NCBI GenBank assembly: GCA_965178125.1
Contig: OZ237759.1
Span: forward strand, 558,001-622,000
DNA length: 64,000 bases
Reading direction: 5' to 3'
From: Bilabrum cf. latius
Lineage: Eukaryota
The notes beneath the pieces were generated by a model. It made no database searches. It saw only the letters and a program-made list of their open reading frames with translations, and was not told the DNA's origin. This document shows positions 1 through 64,000 of the stretch, in pieces. The first letter of the stretch is position 1; every line of letters begins with the position of its first letter. Both the position numbers and the translations under genes were made by a program.

Positions 1-2595
1 CGGGTCGTGGTCCAGCGATCCATCGGATGCTCGGTCTTGGCTAACCTGGGCCCCTTCAGCCGATGGTGTCACTGCCTCAGATTTGTCGATGCTCTGATCC
101 GTTGAGCCTTGGGCCGGGGCTGCCTGCTTCTTGTCAAGCGAGTCGATAGCACTGTTATTCCCGCTGTCTCTTGGCGCACTGCTTGGCGCCTGCTCCTACC
201 TCGGTTGCACCTAGCCGGGCGTGCTGCCATCTGCACCCGGTCGATCCCGTCCATCAGCACCGACGGTGTCATCATGATCACTACCTGTCCAATTGGCATC
301 GCCTTCCTCGTCTTGCCAGTGCACGCATGGACAGCAATCGACTCGGCCGGCCATTCTCCTCCGTGAATCGAGCACCAGAGCAGCGCAGAACGCAGTGACC
401 TGTAGCACAAGCACCGCCACCACCGCAACCGCCGAGGTGATGCAGAACTGCCTGATGGCACCAATGTCGATTGCAGTCCCAATGGCGAAGGCGAGGGCAT
501 CAGTGATGGAAGTCAGGGTAACGCTCGGCCCTGCCTCTCTGAGCGTGCGGGCCAGGCGCAAGGCAAGGCGATTGACGAGGGCACGGTCTTTGTCGTCTGC
601 CTCGTCTGACGACTTCGAGTGGCTGTCGCCATTTCGATGCGCTGGCTCAGCCATACCCTTGGGACACACATCCGCTGGGTCTACCTGCCGAATATGCTCT
701 TCTTGCTTGTGCTCTGTGGGCGGTGCCCGCGCCCCATTCACGTCCGTCGCTGGATAGGTGGCATCTGGGAATTGCTGGATCCCGCTCCTGGATCTCGCGA
801 GGCCACGGGACGATTCACCGCTTGCAATTGCAGTTGCACTCTCGGAGTGATGCTACGGACCTTCGCGTCCCCGTGCACGTGACGCTTGCGTCTCATCCTA
901 GCCCCCCTTCTGCTGCTGCTGCTGCTGCTGCTGGGCAAGTTCCTCCTATTCATGAGCAGTGATTCGGTCCCACACAGCGGACAGAAGCAGCCCGTCGTCC
1001 ACGCCGACCGCGACCAAAACGAAAAACGCCAGCTAGCTCATTGTATTGAACGGCACGCCAAAGTATCCGCCAAGCCCAAAACTGATCGCCAGCGACCCGC
1101 CTACGCACCCTAGCACGCACACCATCGCTAGCATCACTCGGGATCGAACCGGCGGGTAGTCTCCCAGCACAAGAGCGACATACACAATCATGAGCCCCAC
1201 CGCAGCACCAACCAGCGGCGTGTCAGCCGCGACCATGCGATCCTACTCATCTTGGAACGTTCTGGACGCGAAGGGAAGCACGTCGATGGAGTCGACGAGC
1301 GCACTGTAGGACCGCGGGGCTACTTGGCTCCAGTCCGCTGCGAATCTCCGCAGTCCACGCGCTGCGTCCTGCCCCAGGATTGCATCCTCTGCTTGGATTG
1401 ACTCGCGGCCGTCTCCACCGCACGAGTCGGGGCCATAGGCAGGGCTGGTCCTGGCTGAGTCTTGGCTGCTGCTGCTGCTGCTGCCGTCAGGCCGGACGGG
1501 CGCCGCGCTCCCGAGGTCCATGTCAGCGGAACCGACCGACTGCGGGCTGCTCCTCCTGAGCACTTTCCTGCCGCATTCCACCGCGTCGTTGACCCTCTGG
1601 ATCCACCTCTCCTCCAGGTCGCGGACGCGGTCTCTGTCAGCCTGCGTGGGCGGTGACTCGAGCTGCAGGAGCAGCTGAGTGGCAGAGGCGCCGCGCAATT
1701 TACCGGTTCCGCTACCCCCTCCACGCTGCGCGCCACCCACCACTGCGTCCACAGGCACCGGCACTCCCTCCGGGGTTCGAAACCCGGAGGAGTCGTGCAC
1801 CGAGTGCCCCGGGGTGAGTGCAAGCCCGCCCGCACCAGCAGCATCCACGCGCCCCAGCAAGTCGGCAGATGCGAGCAGCCCAGCCACGCCGGCGTTGCCA
1901 CTACCGGGCGCACCTGCCTGGCTGCTCCCTGCCGCGGCCCCCATGGCCGCCCCGACTGACACCTCAACACAAGGGCCTCCCGCGTATGCCCTCTGACAGC
2001 GGTCCAGATAGCCCTAGGTGGAGCGGGCGGCGTTCGCCGCGGCTAGCTGCAGTAGCAGGGAAGGTGGGGCCAACGAACCGGAGCCAAGAGCGGCAACGGC
2101 TAGTTCCGGTGTTCCGGAAGCAAGTGCTTCGGCGAGCAAGGTGGATGCACTGTCCGGTAGCTCCACGGCCTGCATGCCCCTGGCCCGGTTGCCTGTGGAA
2201 TTGGAGGCTGCCAGCTGCTCCTGCAGGGCAGCAGCCTGCAGTACATCTTGCTCGGTTGCCCTCGGGATGCTATGAACCATAAATACCTCCGATATGGCAG
2301 TGGACCCAAACGTATCTCGGAGTGCGACTCTGTCTTGCCACGCCTTCGCCTTCTGCGGAATCCAGCTCGCTTCATAGTCAAGCTCCGTGGCGAGCAGCGG
2401 AAGCCCGCCCCCACAGACGGCAATCACGCACAGTGATATAAAAAGCGTTATGTAGGGTGCCCTAGCGACCATGTTTCCAAGGCTGGCATAGAAATCTTCC
2501 AAATGCGGGATGAACAACGCGTATGGCCCAAGCTCCCACCCTTGGGATAGCCAATCACACCATGAGCGCCTTTGATTCGCGCGTTCTATGCTCAT
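1..2595 (-). CDS. Patched/NPC1-like sterol-sensing-domain membrane protein, 3' end beyond the window
   Basis: One frame from ATG 2595 to the window edge joins ORFs 2014-2595, 1243-1962, 1033-1236 and 211-741 through 8 TAG codons and no TAA/TGA. SSD motifs: FNTMS[TAG]LAFFVLVAVGVDD, RLARTLREAGPSVTLTSITDALAFAIG, AIRQFC, LQVTAFCAALVLDSRR. Confidence 0.9.
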
Positions 2596-3016
2596 CTAAC
2601 AATCCTCTTTACTGCTTTGTTAGACACCGATACAATTGGAACACTGACGGAATCCTGTTTTCTAATGTGCGGCGATCCTCCCTTGTGGATGCTGTTGCGG
2701 CTGTTCCAAATACACACGGCTCTCAATCAAGGTGGAAATCAACACAAAATGGACAGGTTGCTGTAAATTAGAGTAAACTGCCAGTGCACCAAATAAATCA
2801 AGTAAGTTCCCAATTGAGGGTGAGAACCAATTGTACATGGAGAGCGCCGCGTCAGAATCCAACATGAGATGATGATAAGACTCGGTTTGAATAGAATGAA
2901 ACATTTTAAGAACTTGAAACGTCCAGTATATAGCCCAGAAGGACGATCTAAACGACCACCAAGGGTTAATTCCAACCCACCGATCCAAAGTACGGATCCC
3001 TGGTGGCCCATCCACC

Positions 3017-3580
3017 TTATTTTTGTGATGCTTCCTTCTTAATACGCTTCAGCTCGGAGTTGAATGATCGGTGCCGTAGTACTGCCAGACCAAAAATGAT
3101 GAACCACGCCGATACACCGCAAATGATAGAGCCCCACCAGGGAAGTCCTAGCTGCGCATTGATCGACATAGCAAGAGGAGCCAGCGCAAGATACCCCAGC
3201 AGATGATAGCATGGCAGAGTAAATATCAGCAGATTTGGCGTCTGCTCCGCGTTGGACCGGTAGATGAACCCATATGCCACCCTGAGAACGAGCCAAAGCG
3301 CCCCAGCATAGAGGGCAGATTGAGGCGACACAAACACTGCGTGCACCCATAGACTCGGAAAAAATACCACCAGCTACTCCACTTGGTTCGTTTGCGCCCG
3401 CTCAGACCTCCTCATGATGGCTGGAACCCCCCTGGGAAAATCCTTGCTCAGTTGCTCCTGGCTCGCATCAGAGTCCACTCCAAGTTGCCGGCGGAATGAA
3501 CCTACGCCCATCACCTCGAACAGCTCGTACCATATGGCTGTAATTCCTGAAAGGGCTGCCACGCCGGCGTACTGTTCCAT
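3017..3580 (-). CDS. MAPEG family membrane protein (microsomal glutathione transferase-like)
   Basis: MEQYAG...RSERAQTNQVE[TAG 3374-3376]LVVFFPSLW...GALWLVLRVAYGFIY. The MAPEG R-x3-N-x2-E motif is followed by TM helices; ends TAA. Confidence 0.88.
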
Positions 3581-4439
3581 ATTTACTGTTTTTTGGATCG
3601 CAATAGATTGTTGACCGTTGGCCCAAGCCATCATCACCATCATCACCGAAACTCCGAATCCACTCATCGCACTGCATGGCATAGGCCCTAGTAGTCTAGT
3701 CTATGAGGCTGACCCTGGAGTTGTGCACCAATCTAGCCACGGGCAGCCAGCTCGACCACGACGTTCACCGAAAGACCCTGTCGCGTGGCGGTCACCACTG
3801 GCACTGGCATATGCCATCAGGTCATTGCATCACAACACACCATGTATCTTTCCTACGCCCGGTCCGGTCTGCGGGTATGCTACAGCTGCTCTTAGCACTA
3901 GTGGCTCGAACCCCCAGTACGCGTCAAGCTGCCTGCACGTAGCCAACAAAGTGCATGCAGTCGGATGGACCAATGCAAGCAGAGTCGCTGGCTTCAGCCG
4001 TGTTTTGACAAGACGCCGGATGGAACCTACAGCAAGAAGCTGCCTATGTGGGCACATGCTCTGAGAGTTCCATACATGCTGCCGATACGGTGTACAGCAC
4101 ATGCGTCCATTGGACTGATGGGCCCATACTGGATTGTCACGACGCCCCAGCGTCACGCTAGCAATTTGCCGATTGAGGCTGCTAGGCCCTTGGGGGGCCA
4201 TCCAAGGGCAGCACACCGGGTGCAGCTGGCGGAGTGCGGGAGTGGATGTCGCAGAGTGTGTTCTTCTAGCCGAAACTGCCATGGGGTTCCCGCGGGATCA
4301 CGTAACCGTGCTGTATTGGCTGATGTGCTTGCTGATCATTGTCGTGCCATGATCTCGCCCAAAGCGGCTGCCGCGGCCGCGGCGATCACAACCGGAACCG
4401 GCCCAGAACCGCTTGCCCCGCGAATGGCCACCACTCCCC

Positions 4440-5796
4440 ATGAGAATAAATCAGGGAATTCAGATTGTGTGGTAAAATATGTTGTCTGCGTGATTGCTCA
4501 AGCATTACTCTAAACCTTCACGGTTTGTCGATCGACGTTTTAATGTTGCAATCTGAAGCAGACTGGTAGTCGCGCGGTGCTGCGGCCGTACTTGAGGCGA
4601 TGTGTGCCAAAGTACCACGAATGGATGAAAGATGAGTGGCTACTTAGTGAGATTGGCAGGCTTCTCCGCAGCGAAAGAGGGCTCATGCACCGCATGCTGC
4701 CCATATTCCCTGTCCGCTTCCCCAACTGCAACTCCCAGAAATGACGGCTAGCGAGCCGCTGAGCTTGAAGGAAGAATTGGAGATGCAGAAATCTTGGATT
4801 ATCGATAATGACAAGCTGACGTTCATTTTCTACGCAAAGGAGGATTTGGAGCGCTTCGAGGCGAAGACTGGCTCGACTACTTCGGGTGTTGAGCAAGCCG
4901 AGGGAGCCCATCCTAGCGATGACGTGGGTCAATCATCAACAAAATCACGTAACCTAGCGCGTGCCCCAGCATGTACGGCGGAGACTGCAGCCCCGAGCGC
5001 AGAGCAAGACGCCATGGCTGGAGACGTCAACCTCTTCTTCGGCTCAGGCTGCGGGGACTACGACATCGAGGATGACGAGCAAACATCCTGGAAAGAGAAG
5101 TGGATCGCAGAGTATCGCTGCAGCCCAGGACCCATCGTGGCTGCGGCTCATGGGCCGGACTCGGCTGCAGACGCCGCATCAGTCCCATCGTGCAGAGCCT
5201 CCGGCATTGCCGCCCATGCCGGGGAGCTAAGCGCCACCGCAGCTGCAGGAACGTCCGCAGAGCCAAGCGAATCGAAGATTGCCTCTAAAAGCAGCGATGA
5301 AGGCGCGGCAGGCAGCCCCACTACACAAGCTGCACCGCTCGCAGCCCCAGTGGCCACCGTCGCGGAGGTGATGGTGATGACTGCGGAACCTAGGTACCGG
5401 CGCCGCGGGCTGGGGCGGGAGGCGGTGCGCGCCGTCGGATGCTACGCACTTTCAGTGCTGGGAGTGCGCAGGCTGGTCGCCAAAATCTCGGCAGGCAACA
5501 AGGCCAGCCGAGCCATGTTTGAAGGCATGGGATTCCGGGTTTGTAAAGAGGTCCCTGCCTTCGAAGAGGTGCACATGGTCGCAGATTTGGTGGAGGACAT
5601 GGATTTACGCGGGTGTGTGGCGAGTGCGGGGACGGAAGGGGCGGGGGCGGCAGCAGGAGGGGCGGGTGGATCCGGTGTGGTTTCGGATGGCGACACTGAG
5701 ACGAGCAGCGAGGGTGCTGAGGCGGTTGCGGATGGGAAACGTGGGCAGGATAGCTACCAGATTACAGTGCTACCAAAGTATGCTCGTGAATATTGA
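4440..5796 (+). CDS. NAT9: NAT9-like GNAT N-acetyltransferase; exons 4440-4466, 4562-4646, 4739-5796
   Basis: Spliced N-terminus MRINQGIQITGSRAVLRPY...[44 protein letters not shown]; then MAGDVNLF and AEVMVMTAEPRYRRRGLGREA. GT-AG introns 4467-4561 and 4647-4738; ends TGA. Confidence 0.9.
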
Positions 5797-6016
5797 TTGC
5801 CGGCAAGTGTTGGCCACTGAATGCTAGGTTCCGCTAAAGCGTGTCGCGGCGTGCGCAGCAGCAGATAAACGTATTTCTCACAGAGGCCCCTGCTGCGAGT
5901 CATAAAGCACCAAACTTCAGTCCAGCTGTCATGTCAACCTGCACAGTTGAGCCTGTTTGAGGCTCGCGGAGGTATTTCGTCGTCATCAACGTTCCGGGCG
6001 GCGAATAGTCGTTGAA

Positions 6017-9000
6017 ATGGATTCCGGTAGAATCGGTGTGGCTACGTTTAGGAACACAATTGGTCTTGCGGTCATTGTATCTCTATTTAGTGGCTTCTTG
6101 GTATCAATTGCAAGCGGGTCGGATGTCTTTGCCTTGAATGCTGGGGCGCACGCAGCGTGCCAGGCGGTGGTCCATGCCGCGCAGACTTTGTTGTGGTACC
6201 GGTCGGTTGACGAGCGTGTGTACTCTAACTGGTTCTGGTGGGCATACTTGTTAATGGTCGGTTTATTCCGTGGGATCCTCGCATTCCTAGAGGTTCGGTA
6301 CCTACCTAGCGTGTTTGACGACATTGATAGCATCAGCGCATTCATCTGGAATGCAGAGACTGTGCTGGCAACATTTGCGACAAACGCATTGTAGTTTGCC
6401 GCAGCATTTGTGTTGCCGTGGTACCTATTTGCTCCAGTGAATGCTGCTTGGAATCGTAGACTAGCTTCCTCTGCTAAACAATTGGAGCATGCAGTGGTCG
6501 CTATCCGCCATCAGTATCAGGGCGGGGTCGGTCGCAAGGCCTCCGACACGCAGTCAGTCAACTACCAAAGAGACGAACGGGGAAGCATAGCGGTGGACGA
6601 GAAAAGCGACGCGAAATCCGCGGCTGGCGCACAGAGCCGGGCGAGCGAGCACAACCGCGGCTCGATCAGCCGGGGGAAATCCCGCAGGGAGAAATTCAGG
6701 GACCGCGCGCAGCGCAAGAAACAGCGCCGCATGTCTTCTACGAGCACCGCGGGACGCCGCGTCGGGCTGGGCAACCTGTTCACCCCCATGGGCAGCACGA
6801 CAATCGGGCCTGCCAGTGGGGACGGCCTGCTCACTTCGAGGAGCAGGCCAAGGAGGGGGAGCGCAGCGTCCCTGACATTCGAGGACGGGCATGGCAAAGA
6901 ACCTCCGCCGGGAGACACCAAGGCAGGGCCGGGAGCCCTCAGCGGAGCCTCAGGCAATGGTGGTCGTCGTCGAGGAGCCCGTATGAGCCATGGCTTCGAC
7001 TTCAGTGACAACGCGGTTGAGGCAGGACTCGGCAGTGCAGTGCAGCTGAGCCACCGTAACGACAGCCCTACCGAATCATCCTCGTAGGATCACTCGTCAC
7101 ACCATGACGGGGAACACGACCACCCTCCTGGACCCTCTTCCATGCCCTCATCGTCCCAGTCCCGCGCGGGCACCCGCCAGACAGACGCGGCTGCCACCTC
7201 CTGCTCGGACAGCGCAATGCCCCAGATCCCACAGTCATTGTCGTCGTCACACCACCCCAGCGCCTCCAGATCATCGGCGCTGCAGATGCCAATGACACCG
7301 ATGCAGTCCCCAGGGTACGGACCCACCAGTGGTAGCACCCAGCAGGTCACGGCGGCAGAGACACCCGGAAGCAGCGGGGCTCGGCTGAGATCCGGCTCCG
7401 AGTCATCGGTATCCTCCTCCTCCCGGCATCGATCCCGGTACCACTCCTCCGCGAGCGAATCCTTCGCCTCTCACTAGAGCTCGAGGGGGCTATAGAGGGG
7501 AACATCGGGTCTGTACGAGCAGTCTACCCGTGGGCTGGGAATGGGGCTGGGGCTGCACCACGCTGCCAGCGCGAAGAACCTCCCGCGGGTAGAGCGGGCG
7601 CGACTCGCCGCACTGGATGCGATTCGGAGCGCGTACAGCACCTTGCGAAACGAGGAGCGAAAAAAGAAAATGCAGCGAAGGAAGAGCCGGAGGAATCAGA
7701 GCCGCAGGCACATGGGCCGCGGGGGGCGCCATACTAACCCAAGTGGGATCATCTCAGGCCGGCCGCCCGCCCAATCAGCAGCAGGAAGACGAGGAACAAG
7801 TGGTGGTAGCACCACGTCAAGTCGGGCTGGTGTCGCGGGGCGGACGGGATTCAATCCCGGATCCAGTGGGCACGCAGTGACCTACAGCAGCAACCTCATG
7901 TCACCGCAGGCCTCGCCCGCCATCAGCCCAGCTGCCTCACCAGCGTTCCTGCCGGCACACCACCGAAGCACCAGCGCCACCACGCGAGGCAGGAGCCAAC
8001 CCAGGCACAGAGAAGCTGGGGCAAGGAGGCCCAGTGCCATCAAAACTGGGAGCAGCAGCCGAGCCAGCACCAGAAGCAGCAGGCGGGGCAGCCAATCCAC
8101 AGGACGAGGCAATGATCCAAGCAGCCAAGCGCGCGGTGATCGCCCCAGAGCAGACCATTCTATCCAGAATCGGCATTCCGATGGTCGAACCTTCTCACGC
8201 CGCATTCACTCTCAAACCCAATCGTATACTGCGTTTGGTCAGTCTGCAGACAGCTACGACACGGAAAGCGATTCAGTTGCAACGCAAGGGATGCACGTGC
8301 CCACTCCTGCGCGTCTTGCCGCGCAATCCGACGCAACATCGAACCAAACAGGCTCCAATTCAAGGCCAAGAAATGGTGGCACGAACGGACGAGAGGCTGA
8401 TGGTCGTGCACAAGGACAACCTGCGGATGCGCGAGCCTCACCCGCGCAGTTGGTCGGACCTCAAAACGCACGTGGGTACAGTGGCAAGACGCCGCCTCCT
8501 CCCTAGCACCGGCACCCCCGAGCGCCAGATCGTGATCGGAGGGCACGACTGGCCCCTCCAGATCCGATTAATTTTCCGGAGACACCTTCAATCGATTCGT
8601 TGCGGGTCAGGGCCGGCCCAAACACTGGTAGTCATTCCCACCGTGCAGGCTCCGTAGGCAGCGCCGCCCGTGCGAGCGCAAGGACCCCTGGTAGTGTGGA
8701 GGACCGAGCAGACGGCTCGCAAACAACGAAGCCGGCTGTTCGGATCGTATCGGTCGAAGTGTGCGAGAACGAGTCCGCCGACCCGTGGATGCGCAGTGGA
8801 GACGTGCAGACTGTTGGAATTGATGCTGCAACGGTGCGAGAAGCTGCTGGTGTGATGAACCTTGTCCCTGCTGGCTCTTCACACGACCACGGCGCTGATG
8901 CAGGCAGGCAACTTGTCAGTGACCCGCGTGCTGCTGCCGAGGCCCGGACAGCGACCGGGAACATGAGCCGACCCGTCCTTGATTCCAATCCAGACGACAA

Positions 9001-12000
9001 CCTTCAAGTAGTGGGGGCTGACAGCTCCAATGAAGGTCGATTCGGCCATGTGCAGCCGTTCAGCCAGGAAGATGGAAGAGGTCATTCGGGACAACCAAGG
9101 CCGATTGCGATAGGCAGCAAGGAGTAGCCGAGCGACGGCAGCAGTAGGGACGATATGTTCGGCAGCATGGTGATCGCGGATGAGCTGGGGGTAGATGGGG
9201 GCGTGCACGGAGCAGGGCGAGACGGTCGTGCTGCGGAGAATGAAGACCAGGTAATCGACCTCTCTTCATTGGATGCAGCCCGAGCCCCAGCTCCCAGCTT
9301 GGCTGCTAGAAGGAGCGCTGCGAATGAGTCGCATGAGGAGAGCGGTCCAGGCGCGAAAGAACAGTGCAATCAAAGCAGCAGGGACGAATCCATGCAGCTT
9401 GCTCAGATTGGCAACGAGCCAGTACCACGTGAACTGGATGGCACGGCCGCCCCAGCTATTGCTCGCATTGGTGACGGACGTGAAGCTCCTCTTCTCAGCC
9501 ACTTGTCATCGGGGTCAGATGGCGGTAGCGGGATCGCGGGCAGCAGCCGGGGAAGCGCCACGGGCAGTAGCACGAGCCGTAGCAGAGGCAGCAGAGACGG
9601 ACGAACACAGAGAGCACCGCATCCTCGCGTCGCATCCTCCTCACCGCCCCAGCGGGCCAGGGTTCCTCACCTTGAATAGTAGTATGCCAGGGATAGGGAA
9701 CAGCAGTCGGAAAGAGAGTCCAGCGGGCAGAGCCAGCACCAGCGCCAGCACCAGCATAATTTGTCTCGGCCGCGCGGCGCAAGCGACGGTGTAGTGTTGC
9801 TGCAGTAGCGGGGGCAGCTGCTTGATGGTGATAGGGCTTCACCCAATCCCATGTAGGGGATAGGAGTCGTTGTGCCTGTGCCCGGTGCAGACTCAGGCGT
9901 GGTAAGGCGAACCGCCAGCGATGGAGTCGGCCAGGCGACATCATCTCTTTCCACCACTAGAGCTGCAATTGGCAGCTCCAGAAAAGGTGCACTCCCTGGA
10001 GCCGCGAGGGTGTCGCTTCCTGGACCGCTGAGTCTGGCCGCTGCCACAGCCGCTGCCGCTGGTGGCCGTCATGGCCAGCTCCCGGCCTCGTGTGCACCCG
10101 ATGAATCAGGTGAACCTGGTGCAGGACATGTGGCCCGCCATGGACACTCCACTCAGGCTTAGTCGGACGACATAGTGGGTGCTAAACAGGGCGCTAAGGG
10201 TGCTCTTGGAGGCGATGCCAGCAACCAAACAGGCGGGAATGAAGTTGCTGCCGAATCAAAGCAGAGCGCAGGAGCAGACTCCACATCCAAACGAGCCCCC
10301 GCTGTCACAACCATCCGCGATAATCCGGAGGCTGGGCTCGCCGCCGTCCGGACTGTTTTCTCTGCTCTGGGTCGTCTGGACGAGGGCCATGCAGACGTTC
10401 CAGCCGGCGGACTTCAGGACGCCGACAGACAGCACCCCGTGGAGCCGACCTCTGCTTGGCTGTGGCTGGGCAGCGTGGTGACTCCCAAGGAGGTCATGCT
10501 CGCCAGAGTGTGCATGTTGGTGGAGAACTACAAGCACGAATAGGCCATGTCGTTGGCGCGGAAAGCAGTGCTGAGAAGGGCAGCCACAGTGGCTTCCATC
10601 ATTGGCCACCTTAGTGCCAGGACCAAATCTGCCAGCTCCGTCATGATGCTTGGAGACAGACCAGCGGGCTCAGCGCTGGGTACCACCCGGGTGCATGCCA
10701 GCTCTGCACCTGCGTCCAGTGCGGTGGTTGATGGATCGAACGAAAGCCGTGAGTAGGCTGTGTACGGAATAACGGGAAGCAGCGACAGCGGTGCAGATGG
10801 CTACACGGGCGGCTCGATCACCACTGAGTTTGCAGGAGGAGCAAACGACCTCGGCAGCGGCAGCGGCAGCAGGAGTGGACTGTCGCGCGCTGACAAGCAG
10901 ACGAACCACCAACCTGGAGCCAAGAGAGAAGTGCCGATGCCCGGCATGGGAAGAGCAGGTTCTAGGTCTGCGCGGCTGCAAGGCACCAACCCTTCCTTCT
11001 CGGGCCTCGGCTCGCCGCCCCGCCATCCGCATGGTACCACCGGCAGAGAGCTCCAGCCAAGCCAGGAGCGTGAGCTGAGTAACCATCGCAGCACCAGTGG
11101 TAATCGTGACGCCTCAGCAATTGACATATCTGGGCTTGCTGCGCTCAGCCGGGACGCCCCCGCGACAGGCCATGTGTCTAGAAATGGCCCGAAGGACGAC
11201 CCCGTGGCCCAGCGAGACATGCTTCTAAAGGAGTTCCTACCCGACGGAATGACTCCTGCCAAGCTGCAGCACATGCTCGAGATGAATGCCATCGCGGCGC
11301 GATATAGAGAAGGGATGCAGACGGAGACGGAGTTTGGCAGTGGCGAGGATGTCCCCGTCGGTATGGTGACTCGCGCTGACGTGGCAGCGATAGACGCCAG
11401 GATGGCCAAAGTCGCACATAGCCAGCCGGTCGCCGCTCCGACTGAGGCTGGGTCCTATGGCAGCGTATGGGTCGCCGGCTCTGACATAGATGAGGAAGAT
11501 GGTGGCGATGGGGCGCACATAGCTGGTGAGAACGCTGCAGCCGGCGCAGATGCGCGCCCCGTGGTTCGTGCTGCCTGGGATGCCAGTGTACCCGAAAAGG
11601 CCGGTGCAACCAGTAGGGAAGGCGTTCGTCAGGTGCAAGGTGATCAATCTCAGGCTGACGAGGCCGGCGTGAAGCCGATCTAGAAGGGCGGTTAGGCTGT
11701 GGTCGACGTAGCCGATGCACCGCCACGATCGACTCAAATGTTGACCCGACGCGCGACAAACCCCTCCCGCCGCAGGCTCAGTCGACGCCTCACCGACGCC
11801 TCGTCACGTAGCGTGGGCAGGGCGGAAGAAGCCGAGCTTGTTGCGGTGAGGGAGCAGGTCCTCAAGCTGCTGGAGCCAGGACCAGGAGAGAAATTCCTGG
11901 CGAGGGTTCGCGAAACTCGCATGTGTGTATGCGTCGACGGTTGGTGTGTGGACAGGAGGGTCGCGGCGGAGGCAATCGCGCAGGAGCAGGGGTCCCGTGC

Positions 12001-15000
12001 AGTGTGTTTGGGGGGGAGGGCGCCCTCGTGGTGTGCTTGCTGCTGCTGCTGCACCGACGCCATGCCGTGCTGTGCAAGCTGCCTATCGTGCTGCACCGAG
12101 GACCAATCGATTGGTCTAAGGTACGAGGACGACGAGAGCGAGCCGGAGTCGTGCCCCTGCATCGCACGGTGGTGCGAGTCCGCTTGTATTCGCCGGTCGC
12201 CGATCTGGCCACTCGGGTACATGGGCGCTGTTGCATGGGCGCTGGCCATCGGAATCAGCATCGCGAAGACGGTGCAGCACATCGGTAGCACTGGCTGGAC
12301 CGCGGCACTTGTGCTGTACCTCGTTGTGTTCCCCTCAGCCGTGGTGCTCACAGTGTGGGACAAGCTCAGGAGGGACCTCTCGAGGAGGAGGCTCGACCCC
12401 GGCAGCGTGCTGTTCCTGGTAGCCATCTCGCAGAGCTTCGGACACGTCTCAGCAACCGTTCTGGTGCAGATAGCGCATGTTTCGAGGGGGTAGGCCGTCT
12501 TTGAGATCCCCATGCTGGTGCTGTTCTTCGGTGTGATGCAAGCGGCGGGATTCGCTTGGAAGTACGCCGCGTCTGCTTCCTCGCTGATCGCGTCTGACGC
12601 CAGGTCCCTTCGATTCATGTACGGACTGCTGGCCCGTGTGTTTGTTTCCCTGATTTTCGTGCGATTCGATCCACTCTCCTGGGCTTTCCTGGCCGCATTG
12701 GCCATCAAAGCAAGCAGGATCGTCTTCGTTGAAACCGCGATCTGGCAGTGGATCCTACAGTCAATGGCCGCGTGTGGTGCAACCATCGCGCCTTTACGGC
12801 TCCGGACGGCTTGGGGAACAAGACGGATCAGAGAGGAGGTACGGATGGCGGGAACGCAGGAAAACCTCTCTACCTCAATACTAGTGCTCGTGCTGCTGGG
12901 AGAAGAAATAGCTATTCAGTCCGGATTGCTAGGCGAGCGGTTGCTGACTGAGGCACTGGCGCAGCAGTCGGCTGGTGACACTCTCGTGAGGGCCTGGTTG
13001 GAAGACGCGGGGCTCGCGAGTGGGACTGCTGCCGTCATTCTCTTCGTTGCGGGCATCCTTGCTATCGCGCTTGTCACGTACCTTGCGGTGTACATCGCGT
13101 GGCAGTTCGCTCGAAAGCGTTTCGTGCGGGCCTTCTACCGCCGTGCTCTGTTTGGGCTTCTGATCGTGTACACCTTCGTGACTCTCGGCGAGTTTAGGAT
13201 GATGACGGGCGTTGAAGCTCGCAGATTTGAAAAACGCTGCATGAACGGCAACAGGGCAGCACTGAAAGTCCTCAGCAAGCACCGAAGGAGGGTCACTCGC
13301 GAAGCGAGAGATGCCGGCATCGTCAACAACGGAGACCTGGCGAGCATGATCCTCCAGCAGCTTTCCATGCCCGAGAAGAAGAGCAAGAAGAGCATGAAGG
13401 CTGTCGGTGAGCTCATGATGGACGGAAGTGCTGCGGGTGCTGCGGCATCAGACGGCGAGGCATAGGAAAGCTCCCCGCTGCGAGTGCCTTCTTCGTCCGA
13501 TGGCCCTCATGGCGACATGCCTGGGGTTCTTGCGAGACATCAAGGCAGCTCTCGGGCAAGCGGCGGCTTGCTGCTGCCCAGTTCCGACGAGGCTCTCCTG
13601 CAGACGAAAGAGTCGCAGCCAGGGACCAAGAGCAGCAGGGCCACCGTGACCATCGGACCTGATGGTGTGCCGGTGGACCGGACCGCCGACGGTTTCCTGG
13701 CTGGGGGCACGTACGAGAGCAGCAGCTCCTCTGGTGTCGGTTCCAGCGGCAGCGGGGACAACGAGGACATCGAGAAGCTCATTGTTGCCGGCAGCAGCGC
13801 AGAGAGCCGGGGATCCACCGGTGGGCTGGAGGACCGGGCGCTCGTGGCGCTGGCTAGCACCAGCAGCGGCGTGTTCTTCCGCAGTTCCAGCAAGAGGAAA
13901 GACATGATGGCTACAACGGAGAAGACATCGGATCGGACTTCCAGTGATTACCTCAAGAGCGTGGAAGCCGATTCTAGGCAGGGGAAATCTACGCCCGTCC
14001 ATGCAGATCCTATGACATCCGAGGCACTTGAAGGAAACTCGGCAAGCACCCCAAAGAGCATCTTGAAATCGCGCAAGCGATCACCTTAGAAATCCCGGCT
14101 CTCCAGCGCCAGCGCCAGCACGCAGGGATCTGATGCGCAGAACGGTCTTGGTGTCTCCGTGGCCCTTGCGAATCACATCAGCTCTCGGGTGCAGAAGACA
14201 CACGGAGTGACGCCGGCAGCCTTACTCAATGGCGGCGCCCTGGCCGCCAGCACTGACGATCCGATAATTGATGTTCCCGCGCTCCTATTGAGTCCAAACG
14301 GCACGGAGCAGTCCGCAGATGCCTCTCCATTCGCTGGGCTTGGCGTGGGCGTGCCAGACGACGGCGATGACGTGGGAGTGGAGATCGCCGTGCAGCGGGA
14401 TGTGCGAGACAGAGACGCTGACGACAGCAGCAGCCTCATGATGACGAGTGAGGAGTTCAACCGCAATGCAATGAATCGTCCCGAGCCCCGGGCGAACAGC
14501 AGCTCAACGGATCTATTCGCCAGCATCGACACGGCAGACGAAACAGAAGGCACCGTTGACCTGACTGCCGACCCAACGACCCGCCGCCCGAGCAAGCGCT
14601 CGGGCCAAAACGGCAAGAATAGCAAGAGGCGCTGCCAGAGCCGCAAGCCAAGAGCAAGCCTTGCGCGATCACTGAGTGGCAGCAGCAGTGGAGGCGATGG
14701 TGTCCGGCCATCACGCCGAGGCGTGCATCGCAAAGGCACGGCAGGCCGTGACCCTGCCGAGCTGGACGCCGGCGCTGAGACGAGCGACCCCGGCGTGGGC
14801 CGCGGTACGAGCGCGTCTAGGTCTCGATCTCGCCCAAGAAACACGCAACCAGGGAACAAGCACCCAGGGAACAAGCATTATCATGTCCATGCTCAGCTCT
14901 CGACATCCCGTGGTAGGCCTGGGCCGGCCGGCAGCCGACTTGCCCGCATGCACGGGCGGTCTGGTGCCAAGGAGTACGGCCAAGGTGGGGGGCATAGTCA

Positions 15001-15712
15001 CGACCACAAGACTGGAACCTCAGAAGGACGCGGCCGGTATGTCGCTCAGGTTGGGCGAGCGGCAGCCTCCAGGTCAAGCAGGCTCGGGGGCAGGCCCAAT
15101 GGTGGAGATGCCTCGGGGAGCAAACGAAAGAGCAAAGGCAAGAACAAGAGCAGGGGCAGAGGCATGCACAAAATTGGTAGCATGGGTGGCTAGAAACGGA
15201 GCATGGGCGGTCAACGAAGGAGCGGCATGCTGCAGCGCACCATGGGGAGCAGCTGGCGAGACCCTAGCCAAAGGTGGGACTTGAAGCTAGACCTCATCAT
15301 GCCAATGCTGCCCGATGTGCCAGACACTACGGCCGGTGCTGCTGCCAGTGCCAGTGGAGGCCTTCGTGATCGCGCACCTGCACCTGCACCTGCACCTGGG
15401 CAGCCCACCGGTGGACCGACAGCCCCATCGGACCGTCTTCCAGCTCGCAGCGAGGGGTGGAGCTCCCACAGCGGGAATGAGAGCACCCGTTCTGGATTAG
15501 CAGAGAACGTCCGTCTCACGATGCACTGGAGGAAAGACGCCAAGAAGGTGGCGAGCAGGGCCAGGGAGCAGACGCTCCTCTCCATCAAGAATGGCAGGGC
15601 GTGGTCGTTCGCGCAGTGGGACACGTGGGTGTATGTAGCTGCCGTGGTCTTCGTCGGGGTTCTATTTTCCTACGAATTTAAATCCGCGACGCTGCAGCAG
15701 GGCGTGGTTTGA
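6017..15712 (+). CDS. Very large (~3230 aa) hypothetical multi-pass membrane protein with long Ser/Gly/Arg low-complexity regions
   Basis: Fifteen supplied ORFs (5957 to 15203) share one frame and are separated only by TAG (19 counted), with no TAA/TGA until 15710-15712. Hydrophobic clusters near 6050-6430, 12210-13190 and 15620-15670. Confidence 0.82.
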
Positions 15713-15918
15713 TTGAGCATGGGCGCCGTCGCCAAGGTGCGCTACCGTGCAATGAGCCCCAACGGCGACAGAAATTTGCTTGTGCTCTTCTGCAGAAAGC
15801 GACCCATTGCATCTGCACGGATTGCATTGATGTGTAGCATATGAATACAATAGTAGTACGTGTACTCTAAATGCTCTAATTGTCCACGGTTGTACTGAGA
15901 ACACCGGGTACCAGGCGG

Positions 15919-18900
15919 ATGAGTGACCGCAGCACGCTCCGGCTGGTTTGCCCGGACACCTGTGTGCCAGAAATCCAGCAGAAGCGTTCTCGTAAGAGAT
16001 CATGGCAAACTTCAGGTACTGATGACACATCCATACGGATAAGGCTGCCAGCAGCCGCTTGCGCCGATGCCTACGAAAGACGCATGCAGGCAGCTGCGGT
16101 CCGAGCTGTTGAATCCTTGCAAAGGTCTCGTTCTATCGCGATACGGTGTGCGTCAATGACTACGAAATCATGCATGCTGGCATCGGCAGCATTCAGCCAG
16201 ATTGAGGATCAACATGACGGACGACAAGCTACTCAGAACTTGCGCATCAGGGTCCGATTAGCTCCCAGAAGCTATTCCGGCTGCGAGCAGTCGTCCAAGG
16301 TTGCTATTAGAGCCGCATTGAGTGTTCATCAAAACCGATTCGGGTTTTACGAGACAGTACCCGCCGTTGTCGCCGCCATGGATGGCGATTGGCTGCAGCT
16401 CTGGCACGCTCGGCATTTGGAGGAGAGGGGCCTGCCTGGCGTGTTCAGCTGGGAATCGGTGCGACCGGAGCTGTACTCGGGGCGGTTTCTATCTGCTGGC
16501 CTGGTGCCACCGAGGTCGGGCGTGGGACCCTATGTCGCGTTTCGTCACGAGTGTGCGGCTCAGATCGTGTGCAAGCCTCCTGTGGTCGAGCGGCCTGGGC
16601 ACACCACTGGCAGCTCTCTTTCGCGTCCTGCCGGGTCGAGCGCACGCCATACGTCGGCAGGGATTCCACAGGCCGGGGAGGCAGATCAGGCTCGCGGGCC
16701 ACCAGCCTTGAATGCCACCGCCGCTGCGACGACTCCTGGCCCGCAGCATGAGCGGATCGAGAGCCAACTGCAAAGCCAGGGCGAGCATGAGCAGCAAATG
16801 AGAGGAGCAGTGGGCGACACGGCACAGCAGCACTCCGGAGAGACCAGCCGCAGCATGAGCACAGACTCGAGCGCCACTGTTGTGCCTCACAACGATCGGA
16901 GCAGCCGTCCAGACACCGTGGACTCACCAGGGTCTGGGAACGTCTCGATGGACGGCCATGGTAGCGAAGCGAGCGCCCGCAACGCAGGATTCCGCGCAGT
17001 AGATCTAGGTGCTCTAACAAGAGATCAACCATAGCGCGCTATCGCCGATAGTTCGTTGTTACAGCACATGCCTAGTGCGAGTCCACTAGTGCCTACACCT
17101 TCGGTGTCCATGTCGTCGCATTCATCGCCATCGTCATCATCCTCGACCTCGTCGGCATCGTCTGCAGCAGCAGCAGCAGCAGCAGCGAACGCGGCAACAA
17201 AGGCGCTAGCACTAGGCCCAGCACGGGCGAAACATGCCGGGACTATCTCTGGCGCAAGCGTGACCTGTGCTCAATCGCCTGCTGGTGTTCAAGGCAGTTC
17301 ACATGACCCACTACGCCCCCGCGGGTGCAACGACGACAGCGCGCTTCAGACGGATTCGCTGCCCTTTCTCCTCTCGCGCGGTGCGCTCGTGCAGTGCAAA
17401 TGCTGCGTTCTGGCTCACAAGGCTTGGTGCAAGGAGCGAAATCTAATGCTATGCGCAAGTGCTGCTGCGGGAGATTGCGGCGAATCAGCGAATGGCTCGG
17501 CTCCAATCATTGCACCAGTGGCTGGCACCGATCCTGCCATCGACCTCGATGATGACGACCGGCTAGAGCGCGCCACATGGGCGGTATCAGCTCTCACGGT
17601 GGTTTCTCAGCGCGTCGTGGACGCATGCACCGGCTCTAGTTAGCCCCCTTGGAGCTTGCTTCCTGTAGACCAGGAGGAATCTAGCGGGGGCGGCAGGTCC
17701 AGCGGTAGCAAACAGCGAGGGAACACGCCTCAAGACCTCAAGCAGGCCTTGCTTTTTGCAGGCGTGTCCTGGAGCGAGCTGGTGAGCGGGCGAGAGGGCC
17801 AGCCTAGCTGGCCGGATGGGTCCCGCACGGCACCCGTTGATTCGAGTGCATCGGCCGGTGACGGAAGCTACGAGACTTCAAACCGTTGTGATGCGATGGG
17901 TCGCCAGATTCGGGTCCCAACCCCCCGTGACCGGTCTCCAGACGCTTGGATGCGATTCGGCCACCACATTCGGCTGCTTCGGCGCAGTCCTGCCGGTTCT
18001 TTGGTGCTCGGTATGCGACATCCTGCTGGGCTGGGGCAGGTGCCTGCTGGCACCGATGGCACTCATCCACCTGTGAGTGCCTCTTTCGCACGATTAGGGC
18101 ATGGATTCGATAGTACTGCCCGTACTGCTGATGCCGCCTCAGACAGGGGCATACCTGGTAGTAAAAGCAGCAGCTCCTCAAGCAGCAGCTCTCCTGCATT
18201 TGTAGGCGGCAGCGGGGGCCTGCATAGAGCCAAAGCCTCTCAAAGTGCGGCAGAATCGGCACCCAGCCCACCACTAGGTGCAGCCCGCGCTGCCTTCGCA
18301 CCATCATGCGATGCACCTCACTCGTCATACGGCGGGGGCAAGGGGCTGATGTGCCCCAGGGGGCTGCTCAAGCGCATCAACGCCCGAGAGAAGAGGACAA
18401 GGCAGCAACGACAGCTCGCGCAGCAGTCGAGGCTCCAGCCTGCAGAGCACCCGAAGGTCCGATAGATGGGAGGCGCGTCCGACGTGGCAGAGCCGGCAGT
18501 GGCGGGGTCTCTCGGCGGAGGCACGGGGCGTGCGCTTGACCCGAGTCCAACCAGCGGGATGATGCCGTATCCCTGTATACGGCTGGCCGGGGCCGCCGGC
18601 AGTCCATTCGCCGAGTAGTAGGGCGCGAGAACGTCTTCGTCCACTCAGTCGGGTCCTGCCTCTTCGCACAGGGGTGCAGTGGGAGGGATTTGGGACGATG
18701 CGGCATACGTGGCTTGCGTGCAGGCGGGCGTGTGTGCCGCGTTTGATGTTGTGGAGAAGGAGGGCAAGGGGAGGTGCGTGGTGGCCGCGGCTCCCATCCC
18801 GGAGGGGGGCTTCTTCGCCGAGTATGGGGGCCAGCTGATCGATGGGAATGAGGCTGCCAGGCGTGCGGAGGCCTACAAGATCAGGGGATTTGGGTCGTAC

Positions 18901-19158
18901 ATGTTCGAGTTCCGGCACGGCGGTGCGTTGCACTGCGTGGATGCAACGGCGGAGCGAGCAGAGTACGGACCCGCCCGACTGCTCTCGCACTCGAGGCACT
19001 CTCCCAACCTGGTTCCTCGCAAGGTGGTGGTCATGAGTGTCCCTCGGCTGGCCATGGTTGCACTTAGAGACATCGCGTAGGGCGAGGAGCTTAGCTATGA
19101 TTACGGGGAAACGAGTCCCGCGGTGCTCGCTGCCTTCCCGTGGCTGCGAGACAGCTGA
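15919..19158 (+). CDS. SET-domain lysine methyltransferase, SETD8/PR-Set7-like C-terminus
   Basis: GKGRCVVA...FFAEYGGQLID...GSYMFEF...CVDAT...RLLSHSRHSPNL...ALRDIA[TAG]GEELSYDYGE...FPWL. One frame with 6 TAG codons; ends TGA; start uncertain. Confidence 0.85.
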
Positions 19159-19817
19159 TTTTTGGGAGCGCCGTGCCACCTCGCGCGACAATTACGGGCA
19201 TTCAAAACCGGATGAAAGTTGAATTTGAAGTCGGAATTGAAGCAAGGATTCAATATGTAGTGCTGCACTCACGCATCCAGCAGTTGCAAGCATCCGGATC
19301 CAGCCACGCAACGAGTGTCCGGTGCACACAAAACAGTACCCCGGAACTCGAGCTCACTCGTCACACACTATACAACCGAGTAGGACGCATGGCCCCTACC
19401 GACGGCCTCTCGTGCCGCCCTCTCACACACCCCCATCCCCGACGGTCACTCGACTGGGCCCAGCACGGGTCACAGCTTGCACGATAGCAGCCGGTGAGCG
19501 GCCGCGCCCGAGCAGGCTGACGAGAAGATGCTAGGACCCACCCAAGGGACCGAGGAGGATGAAGGGAGCTGCCTGCAGCTGCGGCCTGGCTGTACTCCGC
19601 CCAGCCATCATGGCGTTTCAAGGCCGATGGCGGCTGGTGCGGCACGTACTCCAGGAGCAAAGACAGCAGCAGATAGGAAAGCGAGAGGACGGGCTCGATC
19701 CCAGGCTGTGTCCCTTGCAGGGAACAGCCGACCGAGAGAGGGGTCTTTCCAATGAAGAAGATCGGATCAAACGACCGATCCGATCCGATCCCCCTCACGC
19801 CCCGATCCGAGATCATC

Positions 19818-21237
19818 TCACTCGACCTCCGCCAGAGAGACGCCCAGCGCGGCCTCGAGGCCCCACCCGACCAGGTAGGCAGCGGCTGCGGCCAGCGCCC
19901 CGTTGAGCAGCATCAGGGATCCCGACTCGTACCACACCTGGGAGGTGAGCGATGCCTTGAACACGCCGAGGAGGAACAAGGCTACGCAAGTGGCGACGCA
20001 CGCCACGGCGAACTGCACGGGCGCATCGGTGTTCCCCGCAGCGTAGAATGCCACGTAGAACCACATGGGTACCGAGCCGAACGCGAGGAACGAGAGGAAC
20101 ATCACCAGGCCGTTCAAGGCTGGGTTCTCGTCCTCGTCGGGCACCTGCATCTCGAGCTCTACCATGACCATGTGGTCGATGAAGGGCTTCAGGGGCTCGG
20201 TGTTTTCCTTGGCCTCGTTCTCGGCGTCATCCCCCGCGCGCTTGATCTCTACACCCACCTTGTTGGCGGCCCGGGCATCTGCCTCGGCCTTGGAGCGAGC
20301 ATCGGCGATCTGGCGCTCGTACTTCGCCGTGAACGCGTCCATGATGCGCTGGCCTTCCTCCGCGGTGTAGCCGTACTTCTCCTGGTACAAGAGAACCATT
20401 TCCTGCTTCTCGAGGTTTAGGATGGTCTTGCACTCGTGCTCCTCCTTGCTCCTCTGGAAGCGGATGTTGTCGATTTCGGCCTTGGACGACAGGTAGTCGC
20501 CCAGGCCCATTGAGATGGCGTCGGCGATCAAGTTGGAAAATCCCATCATGATCACCACTTCCACGGGCAAACTGGCGCCTGCTACTGCAGCAACAATCGC
20601 GAACGTCGTGACGATGCCATCGAGGCCGCCAAACACGATTGACTTGATGTAGTCGGATCCCCCACCGTGCTTCTCCCCAGTCTCCATGTGCTTCTTTGTG
20701 TCTGCCAGAAGTTTCTCGTGAGCGGCCTTGGCGGCGGAATCATCGCCCTCCTTGACTGCGAAGACAAGCAACAAAATGGGAACATGCAACGCATCAGCTG
20801 ATGGCGCCGAAGCTGGGTACAACCAACTCTAAAGCAAAGCATCAGGAATCAGACTCTTTAAATTGACGCATTAAATGATCTGGGTGGCCCTAAAGGCGCA
20901 AATTGATGTGATAACTGGTGCTGACGCGAACGAAACTTGACGTACTAGCCCCACGTCACACAACTTGTAAACGTCGCATTGTGCGACGGACCACTTAGGC
21001 CACCCATGCATTGATAAAATAAAACATATTTTTGTAGCACAGCGTTGAAAATACCAAGTGTACAACCACTGGTGTGGCACGTATACGTAACCAGATAGTT
21101 CAACTTTGGCAACGTAGCCTTTGCAACTCACATGCCTTCATGGTTGCCTCCCGGTCTTGTTTTAGCTCCATTTCAACATCTCGTGAAGATGCGTTTGATT
21201 TAACAGCATTGTCCGTGCCCGAAGCTGTTGCTGCCAT
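19818..21237 (-). CDS. VIT1/Ccc1 family vacuolar iron/manganese transporter; exons 21237-21132 and 20755-19818
   Basis: YIKSIVFGGLDGIVTTFAIVAAVAGA, GFSNLIADAISMGLGDYLSSKAE, MFLSFLAFGSVP. Intron 20756-21131 (GTGAGT...CGCAG) keeps frame; ends TGA. Confidence 0.9.
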
Positions 21238-21395
21238 TGCTTGTGGGCTCGATTAAGTTTTGTTCGGTGTGGTCCAAGCTCCAGCTAATGTTCCGTCGCC
21301 ATCAGTGATATTGCGCGGCGCCGATTCTGCCTGGCTGCGGCCAAGCGCAAAATTAAATAACACTGAGGAAATGCACTGAGATAAAACGCCCAGCA

Positions 21396-23402
21396 TTACT
21401 TGCCGGCTCGCATCGGAATCACCCACGGGAGCATGACGCCCGCTGCACCCACCCAGTGCTCAGCCACGCCTATGATACCGTCACTTTGGTTGGTCTGCAT
21501 TCGGCCGGCAGCATGGGAATTCACATCCTGCCGTGACCCCTCATCTGATGCCGCTTGTCTATCTTTCCTGTTGCCCTAGCTCTCGCCCGCCACGCGTCTC
21601 CCATCCCCACCACTCCCCGAGCCCTCTCCATCAGCAGAAGTAGCCCCCACCCATCCCTGGCCCATCACTCTAGCAGCGCCCTCACTCGTCACACCGAGAA
21701 CCTCCACATGGTCTGCAGACCACTCGCTGGGCTTCCCGCTGGGAGTCGCCTCCCCTCTGTTCCCCATGCTACTCTGCCCCGCCCGCGCCTCCACACGCCC
21801 CCGCCCCGCTGCACCCGCCTCCCACTCGTCACACGCCTCCCACGCCAAGCCGCTTTCCCCCAGCACGGCAACCGCCTCCACGAGACGAGAGACGGGCCCA
21901 CTCGTCACACTGTCGGCCTCTGGCCCCGGTGTTGAGCCGTAGTACCACTGGTACACCTGCTCGGGGGTGGCCTCCAGTGACGTGTACCCCCACACGATCA
22001 GCTGGTTCACCAGCGTCACGGTGAACGTTCCGTGGTGTTCCCAGCGGCGACCAGAACACAGTGCCGGCACCGGCAGGGTGACGATGTCCCGATTGGTTGC
22101 AACCGCAACCCGCCTGGCCGTCCGCACGAACTCGAAATCCTCCATCATGGCCCCCGGGGGAAACGGGCCGAGCGGCTCCGCACTCGTCACACCACTCGAC
22201 AGCGACCCTTGCACCGTGCTGTCCTTGCTTCGCGATGAAGACTCGTCGGCTTCGTTCTTTGCCTTCCTCGCCCCCTCCTTCCCCTTCTTCCCCTTCGTCG
22301 TCGAGCCAGACTCTCCGATGCCCGCCCCGCTGCTTCTGCCACCGGCAGCAGCACCCGCGGCCTGTTCATTCATCTGTTCCCCAGCCCAGTCACGCCTCCT
22401 GAGGAACAAGCCCTGGTCGCCGTACGGGAGCCGGAACAGCCTCGAACGAAGGTTCGCGAACCACTCGACGACCTCGAGGCCCGTCGGCCACCTCGACACC
22501 GAGGAGCGGTCGACCCGGAATTGAAAAGAACCGAGCAGCACGGTGAGGTCTTCTAACGTACTTCTGACGTGCTGATCGTACCCGAAGGGAACCACGGTGT
22601 CGGCGTGAAGGAACAGAATCTGCTCGGCCGCGGGAGAGGCCGCCTCCGCGCCCGCGTTGGCAGCTGCCCCCCTCCGACTCGGGCACTGCACGAGGCGAGC
22701 ACGAACCCGTGAGCGAGCAATTGCCCGGGCGGCTTCCACGGCCGTTCTGTCCCGGCTGCATGCGTCCACAACGACTAGCTCGATCCGCTCGGGATACACG
22801 CATGCTTCGGATGCTCGCTCGATTGCCCTCGCCACCGTGCTTTGCTCGTTGTAAGCGGTGATGACCACTGTGAGCATGGCTGGTTGGGTCGCCTTCTCGA
22901 TAGGTTGGACGGACTTTGAGCCTTGTGTCCGAGGCGCAGCCGATGGATCATTGCTGCGCGGTGTGGTTGCCTCGCACTCGGTTCGTTCTATCTCAGCACG
23001 ATCCGAGGGTTGCGCACCTTCATAGCACAATCGATGCCCCCAAAATGCAGGCTTAAGGTACTAGGTGTTTGGCTGCTGAACTTCAGGACCTGCTTTCTGG
23101 CTGCCTCTCTGCGTCTGGGTCCGTACCTAATGCAGCAGCGAGGCCCACCCCGAACTCGACAGCCACACCCCCACCAAACATGCAAATAGGACTGCTAGCT
23201 GGGCTGGAATATAAAGCAAAATTGATACTATCAGCTGCAATCGGCATAGCTGCCCGCAACTTGTCTGTGCTGACGACCGCCAACAAGTGTTAATTGCTCT
23301 ATCCGGTAGCTTGATCCAGTAAAGAGCGCTCTTTACCCAGTGTCCCCAGGGTGTCGGCGGGCGACCGGCTGTGGGGGACTGTTTTGCTGGTGGGTGGGAC
23401 AT
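21396..23402 (-). CDS. Glycosyltransferase family 2 protein with N-terminal TM segment
   Basis: TVVITAYNE, LVVVDACSRDRT, ANAGAEAA, ILFLHADT, LPYGDQGLF, MMEDFEFVR, SGRRW. Extended at both ends through 3 TAG codons; ends TAA 21396-21398. Confidence 0.85.
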
Positions 23403-23811
23403 TTGCAGTCGAGGAAACACTTGGCAGTCGTTACAATCTATAGCAACAAGTGCAAAGTGCAACCGCACCTTCGGTCGGATCCTGCCAAGTCAGGTCAATT
23501 GAGAAGCAGACACGACAAGCTGTAGTGGAAGCAGATAGCGAGCTGCTCAGAGATTCACGTTGAGTGCGGATTCTGCGATATGCCGCGCGGCGATGGATTG
23601 AGCAACTTCGGCGTCTACGCATGACGTGCATGCGCTGCACCATCAACAGCAACTTGAAGAGTGTTGTTGGTGACCAGCGAGCTGGCGGATCGAATGAGCA
23701 AAAGCAAAATGCAGGATGCAATCCAGCAGCACGGGCAAAATCACCGGACGGCCTCAAACGTCACGCCCGGCGAGAACAGCAAAACCACTGGCAACTTGAA
23801 CCACAGGGTCG

Positions 23812-26317
23812 TCATTGCCGGATGCAAATCTGCTGGGCCGTGGAGCCGAACACCTTGCACGGCGGGTCGTTGCAGATCACCCCCGACGAGTTGGTGTTGA
23901 AGCCGCAGTTGCCCGCCCACTGGCCGTCGGATAGGCCGAAGCAGCCGGTCATGTTGGTCCTCGGCTTGTCCCCCGTGAACTTGAGTCCGACCGCCTCGCA
24001 CGCCATCTCACACAGGTTCTTGGGTACCATGGCGATGCCCTGCTTCTGGCATGTGGTCATGGGTGACACCTCGATGTAATCGGAGGGAGGAGGGATGGGC
24101 TTGGTGGTGTGGTTCTTGTTGGGCGGAGGCACGTCCGGCTTGTTGGTGTAGAGGAAGAAATCCTTGATGACGATGGCAGCAGGGCTCGACCTGGTGAAAG
24201 TCAGCACGTTCGTGCCTTTGACCAGGTCTACCTCCACGGGCTGGGTCTGGTTCCAGTAACCCACGGTCCAGTAGACTGGCACGTTGATGGGTTGCTTGCC
24301 CTCGGTGGTGTTGGTGGACAGCAGCAGGTTGGTGTTCATGTGCCAGGTGGTGATGTTGGCGGTCAGATACCTCGTGCCGGCCTCCTCCATCTCGATCACG
24401 TAACTGAAGGCCGTATCTTCGGGGTGGGCAAAGCTGCCGGCGCTGTGCACGAGTTGTTCCCCGGAATCGAAGGACCACATGGTGGCCACGGGGGCATCCT
24501 TCGCCTTGCTCGCAATCGCAGCGGCTGGCACGATGATCTTGGTGTCATCCACGGTGATGTTGGGGGTGGGCAGCGGCTCCTACCACTTCTTCAGGAAAGC
24601 GCCGATCTTTGTCGGCACAACCGAGGGGCCCATGGGGCGGGGCGTAGGCGGGTGGGTGGCGTTTGCGATCTTCTTGGCGTAGAGCATCAGCCCGCTCCAT
24701 GTGCCCCCTTGCCCGTAGGAGCTGGGTTCCCTGGGGGTCCACTGAAGGTTCACTCCGGTTTCGTTCCGGGCGAGTGCGGCCCAATCTCCCCTCAGGATTT
24801 GCTGGTACTGAGGCCTGAGCTCCCGTGCCAGCGTCTCAGTGTAGAAGCTCATGCCGCCCCGCTCGGGCATCGCATGGTCCCACCAGCTGTACTCCCACCC
24901 TGCGCCGAGCTCCACCTGCCAGCCGGCTGCGGTCCAGGTGGTCATAGCGGCGTGTCCCGGCTGAGTCACACCGAAGGTGGGCAAACCGAACGCCTTGCGG
25001 GTCACCCTTCCGAAGAACGCTCGCGGGCCGCACACGCCCCCCGCGGCTGGGATCTGCCAGTAGTTGCCGGTGCAAATGCCGGGCATCGAATCACATGCAG
25101 GGTCACCGTCTGCAAAACGCGGAAAGGAGCGAAACAATACAGGGCAAGACGCATAAGCAATCGCGCTGGTGACAAAGAGAAGTGACTCTGCTGGAGCACT
25201 GCGTGCATCGGCCGCTCAGGAACGGAATGGGAGCACCGAAACGGGTGGGTCAAGCCATTTTTCTCACACGCGACATCCGTGTGTACGGACTCGGAATACC
25301 TCCACTTGTCCGTCCTGGCGATGTTCTCTGGCCGAAAGTTCCTCATGGTCTCGCGCATCCACTGGATGTCGGTGTCGACGGCGTCAGCGTTTGTGGTCCA
25401 CCGCAGCTCGAACGCAGTGAGCACCTCCATCTGAGGGTCCAAATCACCCTGAAGATAGTGCTTCTCGTAGTGAAGATAGCGCTTCACGGGATCCACGATC
25501 GTATCGTTCGGCGTCGGCGGCCAGCGGAATTTGATGGTGTTGGCGTGCCCAAGCGCCGTGCCGAGCGCAAGGCGCCGGAGCATCGTCGTCTGGTTTCTGT
25601 CGTCCCACGGCCCTCCAGCCGGGGGAGTCGGCACATTGGGAAGGACAGTACTTGCCTTGAAGATGTTTGTTAGGATCTGCATGGCTTGGCCGTAGTTGCC
25701 GGCGGCTGGACCGCCCGCAACGAGCATGTCTCGCATGAGCAACGTGCTGGCCAGCAGCGTCGACACGAGCTGCTGCTCGGCCTGGCCGGCGCCCGCGAAC
25801 GCCGCCAATCCTTGAGGAGTAGCCGTTCGAAGAACTGCACACTTCACCATGGCAATGTCGAGTGCACTGCCCGTCCATTCAGTGGACAGGAACGACTTCA
25901 CGTCCGAAAGATCCAGAAGAGCAGTGGCCGCCTTGATCACGGCATCCTCGCTCTAAGTCCCATTGTATGCACGGTATGCATCCATGAATGCTGCTTCACC
26001 CGCCGCTGGCAGAGTGGGAATGCTTGGGAGGACCGCAGCGCAGGAATCGTTCATCAGCTTGGCGTACTACTGCTCCAGCGACCCTATGGCAGGCTGCGAT
26101 ATGGATTTTAGACGATTTCCGTCAGCCAGAAAATAGAATGACGCATTCTTACTTCATGATTGAGAGCAAGAACCAAAGATATGGACATGAGCCCCTGATG
26201 CGAGCTGACACGATGACTTACAGCTCCGGCATCATGAGGCAAGATCGGCTGACCAACAACTTGCCAAGTGCATGAAGTTGATAAAGTTACTAAAATTCCA
26301 AAAAAAAATGACCGCAT
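23812..26317 (-). CDS. Secreted hypothetical protein; exons 26317-26222, 26093-25268, 25109-23812
   Basis: Signal-like N-terminus MRSFFFGILVTLSTSC; introns 26094-26221 (GTAAGT...CGCAG) and 25110-25267 (GTGAGA...TGCAG). GGVCGPRAFFGR...AFGLPTFGVTQPGHAA core, beta-rich module, Cys-rich tail; 3 TAG codons; ends TGA. Confidence 0.75.
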
Positions 26318-26457
26318 TTGACCGCGAGCCTGGTGTAAACACCTAAATCTTGTGCGGTTTCAAGGGCGACAGTTTGATTGTAGAAAGAGAGTCCATGAAT
26401 GATTGTCTCCATTCTGTATACTCTTTTTTGTAGACGCCGTTGTAGTCACACAGTGTT

Positions 26458-26528
26458 GGCCCGCTAGTATAGTGGTAAAACTTCACGTTGTCGCCGTGAC
26501 GTCCCGGGTTCGATCCCCGGGCGGGTCG
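26458..26528 (+). tRNA. tRNA-Asp (anticodon GTC)
   Basis: Acceptor GGCCCGC/GCGGGTC, anticodon stem TCACG/CGTGA with loop TTGTCGC, T-arm CCGGG-TTCGATC-CCCGG, discriminator G; one D-stem mismatch. Confidence 0.92.
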
Positions 26529-26538
26529 TTTTTATTTT
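26529..26538 (+). terminator. RNA polymerase III oligo-T terminator
   Basis: TTTTTATTTT immediately after the tRNA 3' end. Confidence 0.75.
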
Positions 26539-26772
26539 GACTCGAGTCAGTATCTAGCACACGACGACATATGAGGAGTGGGGGGGGGACGCGGAGTGTA
26601 TTACTATTTCATATGGTCTCGCAAAACCACACGTGAAACCGCCTGCTATAGTTCCGGAGCCTCGGACACCAGCGGCCGTGTCGTTGACCAAGTCAGATAA
26701 CTACTGGTCTACAGCTCACCAGGACCCGATGCCTTCTTCATTCAAGCCTCGCCTATAAGCCAACAATCAGGA

Positions 26773-29190
26773 TCAGGCGTGCACCACGTCCCCGCCCGCG
26801 TCCCTGCCAGCGAACGCCCACCGCCTCCCCTCCGCATATGCCTCCCTGGCCCACCTCCGGCTGCGGTCCGCGTCCCAGCCGCTCCCCCCACCGTGACCCG
26901 CTTCCTCACTCGTCACACTTGCCTCGGCCGCGGCTGCCACCAGAGCCGCGGCCGCCTTCGCGGTCCTGTGCCCCAGGCTGTAGAGGCCCCGCATGCCCCT
27001 CGACCTCGACAAGCGGATGGCCGCACGGACGGTCAGCTCGAGGGCCGCGGGGCTGCCCGACGATGCACTCGTCACACCTCCCTCAACACTAGTCACACCG
27101 GATCGTCCTTCCTCGGCTGGCTCCAGGCACCCCTCAACAGCGGCGTCCCCCCTGCGACCCAGCAAGCCCTGCAGCGCACGGAGCGCCGCGGCAGCCGCCC
27201 GCTCCCCCCTTGCTGCCTGCCTTGCGTCTTCCATCTTAACAAAGCACGCGGCTGAGTTGAGCATGCACATGGCGAACTGGATCCTGGTCCTAGTTGCCGC
27301 GGTGCTGATGGTGGTTGTGGGGGCAGCAACCGCTTCACCACCGTGCGATGCACCTGCTGGTTCGAGTGCACCCGGCTCAACCTGCAAGTTCCCGGGTTCG
27401 ATTCCGAGGTCTGCCAGCAGCGACGCGTCTCGCACCACCGCACGTACCCAGGATGGTGATGGCGCACCAGCTGAAGCCGCTGTGCATGGCGTTGGCTCTT
27501 CGGCTCCCGCCACACCCAGCAGGATGGCAGCGGCAGCCGAGCGGAACTTAATGCCCGCGGTAAAGAAGAAGCCCTCCTCAAATAGCACGCTACCTTCCTG
27601 CCGCAGCAGCGTCGCAACTGCCACGAGATTTGGCCGAGACACTGAGCTCTCCACTGATCCACTCGGCTCACCACCACTCATCACACCGTCATCTGCACTG
27701 GCGGTCTCCTCTGCAGCCAGCACGCTGCCCCACCTCGCCCGCTGCCACGCCATCCACTCCGGTCCCCCCCAGCCCGCCGTGTGGTCGATCACCCGCACCA
27801 GGCTGCGCTTGAACGACTCCGGGTCCGACCAACACTCTCGGGTGCTACTGTCCCCAGGCATGGATGCAGAAGTCCCTTGCCCCACGACTTTGACCAGGTC
27901 ATCTCCAGCGCTTGGATCAAGTGGCTCCCAGGCTCCTTTGGCCACCTTCCACTCGGCACCCTCGTCCCCTCCATCCCCAGAGGTTGCAACCAGTCCACCG
28001 CTCCCTTCCGGCACCACCTCCCATCGGATCACGTCCAGTTTGTTCCCCACTCCCGTAGCCCCATCCGCGCCATCGTGCGGCGCACCCGCGGCGGAACGCA
28101 CGACCCTTCCCTCCAGCGCGGGTGCCTCTACTGCGACGTGCTCCGGCCTCTCTCCGGCGAGCTCAACGGCTCTATCCGCGTGCATCTCTGCCAGGCACAG
28201 GGCACCCATGCCCAGGCAGCACAGCCCGCGGCGCACCCACACGCTCTGGTCGTGTGACGAGTGCGCCTGAGCGAGCAGAGTGCGGAAGTGGTCGCAGCCC
28301 CTGCGGTAGCAGCCGAGAGCTAGCGAACGTTCGGCAGCACATCGAGTGGCCTGCCGCGCGCAACGCCTGAGTACATGGCCGACACGCTCGACGGCTTCAT
28401 AGGCTGCTGCCGGCAGGATGGCGCTCGCCGGCAGCGGCCCGGCCGTGCTCGCACTCGGCCCTGATCGATGATTGGACGCGGCTGCGGCTGCGTCGGGACC
28501 AGCTGCGCTCGCTTGCTTCCCGTCGCGAGAGGTGTTGTTCTCTAGTTGCTTGCGCTCTGCTGATGAACCAAGCAGCCGCAGCGATGACGCGACCGAGGCT
28601 GCGTCCGTCGGTCCCGGTTTTGCGGACGGTCCCTCGGTATCGCCCGCCTGCTTCTTCAATGGCGTGCCGCTGTGAGTTGAAGATGATGACTGGTAATACT
28701 CTAATCGTGACAATAGCCTGCGGGTGGATTTAGCTACCCGCCTGGATGCCTGCAACGGCACGTTTCCCATCGAAAGTACAGCCGGGTCTTCGTTCTTCGC
28801 ATCAGGCCCTAGAAGTCGGTCACGCTGCCTCAATGATGCAGCTACATCCGAGGCAATCTTGCTCAGGTTCGCCGCGGCTGAAGCAACCGGGTTACGTTCG
28901 TTTGGCGGGACTGTCGTAGTTAAGGTTGATTCGGATGGCGGAGGTTGCCGACGCCTCCTCCTGCGCCTTCCCAAGCCACTGGTAATGCTTGCAACTTCTG
29001 CCTACGCTTCCAACAACTCGGCCTACTTGGCGAGTTCACCAACGACAGCAGTCTCTTGAGCAGCAGTTCTTGCTAGGCTGTCAAGCCGACGTTGCTCCGT
29101 CTCTTTTGCTTCCTCTTTCAAGTCTATTCCTTTCAAAATGGCTTCCACGTCTTGCTGTGTCCACTCTGTCACGGACTTCTTGTCGCTCAT
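26773..29190 (-). CDS. TPR-like repeat protein
   Basis: ORFs 29023-29238 and 26773-28974 are joined by 2 TAG codons. TPR-like helices LRQEGSVLFEEGFFFTAGIKF, CMLNSAACFVKM, VWVRRGLCCLGMG; ends TGA. Confidence 0.65.
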
Positions 29191-30031
29191 CAGGCTACAG
29201 GGGATCAATTCGGTAGATCTATGGCCAGTGGCACGCAAGAAGTGTCGAAAATGAGCTCCGAGTTGCCGGGTGTGCGGCAGCGGGCACCAGCATTATGTGG
29301 ATATGCCAGCTGATACGGGATATAGGAACATGCAGGAGGCGTCATGATACGCGCGTCAGGCGGTGGTGGATTGCTGAGATCATGTGCTGCGAGGTGACCT
29401 GACCTGACCTGACCACCACTGGCAGGCTCGACGGCTGGGATTGTGCAGCAGTGCCGGTAGTACTACCCGTAGCAGCCTAGCACGGAAATTGGGTCATGAT
29501 GGTGAAGCAAAGACTCACCAATTGGTCTTGTGCCGAATTGTCAGTGAGTATTGGAGCACCTAATTGGATTCGGGCCTGCCCTTCGCGTCACGTTGTCTTC
29601 ATCTTTCAGTTTGCTCGGTTGCAACCAAACCAAAATGACAAACCAAGCTGCCCGGCTCCAAACACTACGACAGACCCTGAGTCCAGTAATCTAAAGCGAA
29701 TACTTTTCTGCCTGATATATCGTACTGCTCTGTATGGTTGCAGGCAGGAAAGTGTTTCCTGAGCCGTCTGAGCTGAGGTCGTCGTCACTGTTCATTGTGG
29801 CAGTTTGCCGCTGCGACGCCCTCTTTCAGAAAACGAAACCTGGATAACTAGTCAACCAATACGTTTTACATCGTCGTTGCTACCGTCCCCGCACTTGACC
29901 AGAAAGTCATTGCAGGAGGCTACCATTGGGAGACTTCCAGTCAGCTTTCCGCGACGTGCTCCAGCAGAGAACCCTGTGCTAGCCCACAGAAGACTTGACC
30001 CGCGAACGAATCTGCACCTGACCGTACTTGT

Positions 30032-32671
30032 ATGCACCGCAAAGGTACTCACACGGGAACATAGAGCGGTACTGCCCGTGTATCCCAAGCACGGCAGCCA
30101 GCCTCTGGAACCGTGGCTGGAACGGTCGAGCTGGAATCTGTCCGAGTGACAGCAAGAAGCGAGCAGGCATCCCCACACCTCGCCGCAGGTTTGGCAAATG
30201 GTAGTGGCCTGCATTCTGGGGTGGAAACCCATCCAGGCTCGATGCACCAGTCTGCAAGTGGGGAGGAAAGCAAGAACATGGAGGACGGAGCATTTTCGGG
30301 AAACCGAGCATTCTCGGGAAATCGAGCCGTGGCGCGAGCCCTCGCCCCTGGACCGCTGAGCACCAGCCTAGGCACGGGCAGAACCTCTTCCTCGCAGTCG
30401 TGGATCGATGGTGGCGCGTCCTCAGATGGCGCTCGCTCCGTCGCAGCGTCTGCGTCGGGTGCGTATTCGATTGCTGCCACGGCAGGCTCCGGCGACGTCA
30501 TCCGAGTTGGTCGCAAATCGGCGGGACCCTAGGGCGCCCGGGGCTCCTCCAGGCTGGGTCATCAGCTTGGTGGGGGCAGCGGCCGAGGCATCGCCATTGG
30601 GGGCTCCTTGCGCGGCGCCGCACTGCGGAACCACGGTCAGGCCAGAGAGAGGGGCATCATCGACGGATAGGACGGCTCGCTCAACGACTCGCTCGCACCT
30701 CTGCTGGGGGATACACCCGGTGCGGGTTTGCCCACCGCCTCAAGTACTGACTCGGGCGGACTGGCAGGGGACAATGGGCCGACGGGACACAGGGCACGGG
30801 CCGGCGCCCCTGCCGACGAATCGGCACCCCCTTCCGCCACTGCCGATGCGGCCCATGCACGGGACGGGCGCGATGAAGGGATCATCACGGATGATCCCCT
30901 CACCGATCGACTGGGGTACAAGACGAGCCCGGCGTCCAAGGGCACCGGTGCAGCTGGCCGCCGCTCCAAGGCTGATGGCGTCAAGGGCAAGGGCGAGGGC
31001 ATGGCTGGTCTAGAGTCAGGCGACCTGCCTGTGCCCATCGATCTGGAGCGGGGCTCTGCCCTATCACAAGCAGCCACTGCCGCCGCTGGCCTGCCACGCA
31101 CGGTGGGTGTGGTGGCACTGGCTGGACTTGCCTTCGTCACCATTTGCGCGGGTCCATTCGGGATCGAGGAGGCTGTCCACGCCTCCGGACCGCTGCCGGT
31201 GGCTGGCGCTGTAGTCGCCCTCGCTGTTCTCTGGGGGCTGCCCCAGGCACTTATGTGCGCCGAGCTGTCCACCATGATAGACGAGAATGGGGGCTACGTG
31301 CTCTGGGTGGACAGAGCCATGGGCCCTTTCGCAGCCTGGCTGTGCGCCTTCAACTCCCTCGGCTCCAACATGACGGACCTGCCCCTGTACTGCATCCTGT
31401 TCGCTTCATACAGTGGCGTTTTGCTCAAGCAAGCCATGGGAATGGACGGCCTGCCGGGCTGGGCCATCTACATGCTGAAATGCGGCTGCTTGCTGGTCAT
31501 GACGGGACTCAATCTGAGGAACATCAGCTCCGTTGGCGTGGCGTCCGCGCTCGTCACGTGCGTCATCCTGGCCCCGTTCCTCCTCGAGATCGGTTTCGCC
31601 TGGAAGTACCAGTCCTTGGACGACTGGACGGGTGTCTCTCGCCCCATGGACTGGGGCACCTTCACGTCCACTCTGCTGTGGAACATGCAGGGCTGGGACT
31701 CGATCGGCACCATGGCGGGTGAGGTGAAGGACAGCGCGAGGACGTATCCCACGGGCATCATCATCGCACTCGTCATCATCACGCTGACGTACGTCGTGCC
31801 CGTGCTGGTGGGGGCTGGAGTGGAGCCGGACCCGGGCAACTGGACTGGTGGCGCGCTGAGTGTGATCGCAGCCAGGGTGGCCCCGTGGCTGGGGCTGTGG
31901 GTGGGGCTGGGTGCTGCCGCTGCACAGCTCGGTAATGGGGTTGCTATGATGGCGGCAAGCTCCAGGGTGACCTGGCAGATGAGCAAATCGAGCATGCTGC
32001 CGTCACAGCTGGGCTGCATGTGGGCGGCCACGTCAGCGCCGGCCGCCGCAGTGATCATGCATGGCATCACGACGGCAGGCCTAATGCTGTTGCCCTTCAG
32101 AACTCTGGTGACCATCGACACGATTTTCAACAACGTGAGTCTGCTGCTAGAGGGCGCTGCCTTTCTGGTGCTGCGGTACACTGAGCCACACACCATGCGC
32201 CCGTACGAAGTGCCGGGCGGCTTGGTGGTGGCCTGGATGATCACAATCAGCAAGACGTGTGTGATCTTGTTCGCGATCGGGACCGCTGGCTGGGTCAAAT
32301 GGGTGGCCTGCCTTGGCGCGAACCTGCTCTTCATCCTGGCCTACTTTGTGCTAGAGCGCTGCAAGCGGGACAACGCCAAGGGGATCCCAGTGGGAGAGTC
32401 TCGCAGGCTGCTGGAGGAGAAGGCTGCCTATAATTTGAGGAGGGCGCTCGTGGACGTGGCAAGGGGCGACATCCGGGCTGCGGAAGCGGCATCTGTTGGT
32501 GCGGTGATGGGAGTGAGCAAGGAATCGCTTCCTCGTGGTGTGGGCGAGTTCGAGCCATAGGATCCGCTGGGCTCGGGGCAATCGCCTACAGAGACTCCCG
32601 GTACGGAGCGAGATGGTGTGGTGATGAGCAGTGGCTAGAGATCTGGGGCCAACTATCAGCAGCTTGCTTGA
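30032..32671 (+). CDS. APC-superfamily amino acid/polyamine permease
   Basis: ICAGPFGIEEAV, LWGLPQALMCAELSTM.DENGGYVLWVDRAMGP, WNMQGWDSIGTMAGEVKD..RTYP, FLVLRY.EP..RPYEVPGG. Frame reads through TAG codons to TGA 32669-32671; start uncertain. Confidence 0.88.
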
Positions 32672-33100
32672 GCATCGGACTGAACGAATCCTAGCACATA
32701 ATCCTCCCAAACATGATTTGGCAAAGAGAGCTATAGCCTATCAGTTGTTGAATGCCATCGAGTGAGTTCTGGACTGTGCATCCTGTTTTTTTGGATTCGT
32801 ACCGTACGGGTAGCTACCCTAAATCGGATTTGTCCAGATGAATGGATCCTTTGGATCGGATCCGATTAGGGGCTTGCGGTCGTCTGATTCAAAACTTATA
32901 GCCGACAAAAAAGCGGCACAAGCATATTCGAAATTCTGAATGATAGGCTATAGGTTACGTAAAGGTCTAACAACAACTGAAAATCAACAACGTAATTCAC
33001 AAACCGTAGTGGCAGCCACCTTCTATCCGGTCATATGGATCTCCCCCCTAATACAGCACCCCCCCGTAGCGGGGGGATCTTTGTGTGATAAAGTGCAAGC

Positions 33101-36100
33101 TTACCTCCGTTTCCCCCTCGCCTTGCCTCGACCTCGCCCTTGTTTTGAACCACCAGCCCACGGCGGAGCACCGTACGCTCCACCTCCACCACCACTGCTC
33201 GTGCGTCCGGCTCCGCGCTTGCCGGCCTCGTTGCGAGCACGGGCAGCCGTCTTGCCAGCCTTTCCCGATCTTGCATTGGAGCCGCCCCTGGCTGCATCCT
33301 GCCCAACCATCGCCTCGGCAGGAATCCGATCCGACCCGAAATCGATCGATCCCACAGGCCCAGCGCCTGACCCCACCCCGCCCAGTGACCCATACTCCCT
33401 CACAACGCTATCCCGCGTGCTGCTGTTCCTAGTCCCGCCAACATCAACGAAATCTGCGTGGCTGCCCCTATTGCCACCCTCTGGCGCACCCTGTCCAGAT
33501 CCAGATACACCGCCCCCTTTGTCTAAATAAGCGATCGATGCTCGCATGGCAGCGTTTGCCCTGGACCTAGCTCGTTCCAGGATGGACGCGGACTCGTCGG
33601 CGGCAGGGTCACCTGCATCGTCAGAAGGGCGGCCCTACGCAGGATCTGGGAGGTACGTGATGCCTTTCGGCGGCATGGCGGAGCCTGGGTCGTCGTCCTT
33701 GCCGCCACTTGAATCACCACCGGCAGAATCATGGCCCTATCCTATTCGCCCTGGTGCCCCTGCCTCCATCTAGACCGCGCTGTACTCCATACTCCTATCA
33801 TCACTGGCTGAACCAGAAGTAGTTGTCTGCATTGACTGCTACTGCGGCTGCGTCGCCGAGCCATTCCTCCATCTCTGGCTCTCTGGTACCGTGGAGTGCG
33901 GATGGGAGTCGGCTGCGGTGGGCCTGTCGGTGGGCGATGCCTTCGATGGCGTGGGCTCCGGCGGACCTGGCGAGCCCGGCTGCATTGCACTGCCGTGAAG
34001 GTGTCCTCGCCGTCGCAGTGCGGCTTGGCCGCTGCTGTGCACGTGCTATGCTGCCTGATGATAGATAGACGACGGCCCCTGCTGCCCCGCCCCACCGCCA
34101 GAACCGGCACCCGTCCCAAATGTTGATGGAGCGGGCGCCGAAGCTGCAGCACCCACTGCGCTTACGGGCTGATTCATGCCAGTTGAAACTCCAATCGCGC
34201 TCTGCTACCCATAAGCGCGGCTCATGGGTTGCGGCACGGCCCCAGTGGAACCAGGCTAGCTGGTTGCGTACTGCTGCCCAGTTGCTCCAGTGGTCTGGTA
34301 TGGCTGTCTAGCGGCGTGGTTCCGGGCGGCGCTGGTGATCGCCTTGATCCGATCCATGATGGATCCGGATCCAGAATTACCGGGCTGGTGCGCGTGTGTT
34401 ACACCCGGCGCATGGTGGGCCGGGTGCGCCCCAACATGCGTCCCATGCTGCAAATACCCTCCGTAAGACTATGGTACGGCTCCATTTCCTGTGCCACCGA
34501 ACATACCTGCTGCGTTGGGACCCTATGGTATAGAACGAACGACTGACATGGGTGCACCCCCGGGTCCGAACCCCCCTCGAGCCGCAGAATGCATCGAGGA
34601 CACCCCCACACCCCCACCCTGCTGCTGCTACACAGAGCCCAAAGAAGAGGCCATGGAGGACGCACCTGGCGACACAAGACCCCCACCCTGACCGGGATAC
34701 AGCATGTCGTTCTGGTACTGGCTCTATCCCGCCGCACCCGACCCATTGCCCCCCAGAACGCCCATGCCGGTAGACTGCAGCCTCGCCTTGCGCCTGCTGA
34801 GGTGCTGCTGGATGCGCTCCTCAAGCGAAACCTGGTAACCGACGCGCTACTGACCTACACTCTCCGCTCCGATTCCACCGCTTAGCGCACCTGGGTGCCC
34901 ACCAAATTGCGAGCCAGAAAGCGGCGGCCTGCCTATTTGCCCTTGGCTCTGCCCCTGCTGCTAAGGACGGATTGTGGCTGCAAGGCTCTCCAGAAACGAA
35001 GGCTGCCCCGAAAGGGGCAGCTGTCCCGAGGAAACCGATGATCCGAGCCCGATGGATCCAGCTGGCATCGTGCGACCGAAGTCAGGACCCCTGCCCCCAG
35101 AAGCACTGCCCCCACCACCACCGCCAACAACGCCAGCATTCGGGTTGACCCAGCTCTGCGACTGCGATACGCTACCCCCACCCCAAGCAACACCACCGTG
35201 CAGTGCACCCGCACCTCCACGATGCGGACTCGCCGCCGCGCCCTCTGTGGCACTGGTCCGCAGAGTGTCCCGTGCCGCTCGGTGCAGCCCGTCGAATCCA
35301 CCGGTGGATCTACCGCCAGCGCCCAGCGGCCCGTGCACCGAGCCCCCCATGATCGATCCGGTATCGGCGTCTCGGTGGCGATACGCACCACCATGAGATG
35401 CATTCTGTGTGAATGCATCAATTCCTACTCCACCCATCGCTCCCGGCACTGACAGTGACCCTTGCTGAGTAGGGCTGCCTGCCTCGGCGGCTGCACCACG
35501 GGGGTCTGTGCGAGGCCGCTGCGGAGAGGCAGCGAGAGAGGCACCCCTCGAATCTGGGCCTCGTTGTTCCCCAGGCACACCCCCGGGGGTCATTCCCGTG
35601 ACCCCGCTGCGGGGGGACGTGGCCCTCGACTTGCTGTTGACTCCTGTGACCCCGCTGCGGGGGGACGTGGCCCTCGAGTTGCTGTTGGACCGGGATTTCT
35701 CCGCCTCGTGGTGCCTCCGAAACCTCTCTAGAAACGAGGAGCCCTCTGACTCTGCGTCTCCTCCTCCCAGCAGACTAGCGCTGCCACTTACCGGGTTGTC
35801 ATGACTAGATGTCGCATTTCCTTCTCTCTGTCGCTGATGCTGTTTCACAGGGGTGGGCTCGCTGTCGCCGCCGCCGGCCGTGGTCTCCTGGGCGCTGGTC
35901 GCTGTGCCTTGTGGGCTGGCGTGTTGGCCCCTGTTCATGGATGCGTTGAGCAGCTCTGCAGCCATCATGGCGTCCTAGTGCCCTGGGGATAGCGCCTCCG
36001 CAGCACCGCCACGCAGTGCACCCTTGTTCCTCCGGGCCTCGATCGCTGCCTGCGTTGCATTGAGCTGAGCAGACCTTGGGCTGCTGCTGTCTGCCTCATC

Positions 36101-39100
36101 GCGAGCTGGCGCCGATTCGGCGTCTTCATTTTGGTACTTGTCGCCGCTGCTTCGTCGAGCATTCGTGCTACCTTTTCGAATGGCAGCGCCAACCGCGCTC
36201 TATTTAGCTGGGTCGTCGGCACCGACTGGGGAGTGCAACCGGCCTTGGCCGCCGGGTGCAACGGTGGCTGGGCTCGTCTGCAAGGACGGCGCCTCGATCG
36301 CAACCTTGTCTGCTTGCCCGCTTGAACCGTTCTCGTCGTCTGAGAGACGTTCCCTGGAATTGATGGATGAGACTGTCGGCATGTCAGGCGATTCAGATGG
36401 TTTCCTACCGCCGCGCCGGGGTCTGAACCCCTCAGAGGGCGAAGGCACAGAGTCCAGTCCCATGGCTACCGCGGCCATGCTGGCTAGGTGACCCGGCGAG
36501 GAGGCGCCGATCCCGGTTGCAACCGGTTGTTTCGAGTCCGAGTTGTGCGGGGGCACGGGTCGAGGTTCTGCGGGCGACGGTACGACGCTTGCTGTCCCAC
36601 CTGAACGCATGTCCGTTGAGCCAACGTACCCAGCTGTGGGTGTCGAAGGCGTCCCTGTATTGGCCTGAAGCGGGGACACGTCTACAATAGCAGAGGCAGC
36701 TGCTTTAGGCGCATTGCTTGCACTGTCACTCGAAGGGAAATCGAACTGCTAGCGCTAGTGCTGGCCGTCCGACTCCCCGCGATCTCCTTTGCCCTTGCCC
36801 ACGGCGCTGCGCCTCGGGTCGAAAGTGGGCGATGCAGCCGCCGCCACTGCCATTGGTGACACAGACCGCGCCGGGCCCGTGCCCGTTCCTGAATGCGTAG
36901 AGGGATCCAAGGGAGCCAGAGGTACCTTTCTGCTGCTTGCTCCGTGCGGATGACCTGATCCACCACCCGGCTGAAAACCCACATCATCGCCTCCACTCGC
37001 GTGCCCTTGCCCTCTCTGCTCCCTGCCGCCGGATCGCAGCGGCGACCACTCCTGCCTTGCCTTGTTCCCTGCCCCATCTCGAAGCCCAACAGGGCGCCTG
37101 GCCAGGTCACTTTGACCACCCCTGGACTGCCCCCTTGACGCCCCCCGGGATTGACCACCCCTAGATTGGCCGCGTCGCCTGCGGCCTGCCACGTCCATCA
37201 GGCTGCCGATGGGAGTCTTGGGAGGGGCGTAAGGCGTTGGGGCCTGGCTGCCTGACGGTGAGGTGCTGTCGCTGCGTTGGGGCCCCCCCTCACGGCCGTC
37301 CTGATCTCGGGGCCGATCTGGGCTGGAGCTTCCGCTCCTGCCTCCAGCTGCCGAGTCGCCATCGCCTCCCACGGGAGTCTCGACGTGGAAGCCCACGCTG
37401 TTGCCCGCGGCACTGCCCCTGTCATCGTCACCTCCGATGACGTCACCACCGGCAATGCTGGTGCCACCGGTCCCTATGGAAAAGCCCTGTGTCGTTCGGA
37501 TCCGCAGATGCTTTATGCTGTTTTCTCCACCACCACCGACCCTCCTACTCCTACTACTGCTGCTGCCGCCTCCGCCGCCCATCCCGTCTGCTCTTCCAAC
37601 CGAAGCACGGCCCGGCGACTCTATCTCAGAGTCGGCGTAGGATGAGTCGAGCTAAGCGCCACCCTCACCATCGCGGCTGCTTTGCCAGCCCCCGTTGGAT
37701 CTTCCAGTCATCTGCGAGCCACCACCCCCTGGCGCGGACATCAGGGCAACGCCCGCCTTGCCGAACGACAGCACGTCGCTCCTGGGCTGCTTGCGGTTGA
37801 CCCTCGCAGTGTTGCTCCCTGGTCCCGGCGTGACGCTCCCACCGATGCTCCTCGACGCACCACCGCTTGCACCGTCCTGCTTGCGACCAACCCTCCGCAG
37901 GCTATACGAGGAGCTCTACCCCGGGCCGCGCCCAAGCTGCCCCAGCTGCCTCATGGACGGGGTATTCGGCCCGCTTCCCGAAGCAGACGCTGCCAGTCCG
38001 CCGGTGGTCGACGACAGTGGGGGCAGCGCGAGCCCACCCCGCCCCCTGCGCAGCTAGACACCCGGGCCGAAGACCCGTTCCAGCGCCGCTGAATCCACCG
38101 GTGGACCGACGCCCTCCCTCGTCACACGTGGCGGCGGCATCCACCCGACTGGAGGCTCGTTTTTCCTCCCGAATGGCCCGGCCTCTGAGCCGCCGTACAC
38201 CGCGATGTACTTTTTGAGCGATTTCTTGAGGCGTGCGATGTCTTTCTGTGCGCGGGCCAACAGCACCGAGTTGTCCTCCACCTCATTCACCTTGACTGAG
38301 GCGAGCACTTGCCTTGCCCTGTCTGCGAAATGCAAGGTGGACGCAGTTTCCTCGGCGCTTGAGGCAGCCGGGGACACTGTGGCTAGCACCACCGTGCGAC
38401 AATTACCTCCCAACGAGTCGCGCAGCAGCCTGGTCAGGGGCGAGTCGCGATAGGGCACGTGCTTGCGACCCTCTGAGAGCGCCGCAATGCAGTTACCCAG
38501 GGCACTGAGGCTCCTGTTGATCGAGGTGAGTTCCTTGGCATGCATCCCCTCTATCCTGGGCGCGCTCGCCCGGATGTCCCACTTCTCGCTCCCTGCCAGA
38601 TCCACAAGGGTCAATCGCGCCCGCCGAATCACGGTGCCCTGTTCCCCAGCACGCGCGGAACTGGTATTTCCGCTGCCTGCTCCTTGCCCCTGTCTCCTGG
38701 ACTCAATCGCCACGGACAGCTGGAGCACGCTGTGTGACCTGGAGGAGGCCTCGTTGAACTCCGTCGCCCTCACCGCCCTGTTCCTTGCGCCGACCGCAAG
38801 CAGTTCAAGCACGTCTTCCAGTGAGCTCACGCGGTACTCGCTGAGACCCGCAACGAACGTTCGTGTGCCACCCGAAGAACCACGATTCCCCTAGGATCCG
38901 ATGCCTGTGCGCGAGCCCCGGTCGAACCTGGGTGGCCTCCCCGTCCTGGCCCTGCGCTGGTCCTCGTCCTCGTCCATGATGGAGTGTGACGAGTGCCCGC
39001 GGGCGAGTCTTCCCCTCGAGGACGATCTGCTCCCAGGCCCCCGAGCTCCGCCTGCATTCGCTCTCCCTCTCTTTGAGCGGTGCCCCATGGAGGCGGGCCC

Positions 39101-40434
39101 CTCCCGGATGGCCAGAGCCCTCGCCCTCCTGGGGTCTGCCAGCAGATCGTAGCACCTGTCGTTGTATATCTGCAGGTAAGATGCCATGACCACCACCTCC
39201 TGCACGTCCTCTCCTTCAAGGGGAGATGGGCCCGAGGGAAACCATGATGGCAAACCAGATGACTCTGATGAGGACGTGGGGGAGGGTGCGGGTGCTAATG
39301 TGGTGGGCTGCGCTGGTGCGTCTGCGTCGGTATCTGGCAAGCTAGGGTCAGGGCCAGTGCCAGTGCCAGGCGATACAGAAGGGGTATCGGAAGGAGACTA
39401 TGATTGCGATGGATCTGCCCCAGCCCCCGAAGATGCCTCTGCTGCTTGTTTTTCGTTTGTTGCGTCGGCTGCAGGCCCTCTGTCGCTGGCACCTCCAGCG
39501 GCCCCCCCTGCCGGTTCATCAGGCCCGGAGTCGGCAGCATCTATCGTCTGGTTCGGGTCTGGGCCTGTACTATCGGAGGCTTTCCCGGTGCTGTCATTCT
39601 CGGCTTGCTGGCTAGCTCCCTACGTCTAACTGTCTTGTATTTCCTACCCTGATTCGCCCGATTTCGATTTCGGCTCACCACTAACTGACGTTACGTCGGG
39701 AGTTGACGCCTATGATTCACCCTATTGATCCCCGCTTTCTGTTTGACCATTCTTATCGGCGATTCCACCGTCTGCTCTCGACATCTGCTGGCCCGTCTCG
39801 GCGTCTAATCGTGCGAACAGCTGGTGAACCGCTCGAGGGAGCACGCCCCAGCGCCTGCTCGGCTCGGTGTTGAATCTACCCGTGCGGAGGCTGGCCTCCA
39901 TGCCTGCGCCTAGCATTGAATGCGTCTTACCGGTTCCTGCGTACCATGAAAGTGAAGTTGGGGGGGGAAGACTGTCGATTTGGCCGGTGGCCGTGCTTGC
40001 AGCTGCTCGGGTACATTCGATCCTCACCAGTTTGGCCGTAAGCAAAGACAGTCGCGTTGATGCCTCTAAGGACACTATCAACAGTGCTCGCCACTTGGCC
40101 ATACACTATCTCCTGCCCCTCGGTATCGTGCAGCACTCGATCGAAGGAGCACTCGAAGGTTAATGCCCTTGCAGGCACAGCAAGTAGTAGCGAATTCGGA
40201 CCATCTGGTCCCTGCTATACAGCCTGCTAGTATAAATGAATTTGGATTCTAATCTCATGATTGTTAAGTCAGCTGTTACGAGCGAAAAAATACACTACAA
40301 GTATTGGGCTACGGTCAGCTTGCGTACAGCCTTACAAGCGCATCGCCGGATTCTCGTGCATTCAAAGGTCTAAGACGAACCATAACTTTAAGTCTCTCTG
40401 TTCGTGCAGCATAATTTCCATTTCTTTGGCTCAT
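33101..40434 (-). CDS. Kinesin with N-terminal motor and long low-complexity tail (~2370 aa); exons 40434-40336, 40223-40028, 39936-33101
   Basis: LKVMVRLRP, FDRV, FAYGQTGTGKTHSM (across intron 39937-40027), SYLQIYND..YDLL, NEASSRSHSV, LVDLAGSE, HVPYRDSPLTRLL, ETASTLHFADRA. Many in-frame TAG; ends TAA. Confidence 0.92.
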
Positions 40435-40761
40435 GGTAGTGAAAATGACCCAACTGAAACACCAGATGCCGGTTGCAACCGGATGCTGGCCACAAGCCCG
40501 CCGCCGTGCAGGACCCACGCACCCGGCGGCTAGGAGTCACCGCCAGGACGGTTTGCATGGTCTTGGGTCTAATGATGAGCAACGACCTCGTTGTTGCATG
40601 GAGTACAGCGTAAGCGTGACACCATGACGGAGCGGGTCAACCCTCGAGTGACCGCCATCGAGATCACTGGGTCAATCTGGTCGGCGGCTAGTCTATCTCT
40701 GCATCGGTATGGATTCACTGATCAAATTCATTCGTTTTCTGATTCCCGAAGCGGTTGTCAT

Positions 40762-43700
40762 TCATACAGCAACAACGCACCAGCTAGCCACAGTCAGCAG
40801 TACCGCAGCAGCAGCAGGTATGCCAGCCACCACAAGCCGGTCCCACACCAGCAGCGGCCAAGGGGTCTGCAGCAGGTCTCGCCACTGCCCCGAATTGACC
40901 CTCACAACGATGCATGCATCTGTGGGACACACGCCGAACAGGCACAGAGTCGCCCATGCCAAGCAGACGAGGACCGCTCCAACTTCGAATGAGTTCATCA
41001 GAGCCAGATAATGAGAGCGAGCACGGCCCGGGGTGTACTAGCCACGCTTGGGAAGAGGTTCAGCTGATGCGGGGGATATCCTCGCCGAGTTATCCGAACG
41101 TGTGGTCAAGCCAGCCGCCGCCACCGTCCCACCCTCGGATTCGCTCCACAATTCAGGTAGCTGAAGGCGAATTCCTGCAACGTTCGTCGTCAGCCCAGAG
41201 TCATTCGTTGCAGCAATGCCAGGGTCCCGCTCACCGTCACTAGCTCTCCCATGTAGCAGTGCCTCATACATTGATTCGTCCTCAGATTGCGCGTCTGCGC
41301 CAGCTGTCGCCATACTGAGCAGCTGGATGAGTTCCCATCGGAACATGCCCAGCACGATGCAGATGCCTTGCACACTCACAGACATGTTTGACAGTCTCCA
41401 CAGCTGTTGCACATCATCCAATGCCGCTTTAGTCTGCACAACTATGGCCAAACAGCAACAACACTGCATCTAATCCCCATCAGCCACAATTTCATGGGAA
41501 TGAGTGTCACCTGCCTATGCCACCTAGCTGCTCTGTCCCGCGCATTCGCCCCTGGGATTTGCTTGGTCTTCACGCGTTGTAGTGCCAGATGCAAGATACG
41601 CCTCTCCAGAACTCAAATTGAACCCGCCCACAGGTGGGCTCGATGGTAGGGCATGGCTGACAGACTCACTGTGGTGCCCCGGCTGCAGGCGCATGCTAGA
41701 AGAGCTTTCATCCTCCCCCTTGGATCCCACGCTCTGAATTGTCACCATACGGGCCAGCTACCTCCCATACGAATCTCGTAGAACAGGAGCTTTCGTGCCG
41801 TTGCTCGCTTTGCTGGAGCTGCCTCGTTGCGTGTACCTTGCGTCGAGTGGCACATTGATGCCACCGGGAGAGGTATCAACGGAGGGGTCGGCTGTGGCGG
41901 TGCTCTCAGTCTACGATGTGCTCAGCTGTGAAAGTCCAAGCACCTCGACGACATCTACGGGCGTTGGTTCGTACAGCCGGTTGATCGGGTCATCTGGATG
42001 CAAAGGCTGGTTGGCGAGAATTCGAGCCTGCATTCGCCTCCGGTAGTCGAGCTGCCCACTGCGGACCAGCGCAAGCCCTAACACAACACACCTGATCATT
42101 GCTGACGCAAAAAGCGCTACAAATAGCACGTACCCAGGTACCTGAAGGGCCGCAATCGTGAGTGCTGCTGCCAGCACCCAGTACTGTGCCTGCGTGCATG
42201 CCAGCAGGACGGCCATGGTCGTAGCTGCTGAGCGACGGCCGGAACGGTGGCACACGCTGAACGCTAGCCCTACAGCTCCAAATGACACCACTGCGATGGA
42301 TGTTATTACAACAGGAAGTGTAATCCACACTTTGGCCGATACAACGGTCACCTATGTACTGCCAAGTGTATCATAATCCTCGGTTGGTGTAAATACCGGC
42401 AGCCCCGGCAAATGAATCTGCAGGCTCACCGACTTCGCGTCCACGGCCAGCAGCCACACACCAGCCAGGCCAGCCTCGGGGCCACCACGCATCGCCCGCG
42501 CAACCCTCTGGAGCAAGCTGCCTGTGGTCATGGATCGCTGCGGCGTGTCATGCTGTTGCTTACTGCTGCCAATTTGTGGTTCTATTCCGTGCTGCTTAGA
42601 TAGCACTGGCTACGCTAGCACGGTGATCCGCATCGGCAACTCCCTGCACCAGCCATTCGCCTCTAGGTTCGAGTTGCACTCATCACGCACACCAGATGCC
42701 GCACCTGTTGACACACCCACCAGCTGCACGTGCCAACGGCACCACTACTACTCATGTCCTGTGCATCCCGTCTAGTCACCAAGGTCCATCTCCAGGTCGG
42801 CAAGCAGCCACTCCAGCTGCTGCTTGGATGGATTGGGCCACTGCAGGCCAGGGGGCTGCCACGGAGACGTCCGGCTGAGCGGCACGGCGGCGGGCCACGT
42901 GCTGGCATCGAACGCCAGGTCAAACTGCACGTGCCCCCTGCTCACAGGCAGCCGCTGAGCCCATCGTGACGATCGAGACCAGGACCGGTGCCAGAGGCGA
43001 TCATCATCAGGCTCGCACGACATGGATGGCAGCGGAAGCGGACTTCCACTGTTGCTTGCATTGCCGTACGATGGACCGGACAATCCAGTCACCACCGGAT
43101 GCACAGACCCCAGAGCAGGCACCTGCGCCAGCCGATCGTTCCCGTACACCCTCTCGTCCTGCACCAGACCAGGATATCCAAGCCAGTACGAGTACCAGTG
43201 ACGCGCCTGGCTCGCCACCAGAGCCCAACCATCTCGTGATGCACCCGCTGCTCCTGCCCCGACGCCGACCGCAGCCAGCCCTGCGTCCCGCTCGAGACCC
43301 ACATCCACCGCGATGTGGCTGGGATCGTCGCACATAGCCAGGCAGTAGGGGCGCTCCTGGAAGTACCCTTGTGGGGCGGTACGGGCACATGCCCACCGTC
43401 CTCGGTTGATGGGAGGCAGGGTGGCATTTGGCGATGGAGGCAGCATGCGGTGCGGGACGGGTCCTCGATACACAGCGTATGGGCCGTGGATGGCCGCATC
43501 GGAAAATATCGGAGTCGGTACAGTGCCGTCTTTGACCAAACTACGCGAGGCTCGCTTCAACATACTTGCAGGGATATACTGCACGCTGCTTCGATGCGCT
43601 GCAGCATCCGACTCGTTCCATCTGCCCGCTTGCGCAGGCCAGTACTGCTACTTTTCATCGTACCAAGCTCTGCTCCAACCACCAAGCGAGAATCCGGCGC

Positions 43701-45525
43701 CGTTCTGTGTCAATGGCATGTCAACCGGCAGAATATCGGTATTCAGTGCATCGAAGTCAAGACTGTATGATAAGGCGCATCCCACCATGCCGGTTGGGAA
43801 CAGCTATGCAATGTCCGAGGCCACGTAGTCGTCCACGGCCTGCCTGTACTGCGGGCTGCTGGCGTTGGTGGAGGACCCCACGTCTGGCCTGCACGTCCTG
43901 GAGGCGATGCACGATGTGTCGTCCAGGAACACGAGCTTTGATGCAGAACTCTCTGGATACAAGGGAATGGGAGCCCCGCATGATAGCGGGTTGAAAGAGG
44001 TCGTGTCAGCCTTGCCAGTGAAGAGTGTGCCGTTACGCTTTAGTACCGCGGCGCTTGGCACGTTGCTCGTCATCGTTACCACGTGAGCTCGGTTCACGCG
44101 CCACGGATAGTCACTGAAGTCGCCAGAGGCAGTCGCATTCGGTCCGACCGGCAGCACAGCAACGGTGCCCGGTGGCCAGATTGTGGTGACAGTCTGGGAC
44201 CACACTGCGGTTCTTGCTCTGGCCGTCATGCCCGGCCTGGCGTTACCCTCGTCGGATCGAACGCTGCACGTGAGTACAGCCCGAAAGAATCCGTTTTGGT
44301 CTCCTTGTTCCCCGCGTCGGGTGGCTACGTAGCTATGTGGGTCGTAGCTGAATGCTCGCAGCGACGGGCACTACTGACTAGCATTCGCACGAGTGGAAGG
44401 CGCACTGGTGGGGGCGGTGTTGTCGGCATGTCGATCTCTGCTCGCTTTGTTGATTATATGGCTGGATGCTTTTCCCTGGTGCTCTCCCCACGTCTTTGGC
44501 CACAGCACCGTCTGCCGGCATGTGTCGTTGAGAGGGATCGGCTAGTCCATGGGGGTGCAGTCGGGGTCAAAGGTGCGTCGGGGGCAGTCTACGACCGTGA
44601 CGACAGCGCAAATTTGCTGATGAACCGCCCCCCCGTGCACGGCAAGGCTCAAGCTCTGTTCCTGGCGCCATGCTATGTATTTGTGCCCATTCGAAGCGAT
44701 GTCCTCGTACCGGGCCCTTATGCCCGGCCGTGCGGTGGCTCCTGTCCTGGACCACTGCTGCCACTTGCTGGCGTATAGCGTCAAACCAATGCTGCGAGGT
44801 TGTGCGATCAGTGCCCAGTGCTCCACCGTGTAGGGCTCTGCGGCCCGCGCTGGAGGAGCAATCGAGGGCCACTTCCAGTGCCTCTGGTCTTGCCTTGCGC
44901 CGACCCCACTGGCAAGCAACGGTTGCTACGGAGTCGCCATCGCTGGAGCCGCGCGCTGGCTTACTTGAGCGAGTCCGCACTAGTTCATTATACCGACCTA
45001 TTTTTGGCCAATTCGGTTGTTCCAGCAAGGGGTGGCACGTGGGTGGCTTGGGAGGCTCTTAGGAGCCAAATCGTAGTTGTCAGGGTGCTAATCATTGCGC
45101 CGCCAGGGCTGCAATACCACGGATGTACAATTGATATTCTCCGGATCGTATACAACTCTTGCCTGTGTCCAATTCAGCGTTCGTACCTGTCGTCGGCCAG
45201 CGCGTTGCCGAAGGTCACGCACATCGCGAAGTGCTCTCCATGTATCTGCGGGCAGATTGGTTCCAAATTCATTGCGTATCCAATCGATCTTTGATAAATT
45301 CGGGATAATAGCTTGCCTTCCTGTCTTACTGTTGCAAACAGCTACTACATTGTCTGACGGCGCCCAGTTCGTGAGCAATGCTTGTGGCATTCCATTCAGG
45401 ATAGAATGAAACAAGCGCGAGCCCTTAACAGCTACAAACACCAAAACAAAGCCATAACATACCAGTTGAGTGAAAAAGGGGGACATTATCGTGGGCTTTG
45501 GCCCCATGCATGCGATTGCCGTCAT
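40762..45525 (-). CDS. Hypothetical ~1590 aa membrane protein with large Cys/Trp-containing ectodomain and C-terminal TM helices
   Basis: Nine supplied ORFs (45088-45525 to 40762-40998) share one frame; all gaps checked contain only TAG; ends TGA 40762-40764. Confidence 0.75.
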
Positions 45526-45740
45526 TCAAATCTTCATCTTCAGGTTTTGATAGCAGTCGAAGCAAAGCTCCAGATTTCTTGCGGGTGGCACGTCAGATTT
45601 CTTGACTGACAAACGTGCCACCCGTTGCATAGAAGCGCCAACATCCCGTTGCGTCCGTTTTGCGGTGCTTGTCGACTTCATGCGAGAATTCAATGACTGC
45701 TACAGCTAAATTTCCCGCCAGCTGCCTCCTGGTCGGCATA

Positions 45741-46973
45741 TCAAACAGGCTGCAACTCTAATGGCAAAGCAACGGGAGCTTCCTGCCCATTCGCAGCCAA
45801 GTGTAAGCCCCTAGGCGGCTCTATGCCTTCGCACAGGCACAACCCGCAGCACTCACCCCTGGGACCACCACCACAGCGCCCAGCGCCCCGCAAGCACCCC
45901 CCGCTGCATCGAAGATCGCCAATGAAATCAATCTGGGCAGGGCGCTCCTGGCTCCAATCTGGTCGTCGCACTCGCCACAGGTGTAACAGCAGGCACATTG
46001 GCACTGCCAATGGGGCTAGAACAGTGCCCCATATCCTAAACACTGCCGTCGAGCCGAACTGGGGGGAGGCCGCAAACAACTCGCGCTGCCACCAAGACTT
46101 CGTGCCAGGGTCTGCGATCCACAGTTTAATGCAGCGCGCAAGTATAAGAAGGGACAGACCGCCTGCGAGTGCTGTTCCAACGACGTAGGTCCAGGCGATG
46201 CAAGCCATCCGGAACCTGCAGCGGCACCTCAGCACGAAACGTGATCGAATGCTAGCGGCCTATGTCCATATGATCGAGTTCAATCCGCACAAAACAACAC
46301 TTGATAGGGCAATTACTATTTGGCCTAGTGCCATGCATAGCATAGATGTGTAGTGTAGCCAATCGTGAATTTCGATTTCTACGTTGCCGCCCGCCGGTGC
46401 TCTGTCGCAGAATTCACGACCTCCCGCTGCTATAGAATAATTTAAAACCCCTCTGGACGTTGGCACTTGTATAATTACGTCGAGTATTGTGTCTGTATCC
46501 TCAGCTATTGCTACTCTTTGGCCATCCCCTGCGGGGCTGCCGTCCTGGGACACCACGGCCTCTGGGTACTTCCATACTCGAGTCCCGCGATGCTCATTAC
46601 TTACGATATCGTCTATAATTACTATTTTTGCACCTAATTGATCTTGGACCCATTCAGACAGACTCTGCGACTGTTGCTGCATCACCGCCACTCCATTCCC
46701 ACCAGCGGGTACTAGCTGATTCGCATACTATAAACCACCGTCGTACCGAGTGATGAGGAGATTCGGTACGATTGGATGGCCAGACTCATTTAGCAGCCTA
46801 TGCCACGTTCCGGTCACGCACGCAGTATCTAGAGCTGCGTTCGTATTGTAGTTCAGCCTGGCAAGCATGAGCCCGGAGTAGCTTAGGCATCCGTACGCCA
46901 AAAACGTCAACACGGTGTATGTAGTAAGGCCCCATCGCAAGTGGTGTAAGTCATCAGAGTGCTGTCCATGCAT
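45741..46973 (-). CDS. Hypothetical ~410 aa multi-pass membrane protein
   Basis: ORFs 46728-46973, 46260-46691 and 45741-46235 are in one frame joined by 2 TAG codons; several hydrophobic segments; ends TGA. Confidence 0.65.
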
Positions 46974-47264
46974 GGGTGGCTGAAATCGAACAAAGTATGA
47001 AATTCATCATTTTGGTGCTCGTGAGGTGCAGTGCACTTCAAGTTGAAAAGATGATATCGAGTGCGAGACCCCACCGGGAAGGGCACTGTGCCACCAACGG
47101 GGTGAACGAACTCGCTAGCAACCCGATGCCGTTAATGCCATTGACCGAAACAGTGACCCGGTCGAAGATGCACAGCCATTGAGCACGAGGAGGTCCCCCA
47201 CCCCTCGGGCCAACTTGGAACAGCAGGGCACAAAGATGAGACTGAATGGTCACCGCGCAACCAC

Positions 47265-47325
47265 CTGATCCGATCACCCTCTGATCCGATCACCCTCTGA
47301 TCCGATCACCCTCTGATCCGATCAC
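47265..47325. repeat. 16-bp tandem repeat (CTGATCCGATCACCCT) x3.8
   Basis: Read directly; the last partial copy overlaps the prefoldin stop codon. Confidence 0.95.
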
Positions 47326-48116
47326 TTACCACCGCTCCTCGCCGCCCCCGGCCTCCTGTTCTTGACATCGTAGTTGAACGACCTCGTGATGTTCACCTCG
47401 GTGGTCGTCTTGTTCTCCCTCAAAAACGCGAGCGATTCCTCGATCTCCTCTATTTTCTTGGCCCCGATCTCCAGCTTCTCCTTGAGCAGCTTGCGGGCCT
47501 CTTCGTACGAGTACTCCACCATCACGTTGGCGCCCACCCACAGGCCAACGGTCCCGCTCGCGGGCACCTCTGCCTGGGCATAGACCTAGTCGCTAAGGTT
47601 GAATCTTGTTTTCAAGGGCTCAGCGTCCGGGCCAGCTTCCTGCTTTGCCTAAAGCATCTCGATGTACTCCACCGAGCGCTCCAGCTCCGGCACTCCAGCC
47701 TGCAACCTCTATCGGTCCTGAATCATGAGAGACTCCATATACTTATATTTACTGCGGTGAAAAAACATGCGCGGCGAATATAAATGGGCTGTAAGTGTAG
47801 ACAAGCATTAAACCGCCCGTCCTGCCATCATGTTTTGAGTTATAATGTTTGCAGACGCAGCTATGCGCGCATGCGGCCCCACTTACCCATGCATTGTATG
47901 CAAAGCTTGCAGCAACTCCTCGATTGTGCACGACTTCTCATCGAGAACTGCGGCAATATCTTTCAGAAACTTCATGCTGGGGATACCTTTTGGGTTCCTG
48001 GGGCCAAGCACGTCTACCATTCCAGCGGCCATCTTGAACTCGGAAGACGCCGCAGTAGTAGAAGTACCACTAGACACCCCACCAGCCGCGGCACCACCTG
48101 CAGCCGCGCTTGCCAT
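47322..48116 (-). CDS. PFDN3: Prefoldin subunit 3; exons 48116-47887 and 47751-47322
   Basis: NPKGIP...KYKYME...RFNLSD[TAG]VYAQAEVP..GTVGLWVGANVMVEYSYEEA...FLRENKTTTEVNITRSFNYDVKNRR. Intron 47752-47886; TAG at 47709, 47649 and 47586; ends TGA. Confidence 0.93.
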
Positions 48117-48236
48117 ACTGCGTGAAAGACCTTAATGTGCTTACGGCCGCCTTTTGGAACTGCACTGATCACACTGAGGCGCCGCGCAATTATAGTTCCG
48201 GAAAAACGAAACGGACATGAGCATATTCGTGTTGGG

Positions 48237-49454
48237 ATGAGCTCTCTTGGAGTAAAAGGCTACACGGGCCATAGACCAGCTGCTGCTGGCGATACATATT
48301 CTTATGAACCTGGGACGTCGCTGGATGGAAGAGAGAAGCGATACATGCAGCTATTTCACACAATAAAGAGGCGTAGCGCACTTGGCGGTGAAATTGACGA
48401 CAGAAGATCGGTACAGCAGACCTCAACAGCTGGCATGAAGCCACAGGATTTCTTATAGGATGAAACGTCGAGGATGGTGTGAGGAGCTGCCGATTACACG
48501 CATGGATTCCGTTCTGGAAGTTTGTTGTGGACGTGGGCCATGACAACTTCGTCGCTTTCGTTCGCGTCTTTGTTTCAATATCGCAGTCCGTACGCCACAG
48601 AAGTAGCCAGACGAATGCCTGTAGAGAAGCCCCTGGTGACAGGGTCTACATATGGCGCCAGCTTTCCCGATTTCTAGAAAGAAGCCAAAGCAGTCGCCGA
48701 CATGTCTGACGATGACTTTGAGCGAGCATTCAGGGAAGTTGACATTGACGGTTCTGGCGCACTCGACAAGGGTGAGCTGAGCCTTTTGCTCAGGCATTTG
48801 CTCGGGAGGGAACCCACGGACCTTTAGGTCAAGGCACTGCAGCAGCTCTCCGATTCCAATCGCGATGGGCGCGTTACGTGGCCGGAGCTCAAAGACGCGC
48901 TCCCCACCATTCGGGATAGAATCGTGAGGACCGCCAAGGTCACCTACGGGAAAGCGGGCCAGCCCACTCTGCGCCTGCCCATGGCGCCAGAGGTGGTGGC
49001 GGGGGGCCCCATGGTGAGCGCGGCGGGGATCGACGTGGGGCCCCTTGGCCGGGTGCCTGCCCGCATGCCGCTTCGGGATCCGAAGACAGGGGGGATGGCT
49101 AGCACCACCACCGACCTGGCCGAGGGAACAAGCAAGGGTACTCGTCACATCCCTGGGTACGCTGGGTACATCGCGGCGAACGCGGGCAAATCCGCGGCTG
49201 GGAGCCATAGCTTCGGCGCCTCTGCTCGGGACACCTTCCACTCGAAGAACAACATGGGGGAGGCGCACACAGTCAGGATGAAGGGATACACGGGGTACAT
49301 GCCCAAGGGGCACGCCATTCCGGCGGATGTGGATAAGCCCCGGGGACAGTTCGCCGCGACGGACACGGCGGCAGCGGATTCGCTCGTGGAAGCCTACTGG
49401 GCAGCTAGGGCCAAGGTTGCTGCGTCCAAGGCGGCTGCCGGGGGCGGGTCTTGA
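48237..49454 (+). CDS. EF-hand protein with GY(T/A)G(H/Y) motifs, probable axonemal microtubule inner protein; exons 48237-48478, 48587-49454
   Basis: EF loops DIDGSGALDKGE and DSNRDGRVTWPE; GYTGHRP, HIPGYAGYI, KGYTGYMP. Intron 48479-48586; TAG at 48456, 48675 and 48825; ends TGA. Confidence 0.75.
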
Positions 49455-49536
49455 TTGTGGTTTAGAATCAGTACGGAAGAAAAGGTGTATATGGACTGAA
49501 ATAAAGCGCTGCGCAGCAAGCGACACGGTCGATCAG

Positions 49537-49978
49537 TCATCGCAGCAGCCACCACTTGTCTTCCGGCTGGTACACTAGCAGGTTCTTTCCACCATCCCCC
49601 CAACTCTCGTACTAGGTCTGGAATATTGATATCCACGCAATGAACATGATTGTCATCACCACAGTGCCGATCGAGGATCGCCACAACCCTGCGAGGCTCA
49701 TTTATGGTCCGACGTGGGCTGTGCATCGGTTCAGCTACAGGGCAGCGAGTTTCAAGCAGCGGAGACTCCTAAGTCTTACACATTCGTAAGTCAGCTGGCG
49801 CATGTTCATCAAATAAGGAATGCCGAAAGTAGAAGATATTTACAATCCAAAGCCACGGGAGGAAGAAGCAGCCTGAAATGAACAGAGTCTTAGCGACCCC
49901 AATCTCGTGGTCGTCCGCCGCTGCATGAGTGTTATCATTCACCCTGTTGCCTTCAGCGGGATCCGTGGCCCTTGACAT
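49537..49978 (-). CDS. PSENEN: Gamma-secretase subunit PEN-2; exons 49978-49780 and 49688-49537
   Basis: FISGCFFLPWLWIVNIFYF...WLWRSSIG...WISIFQT[TAG 49612-49614]YESWG. Intron 49689-49779; ends TGA. Confidence 0.88.
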
Positions 49979-50196
49979 CTCTGCACTGTGCCGGAAACGC
50001 AGCGCCTCGTAGATGCCTCATTTCCTGCTCCGTTGGCAGACTCCGATCGATTCGAGATCGGGGGTCGTGCTCACACAAACATTCAAGCAACGACAATACG
50101 TTCTCATTTGGTTGTTCTGTTGCGCACTACGCGAGAGCAACCGGGTAAACATCTTTACGACACTTCTGGGCAGCGCTTCCTGCAGCTTGGACACAA

Positions 50197-52599
50197 TCAA
50201 ACAGGCACCACGACCGTCTCCGTGGCCCCAAACGCCCCCACCTAGACAGTGACAGTTCCTTCCGTCTCCGATAGAATCGAAGCACTTGCTCCGGGCTCGT
50301 TGCTCATACCGCCGGACCCACCGTCCAGCCACGGCAGTAGCAGCCACGCCGCCGTGCAGTTGGCCACAGAGCCCTGACCACCAGCCCCCAAGGCAGCAGT
50401 TGCTCCGCCGCTGCTGCTGCTGCCGCTGCTGCTACTGCTGCTTGGTCCCAAGCACGATCCGTCGTACCTGGTCGCCTGCGATTCCTGCACGTTGTCGTAC
50501 TCCTTAGAGTACCACCCCTGCAGTTCCGGTTTCTGCTGGCCCTGGATCAGCGTGGCGTTGGACCAGGCGATCCAGGATGACCCTGTCGCAACCGATGATG
50601 TGTGATGAGTGCTGACGGCGGGCACGACCACCATGTGCGCCGTCGTGTCCTGCTGCGTGTCGATCCGGAGCATCGGGGCCGAGGAACCCGAGGAACTTTC
50701 GCTGGAATGGGTCTGGGGCTGCAGGGCGGCGGTGTTGTTTGGATGGGTGTGCCACAGGGCGCTCAGCGTTCTGCTCCGATCCGAGCTGATCCGATCCACC
50801 ACCACCCAGTAGGGCCGGCCCAGCGACCCCCCGGAGCGGCTGAACCACAGGGCGCGGGTGTGCACCGCAGTGCCCTGCACCCCATCGTACCCGATGCTGC
50901 CCCGGGCCCAGTCGTGGTCTGCCTCGATCGCCCACTCGCTTCCCGGGATCGGGGAGGTTGCAACCGCCGGTCCCTTCTGCTCGTCCTGGTCGTCCACCCG
51001 GATCGTGTTGTGCGCCCGAGTGAGAACGGCGTACTGAGACCTCCAGCGGCTTAGATTGCCAGTGTAGGCAAACCTCCCAGAGTCGGTCAGCATGTGCAGG
51101 CCAAAGGGCCGCACGCTCACGTGAAGCTTGTCGTTGTGGCCGTGGCTTGAGGAGCCGAAAGGCCCCACGTCGAAGAAGGACCACACGTCTGACGTCACTG
51201 CCCTCGGGCCTGACGTCACGCCAACAACATTTGCTGGTGATGAGTGCGACCTGCTTGTTGGGGCGGTCAAACTGGCGGGCCCCGCCTCCCCCCAGCCACT
51301 CCTGGAGATGAACTGCCCAGCCCAGGGGAACATGGCAGAGGGCTGCCCCGGGGGCTTGGTGCCTTTTGTTCCCCGCGATGCGATGTACTGCCAGTCGGGG
51401 CGATTGAATCTAGATGCTTCTCCCTGATCATAGACGTCGCTGCCGAAGAATTCCTCGTTGTTGTCTCCGTTCATCGGCGCCATGCCGGTGAAATCGATTG
51501 CGTACGCCGTGTAGTTGACCATGGATTCCGCCACCTGCTTAAGCGCCAGCACGGAAGCATCCTTCCCTCTTCCCGCGTACGAAGCGGTCTCGAGCAGTCC
51601 CAGGAAGTTCTCTGTTGCCACCCAGTGGTAGGAGGAGGTCTCCTCCGACTCCACTCCGTCCGGATACACGCCCGTCTTGGCATCCGCCACGACACCTTCG
51701 AAGGCCTTCTGCAGCCACTCCTCGGCGCCATTCAGCTCCGGCCACAGCATGGCCAGGTTTGCCAGCCCGTGGTATTGCATGGACCTCCAGTTGGGATTTC
51801 CATCTCCGCAGAACTGCCCCAGGAAGCTGCCGTGCTCGCCTACCGAGGCAACCATGGCCACCGGCCAGGAGTCGTCTCGCCACGGCGCGGGGCTCGGCGC
51901 CTTCCTTCCGTGCTTGCTGTCTCCATCTTGCGTCGATTCGTACGAATCGATCATGCCGTAGAAGGCCGTGGGCCAGGTGCCGTCCAGGCGGATCCCGGCT
52001 TCGAGCGAGCGCCATGTCGTGCCGTCCGGGTGCGACGGAGCGGGATTGTGCGCGACCCAATCGGCGCTCAGGTTGGAAAACATGTTGTAGTAGATGATGT
52101 TTCCGGTAGAGTTCCACGCCTGGGCAAGGGATGCCCAAGCGCTGTGGCGGGAGAGGGCGTACATGTACTCGACATCGTCGTTCGGGCCTTTGAAGTCCCA
52201 ATTGAGGCCTCCATCGGCGTCTCTGGGCACCGTGGCAGTAACCGTATAGAAGTCGTATGTGTCTACCAGAGCCATGTCGGCGGCGCCGCCTGCTCGGCCA
52301 GTACCAGGAGAAGGCTTCGGAAATCGCAGCCACCACCCGTTCCGACTGGCCTTGTAGTAGTCGATCAGGGCACGACACGCCCCGGGCGCATCCCCACCCG
52401 CCCACGCCTTCTAAACAGGAATGAGAGCAGGCGAGTACGAATAGTTCAGCTGCTTGTCGAACAGGTTCTGGACGACGGTTGCATCTGGAGGACAGGGCGA
52501 TCCTGGGTCAGAGGAACCGAAAGGAGCCGCGCCGGTCCCTCGGGTGACTGCTAGATACGCCATAAAAGCTGTTGCAATGTCTGTAAGCTAGACTCGCAT
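50197..52599 (-). CDS. Secreted heparinase II/III-family polysaccharide lyase, intronless, 800 aa
   Basis: TWRSLEAGIRL, NPNWRSMQ, VYPDGVESEETSSYH, FDVGPFGSSSHGHNDKLH, LTDSGRFAY, TRAHNTIRVD, YWVVVDRI. Signal-like N-terminus; 3 TAG codons; ends TGA. Confidence 0.87.
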
Positions 52600-52706
52600 T
52601 GTCCTGATACAATGGTCAGCTCGTGTGTCGAATTTCGCGGGTGCAGTTGCCGTTGGCTCCGGAGCAGTGCCATTCAAGTTCAGTGACGGCGTTGCAAAAG
52701 TACAAG

Positions 52707-54704
52707 ATGCCTGGCACAGTAGAGTTTCTGATAGTCTCTAGTGTGCTCGCAGCGTGTCACTCCAGCGGGCAGGAGCTGCCTTACTTGCGCGTGTTCTATT
52801 CGGCAGAAGACACCGATAATGCAGTGCTCGGAGCCACCGCGATGCCACCGAGCCCAACCTACAAGCTTGCTCACAACGGAACCTCCATAAGTACTGTTGC
52901 GAAGACTCGTCCAAGCGATCTCTTGCCCGATGACTGCAAGTACGCCCAGCTGTTTCGTTTCTACAACAGCAGGGATCGCACTGATACGATCACGACGAGC
53001 AGTCAGAAGGGCATTCTATACGCAAAGGTAGCTGGATACACCAAACAATCCCTTGAAGGCTGGGTAATCCACTGCCTGAGAAACAGCTCGACCGGAGATT
53101 CGGCCCCTGGCTCCGCTGTCGCTGTCGGTGCCCGCCTCACGCAGTACTGGAGCGCCGCTCGGATCGACCATTTCCTGGTGTCCACGCCCGAGGGCAGGCG
53201 CGATGCGATCGCAAGCGGATACATTGAAATTAAGTCGTGGGATGAGGGCTACGGCGCCGCTTCGTGGACCACCTTTCCGGACGGGCCAGTGCCCGACGGC
53301 TGCCCCTTTGCTCGCTCCACTGCGGTGCCGGGGATCCAGTTCCTCTACGGAGTGTACGGCTCGTACGGCGGGGCAGATACTTGGTTTCCATCCTGGGGAG
53401 CCGACGGAGATCTGTACACGGGCTTCACGGATGGTGTCGTGAACGGCATCAAGTCGGCGTCGTACAAGGGAGCCAATGCAACGACTGGCATGGCCATCGT
53501 TTCGGGCGATGACCCGCTCCAGCTGGACGTGCACAACGTGACCATATACCAAGAGAGCGCGCTTCCGTACCAGGGCAGATATCCCAGCGCCAACTTGTTC
53601 CTCAACGGCACCTGGTACTACGGAACATACGCACTCATCAACTACAAGGCGGGGCGAGACCCTGCCCCCGACTGCGGCAACTGGTGCGTGCAGGGCCCCT
53701 TCGTGGGGTTCCGGTATAGCAAGGACCGGGGTCGGTCCTGGATCGCGCCCCGGAAGGAAATGAAGGGACCGAACGACACCCTCTTCGGGGAGGTAGCGCC
53801 GTCTGTGAATCCACCGGTGGATTTCGTGAGGTTCGGGGCGCCGCATGTGGTGGACTGCGGGCAGGAGCTGGAGCACTGCTCCCTTGAAAATGCCGAGGAA
53901 AAAAACATAAGGTACTCCTCTGCAGATGATTTGGCTGCCACCGACCAGGGAACAAGAGGCGCTGCCACCCAGGGAGTAGGGGGCAGTGACGGGGGCAAGT
54001 TCGTCTACCTGATCGGTCACGGGGCCACGGGGCCTGGGCAGCACGAGAGCTGGATGCAGGGGAGTGCAGTGCACCTGGCCAGGTTCGACGCATCTCTGCT
54101 TGCGACCAACTCGAGCGCCATCAATGATGGTCGCAACTGGGAGTTTTTCGCCGGGCGGCAGCCCGGCAGCGCCGGGGCCCCCGTCTGGGTGCGCGGCGCC
54201 GTCGACAAGGCGGAACCTATATTCACCTGGCCTAACCGCACGGGCGTTGTGACAGCGACGTACGCCCCGGTGCTGAAGCGGTTCCTCATCTTCGTGTCCA
54301 CGCCGAGGGTGTCCCCCTACACGAACCAAAACTTCGACACGTACGTGCTGGAGAGCCCGCGCCTGACCGGCGGCAATCCCGGGACCGATACCGAGTACAG
54401 GCTGGTGACCTACATGCAGAATTTCGGCACGGAGGCGTATTTTGTGAACCTTCCGAGCAAGTTCGTTGGCACAGGCCTGAATGATGGTGGTGCATCGGAT
54501 GCTCCCTCCACCGGAGCAAGTGCTTTGGGTGGGCGAGCGCAGGGTAGTGGAACCCTCGATGCGTGGCTGTCGTATTCCGCTAATTTTGCGAGCGGTGTGG
54601 CGGTTCCGCCTGGATCTGGGTATCACTGGAGCCTGCAGAAGATGCGGTTCTTGGTCGGTCGTGAAAGTACCCGCTCTCGCCTTTTTGGCGGCATGCAAGC
54701 GTAA
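52707..54704 (+). CDS. Secreted beta-propeller glycoside-hydrolase-like protein (DUF4185-like) with N-terminal accessory repeat, intronless
   Basis: Signal peptide; LFRFYN...D / LTQYWS..RIDHF repeat; ADTWFPSWGADGDLYTGFTDG, PYQGRYPS, FVGFRYSKDRGRSW, EAYFVNLPSKF; ends TAA. Confidence 0.7.
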   Translation: MPGTVEFLIVSSVLAACHSSGQELPYLRVFYSAEDTDNAVLGATAMPPSPTYKLAHNGTSISTVAKTRPSDLLPDDCKYAQLFRFYNSRDRTDTITTSSQKGILYAKVAGYTKQSLEGWVIHCLRNSSTGDSAPGSAVAVGARLTQYWSAARIDHFLVSTPEGRRDAIASGYIEIKSWDEGYGAASWTTFPDGPVPDGCPFARSTAVPGIQFLYGVYGSYGGADTWFPSWGADGDLYTGFTDGVVNGIKSASYKGANATTGMAIVSGDDPLQLDVHNVTIYQESALPYQGRYPSANLFLNGTWYYGTYALINYKAGRDPAPDCGNWCVQGPFVGFRYSKDRGRSWIAPRKEMKGPNDTLFGEVAPSVNPPVDFVRFGAPHVVDCGQELEHCSLENAEEKNIRYSSADDLAATDQGTRGAATQGVGGSDGGKFVYLIGHGATGPGQHESWMQGSAVHLARFDASLLATNSSAINDGRNWEFFAGRQPGSAGAPVWVRGAVDKAEPIFTWPNRTGVVTATYAPVLKRFLIFVSTPRVSPYTNQNFDTYVLESPRLTGGNPGTDTEYRLVTYMQNFGTEAYFVNLPSKFVGTGLNDGGASDAPSTGASALGGRAQGSGTLDAWLSYSANFASGVAVPPGSGYHWSLQKMRFLVGRESTRSRLFGGMQA

Positions 54705-55986
54705 TTCTTCCACATTGAACGGCGCGAGGTAAGTGATTGTAAGATTCACCGCTTTCAATCGGAAGCACACGCGCTAGGAGTCACATCAATCAATCCGCTA
54801 AGGTGTTCCGACAGGTTTAGGCAGGGTAGAGGCGTTGAAGTTAAATGATTGAACAGGATAGCGTGCAGGAAAATCCAAACCACGGCGGTCACAGAGCGAA
54901 TTCAGCAATATCTGGATAAGTATTCATTCGCAGTCGTGACGTATACGAAGCGCTCAAGTAGTTGAATCTAATTCAGTCGGCCGGATCGATGAGCGATGCT
55001 GAGCTCTTGTCGCAACGGCGATGTCGCAACGGCGAAGCCGACCATCGGCGGGCGATGGGCATCAACGATCAGCGGGCCATCGGATATTAATGATCTTTTA
55101 TGCCGATCATTGGTGGAAATTATCGCCCCGGCGATGAGCTACGATCGATCGGTCGCCAGTCGCCCGGCGCCAGTGGATCTATCTGGCGAGCAGAGCTACG
55201 CGAGTACGCCACTTGTGTTTCAAGATCTTCGAACATCCTGGGATTTGCCCAGATATGTGAAAACCGGCTTGATGAACCTGGATTCTGGGTATCACTCAGA
55301 GGGCGGCCTCCGTCTCCCAGATACCTGAGAGCGTAGCCTGCTGGTGCAGGCGCACGGCGCTGTGCTATACCGTCACCACTCTGGCCATGGGCCACATGTA
55401 GGACGTGTCGATGCTCCACAGGTACGCCCCGCTGCCCATGTCCACCAGAGCAAGATCTCCCGCGCGGTCGCACTCCTCCCCCGTGTTGACGAGTGCGCAC
55501 TTCTGGGCCTTGCCCGGGGTATCCGTCTTCCAGTTGATGTATTCTTCCCAGGTCGTCTCCACCAGGTTGCAGTCGTCCTGTACCGTCAGAGAGGCCTTGC
55601 TGTAGCCCACCCCCGACCGGAGCGACTGCCCCATGACCAGCACCTCATCGTCCGACAGCCAGAACCCCCGGGCGGCAGGTCGCTTAGCAAGCGCCTGGGG
55701 GTCGCAGCGATGCACCGCCCCTTCAATGGCAACCTGCAGCACCTGCGCCTTGCGACCATTGCCGAAGGTCTCGTCGTCGTCAGGACTATCCAGGTCCGCC
55801 GACCCCGCCAACCACGCGATAGCACCTCCCTGCTGGAACAGGACGGCATTCCCGTCCCCCTGCAGATGAAGGGTGTCTGCACCCGGGTCCATCAGCGAGG
55901 CAGGCACCCGCCAGATGTACTGCCCGGAGGCGCTGTCCACGATGGCCAGGTCGCCCTTGGTGTCGCACCCGTCCCCCGTGATGACG
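54661..55986. repeat. Diverged direct duplication, copy A (partner 60433-61773)
   Basis: Both copies begin GTGAAAGTACC, share e.g. GCTTTCAATCGGAAGCACACGCGCTA, and run to CCTTGGTGTCGCA. Confidence 0.92.
55296..55986 (-). pseudogene. 5'-truncated bulb-lectin paralogue fragment
   Basis: Near-identical to 59625-60290 (SGQYIWRVPASLMDPGADTL.LQGDGNAVLF). In-frame TGA just upstream of the homology and an early TGA at 55296. Confidence 0.75.
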
Positions 55987-56925
55987 AAAGGCCATACGGT
56001 GCCTACCCTCTCCCTGGGTCACTGTATCCATGGCCACGAACATCGCTGCGGCATGATCCGGGGGATCCAGCACGACAGCCGGCGCTAGCGCAGGAAATCG
56101 ATTGCCTAGGTCACCGTCGGATCGGGGCTTCTCCGGGGCACCGTGTACCACGGGAAGAGCTGCGGTCGCATTCGAAGGTTCGATGCTGCCTGTACACTTC
56201 TGCTTGGCGTAGTGACCAGGTAGTGACCCGCGTTATTATGCCTGTCCGTCCGTCGGCATTCGTCGCTCGCTTCCGATAGGCCGTGGCCCCGCGCGCAATG
56301 GACACTACCAGTACGTCAGAGCAGCCGAGCAACACCGTCTCGGGGAGGTGGGGCAGCCCGGTCGCTGTGGGACCCTCCGAGCTTGGCTTCATGTGCAGCA
56401 TTGGTCCAAAGGCAACGCCGGTCCTGCTGCTCCGGGTGATGTCAGCCTGCAGCCAGATGTTGCTCTCCCACGCGCGCGTCTCGCCCCCCACCTCTCCCAG
56501 AGCTGCACGCCGCAGCATATCGCAAGTGTGCTAACCGCAGCATTCCATGGTGGGGTACCGTCGGGCAGCAGCACGGCAAGGGGCAAGTGCTCATGGGCAC
56601 CGGTGCGCGTGGCGGGCGTTTCGGCCGATGCAGGGGAGAGGCATGCACGTTGGTGCCTGCAGCCAGGCGTATCATGGGCCCGCACGATGGGCACTGTGTG
56701 CTAAGAAATGGATGGGTGGTCCCAGCTATCCCCCGCGTATCAGCATTCGCTTCCCAGATCGTCAAGCTCGACAGTGTGCCACTGAGTGTGCATGAGGGAA
56801 CACGCGATGCATGCCTCCTCTGCCTCCAGATCATGTGAGAGTGCCGGTCATGCTTGTCAGTCAAGAAGGCGTTCCGGAGACAGCAACTCCGACGAAAATG
56901 AGCGTGATGAGCTCGGTCACCAAAG

Positions 56926-56949
56926 CAGTAGCAAGAGCAGCAAGAGCAT

Positions 56950-56987
<38 letters not shown>
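56926..56987. repeat. (CAG)n microsatellite with imperfect flank
   Basis: Run of about 12 perfect CAG units read directly. Confidence 0.9.
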
Positions 56988-58296
56988 CCAAGAGCACCTC
57001 TGGCTCGCTAAGCTTCGGTGCAAGCGCAAGGGGGCGTAGAGATTTCACAATCGGTGGAATGCCCAGGAAATGCTCGAGGAAGAACTTGTCAGGGCGATGC
57101 GCCATCCTGGCGGCGACGAGGACTCCGAGCAGATCTACAATGTTCAGCGAGGATGCCTTGTCCCTTTCCAGGTACGCGGAGGGAGACGGGGGCCGGGTGA
57201 AGCACAGAATATCTTGCTCGTGGTGGTACCCGGGCGACTTTCACGGCTAAGTTCCTCCAGAGAGCCACGCTGGAAAGCACGGCCGTGGATGCATGCTGCA
57301 GCTCTACCCTCGTCCGGGCGCGGGCCCCGACTGGCATTTCGCTAGGGGATGAGGCGTTGAGGGGCAGCCAATCGCAACGGGACAGCCCCTTTGCTCTGTG
57401 AGGTGCTCGGGATTGCCAGTCCTGTTTGCCGTCCTCCAGCTATTCGCCCCGCTGGAGCGCGTATACGTGCCGCGTTGCCATCGGACGGCACGGAGGGCTT
57501 CCGCGAAAGCCGAGGCTAGTGCAGCGACTGCCACTGGCAAGGACAGTTCGTTTCGTGGGTCTGCAAAATCGGTGGGGCCTTTGCAGGGCACGTTGTGGGC
57601 GGGAGGCAGGATTTCGCACGACCTGCGCGAAGCTGTGCGGCCTTGGGGCAGCCAAAAGCGCAATCGTGGCAGCTTCGAGGCGGACGGCAGCAGCACCGGC
57701 AACGCAGGCATATAGTAAGAAGCGAGATGCGAGCATGGAACATGAAGTACCATGAGGTGTGACACATGACGGACCAAGCGTGGACATCGCCAAGCCGGAG
57801 CAGAGCACGGCAGGGGGCTACATCGCGGAGGGGATGCCGGACCGAATCAAAGCCGAGCACATCAGGCTCGTGCGTACGGTCCCACCGTGAGACATACCAA
57901 GGTACTGTCCAAACTGCGCAAGTGGGCAGAAGCCTGGTCCAAAGGGTTGGAATGGGAACAAAGGGGCCCTCTGGCGGCAGCAGCAGGAGGAAGGGGGGGC
58001 ACTTGCTGGGCTGGAGGCGGGGCACTGGGGCAGCGGTGGAGCTGCCGCGGTGCTCCCGACCCGCTACAGCACCCAGCTACCGGTCCTGCAGCACGGCGCG
58101 GTGCTCAGATCTAGAGCCATGCACATGCGGGAAGCAGATTGGAGTACTTTGTTGGTTTGGTTGATAGTGTATGTCGTTCGGCAGAGTCCCTGACGTTCGG
58201 GGCTAGTGCTGCCAATGCACTTTCACGCCTGCGCGATGTAGGTGCTGAGACTCTTCAAATTTCGCAGTTACTGACCAATATATCAGCCAAATACCC

Positions 58297-58540
58297 GTGC
58301 CCGAGCCGAAAAAAAGAAAACCCTAGGCTCGGGCGGAGGGCGCCCCTGCCCGAGCCCAATGTTCGGCTCGGGCACAGGTGCTCGGCGCCCGAGCCTAACA
58401 TTCCGTTCGGGCGCGATGGCAGAAAATCGCGGCAACTTGCTTTGAAACCCAGTTTAAATATAAAATTGCCTTTTGCCCGAGCCGAAAGTTTGGCTCGCGC
58501 AAGGGCGCTCTCCACCACAGCCAAAAGTTTCGCTGTGGCG
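58297..58540. repeat. Array of five short inverted repeats, consensus GCCCGAGCC-spacer-GGCTCGGGC
   Basis: Stems at 58299-58334, 58347-58374, 58385-58414, 58473-58502 and degenerate 58515-58538. Confidence 0.88.
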
Positions 58541-58716
58541 CAAGCGGGGGAATTGGGATAGTTACTAAATGGTATGGTTTTAATCTTCTTCTTGAAATGG
58601 TATGGTCGCAACTTGAAGGGGATCATCCCCCCGGATGATGTTCGGCTTGGGCGCGATCGCGGAACTTGCGCGGTGTGTCCGACTCTCCTCTCCTCGGCGT
58701 CTTCAGATCTGCATGA

Positions 58717-60411
58717 ATGCGATCTGTTGTTCCTATTTTATTAGCTCTCATCGCCTGTTCGCCGCTCAGTGTGCACGGGCGACGAGCTGCAGGCCAGCGG
58801 CACCTTCGACGCGCTGGCTCGAAGTCGTCGGCCTCGGTCCACGCCAGTAGCAGGCATTAGAGCCGCGACATTTGGGCAGTAATCCGTAAAATAGACAAAG
58901 TAGACTAGTTTTCCTGCAACGTCAGTGCCTTGGCCACGAGGAAGCCGGCAAAGGGCGACAGGCTCCAGAGAGGCGAGATCCTGCATTCCGCCATTGGCAA
59001 GCCCGATAATGGCTTGTCCAAGGATTCGACAAGGGTGTGGCTCTGGCAAGAATGCAGCCTGATCGTTGATTTCAACGACAAGACGGAACGTCTCGTCTTC
59101 GGCAACGACAAGGTGCAGGCCCACCACTGCGGGCTGCTCTTGACGGATGCGTCGTGCAGCACGCAGGGAGACCTGGCCATCATTAACCTGAATACGGGCA
59201 AGTACATCTGGCGGGTGCAATCGTCTATATTCACGCCCGAGGTGGACACGTTTCTGGTCCAGGGGGACGGCAATGCCGTTCTCCTTCAGGAAGGCGCGCA
59301 GCTGCTGTGGTCCGCCAAAGTATCGAGCTGGTTCTACTAGTACAGGTACGGGCAGTTTCAGTTCGATCTGTAGGTGCGGGAGGACGTGCACAGCCTGCAG
59401 TGCGATGTAGGGGTCCTGCAATCGTCATACCACCAAGTGAGGATCGGCGACGTGCTGTCTCCGGGGCAGGTGCTGCGCGCTGGGGCCGCCCTGAAGGTGG
59501 GCGAGGGGGAGGGGGTCGAGCTGCGCATGCAGGGAGACTGCAACCTGGTGGTGTACCGAGGGGGCAAGGCAGTGTTTGCGACCAACACGAGGGGCAAGGG
59601 TACCGAGGGGGAGTGCGCACTCATCATCACGGGGGACGGGTGCGACACACAGGGAGACTTGGCCATCGTGGACAGCGCCTCCGGGCAGTACATCTGGCGG
59701 GTGCCTACCTCGCTGATGGACCCGGGTGCAGACACCCTTCGTCTGCAGGGGGACGGGAATGCCGTCCTGTTCCAGCAGGGAGGTGCGATCGCGTGGTCGG
59801 CGGGGTCGGCGGACCTGGATAGTCCTGACGACGACGGGACCTTCGGCAATGGTCGCAAGACGGCGGCGCTGCAAGCAGCCATCGAAGGGGCGGTGCATCG
59901 CTGCGACCCCCAGGCGCTTGCTAAGCGACCTGCCGCCAGGGGGGACACTCTGTGGGACTCCGAGGTGCTGGCCATGGGGCAGTAGCTCCGGTCGGGTGGC
60001 GACAGTCAGGCCTCTCTGACGGTGCAGGACGACTGCAATGCGGTGGAGACGAGACAAAGAGGAGAAATCAACTGGAAGACGGATACCCGGGGCAAGGCCC
60101 AGAAGTGCGCACTCGTCATCACGGGGGAGGAGTGCGACCGCGCGGGAGATCTTGCCCTCGTGGACATGGTCAGCGGGGCGTACCTGTGGAGCATCGACAC
60201 GTCCTACATGCGGCCCACGGCCAGGGCGTTGACGGTATCAGATGCCTACCTGGCCCTGTTCCAGCAGGCTACCCTCGATGATGTCTGGCTGTCGGATGAC
60301 AAAACCAGAACGAACCCCGACGGCTCTACTCGGCTGCCACCCCCCGAGGGATACCCGGAACCCATGTCCGTGAAGGCGTTTGATTATTGGGGCGAGTCCC
60401 AGGATGGGTGA
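58717..60411 (+). CDS. Secreted protein with three tandem bulb-type (GNA-like) lectin-like repeats, 564 aa
   Basis: Signal MRSVVPILLALIACSPLSVHG; QGDCNLVVY, QGDGNAVLF, QDDCNAV and repeated GDLAIVD..SG.YIW; 5 in-frame TAG; ends TGA. Confidence 0.82.
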
Positions 60412-60432
60412 TGGGGATATTGTTCGGCGGAG

Positions 60433-61773
60433 GTGAAAGTACCTGCTCTCGCCTTTCTGGCGGCATGCACGCGTAATTCTTCCACCGAACGGCGCGAGTT
60501 CAATGATTACAAGATTCGCCGCTTTCAATCGGAAGCACACGCGCTAAATGTCACATCAATCAATCCGCTAAGGTGTCCCGACAGGTTCGGGTAGGGCAAA
60601 GGCGTGGGACAGGGCAGTGTGCAGGAAAATCTAACCCACGGCGGTCACGACGCGAATTCAGAAATTTCTGGAAAAGTATCCATTCCAAGTTTTGACGTAA
60701 TGAAGCGCTCAAGTGGTTGAATCTAATTCAGTCCGCCGCATCGATGCGCGATGCTGAGCTCTTGTCGCGACGGCGAGGCCGACCATCGGCGGGCAATGGG
60801 CATCGACGATCAGCGCCCCATCGGATAGTGATGATATTTAATGCCGATTATTGGTGGAAATTATCGCCCCGACGATGAGCTACGATCGATCGGTCGCCAG
60901 TCGCCAGTCGCCCCGCGCTCAGCACAAACTTTTCGGTACGAGCAGTAGGATACCTATCTGGCGAGCAGAGCTACGCGAGCACGCCACTTGTGTTTCAATA
61001 TCTTCGAACATGGCCTCCCATCAATCATCCTGGGATTTGCCCAAATATGTGAAGACCGGCTCGAACCTGGATTCCGGGTATCCCTCAGGCGGCGGTTGGT
61101 GGTATAATCCCTTGTCGCCGTCCGTCTCCCAGATGCCTGAGAGCGTAGCCTGCTGATGCAGGCGCACGGCGCCGTACTATACCGTCACCACCCTGGCCGT
61201 GGGCCACATGTAGGACGTGTCGATGCTCCACAGGTACGCCCCGCTGACCATGTCCACGAGAGCAACATCTCCCACGCGCTCCTCCCCCGTGATGACGAGC
61301 GCGCACTTCTAGGCCTTGCCCGGGGTGTCCGTCTTCCAGTTGATGTATCCTTCCCAGGTCGTCTCCACCAGGTTGCAATCGTCCTGTACCGTCCGAGAGG
61401 CATTTATATGGCTCCTCGACCGGAGCTACTGCCCCATGGCCAGCACCTCATCGTCCCACAGCTAGAACCCCTGGGCGGCAGGTCGCTTAGCAAGCGCCTG
61501 GGAGTCGCAGCGACTAGGAGCCGCCCCTTCGATGGCAGCCTGCAGCGCCGGCGTCTTGCGACCATTGCCGAAGGTTCCGTCGTCGTCAGGACTGTCCAGG
61601 TCCGCCGACCCCGCATGCCACGCGATAGCACCTCCCTGCTGGAACAGGACGGCATTCCCGTCCCCCTGCAGACGAAGGGTATCTGCAACCGGGTCCATCA
61701 GCGAGGCAGGCACTCGCCAGATGTACTGCCCGGAGGCGCTGTCCACGATGGCCAGGTCGCCCTTGGTGTCGCA
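60433..61773. repeat. Diverged direct duplication, copy B (partner 54661-55986)
   Basis: See copy A; begins 22 nt after the lectin stop. Confidence 0.92.
61021..61773 (-). pseudogene. 5'-truncated, frameshifted bulb-lectin paralogue, tail-to-tail with the intact gene
   Basis: Keeps the C-terminus PPPEGYPE...YLGKSQDD-TGA, homologous to PPPEGYPE...YWGESQDG-TGA; net 7-nt deletion near 61260-61290. Confidence 0.75.
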
Positions 61774-61866
61774 GCCGACCAAAAAGGCAACATCAAGCTC
61801 CTCTGTATCTGTGGCGATGCACCATAGGCGTACCCAGACCATCCAGAAAGAGAGCTGCGGGTACGT

Positions 61867-62730
61867 ATGGAGCAGGCGGCCAGCCTCAAGAAGAAGCTCG
61901 AGGCTTCTGGCCGGTCTGTCCAGCTCCAGTGCGTTCGTTTCTCACCGACTGGATTCGAAGTTCCAAGCGGGTTTCAAGCCAGCGGCTCGGATGTACTGCT
62001 CGTGGTTCTCCTCTGTCACGGGATCGAGGGCGACGGTCTGCCCGCGGTCGCTTCAGAGTTCATCCGTGGAGACGCTGCGTACGTGATCGCCAAGTGTCTA
62101 TGCGGGCTAAAATCTATCGAGAAAGCGGGAAAGAAGCTACTGCTAGCAGCACAGTGCTATGGAGGACTGGCATTTCGCAGCGAGATGACCAAGCATCTGC
62201 CCAAGGACTGGCTCGTGCATGCGGGCAGCGGGGGCAAAACTGAAGCGGATCCCGACCCTGATGGCAAGTGGCACCAGTTGTTCGCCGAGGAGTGCGTCGA
62301 CGATCTCGATGACCTCGATGCCGGGGACAAGTGGCAGCACGGTGAGGACGACGCGGGTGCAGCCGCTGCACCAGTGGCAGCAGCAGCCGCAGGCGGCTCT
62401 GGTGGAGGCGGAGGCGACGGCGGTGGTGGAGGCGACGGTGATGGTGACGGTGATGGCGATGGCGACGGTGACGGTGATGGCGATGGTGATGGCGACGGCG
62501 ACGGCGGAGGCGGAGGCGACGGCGACGGAAAAGGTGCTCCTGATGTACCAGTGGTAGAAATCAGTCGCGCAATGCCGATCGGCCCGCAGGTCGCAGGACA
62601 CGTGCTTCCTGAGCAGGAACAACACGTGGGCGGTTTGATACAGACGGCTATCGAAAATAACATGGCGCCAGAGATATCCTACCCTGCTGCTGGTGCAGCT
62701 ACACAAGTCATCTTCAGGCTTGTGCCATGA
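61867..62730 (+). CDS. Hypothetical protein with caspase-hemoglobinase-like His/Cys motifs and a (Gly-Asp)n tract; start uncertain
   Basis: VLLVVLLCHG and KKLLLAAQCYGG, 46 residues apart; frame open upstream through TAG 61825; ends TGA. Confidence 0.55.
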   Translation: MEQAASLKKKLEASGRSVQLQCVRFSPTGFEVPSGFQASGSDVLLVVLLCHGIEGDGLPAVASEFIRGDAAYVIAKCLCGLKSIEKAGKKLLLAAQCYGGLAFRSEMTKHLPKDWLVHAGSGGKTEADPDPDGKWHQLFAEECVDDLDDLDAGDKWQHGEDDAGAAAAPVAAAAAGGSGGGGGDGGGGGDGDGDGDGDGDGDGDGDGDGDGDGGGGGDGDGKGAPDVPVVEISRAMPIGPQVAGHVLPEQEQHVGGLIQTAIENNMAPEISYPAAGAATQVIFRLVP

Positions 62731-63039
62731 AAGGCGACCAACCGCACTCTGCTGGGGCGGTGTCTACCTGCCTGGTCGCTCGTTGGCCTGATTGGCTTCG
62801 CTTTGGCTGTTGACAGCCTACGCACGCTCATGCGTGCAAAATGATCGTACTACACTGCAAAACATATTTTGTGCTGCACGGGATTCTATTCTGTCATGGC
62901 AAGCACACACGGTCCTCGCATATACCCACCACACCAAAGGCTTCCCGCAACCACCCCCAGCAACAGCGCCAGCACCACTAGAGGCAATGAGCGCACGGAA
63001 GCACCGCAGCCAAGAGCAGCCAGTTTGCAATATCCATGC

Positions 63040-64000
63040 TCACTCCTCCTTCTTGAGCTGAGCGCGGCCACGGATCCGACCAGTGCGGCGGGCACCGATG
63101 AGACCGGCCTTCTGTCCGGCGGGGGCGTCCTTCTTGGCCGTGGTGGCGTGACCAACGTGCTGATGGTTACCACCACCGAAGGGATGCTCCACGGGGTTCA
63201 TGGCCACACCACGTACCTTGGGCCACTCGTTGCGCTTCACGCGGTACTTGTGGTACGCGCGCCCTGCCTTGAGCATGGGCTTGTCCATGCGGCCGCCGCC
63301 GCCGACGATGCCGACCATGGCGCGGCACGTGGACAGGAGGGTCTTCTTGAGGCCCGAGGGGAGACGGATCTTGGTCTTGCCGGTCTCCTCGTTGTGCTGC
63401 ACAACGGTGGCGTAGTCGCCGGAGCAGCGAGCGAGCTTTCCGCGGTCACCGGTCCTGGACTCGATGTTGCAGATGATGGTACCCTCGGGCATGGAAGCCA
63501 GGGGAAGCACGTTTCCTACCGAAAGAGTGGCTGCGGTTACAAAGTAGCAACAAATTGAAGTATATGGTGGTTGGTGAGCAACAAAGTCAGCGATGGTGAG
63601 GAGACGTGGCAGCGGAAGGTGCAGCACTGCAGGCAGCCGTTGCTCTAGAGTTTCCAGCAGCAAGCGCTCCACTGGGAACGCTACCGCAGTAGAATTGTAG
63701 ACAGTAATCTACGATATGTTCTCACCCTTCTTGCCGAAGTAGACATACTGGCCGGCGTACATACCCTCAGCGGCAACCATCAACTCCTTGTCCTTCTTGG
63801 CGTGGTAAGGGCTACGGAAGACGATGCGCGCCATGGGTGCGCCGCGCCCAGGGTCGTGGATGATGTCCTTGACAACACCTCGCACGTACCCGGATCCCTC
63901 GGAATAGTCGAGCTTCCTGAGCTTGGAGGCACCCTTATGCAAGCGCACATGGGCCCTGAACACGGACCCTCGGCCCTTACGCTGGGTTCTGATCTGCTTT
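63040..64000 (-). CDS. RPL8: 60S ribosomal protein L8 (uL2), first codons beyond the window; intron 63531-63725
   Basis: [54 protein letters not shown]; intron GTGAGA...CGCAG; ends TGA. Confidence 0.97.

Follow-up and report, generated by a model that had tools for sequence, protein, structure and literature searches.

Introduction

Codes in which UAG alone has become a glutamine codon while UAA and UGA still terminate are reported in the cited accounts for Iotanema spirale (Fornicata), Protocruzia tuzeti and two phyllopharyngean ciliate lineages (PMC5304391, PMC11687900). Other lineages that keep UAA as a stop are described as reading UAG as leucine (the rhizarian exLh and a phyllopharyngean ciliate) or as serine (Scotinosphaera) (PMC11687900, PMC5304391). 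Another arrangement is described for Amoebophrya sp. ex Karlodinium veneficum (Syndiniales), in which all three stops occur in frame, UAR probably encodes glutamine and UGA tryptophan, and termination is contextual (PMC12005148, PMC6394959). Motifs of the eRF1 N-domain that have been tied to UAG recognition include GTS, NIKS and YxCxxxF (PMC5304391). An earlier note on the DNA analyzed here, made from its letters alone, had proposed a UAG-only reassignment; its list of precedents should gain Protocruzia tuzeti, where UAG is Gln, and Scotinosphaera, where it is Ser (PMC11687900).

The code in this stretch of 64,000 nucleotides (hereafter the window) is probably a further case of the known UAG-only-to-glutamine type. 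As in Iotanema and Protocruzia, UAG is the only stop codon found in frame, glutamine stands at aligned positions, and the checked gene ends are UGA in the window or UAA in a related metagenome contig (L001), never UAG. Unlike ciliate nanochromosomes, the window belongs to a contig that is 64 kb or longer; it has 60% GC and about 21 genes, and its GT..AG introns measure 84-135 nt. It shares with exLh and Scotinosphaera the uncoupling of UAG from UAA, though the residue is glutamine rather than leucine or serine, and it resembles Amoebophrya in its apparent non-ciliate SAR placement, glutamine-type UAG, stops retained in transcripts and GT/AG introns. We put the probability at roughly 0.9 that the window is nuclear DNA from an intron-poor eukaryote of high GC content (60%) that translates UAG as glutamine and ends its genes mainly with UGA and apparently also with UAA.

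Results

TAG within open reading frames

Seventeen long frames in the window, together 15,416 codons, hold 103 in-frame TAG and no TAA or TGA. These frames are bounded by TAA or TGA, so the two zeros arise by construction and frame length is the real test. Read-through of TAG extends the longest frame from 742 aa under the standard code to 3253 aa, with the next at 2352 and 1587 aa, whereas in 200 mononucleotide shuffles treated the same way the longest frame had a mean length of 416 aa and stayed within 642 aa every time. Of the 30,830 triplets in the remaining two phases of these stretches, 236 are TAG, 99 TAA and 519 TGA. At least one in-frame TAG is present in 17 of the 21 gene models inspected; the GNAT, VIT1 and DUF4185-like genes and the RPL8 exons have none. 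The genes that bear on the argument are the following.

1..2619, reverse strand, running off the window: sterol-sensing-domain (SSD; Patched/NPC1-like) gene (PF12349, E 2e-32; PF02460, E 4e-24)
3017..3829, reverse strand: MAPEG-family gene (PF01124, E 4e-11, residues 91-211, across the TAG at 3374-3376), closing with TAA
6017..15712, forward strand: frame of 3,231 codons, mostly low-complexity with transmembrane stretches; 19 TAG; TGA end
15880..19158, forward strand: SET-domain (KMT5A/SET8-like) gene (PF00856, E 7e-15); 6 in-frame TAG
29999..32671, forward strand: amino-acid permease gene (PF13520, E 3e-39); 5 in-frame TAG, none of them within the domain
33101..40334, reverse strand: kinesin gene (PF00225, E 2e-65); introns 39936-40026 and 40223-40334; closing with TAA
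40762..45329, reverse strand: large gene with intron 45246-45329; 19 in-frame TAG in 40762-45243
47325..48124, reverse strand: prefoldin subunit 3 gene (PF02996, E 3e-21); exon 1 to 47887, intron 47752-47886, exon 2 47750-47325, TGA stop 47322-47324
48246..49454, forward strand: EF-hand protein gene (PF13499, E 5e-10); intron 48479-48586; TAG at 48456, 48675 and 48825; TGA stop
49540..50017, reverse strand: PEN-2 (gamma-secretase subunit) gene (PF10251, E 7e-9); intron 49688-49778; TGA stop
50197..52989, reverse strand: heparinase II/III-like gene (PF16889, E 4e-34; PF07940, E 8e-18); TAG at 52738, 52588, 52411 and 50242; TGA stop
63043..63999, reverse strand, running off the window: ribosomal protein L8/uL2 (RPL8) gene (PF03947, E 1e-44); one intron

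With TAG translated as X for Pfam matching, Pfam and PDB alignments run on across TAG in the SSD, MAPEG, SET, prefoldin and PEN-2 genes. The sterol-sensing gene carries nine in-frame TAG, including 1033-1035 within the SSD and 946-948, and the TAG of PEN-2 (49612-49614) lies in exon 2. In the SET gene, the TAG at 19078-19080 directly precedes GEELSYDYG, and PDB alignments cross it to the C-terminus, with C (4ldg) and A (KMT5A) as the partner residues. Each of the positions 38891, 19078, 49612, 3374 and 1033, which the earlier note had named within conserved domains, falls exactly on an in-frame TAG, as do the three it had counted in prefoldin 3 (47709, 47649 and 47586, all in exon 2), and the frame at 6017-15712 has its 19 TAG and no TAA or TGA as claimed. 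The kinesin position needs amendment: 38891 is one of the 27 in-frame TAG of the last exon (33101-39935) and is spanned by the Pfam match, but it sits in a low-complexity stretch inserted into the motor domain and in no conserved motif. The description of the gene at 48246-49454 as an apparent flagellar gene is likewise not established, as Pfam gives EF-hand domains only; similar motifs would suggest a possible ciliary role. No Pfam family was found for the 6017..15712 frame or for the gene at 40762..45329, part of which (43105-44544) is multi-copy.

Integrity of the TAG sites

Contigs from runs X5 and X7 (study P2) and X6 (study P3) span TAG sites with no other letters, so the possibility that TAG is an assembly error for CAG is refuted, at the level of contigs, by two further studies. 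Six skips ended by GT..AG were found only in X5/X7, and these splice joints indicate that the X5/X7 contigs are RNA-derived, although the automatic label for X5 reads 'probably DNA'. The spliced pieces carry 12 in-frame TAG unchanged (six in kinesin, three in prefoldin and three in the EF-hand gene), which disposes of splicing out or editing of TAG at contig level; the comparison used contigs and not raw reads, and rare variants could escape it. In kinesin, the spliced X5 contig joins 39287-39935 to 40027-40222 with no other letters and six TAG. Unspliced X5 pieces hold nine more TAG, seven of them in kinesin pieces at 36096-39285. The spliced prefoldin contigs in X5 (depth 134) and X7, and the spliced EF-hand contig in X7, also agree with the window without any other letter. 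The PEN-2 splice joint is present in X5 and X7, its shorter side spanning 123 (X5) or 200 (X7) letters, and the TAG lies 73-75 nt away. Based on the 103 in-frame codons, the frames of up to 3253 aa, the domains spanning the sites and the TAGs kept on spliced contigs, the proposal that TAG is a sense codon is upheld.

Terminators

Six gene ends were checked against homologs or the L001 ortholog (RPL8, SET, prefoldin, PEN-2, the EF-hand gene and heparinase), and all six are TGA; TAG stands at none of them, in what is a small sample. In RPL8 the TGA lies at the conserved C-terminus and PDB alignments extend to the chain ends, and in the SET gene it marks the terminus common to homologs. Among the 16 complete long frames, 12 end in TGA and 4 in TAA, the TAA ends being without a homology check. 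UGA still terminates, and its dominance here differs from Iotanema, where UAA is reported as the main terminator (104 of 119; PMC5304391). UAA apparently still terminates as well, as suggested by one orthologous terminus, the L001 PEN-2 gene ending in TAA at the position aligned with the TGA of the window gene, together with the absence of in-frame TAA in a window where TAA is rare. Within the window's reach, the earlier claim that TAG alone was reassigned agrees with these results.

An improbable alternative, though the likeliest of those considered, is a dual-meaning code like those of Condylostoma, karyorelicts or Blastocrithidia, in which UAG is glutamine within genes yet still ends translation for certain genes or in certain contexts. 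The permease, GT2 and heparinase genes each have a TAG 11-57 codons before the closing TGA or TAA, without conservation beyond it, as such a code would allow. However, homolog alignments of the SET and heparinase genes pass TAGs lying 26 and 15 codons before the end, none of the homology-checked termini is TAG, and the share of TAG in frame (0.67% of codons) is close to that out of frame (0.77%). Codes with no dedicated stop (Amoebophrya sp. Kv, Condylostoma, Blastocrithidia) are marked by in-frame UAA, UGA or both in addition to UAG, and here we found none of either beside the 103 TAG. In Amoebophrya, by comparison, in-frame stops are reported as 58% UAA, 32% UAG and 10% UGA (PMC12005148), against TAG exclusively in the window at 60% GC.

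More improbable still is the UAR code of many ciliates, of diplomonads and of Amoebophrya sp. ex K. veneficum, in which both codons are glutamine; in-frame TAA would then be too rare at 60% GC to be seen. TAA is indeed scarce throughout the window (401 TAA and 968 TAG over six frames), the ends of the four TAA-closed frames lack a homology check, and reading through TAA adds 20-200 codons to some frames. If TAA had the in-frame to out-of-frame ratio of TAG, though, the 15,416 codons should contain about 43 in-frame TAA and the 3,231-codon frame about 9, and none was observed; TAA read-through alone brings no gain in the longest frame (746 aa against 742 aa), and the exact alignment of the L001 PEN-2 TAA with the window's TGA also speaks against this reading.

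The residue assigned to TAG

Relatives supply a residue opposite 16 TAG sites of the window: Q at 12, S at two (37916 and 49612), T at one (50242) and N/D at one (43648). At the 13 sites with local identity of at least 73%, the counts are 11 Q and 2 S. In the sterol-sensing gene, site 1033 is Q in P0094 (87% identity) and P0092 (73%), and site 946 is Q in P0094. In kinesin, the relatives P0089, P0059 and P0060 give Q at 38891, 38054, 37652 and 36200, and S at 37916. Prefoldin has Q at all three sites in P0005/P0088/L001 (80% identity) and at two in P0004/P0087 (97%), whose frames open just past the first site. For the gene at 40762..45329, Q stands opposite 43804-43806 and N/D opposite 43648-43650 in P0082/P0083 (57-59% identity), and L001 has Q at EF-hand sites 48456 and 48675, TAG at 48825, and S at the PEN-2 site.

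The reverse view gives a similar picture. Seven TAG of L001 lie in alignments, and the window presents a residue opposite five of them (Q 3, G 1, R 1), a gap opposite one and TAG opposite one. The L001 PEN-2 gene has two TAG of its own facing Q in the window, and its heparinase ortholog, a frame of 704 aa with three TAG of its own, holds those facing G and R. With residue likelihoods taken from BLOSUM62 conditional probabilities, Q leads the runner-up, E, by 13.5 ln units over the 16 sites, a margin that rises to 17.3 with inclusion of the five reverse sites; the chance of at least 12 Q in 16 is about 4e-13 if partners are drawn at a Q frequency of 5%. In a control comparison, L001 has Q opposite 16 of 38 genuine Q codons of the window and opposite TAG at 5 of 7 sites. 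A neighbour-residue test was weakly suggestive. The assignment to glutamine made earlier is supported by these comparisons, and TAG probably stands for glutamine, since the closest relatives mostly carry it at these sites.

That TAG encodes some other residue, such as the Glu, Leu, Ser or Tyr known from different reassignments, is very improbable. It could draw on the four non-glutamine partners and on the variety of distant homologs at TAG columns: the SSD column has S 22, Q 20 and N 18, plus others, among 128 distant homologs, and human VBP1 has R, Q and N at the three prefoldin sites. At the MAPEG site, LTC4 synthase, the sole solved relative, has Y, which carries no weight at so great a distance (20 bits). 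The predominance of Q among close relatives, the likelihood margin over E and the small chance probability all argue against another residue.

The lectin-like copies at 61024-61941 and around 55000-56100 may be decaying, and of the three copies two appear truncated. When these in-window paralogs are aligned, TAG is matched by Q in one case, by S in two and by W or T in one. That the TAGs are untranslated remnants of pseudogenes, misassembly, missed introns or RNA editing is exceedingly improbable, as nothing was found in its favor, save perhaps those copies, and it is opposed by the lack of in-frame TAA or TGA and of frameshifts in frames up to 9.7 kb, by identical letters in three studies, by the unchanged TAGs of spliced contigs and by orthologs at 55-87% identity that are open across the sites.

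Discussion

The decoder of UAG would be a tRNA-Gln whose anticodon has changed to CUA; this is one base from the normal CUG, which would explain the interchange of CAG and TAG. Recognition of the G in UAG by eRF1 would also have been lost or weakened. The only tRNA in the 64-kb window is tRNA-Asp(GUC), and L001 contains none.

The code is common to a clade, because in-frame TAGs are also found in L001, a contig of 53% GC that is syntenic with 47352-52332 and has five in-frame TAG and no TAA or TGA in 1,140 codons. Of the eight window TAG sites that align with L001, a single one is TAG in both. Database fragments of further relatives stop at or just before TAG sites of the window, exactly so in P0060, P0086 and P0154 and within about one residue in P0089; P0154 (88% identity) stops directly before 1033, and P0086 (75%) directly before a TAG of the gene at 40762..45329. 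Fragments that end or start at TAG sites are expected where a gene caller set to the standard code meets TAG.

The best named matches are to oomycetes, ochrophytes and a dinoflagellate, and not to fornicates or ciliates. An independent origin of this code in the lineage of the window organism is plausible, and no published report of this case was found in the literature searched. We give about even odds to the fuller proposal, namely an independent and hitherto unreported origin of UAG-to-glutamine in a stramenopile or dinozoan, hence non-ciliate, SAR lineage of high GC content, shared by a clade with two or more divergent members (60% GC in the window organism, 53% in L001), in which TAG and CAG/CAA still interchange and UGA is the dominant terminator. 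If this is true, the clade would offer a natural system in which to watch a stop-to-sense reassignment spread.

Gene content of the window

The window has a GC content of 55-64% over its 64 kb and carries densely packed eukaryotic genes on both strands. Pfam searches were run on translations in which TAG was given as a neutral residue (X), so that they were blind to the meaning of this codon.

Features recognized in the window (Pfam with TAG as X, except for the tRNA)
1-2619, - strand, sterol-sensing (SSD)/Patched-like protein
3017-3829, - strand, MAPEG protein
15880-19158, + strand, SET-domain protein
33101-40159, - strand, kinesin
26457-26529, tRNA-Asp(GUC), the sole RNA gene in the window
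GNAT acetyltransferase
VIT1
family-2 glycosyltransferase
amino-acid permease
PEN-2
heparinase II/III-like protein
prefoldin
EF-hand protein
ribosomal protein uL2/L8

The kinesin motor (33101-39935) is interrupted by long low-complexity insertions, with residues 433-618 only forming its best Pfam stretch, and is followed by a G/S/Q-rich tail of ~1,700 aa. Within the gene at 40762-45243, the stretch 43105-44544 shows a 2-8 fold rise in depth in all four sequencing runs (X1, X5, X6 and X7), together with numerous variant contigs and unusual joints, which suggests a multi-copy family or a repeat common to other loci; the gene-family reading fits the presence of database homologs at 57-88% identity. 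A lectin-like gene occurs three times, at 58717-60411 (+), 61024-61941 (-) and about 55000-56100 (-), at 83-89% DNA identity, with a weak B_lectin match (E 1e-5) under the Pfam cut-off. Two of these copies are inverted relative to the first (58717-60411), copies 2 and 3 look truncated, and the flanks 54648-55974 and 60420-61780 are duplicated as well. Two adjoining genes at 50197-54704 have mostly bacterial-looking relatives, namely the heparinase II/III-like gene, which is also present in a syntenic metagenome contig (L001), and a gene at 52707-54701, whose nearest ESM Atlas clusters are of bacterial origin and in part assigned to DUF4185, a family that accounts for 12-27% of members in its two top-ranking clusters (ranks 2 and 3). 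Both may be acquired carbohydrate-active enzymes. A long GDG/GGG repeat at 62200-62600, lying in the + frame 61141-62730 and reading PSPS on the opposite strand, is simple-sequence DNA, whether coding or non-coding.

In-frame TAG codons and frame length

Every coordinate at which the earlier note had placed a TAG proved to be an in-frame TAG codon. Seventeen long frames (15,416 codons) contain 103 TAG, 0 TAA and 0 TGA, and the same stretches in the other two phases (30,830 triplets) contain 236, 99 and 519, respectively. Pseudogene decay would have given TGA and TAA near these out-of-frame proportions, and neither is seen. Because the frames are delimited by TAA and TGA, their length is the informative measure: the longest frame is 742 aa under the standard code and 746 aa with TAA read through instead, and reading through TAG yields frames of 3253, 2352 and 1587 aa, lengths not reached in 200 mononucleotide shuffles treated in the same way (no frame >642 aa). 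At least one in-frame TAG is present in 17 of the 21 gene models examined, including the spliced genes for prefoldin (three), PEN-2 (one) and the EF-hand protein (three). We consider it nearly certain that TAG is translated.

TAG codons in assembled and spliced contigs

Runs of three studies cover a stretch of the window, and their contigs were compared over 33101-53100. At the TAG sites that they cover, contigs from study P3 (X6) and study P2 (X5 and X7) carry no other letter, and the listed base differences all lie in the multi-copy stretch 43105-44544, save one at 34695, with none on an in-frame TAG. At 49440, in the EF-hand gene, one letter is missing in a single X6 contig (depth 3.3); X1, X5 and X7 have no such gap, which probably reflects an error in that contig. 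Contigs of X5 and/or X7 show six skips bounded by GT..AG, and those of X1 and X6 show none.

Skips with GT..AG ends in X5/X7 contigs
39936-40026, - strand
40223-40334, - strand
45246-45329, - strand
47752-47886, - strand
49688-49778, - strand
48479-48586, + strand

No covering run is recorded as RNA (the automatic label of X5 is 'RNA? (probably DNA)'), and we infer an RNA origin of X5 and X7 from the splice joints only; intron-less contigs, together with 20-fold depth differences between genes, argue that X5 includes RNA-derived contigs. The listed spliced pieces bear 12 in-frame TAG codons: six in kinesin, all on the piece that joins 39287-39935 to 40027-40222, three in the EF-hand gene, and three in prefoldin, a gene well covered in X5 (depth 134). 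A further nine stand on unspliced X5 pieces. In PEN-2 the TAG lies 73-75 nt from the splice joint, the shorter side of which spans 123 letters in X5 and 200 letters in X7. Assembly error, removal by splicing and editing, any of which would have undone the reading of TAG as a sense codon, are thus refuted by TAG codons that stand unchanged in the contigs, spliced ones included, with the proviso that contigs drop rare variants. UAG is present in the mature mRNA of most genes, including that of prefoldin.

The residue at TAG sites

Searching with X in place of TAG yielded fragments of close relatives from public protein collections, as well as L001. In prefoldin exon 2, Q occupies all three TAG positions in the database fragments P0005/P0088 (80% identity) and two of them in P0004/P0087 (97% identity); the latter frames start with an alternative-start M straight after the first site, the pattern of a standard-code gene caller meeting TAG there. 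For the kinesin tail, P0089 (87% identity over 819 aa), P0059 and P0060 provide Q at four sites (38891, 38054, 37652 and 36200) and S at one (37916); P0060 stops exactly ahead of the following window TAG, and P0089 no more than about a residue from such a site. The sterol-sensing protein is matched by P0094 (87%) with Q at 1033 and 946, by P0092 (73%) with Q at 1033, and by P0154 (88%), which terminates right before 1033. In the 40762-45243 gene, one TAG site corresponds to Q and another to N/D in homologs of 57-59% identity, and P0086 (75%) terminates right before a window TAG.

L001, a contig of 6,687 bp and 53% GC (window 60%), is collinear with 47352-52332 at a DNA identity of 66-76% and shares the heparinase, PEN-2, EF-hand and prefoldin genes. 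Eight window TAGs aligned to it in their true frames face Q five times (CAG twice, CAA three times) and S, T and TAG once each, and its own seven TAGs face Q three times and G, R, a gap and the shared TAG once each. This shared codon, at 48825-48827, is the sole TAG common to both among the eight aligned window sites. As TAG in one mostly stands opposite a residue, usually Q, in the other, TAG codons appear to turn over quickly within the clade. Distant prefoldin loci (L002 and L003, 45% and 41% identity) were left out.

At 16 window TAG sites the partner residue is Q in 12, S in two, T in one and N/D in one, and where the local alignment is at least 73% identical Q is found at 11 of 13 sites. 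BLOSUM62 conditional probabilities put Q 13.5 ln units ahead of Glu, the runner-up, and 17.3 with five reverse sites (L001 TAGs) added; as a control, 16 of 38 ordinary CAG/CAA codons of the window are matched by Q in L001, and 5 of 7 TAG codons. The residues in relatives show UAG to correspond to glutamine, and the claim of the earlier note that TAG is a sense codon most likely specifying this amino acid is supported.

Other comparisons gave mixed or discordant residues. Human VBP1 has R, Q and N at the prefoldin TAG sites, SET8-type proteins have C or A at the SET site, and LTC4 synthase has Y at the MAPEG site. The SSD column holds S 22, Q 20, N 18 and others among 128 distant proteins, with Q in NPC1L1 in a weak alignment stretch. 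TAG partners among the three lectin-like paralogs, two of them apparently truncated, are Q, S, S and W/T. Neighbors of TAG are enriched in TAG (3.6-fold), E, H and Q (1.45-fold), a weak signal in which the excess of Q is mild.

Terminators

The 16 long frames that end within the window do so with TGA (12) or TAA (4). Comparison with homologs or the L001 counterpart allowed six ends to be verified, those of RPL8, SET, prefoldin, PEN-2, the EF-hand gene and heparinase. Each is TGA, in a sample too small to tell if some genes still terminate at TAG. Tolerance of TAA at the level of TAG would predict ~43 in-frame TAA in total and ~9 in the 9.7-kb frame; none was observed. Given this absence, the lack of frame gain on TAA read-through, and an L001 PEN-2 frame that closes with TAA where the aligned window gene has TGA, TAA appears to remain a stop, on support thinner than that for TGA. 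We place the probability that TAG encodes glutamine, with UGA and UAA as stops, at roughly 0.9.

Affiliation of the organism

The best named matches are a chytrid and then oomycetes for prefoldin; Tetraparma, Pelagophyceae and Achlya (ochrophytes and an oomycete) for kinesin; and Polarella, a dinoflagellate, followed by Rigifila and a prawn for the sterol-sensing protein. Among ESM Atlas clusters for VIT1 the commonest taxa are Streptophyta or Apicomplexa. By similarity, the named best matches point loosely to the SAR assemblage. PDB chain 11he_L8 ('60S ribosomal protein L8', 378 bits) was rejected as a near-identical relative; its 345 residues contain the C-terminal part twice (~94-254 and 258-344 both align to one query stretch), which inflates the search score, and it otherwise resembles animal uL2. 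The published Amoebophrya sp. ex K. veneficum was likewise rejected as the window organism.

An X7 contig that matches from 35423 (+) has 29 unmatched letters ahead, the first 12 of which resemble the 3' end of the spliced leader of dinoflagellates and perkinsids. This 12-letter string, which has no match in the window, is followed by 17 further unmatched letters. The contig lies in a repeat-prone stretch and could derive from a different locus or organism. The string is a weak lead toward a dinozoan affiliation.

Discussion

Nuclear code changes are rare, and those that part UAG from UAA are rarer still. Reassignment of UAG only to glutamine is described, in passages of PMC5304391 and PMC11687900, for Iotanema spirale, Protocruzia tuzeti and two phyllopharyngean ciliate lineages, alongside UAG to leucine in a rhizarian and a ciliate and UAG to serine in Scotinosphaera. 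The window organism would share the code of the first group. It differs from them in its long GC-rich multi-gene contig with ordinary introns, in its dominant terminator, UGA rather than UAA, and in its apparent affiliation. Full-text searches brought up no UAG-only code for stramenopiles, dinozoans or apicomplexan-like lineages, and supplementary tables (e.g. of PMC11687900 and PMC5304391) may name more taxa; the codes mentioned in PMC6733595 are those of plastids only. We give even odds to an independent, so far unreported origin of this code, common to a small clade.

By analogy with what passages of PMC5304391 present as established for other reassignments, UAG would be decoded by a tRNA-Gln with anticodon CUA, and an eRF1 altered in its N-terminal domain would no longer compete at this codon. 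Scans of the window and L001 for tRNA and Rfam families returned tRNA-Asp only.

Database fragments of relatives break off at a TAG site or immediately ahead of it, or start immediately downstream of one, which shows that standard-code callers cut proteins at every TAG and leave the public proteome fragmented. Misannotation of the organism's proteome follows unless it is translated with TAG as Q. Three studies supply genome and RNA data, and relatives are available at protein identities of 97%, 87%, 80% and about 57%, so that single TAG codons could be followed through their history. Each new case tests why UAG and UAA are normally coupled and how eRF1 distinguishes them.

What the first reader, a model, noticed from the sequence alone, without database searches (positions are those of the whole stretch)
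1..64000. TAA remains a stop: UAA and UAG are uncoupled
Seen: of 20 gene ends resolved, 16 are TGA, 4 are TAA (MAPEG 3017, GT2 21396, kinesin 33101, 54702) and none are TAG. No TAA appears inside any reconstructed frame. Known: in most eukaryotic variants (ciliate-type code) UAA and UAG are reassigned together. Inference: eRF1 here recognises UAA/UGA but not UAG, and a dedicated CUA-anticodon tRNA decodes UAG.
Basis: partly seen in the sequence, partly recalled or inferred. Interest (0 to 1): 0.85.

Follow-up and report, generated by a model that had tools for sequence, protein, structure and literature searches.

The report
UAG read as glutamine, UAA stops
This GC-rich eukaryotic DNA reads the stop codon TAG as an amino acid, most likely glutamine, while TAA and TGA still end genes; this rare genetic-code variant has been described before in a few other organisms.

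Summary
The window is eukaryotic nuclear DNA (kinesin, SET, Patched-type SSD, RPL8; spliced GT..AG introns). Long frames open only when TAG is read: 109 in-frame TAG in 16,561 codons of 18 frames, with no internal TAA or TGA. Ten frames bounded by TGA on both sides hold 58 TAG and 0 TAA (10-22 expected if TAA were a synonym). Contigs of two runs that carry spliced forms show the TAGs unchanged, so editing is unlikely.

TAG most likely encodes glutamine. In a 68-member homologue family, 5 of 19 distinct fragment-end positions fall on the only 8 Gln-majority columns of 684 (P=5e-7). A metagenome relative has an 862-codon frame with 11 TAG, one on a conserved Gln column, and ends at TAA. A few sites point elsewhere (Ser in paralogues, Leu/Ile/Val at one site).

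This is the NCBI table 15-type code, published for Iotanema spirale and some ciliates. UAG/UAA uncoupling has been in print since 2017. Stop usage and composition differ from those organisms, so this is probably a new lineage. The tRNA(CUA) and eRF1 inference could not be tested because no genome is held.

The parts
3017..3019 (-). TAA terminator of the MAPEG gene (frame 3017-3829, 2 in-frame TAG)
   Evidence: two more in-frame TAA within the next 55 codons
21396..21398 (-). TAA terminator of the GT2 glycosyltransferase gene (frame 21396-23489, 3 TAG)
   Evidence: coding log-odds 0.19 before, -0.16 after
33101..33103 (-). TAA terminator of the kinesin gene (main exon 33101-39935, 27 TAG; 5' exons 40027-40222 and from 40335)
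54702..54704 (+). TAA terminator of a DUF4185-like gene (52608-54704, no TAG)
5951..15712 (+). 3253-codon frame bounded by TGA on both sides, 19 in-frame TAG, 0 TAA
40762..45525 (-). 1587-codon membrane-protein gene, 19 in-frame TAG, bounded by TGA; member of the family used to infer TAG=Gln
15880..19158 (+). SET-domain gene, 6 TAG (one inside the SET domain), ends TGA
1..2619 (-). Patched/NPC1-type sterol-sensing-domain gene (runs off the window), 9 TAG, two inside the domain
29999..32671 (+). amino-acid permease gene, 5 TAG, ends TGA; covered end to end by contigs of runs X5 and X8 without letter changes
23711..26328 (-). three-exon gene at the highest depth in runs X5 and X8 (introns 25110-25267 and 26094-26221), 3 TAG, ends TGA at 23812
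39936..40026 (-). kinesin intron (GT..AG on the minus strand), skipped in a contig of run X5; a second intron lies at 40223-40334
48483..49454 (+). EF-hand protein gene, 2 TAG (one in the EF-hand pair), ends TGA
50197..52989 (-). heparinase II/III-like gene, 4 TAG, ends TGA
26457..26529 (+). tRNA-Asp (GTC), the only tRNA in the window; not the UAG decoder

Best explanation
The organism uses a nuclear code in which UAG alone has changed from stop to sense, most likely to glutamine. UAA and UGA remain the terminators. This matches NCBI table 15. Shown here: TAG is translated through in expressed, spliced genes; TAA and TGA never occur inside frames and do close them. Inferred from homologues: TAG stands for Gln. 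Inferred from established knowledge only, not tested: UAG is read by a tRNA with anticodon CUA, which cannot pair with UAA, probably a tRNA-Gln(CUG) derivative, and eRF1 has lost or weakened UAG recognition while keeping UAA and UGA.
For: TAG is sense. Frames of 3253, 2352, 1587 and 1092 aa open only when TAG is read; the longest frame is 742 aa under the standard code and 746 aa with TAA=Q. These frames carry kinesin, SET, SSD, permease, MAPEG, GT2 and heparinase domains. Runs X5 and X8 hold spliced contigs (four GT..AG introns absent from run X1). 22 of 40 in-frame TAG in 21000-40999 lie in the listed X5 contigs and 8 of 40 in the X8 contigs; the only two letter differences listed (27888, 34695) lie outside the six gene frames whose TAGs were counted.

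TAA and TGA are stops. There are 0 internal TAA or TGA in 16,561 codons, and 17 ends are 13 TGA and 4 TAA. TGA-bounded frames hold 58 TAG and 0 TAA, P=1.6e-10 to 4e-5. Coding signal falls after three of the four TAA ends.

TAG is Gln. All 68 homologues of the 40762-45525 protein are short fragments. Two of them break exactly at the window's TAG 1058 and 1205. 5 of 19 distinct fragment-end positions fall on the 8 Gln-majority columns of 684, P=5e-7, against 0 on 11 Ser, 25 Leu, 27 Arg or 12 Trp columns. The window has CAG at all five. Window TAG574 aligns with Q in 2 of the 3 closest hits, and TAG200 with Q in 2 of 2. Metagenome locus L001 (54% identity) has an 862-codon frame with 11 TAG and no TGA or TAA until a closing TAA. 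Its TAG576 lies on a Q column (5 of 6, plus the window's Q), and it has CAG where the window has TAG918. Pfam score swaps over 6 sites in 5 domains total Q 342.8, K 342.6, E 340.2, S 339.3, Y 336.3, L 332.4, W 332.1 bits.
Against: Window TAG918 sits in a family motif where the more distant homologues (26-41% identical) have hydrophobic residues: in the MAFFT alignment 6 have L, 2 I, 2 V and 1 A; in the BLAST star alignment L6, I2, V1. In the B-lectin paralogues TAG pairs with TCG, TCA (both Ser), CAG (Gln) and TGG (Trp); two of those copies look degenerate. In a locally near-identical segment of P0018, TAG328 aligns with V. The stops that end the homologue fragments are not seen as DNA, except in L001, so that they are TAG is an inference. 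Lys scores as well as Gln in the Pfam swaps. The sample is one 64-kb window: 17 ends cannot exclude rare TAG termination or rare TAA read-through. No tRNA(CUA) or eRF1 was seen.
Confidence: 0.8

Rival explanations
1. TAG is sense but encodes serine, as in the green alga Scotinosphaera, through a tRNA-Ser(CUA).
For: In the B-lectin paralogues TAG pairs with TCG and with TCA. An internal repeat of the same gene has S opposite a TAG (my reading). Ser scores only 3.5 bits below Gln in the Pfam swaps. This code is published (Li 2021, PMC8271138, passages read).
Against: 0 of 19 homologue end positions fall on the 11 Ser-majority columns, against 5 on the 8 Gln columns. The closest homologues and L001 place Q or CAG opposite window TAGs. 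No TGTAA signal follows 9 of the 14 gene ends checked; in the other 5 it lies 34 to 551 nt downstream. That TGTAA is the chlorophyte poly(A) signal is recalled, not tested.
Confidence: 0.07
2. TAG encodes leucine, as in the rhizarian exLh and some phyllopharyngean ciliates.
For: Window TAG918 lies on a column with L, I or V in distant homologues.
Against: Leu is 10.4 bits below Gln in the Pfam swaps. 0 of 19 end positions fall on the 25 Leu-majority columns. The residues flanking TAG fit the neighbourhood of polar residues better than that of hydrophobic ones (a weak test). L001 has CAG at site 918.
Confidence: 0.03
3. Both TAG and TAA are reassigned (ciliate-type code 6) and TAA is merely rare in GC-rich DNA.
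For: TAA is the rarest of the three triplets (401 on both strands, against 968 TAG and 1665 TGA).
Against: 10-22 in-frame TAA are expected in TGA-bounded frames and none is seen. The off-frames of the same stretches hold 47 and 65. Reading TAA as sense lengthens no frame. The only in-frame TAAs sit at frame ends, and coding signal falls after three of the four.
Confidence: 0.03
4. TAG has a context-dependent double meaning: sense inside genes and stop at some gene ends, as in Condylostoma or the karyorelict ciliates.
For: Seventeen ends are too few to exclude it. Three frames have a TAG within 30 codons of their end.
Against: No gene needs TAG as its end. About three frames with a late TAG is what a uniform TAG rate gives (my arithmetic). 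The late TAG of the SET gene lies inside the conserved domain.
Confidence: 0.06
5. The in-frame TAGs are artefacts: pseudogenes, assembly errors or RNA editing.
For: None found.
Against: 109 TAG but 0 TGA or TAA lie inside the frames. The same letters stand in four runs from four studies, two of them carrying spliced forms. A metagenome relative shows the same pattern.
Confidence: 0.01

Closest known systems
Iotanema spirale (Fornicata) nuclear code: UAG=Gln, UAA and UGA stops (Panek et al. 2017, PMC5304391; passages read)
   Same: Same code table. UAG is never a terminator and no in-frame UAA or UGA occurs.
   Different: Iotanema ends genes with UAA 104 times and UGA 15 times; this window has 4 and 13 (Fisher P=1e-7). 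The window is 60% GC. So this is very probably a different organism, but lineage was not established.
Ciliates with UAG-only reassignment (Protocruzia tuzeti and some Phyllopharyngea, UAG=Gln; other Phyllopharyngea, UAG=Leu) (McGowan et al. 2024, PMC11687900; passages read)
   Same: UAG is reassigned alone and UAA is kept as a stop. The paper explains that a CUA anticodon does not read UAA.
   Different: The window has 60% GC, introns of 91-158 nt and a 64-kb multi-gene stretch. That ciliate genomes are AT-rich with very short introns is recalled, not tested.
Scotinosphaera sp. NIES-154 (green alga): TAG=Ser, TAA and TGA stops (Li et al. 2021, PMC8271138; passages read)
   Same: UAG-only reassignment in a non-ciliate, with TAA and TGA as stops.
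   Different: The amino acid there is Ser; here the family evidence favours Gln, with two Ser pairings in paralogues as a minority signal.
Rhizaria sp. exLh: UAG=Leu, UAA and UGA stops (Panek et al. 2017)
   Same: UAG-only reassignment.
   Different: Leu is poorly supported here. Stop usage is 56 UAA to 15 UGA there and 4 to 13 here (P=3e-5).
NCBI translation table 15, also used by crAss-like and Lak phages (PMC9523058; search listing only)
   Same: Formally the same table: TAG=Gln, TAA and TGA stops.
   Different: Those are phage genomes translated in bacteria. This is a eukaryotic nuclear genome with spliceosomal introns.

Membership tests
UAG-only stop-to-sense nuclear code (UAA and UGA kept as stops) | In-frame UAG inside genuine, expressed coding sequences | tested here: met
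   109 TAG in 18 frames that carry Pfam domains. 22 of 40 lie in contigs of a run that carries spliced forms, with no letter change there.
UAG-only stop-to-sense nuclear code (UAA and UGA kept as stops) | UAA never in frame and used as a terminator | tested here: met
   0 internal TAA in 16,561 codons; 4 of 17 ends are TAA. TGA-bounded frames hold 58 TAG and 0 TAA, P=1.6e-10 to 4e-5. One window only.
UAG-only stop-to-sense nuclear code (UAA and UGA kept as stops) | UGA never in frame and used as a terminator | tested here: met
   0 internal TGA; 13 of 17 ends are TGA. Reading TGA=W gives many frames, but with 10-22 TGA each on both strands, which is noise.
UAG-only stop-to-sense nuclear code (UAA and UGA kept as stops) | UAG not used as a terminator | tested here: inconclusive
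   0 of 17 ends are TAG, and there is no excess of TAG near frame ends. The sample is too small to exclude rare use.
Table 15-type code (UAG=Gln) | UAG sits at positions that are Gln in homologues | tested here: met
   5 of 19 fragment-end positions fall on 8 Gln-majority columns of 684, P=5e-7. Window TAG574, TAG200 and TAG918 face Q or CAG in close homologues. L001 TAG576 lies on a Q column. Counter-examples: site 918 in distant homologues and the Ser pairings in paralogues.
Table 15-type code (UAG=Gln) | A tRNA with anticodon CUA and Gln identity; no tRNA with anticodon UUA | not testable with these tools
   The window has only tRNA-Asp, L001 has none, and no genome is held.
Table 15-type code (UAG=Gln) | eRF1 N-domain change that weakens UAG recognition (for example GTS to GGS in Iotanema; PMC9161772, passage read) | not testable with these tools
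   No eRF1 gene in the window and no genome held.
Ciliate-type code 6 (UAA and UAG both Gln) | In-frame UAA in coding sequences | tested here: not met
   0 seen where 10-22 are expected.
Scotinosphaera-type code (UAG=Ser) | UAG at conserved Ser positions | tested here: not met
   0 of 19 end positions fall on the 11 Ser-majority columns. Two Ser pairings in paralogues are a minority signal.
Rhizarian exLh-type code (UAG=Leu) | UAG at conserved Leu positions | tested here: not met
   0 of 19 end positions fall on the 25 Leu-majority columns. Leu is 10.4 bits below Gln in the Pfam swaps. One site (918) fits Leu.

The most novel reading that the evidence does not exclude
This is a eukaryotic lineage not yet reported for this trait, neither ciliate nor Iotanema. 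It would have evolved UAG=Gln independently, with UAA and UGA kept as stops, in a GC-rich, intron-poor genome where UGA is the main terminator. The change would be shared by at least one environmental relative only 54% identical in protein, so it would be a clade-level trait rather than one strain's oddity.
Probability: 0.45. Interest if true: 0.6.

Novelty: new member of a known kind. Interest (0 to 1): 0.45.

Why it matters
Nuclear codes in which UAG and UAA have different meanings are few. The papers read here name one rhizarian, Iotanema, Scotinosphaera, Protocruzia and some phyllopharyngean ciliates. A further, GC-rich, UGA-terminating case with genome and RNA data would give another independent test of two questions: how eRF1 can drop UAG while keeping UAA, and whether a single tRNA(CUA) is enough. 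In practice, any annotation of this genome under the standard code will break genes at TAG. The homologues in the public protein collections are exactly such fragments. Table 15 should be used.

Tried and rejected
So genome-wide codon counts, the tRNA set and eRF1 could not be checked.
- The look-up of sequencing runs: no RNA holder listed. Two runs turned out to hold spliced contigs when laid.
- The search for homologous proteins with the 1587-aa protein and the SSD protein: no hit. Length limits and low-complexity words are the likely cause.
- First metagenome scan: nothing found.
- Residues flanking TAG, as a likelihood: ranks H, Q, G and S within 1.5 log units, so it does not discriminate.
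- Local-composition regression: ranked Gln first. My control showed the method names the true amino acid for only 5 of 24 codons of similar abundance (CAA ranked 10th, CAG 18th). I do not use it.
- Pfam score swaps: the differences are small (at most 10 bits over 6 sites) and Lys ties with Gln. Weak support only.
- PDB alignments put single TAG sites opposite I and Q (SSD), Y (MAPEG), K and N (heparinase), and E and Q (EF-hand). All are variable positions.
- Lineage could not be placed. No TGTAA signal lies within 600 nt after 9 of the 14 gene ends checked; the other 5 have it 34 to 551 nt downstream. Atlas taxa were uninformative. RPL8 against PDB ribosomes gave near-equal scores for very different entries, and the top hit 11he_L8 scores high only because that chain repeats its C-terminal part. 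Rfam finds only the tRNA.
- Literature: searches listed no other non-ciliate eukaryote with UAG=Gln only apart from Iotanema.
Full report
WHAT THE WINDOW IS. The window is 64 kb at 55-64% GC. Pfam finds eukaryotic nuclear genes on both strands. They include a Patched/NPC1-type sterol-sensing domain, MAPEG, GNAT, SET, VIT1 and GT2. They also include an amino-acid permease, kinesin, an EF-hand protein, a PEN-2 exon, heparinase II/III, a B-lectin protein and RPL8 with an intron. The only RNA gene is tRNA-Asp(GTC) at 26457-26529.

TAG IS READ AS SENSE. Under the standard code the longest stop-to-stop frame is 742 aa. With TAG read, frames of 3253, 2352, 1587 and 1092 aa appear, holding 19, 28, 19 and 6 TAG. 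Reading TAA instead lengthens nothing (longest 746 aa). Reading TGA gives only noisy frames on both strands. In 18 candidate frames (16,561 codons) there are 109 TAG, no internal TAA and no internal TGA. The two off-frames of the same DNA hold 47 and 65 TAA, 140 and 118 TAG, 270 and 291 TGA.

I laid four public runs on 21000-40999. Runs X5 and X8 hold contigs that skip four intervals with GT..AG ends on the minus strand: 25110-25267, 26094-26221, 39936-40026 and 40223-40334. Run X1 does not skip them, so these are spliced transcripts. 22 of the 40 in-frame TAG in that stretch lie in the listed X5 contigs and 8 of 40 in the X8 contigs. Only two letter differences were listed (27888, 34695), and both lie outside the six gene frames whose TAGs were counted. 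RNA editing and assembly error are therefore unlikely. The tool listed only part of the contigs (246 more were not shown).

TAA AND TGA ARE STOPS. I could support 17 gene ends: 13 TGA, 4 TAA, 0 TAG.

Frames delimited by TAA would make the absence of internal TAA circular. I therefore used the ten frames bounded by TGA on both sides. They hold 9,414 codons, 58 TAG and 0 TAA. If TAA were a synonym of TAG, used as CAA is relative to CAG (187/481), 22.5 are expected (P=1.6e-10). At the TTA/TTG ratio (29/166), 10.1 are expected (P=4e-5). Two of these frames include intron sequence and one is a doubtful gene.

After the TAA ends the next in-frame TGA lies 39-86 codons on, with further TAAs in between for two genes. 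Mean codon log-odds fall to the non-coding level after three of the four; the MAPEG tail does not fall. A TAG within the last 30 codons occurs in 3 of 15 frames, about what a uniform rate gives, so there is no sign of hidden TAG stops.

WHICH AMINO ACID. Few TAGs lie in conserved domains.
- PDB alignments give I and Q (SSD), Y (MAPEG), K and N (heparinase), E and Q (EF-hand).
- Swapping the residue at TAG and rescoring five Pfam domains (six sites) totals Q 342.8, K 342.6, E 340.2, S 339.3, Y 336.3, L 332.4 and W 332.1 bits. This is weak.
- A local-composition regression favoured Gln but failed my control, and I discard it.
- In the three B-lectin copies TAG pairs with TCG, TCA, CAG and TGG.

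The decisive evidence came from the 40762-45525 protein. An exhaustive HMMER search with its first 1200 residues found 66 homologues, all short fragments of 61-546 aa. A word search for shorter proteins added two. That is what gene callers using a standard code would produce from genes holding in-frame TAG.
- Two fragments break exactly at the window's TAG 1058 and 1205.
- Across the 68 aligned hits, 684 columns have at least 8 residues. Only 8 of these are Gln-majority, yet 5 of the 19 distinct fragment-end positions fall on them (338, 607, 789, 857, 903). The hypergeometric P is 5e-7. None falls on the 11 Ser, 25 Leu, 27 Arg or 12 Trp majority columns, which argues against random nonsense mutations. 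The window has CAG at all five positions.
- Window TAG574 faces Q in two of the three closest hits, and TAG200 faces Q in 2 of 2.

A second metagenome scan with a close alignment gave locus L001 (3582 nt, 55% GC, 54% identity). Its frame +1 is open for 862 codons from the contig start. It holds 11 TAG and no TGA or TAA, and it closes at TAA. Its TAG576 lies on a column that is Q in 5 of 6 hits and in the window. TAG267 and TAG363 lie on columns where Q is the commonest or joint-commonest residue. It has CAG where the window has TAG918.

Against Gln: site 918 is hydrophobic in the more distant homologues (26-41% identical). In the MAFFT alignment six have L, two I, two V and one A. Site 328 is V in a locally near-identical hit. 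The two Ser pairings in paralogues also stand. I put Gln at about 0.8.

HOW IT MOST LIKELY WORKS. Shown: UAG is translated, and UAA and UGA terminate. Inferred from the family data: UAG is Gln. Inferred from established knowledge only: a tRNA with anticodon CUA pairs with UAG but not UAA, because of a C:A mismatch at the wobble position. A tRNA-Gln(CUA) is one base away from tRNA-Gln(CUG). eRF1 would have to lose or weaken UAG recognition. In Iotanema the GTS motif is GGS, and in the rhizarian exLh only an L69A-type change was seen (PMC5304391, passages; PMC9161772, passage). None of this can be checked without the genome.

COMPARISON WITH WHAT IS KNOWN. UAG-only reassignment with UAA kept as a stop has been published for:
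- Rhizaria sp. exLh (Leu) and Iotanema spirale (Gln) (PMC5304391);
- Scotinosphaera (Ser) (PMC8271138, passages);
- Protocruzia and several phyllopharyngean ciliates (Gln or Leu) (PMC11687900, passages).

The table itself is NCBI 15. The window's stop usage (4 TAA, 13 TGA) differs from Iotanema (104 UAA, 15 UGA; P=1e-7) and from exLh (56 to 15; P=3e-5). Its GC content and 91-158-nt introns do not fit what I recall of ciliates. I could not place the lineage. Five literature searches listed no other non-ciliate UAG=Gln-only eukaryote apart from Iotanema. Supplements were closed and might hold one.

VERDICT. The phenomenon is a known kind, and this is probably a new member of it, with an environmental relative that shares the trait. 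Interest is moderate.

Noticed in passing
window 54648-55987, 60420-61780 and 59621-60296: Segmental duplication. About 1.3 kb is repeated directly at 87-93% identity and is inverted relative to the 3' half of the B-lectin gene (58717-60411). The two minus-strand copies carry TGA or TAA stops upstream of the conserved part and look degenerate.
   Followed up: partly
window 52608-54704: A 698-codon frame with no TAG at all and GC3 of 0.72. The protein atlas places it nearest to bacterial DUF4185-like clusters (scores 0.90-0.91). It may be a recently acquired bacterial-type gene. It ends in TAA.
   Followed up: partly
window 21000-40999: The laid contigs agree with the window in runs filed under four organism labels in four studies; only two single-contig letter differences were listed. 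The organism may be a contaminant, a symbiont or variously labelled. I did not try to identify it.
   Followed up: no
window 26457-26529: The tRNA-Asp(GTC) gene sits on a short contig at about twice the depth of its flanks in run X1 (35.6 against about 16), and a second contig shares part of it. The gene is probably multi-copy.
   Followed up: no
window 40762-45525; proteins P0001-P0068; locus L001: A sizeable family of Cys-rich membrane proteins with no Pfam domain. In public collections it is seen only as fragments, and one metagenome relative was found. Its function is unknown.
   Followed up: partly
window giant frame 5951-15712, SET gene 15880-19158, and 40762-45525: Three TAG-TAG doublets, each directly preceded by a Glu codon (contexts LEXXY, AEXXG, HEXXW). 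Glu is the most enriched residue next to TAG (1.79-fold). Unexplained.
   Followed up: no
window 63040-63999: The RPL8 intron is in frame with its flanking exons and is open except for one TAG. A table-15 translation would read straight through it and give a false insertion.
   Followed up: partly
window 48483-49454: The EF-hand protein's C-terminal half carries repeated IPGY(A/T)GY-like motifs. They recall ciliary inner-microtubule proteins (recalled, not tested), which hints at a flagellated organism. The PDB search returned only EF-hand proteins.
   Followed up: partly
window, the 600 nt after each of 14 gene ends: No TGTAA motif follows 9 of the 14 ends; the other 5 have it 34 to 551 nt downstream. 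TGTAA is the chlorophyte poly(A) signal as I recall it.
   Followed up: partly
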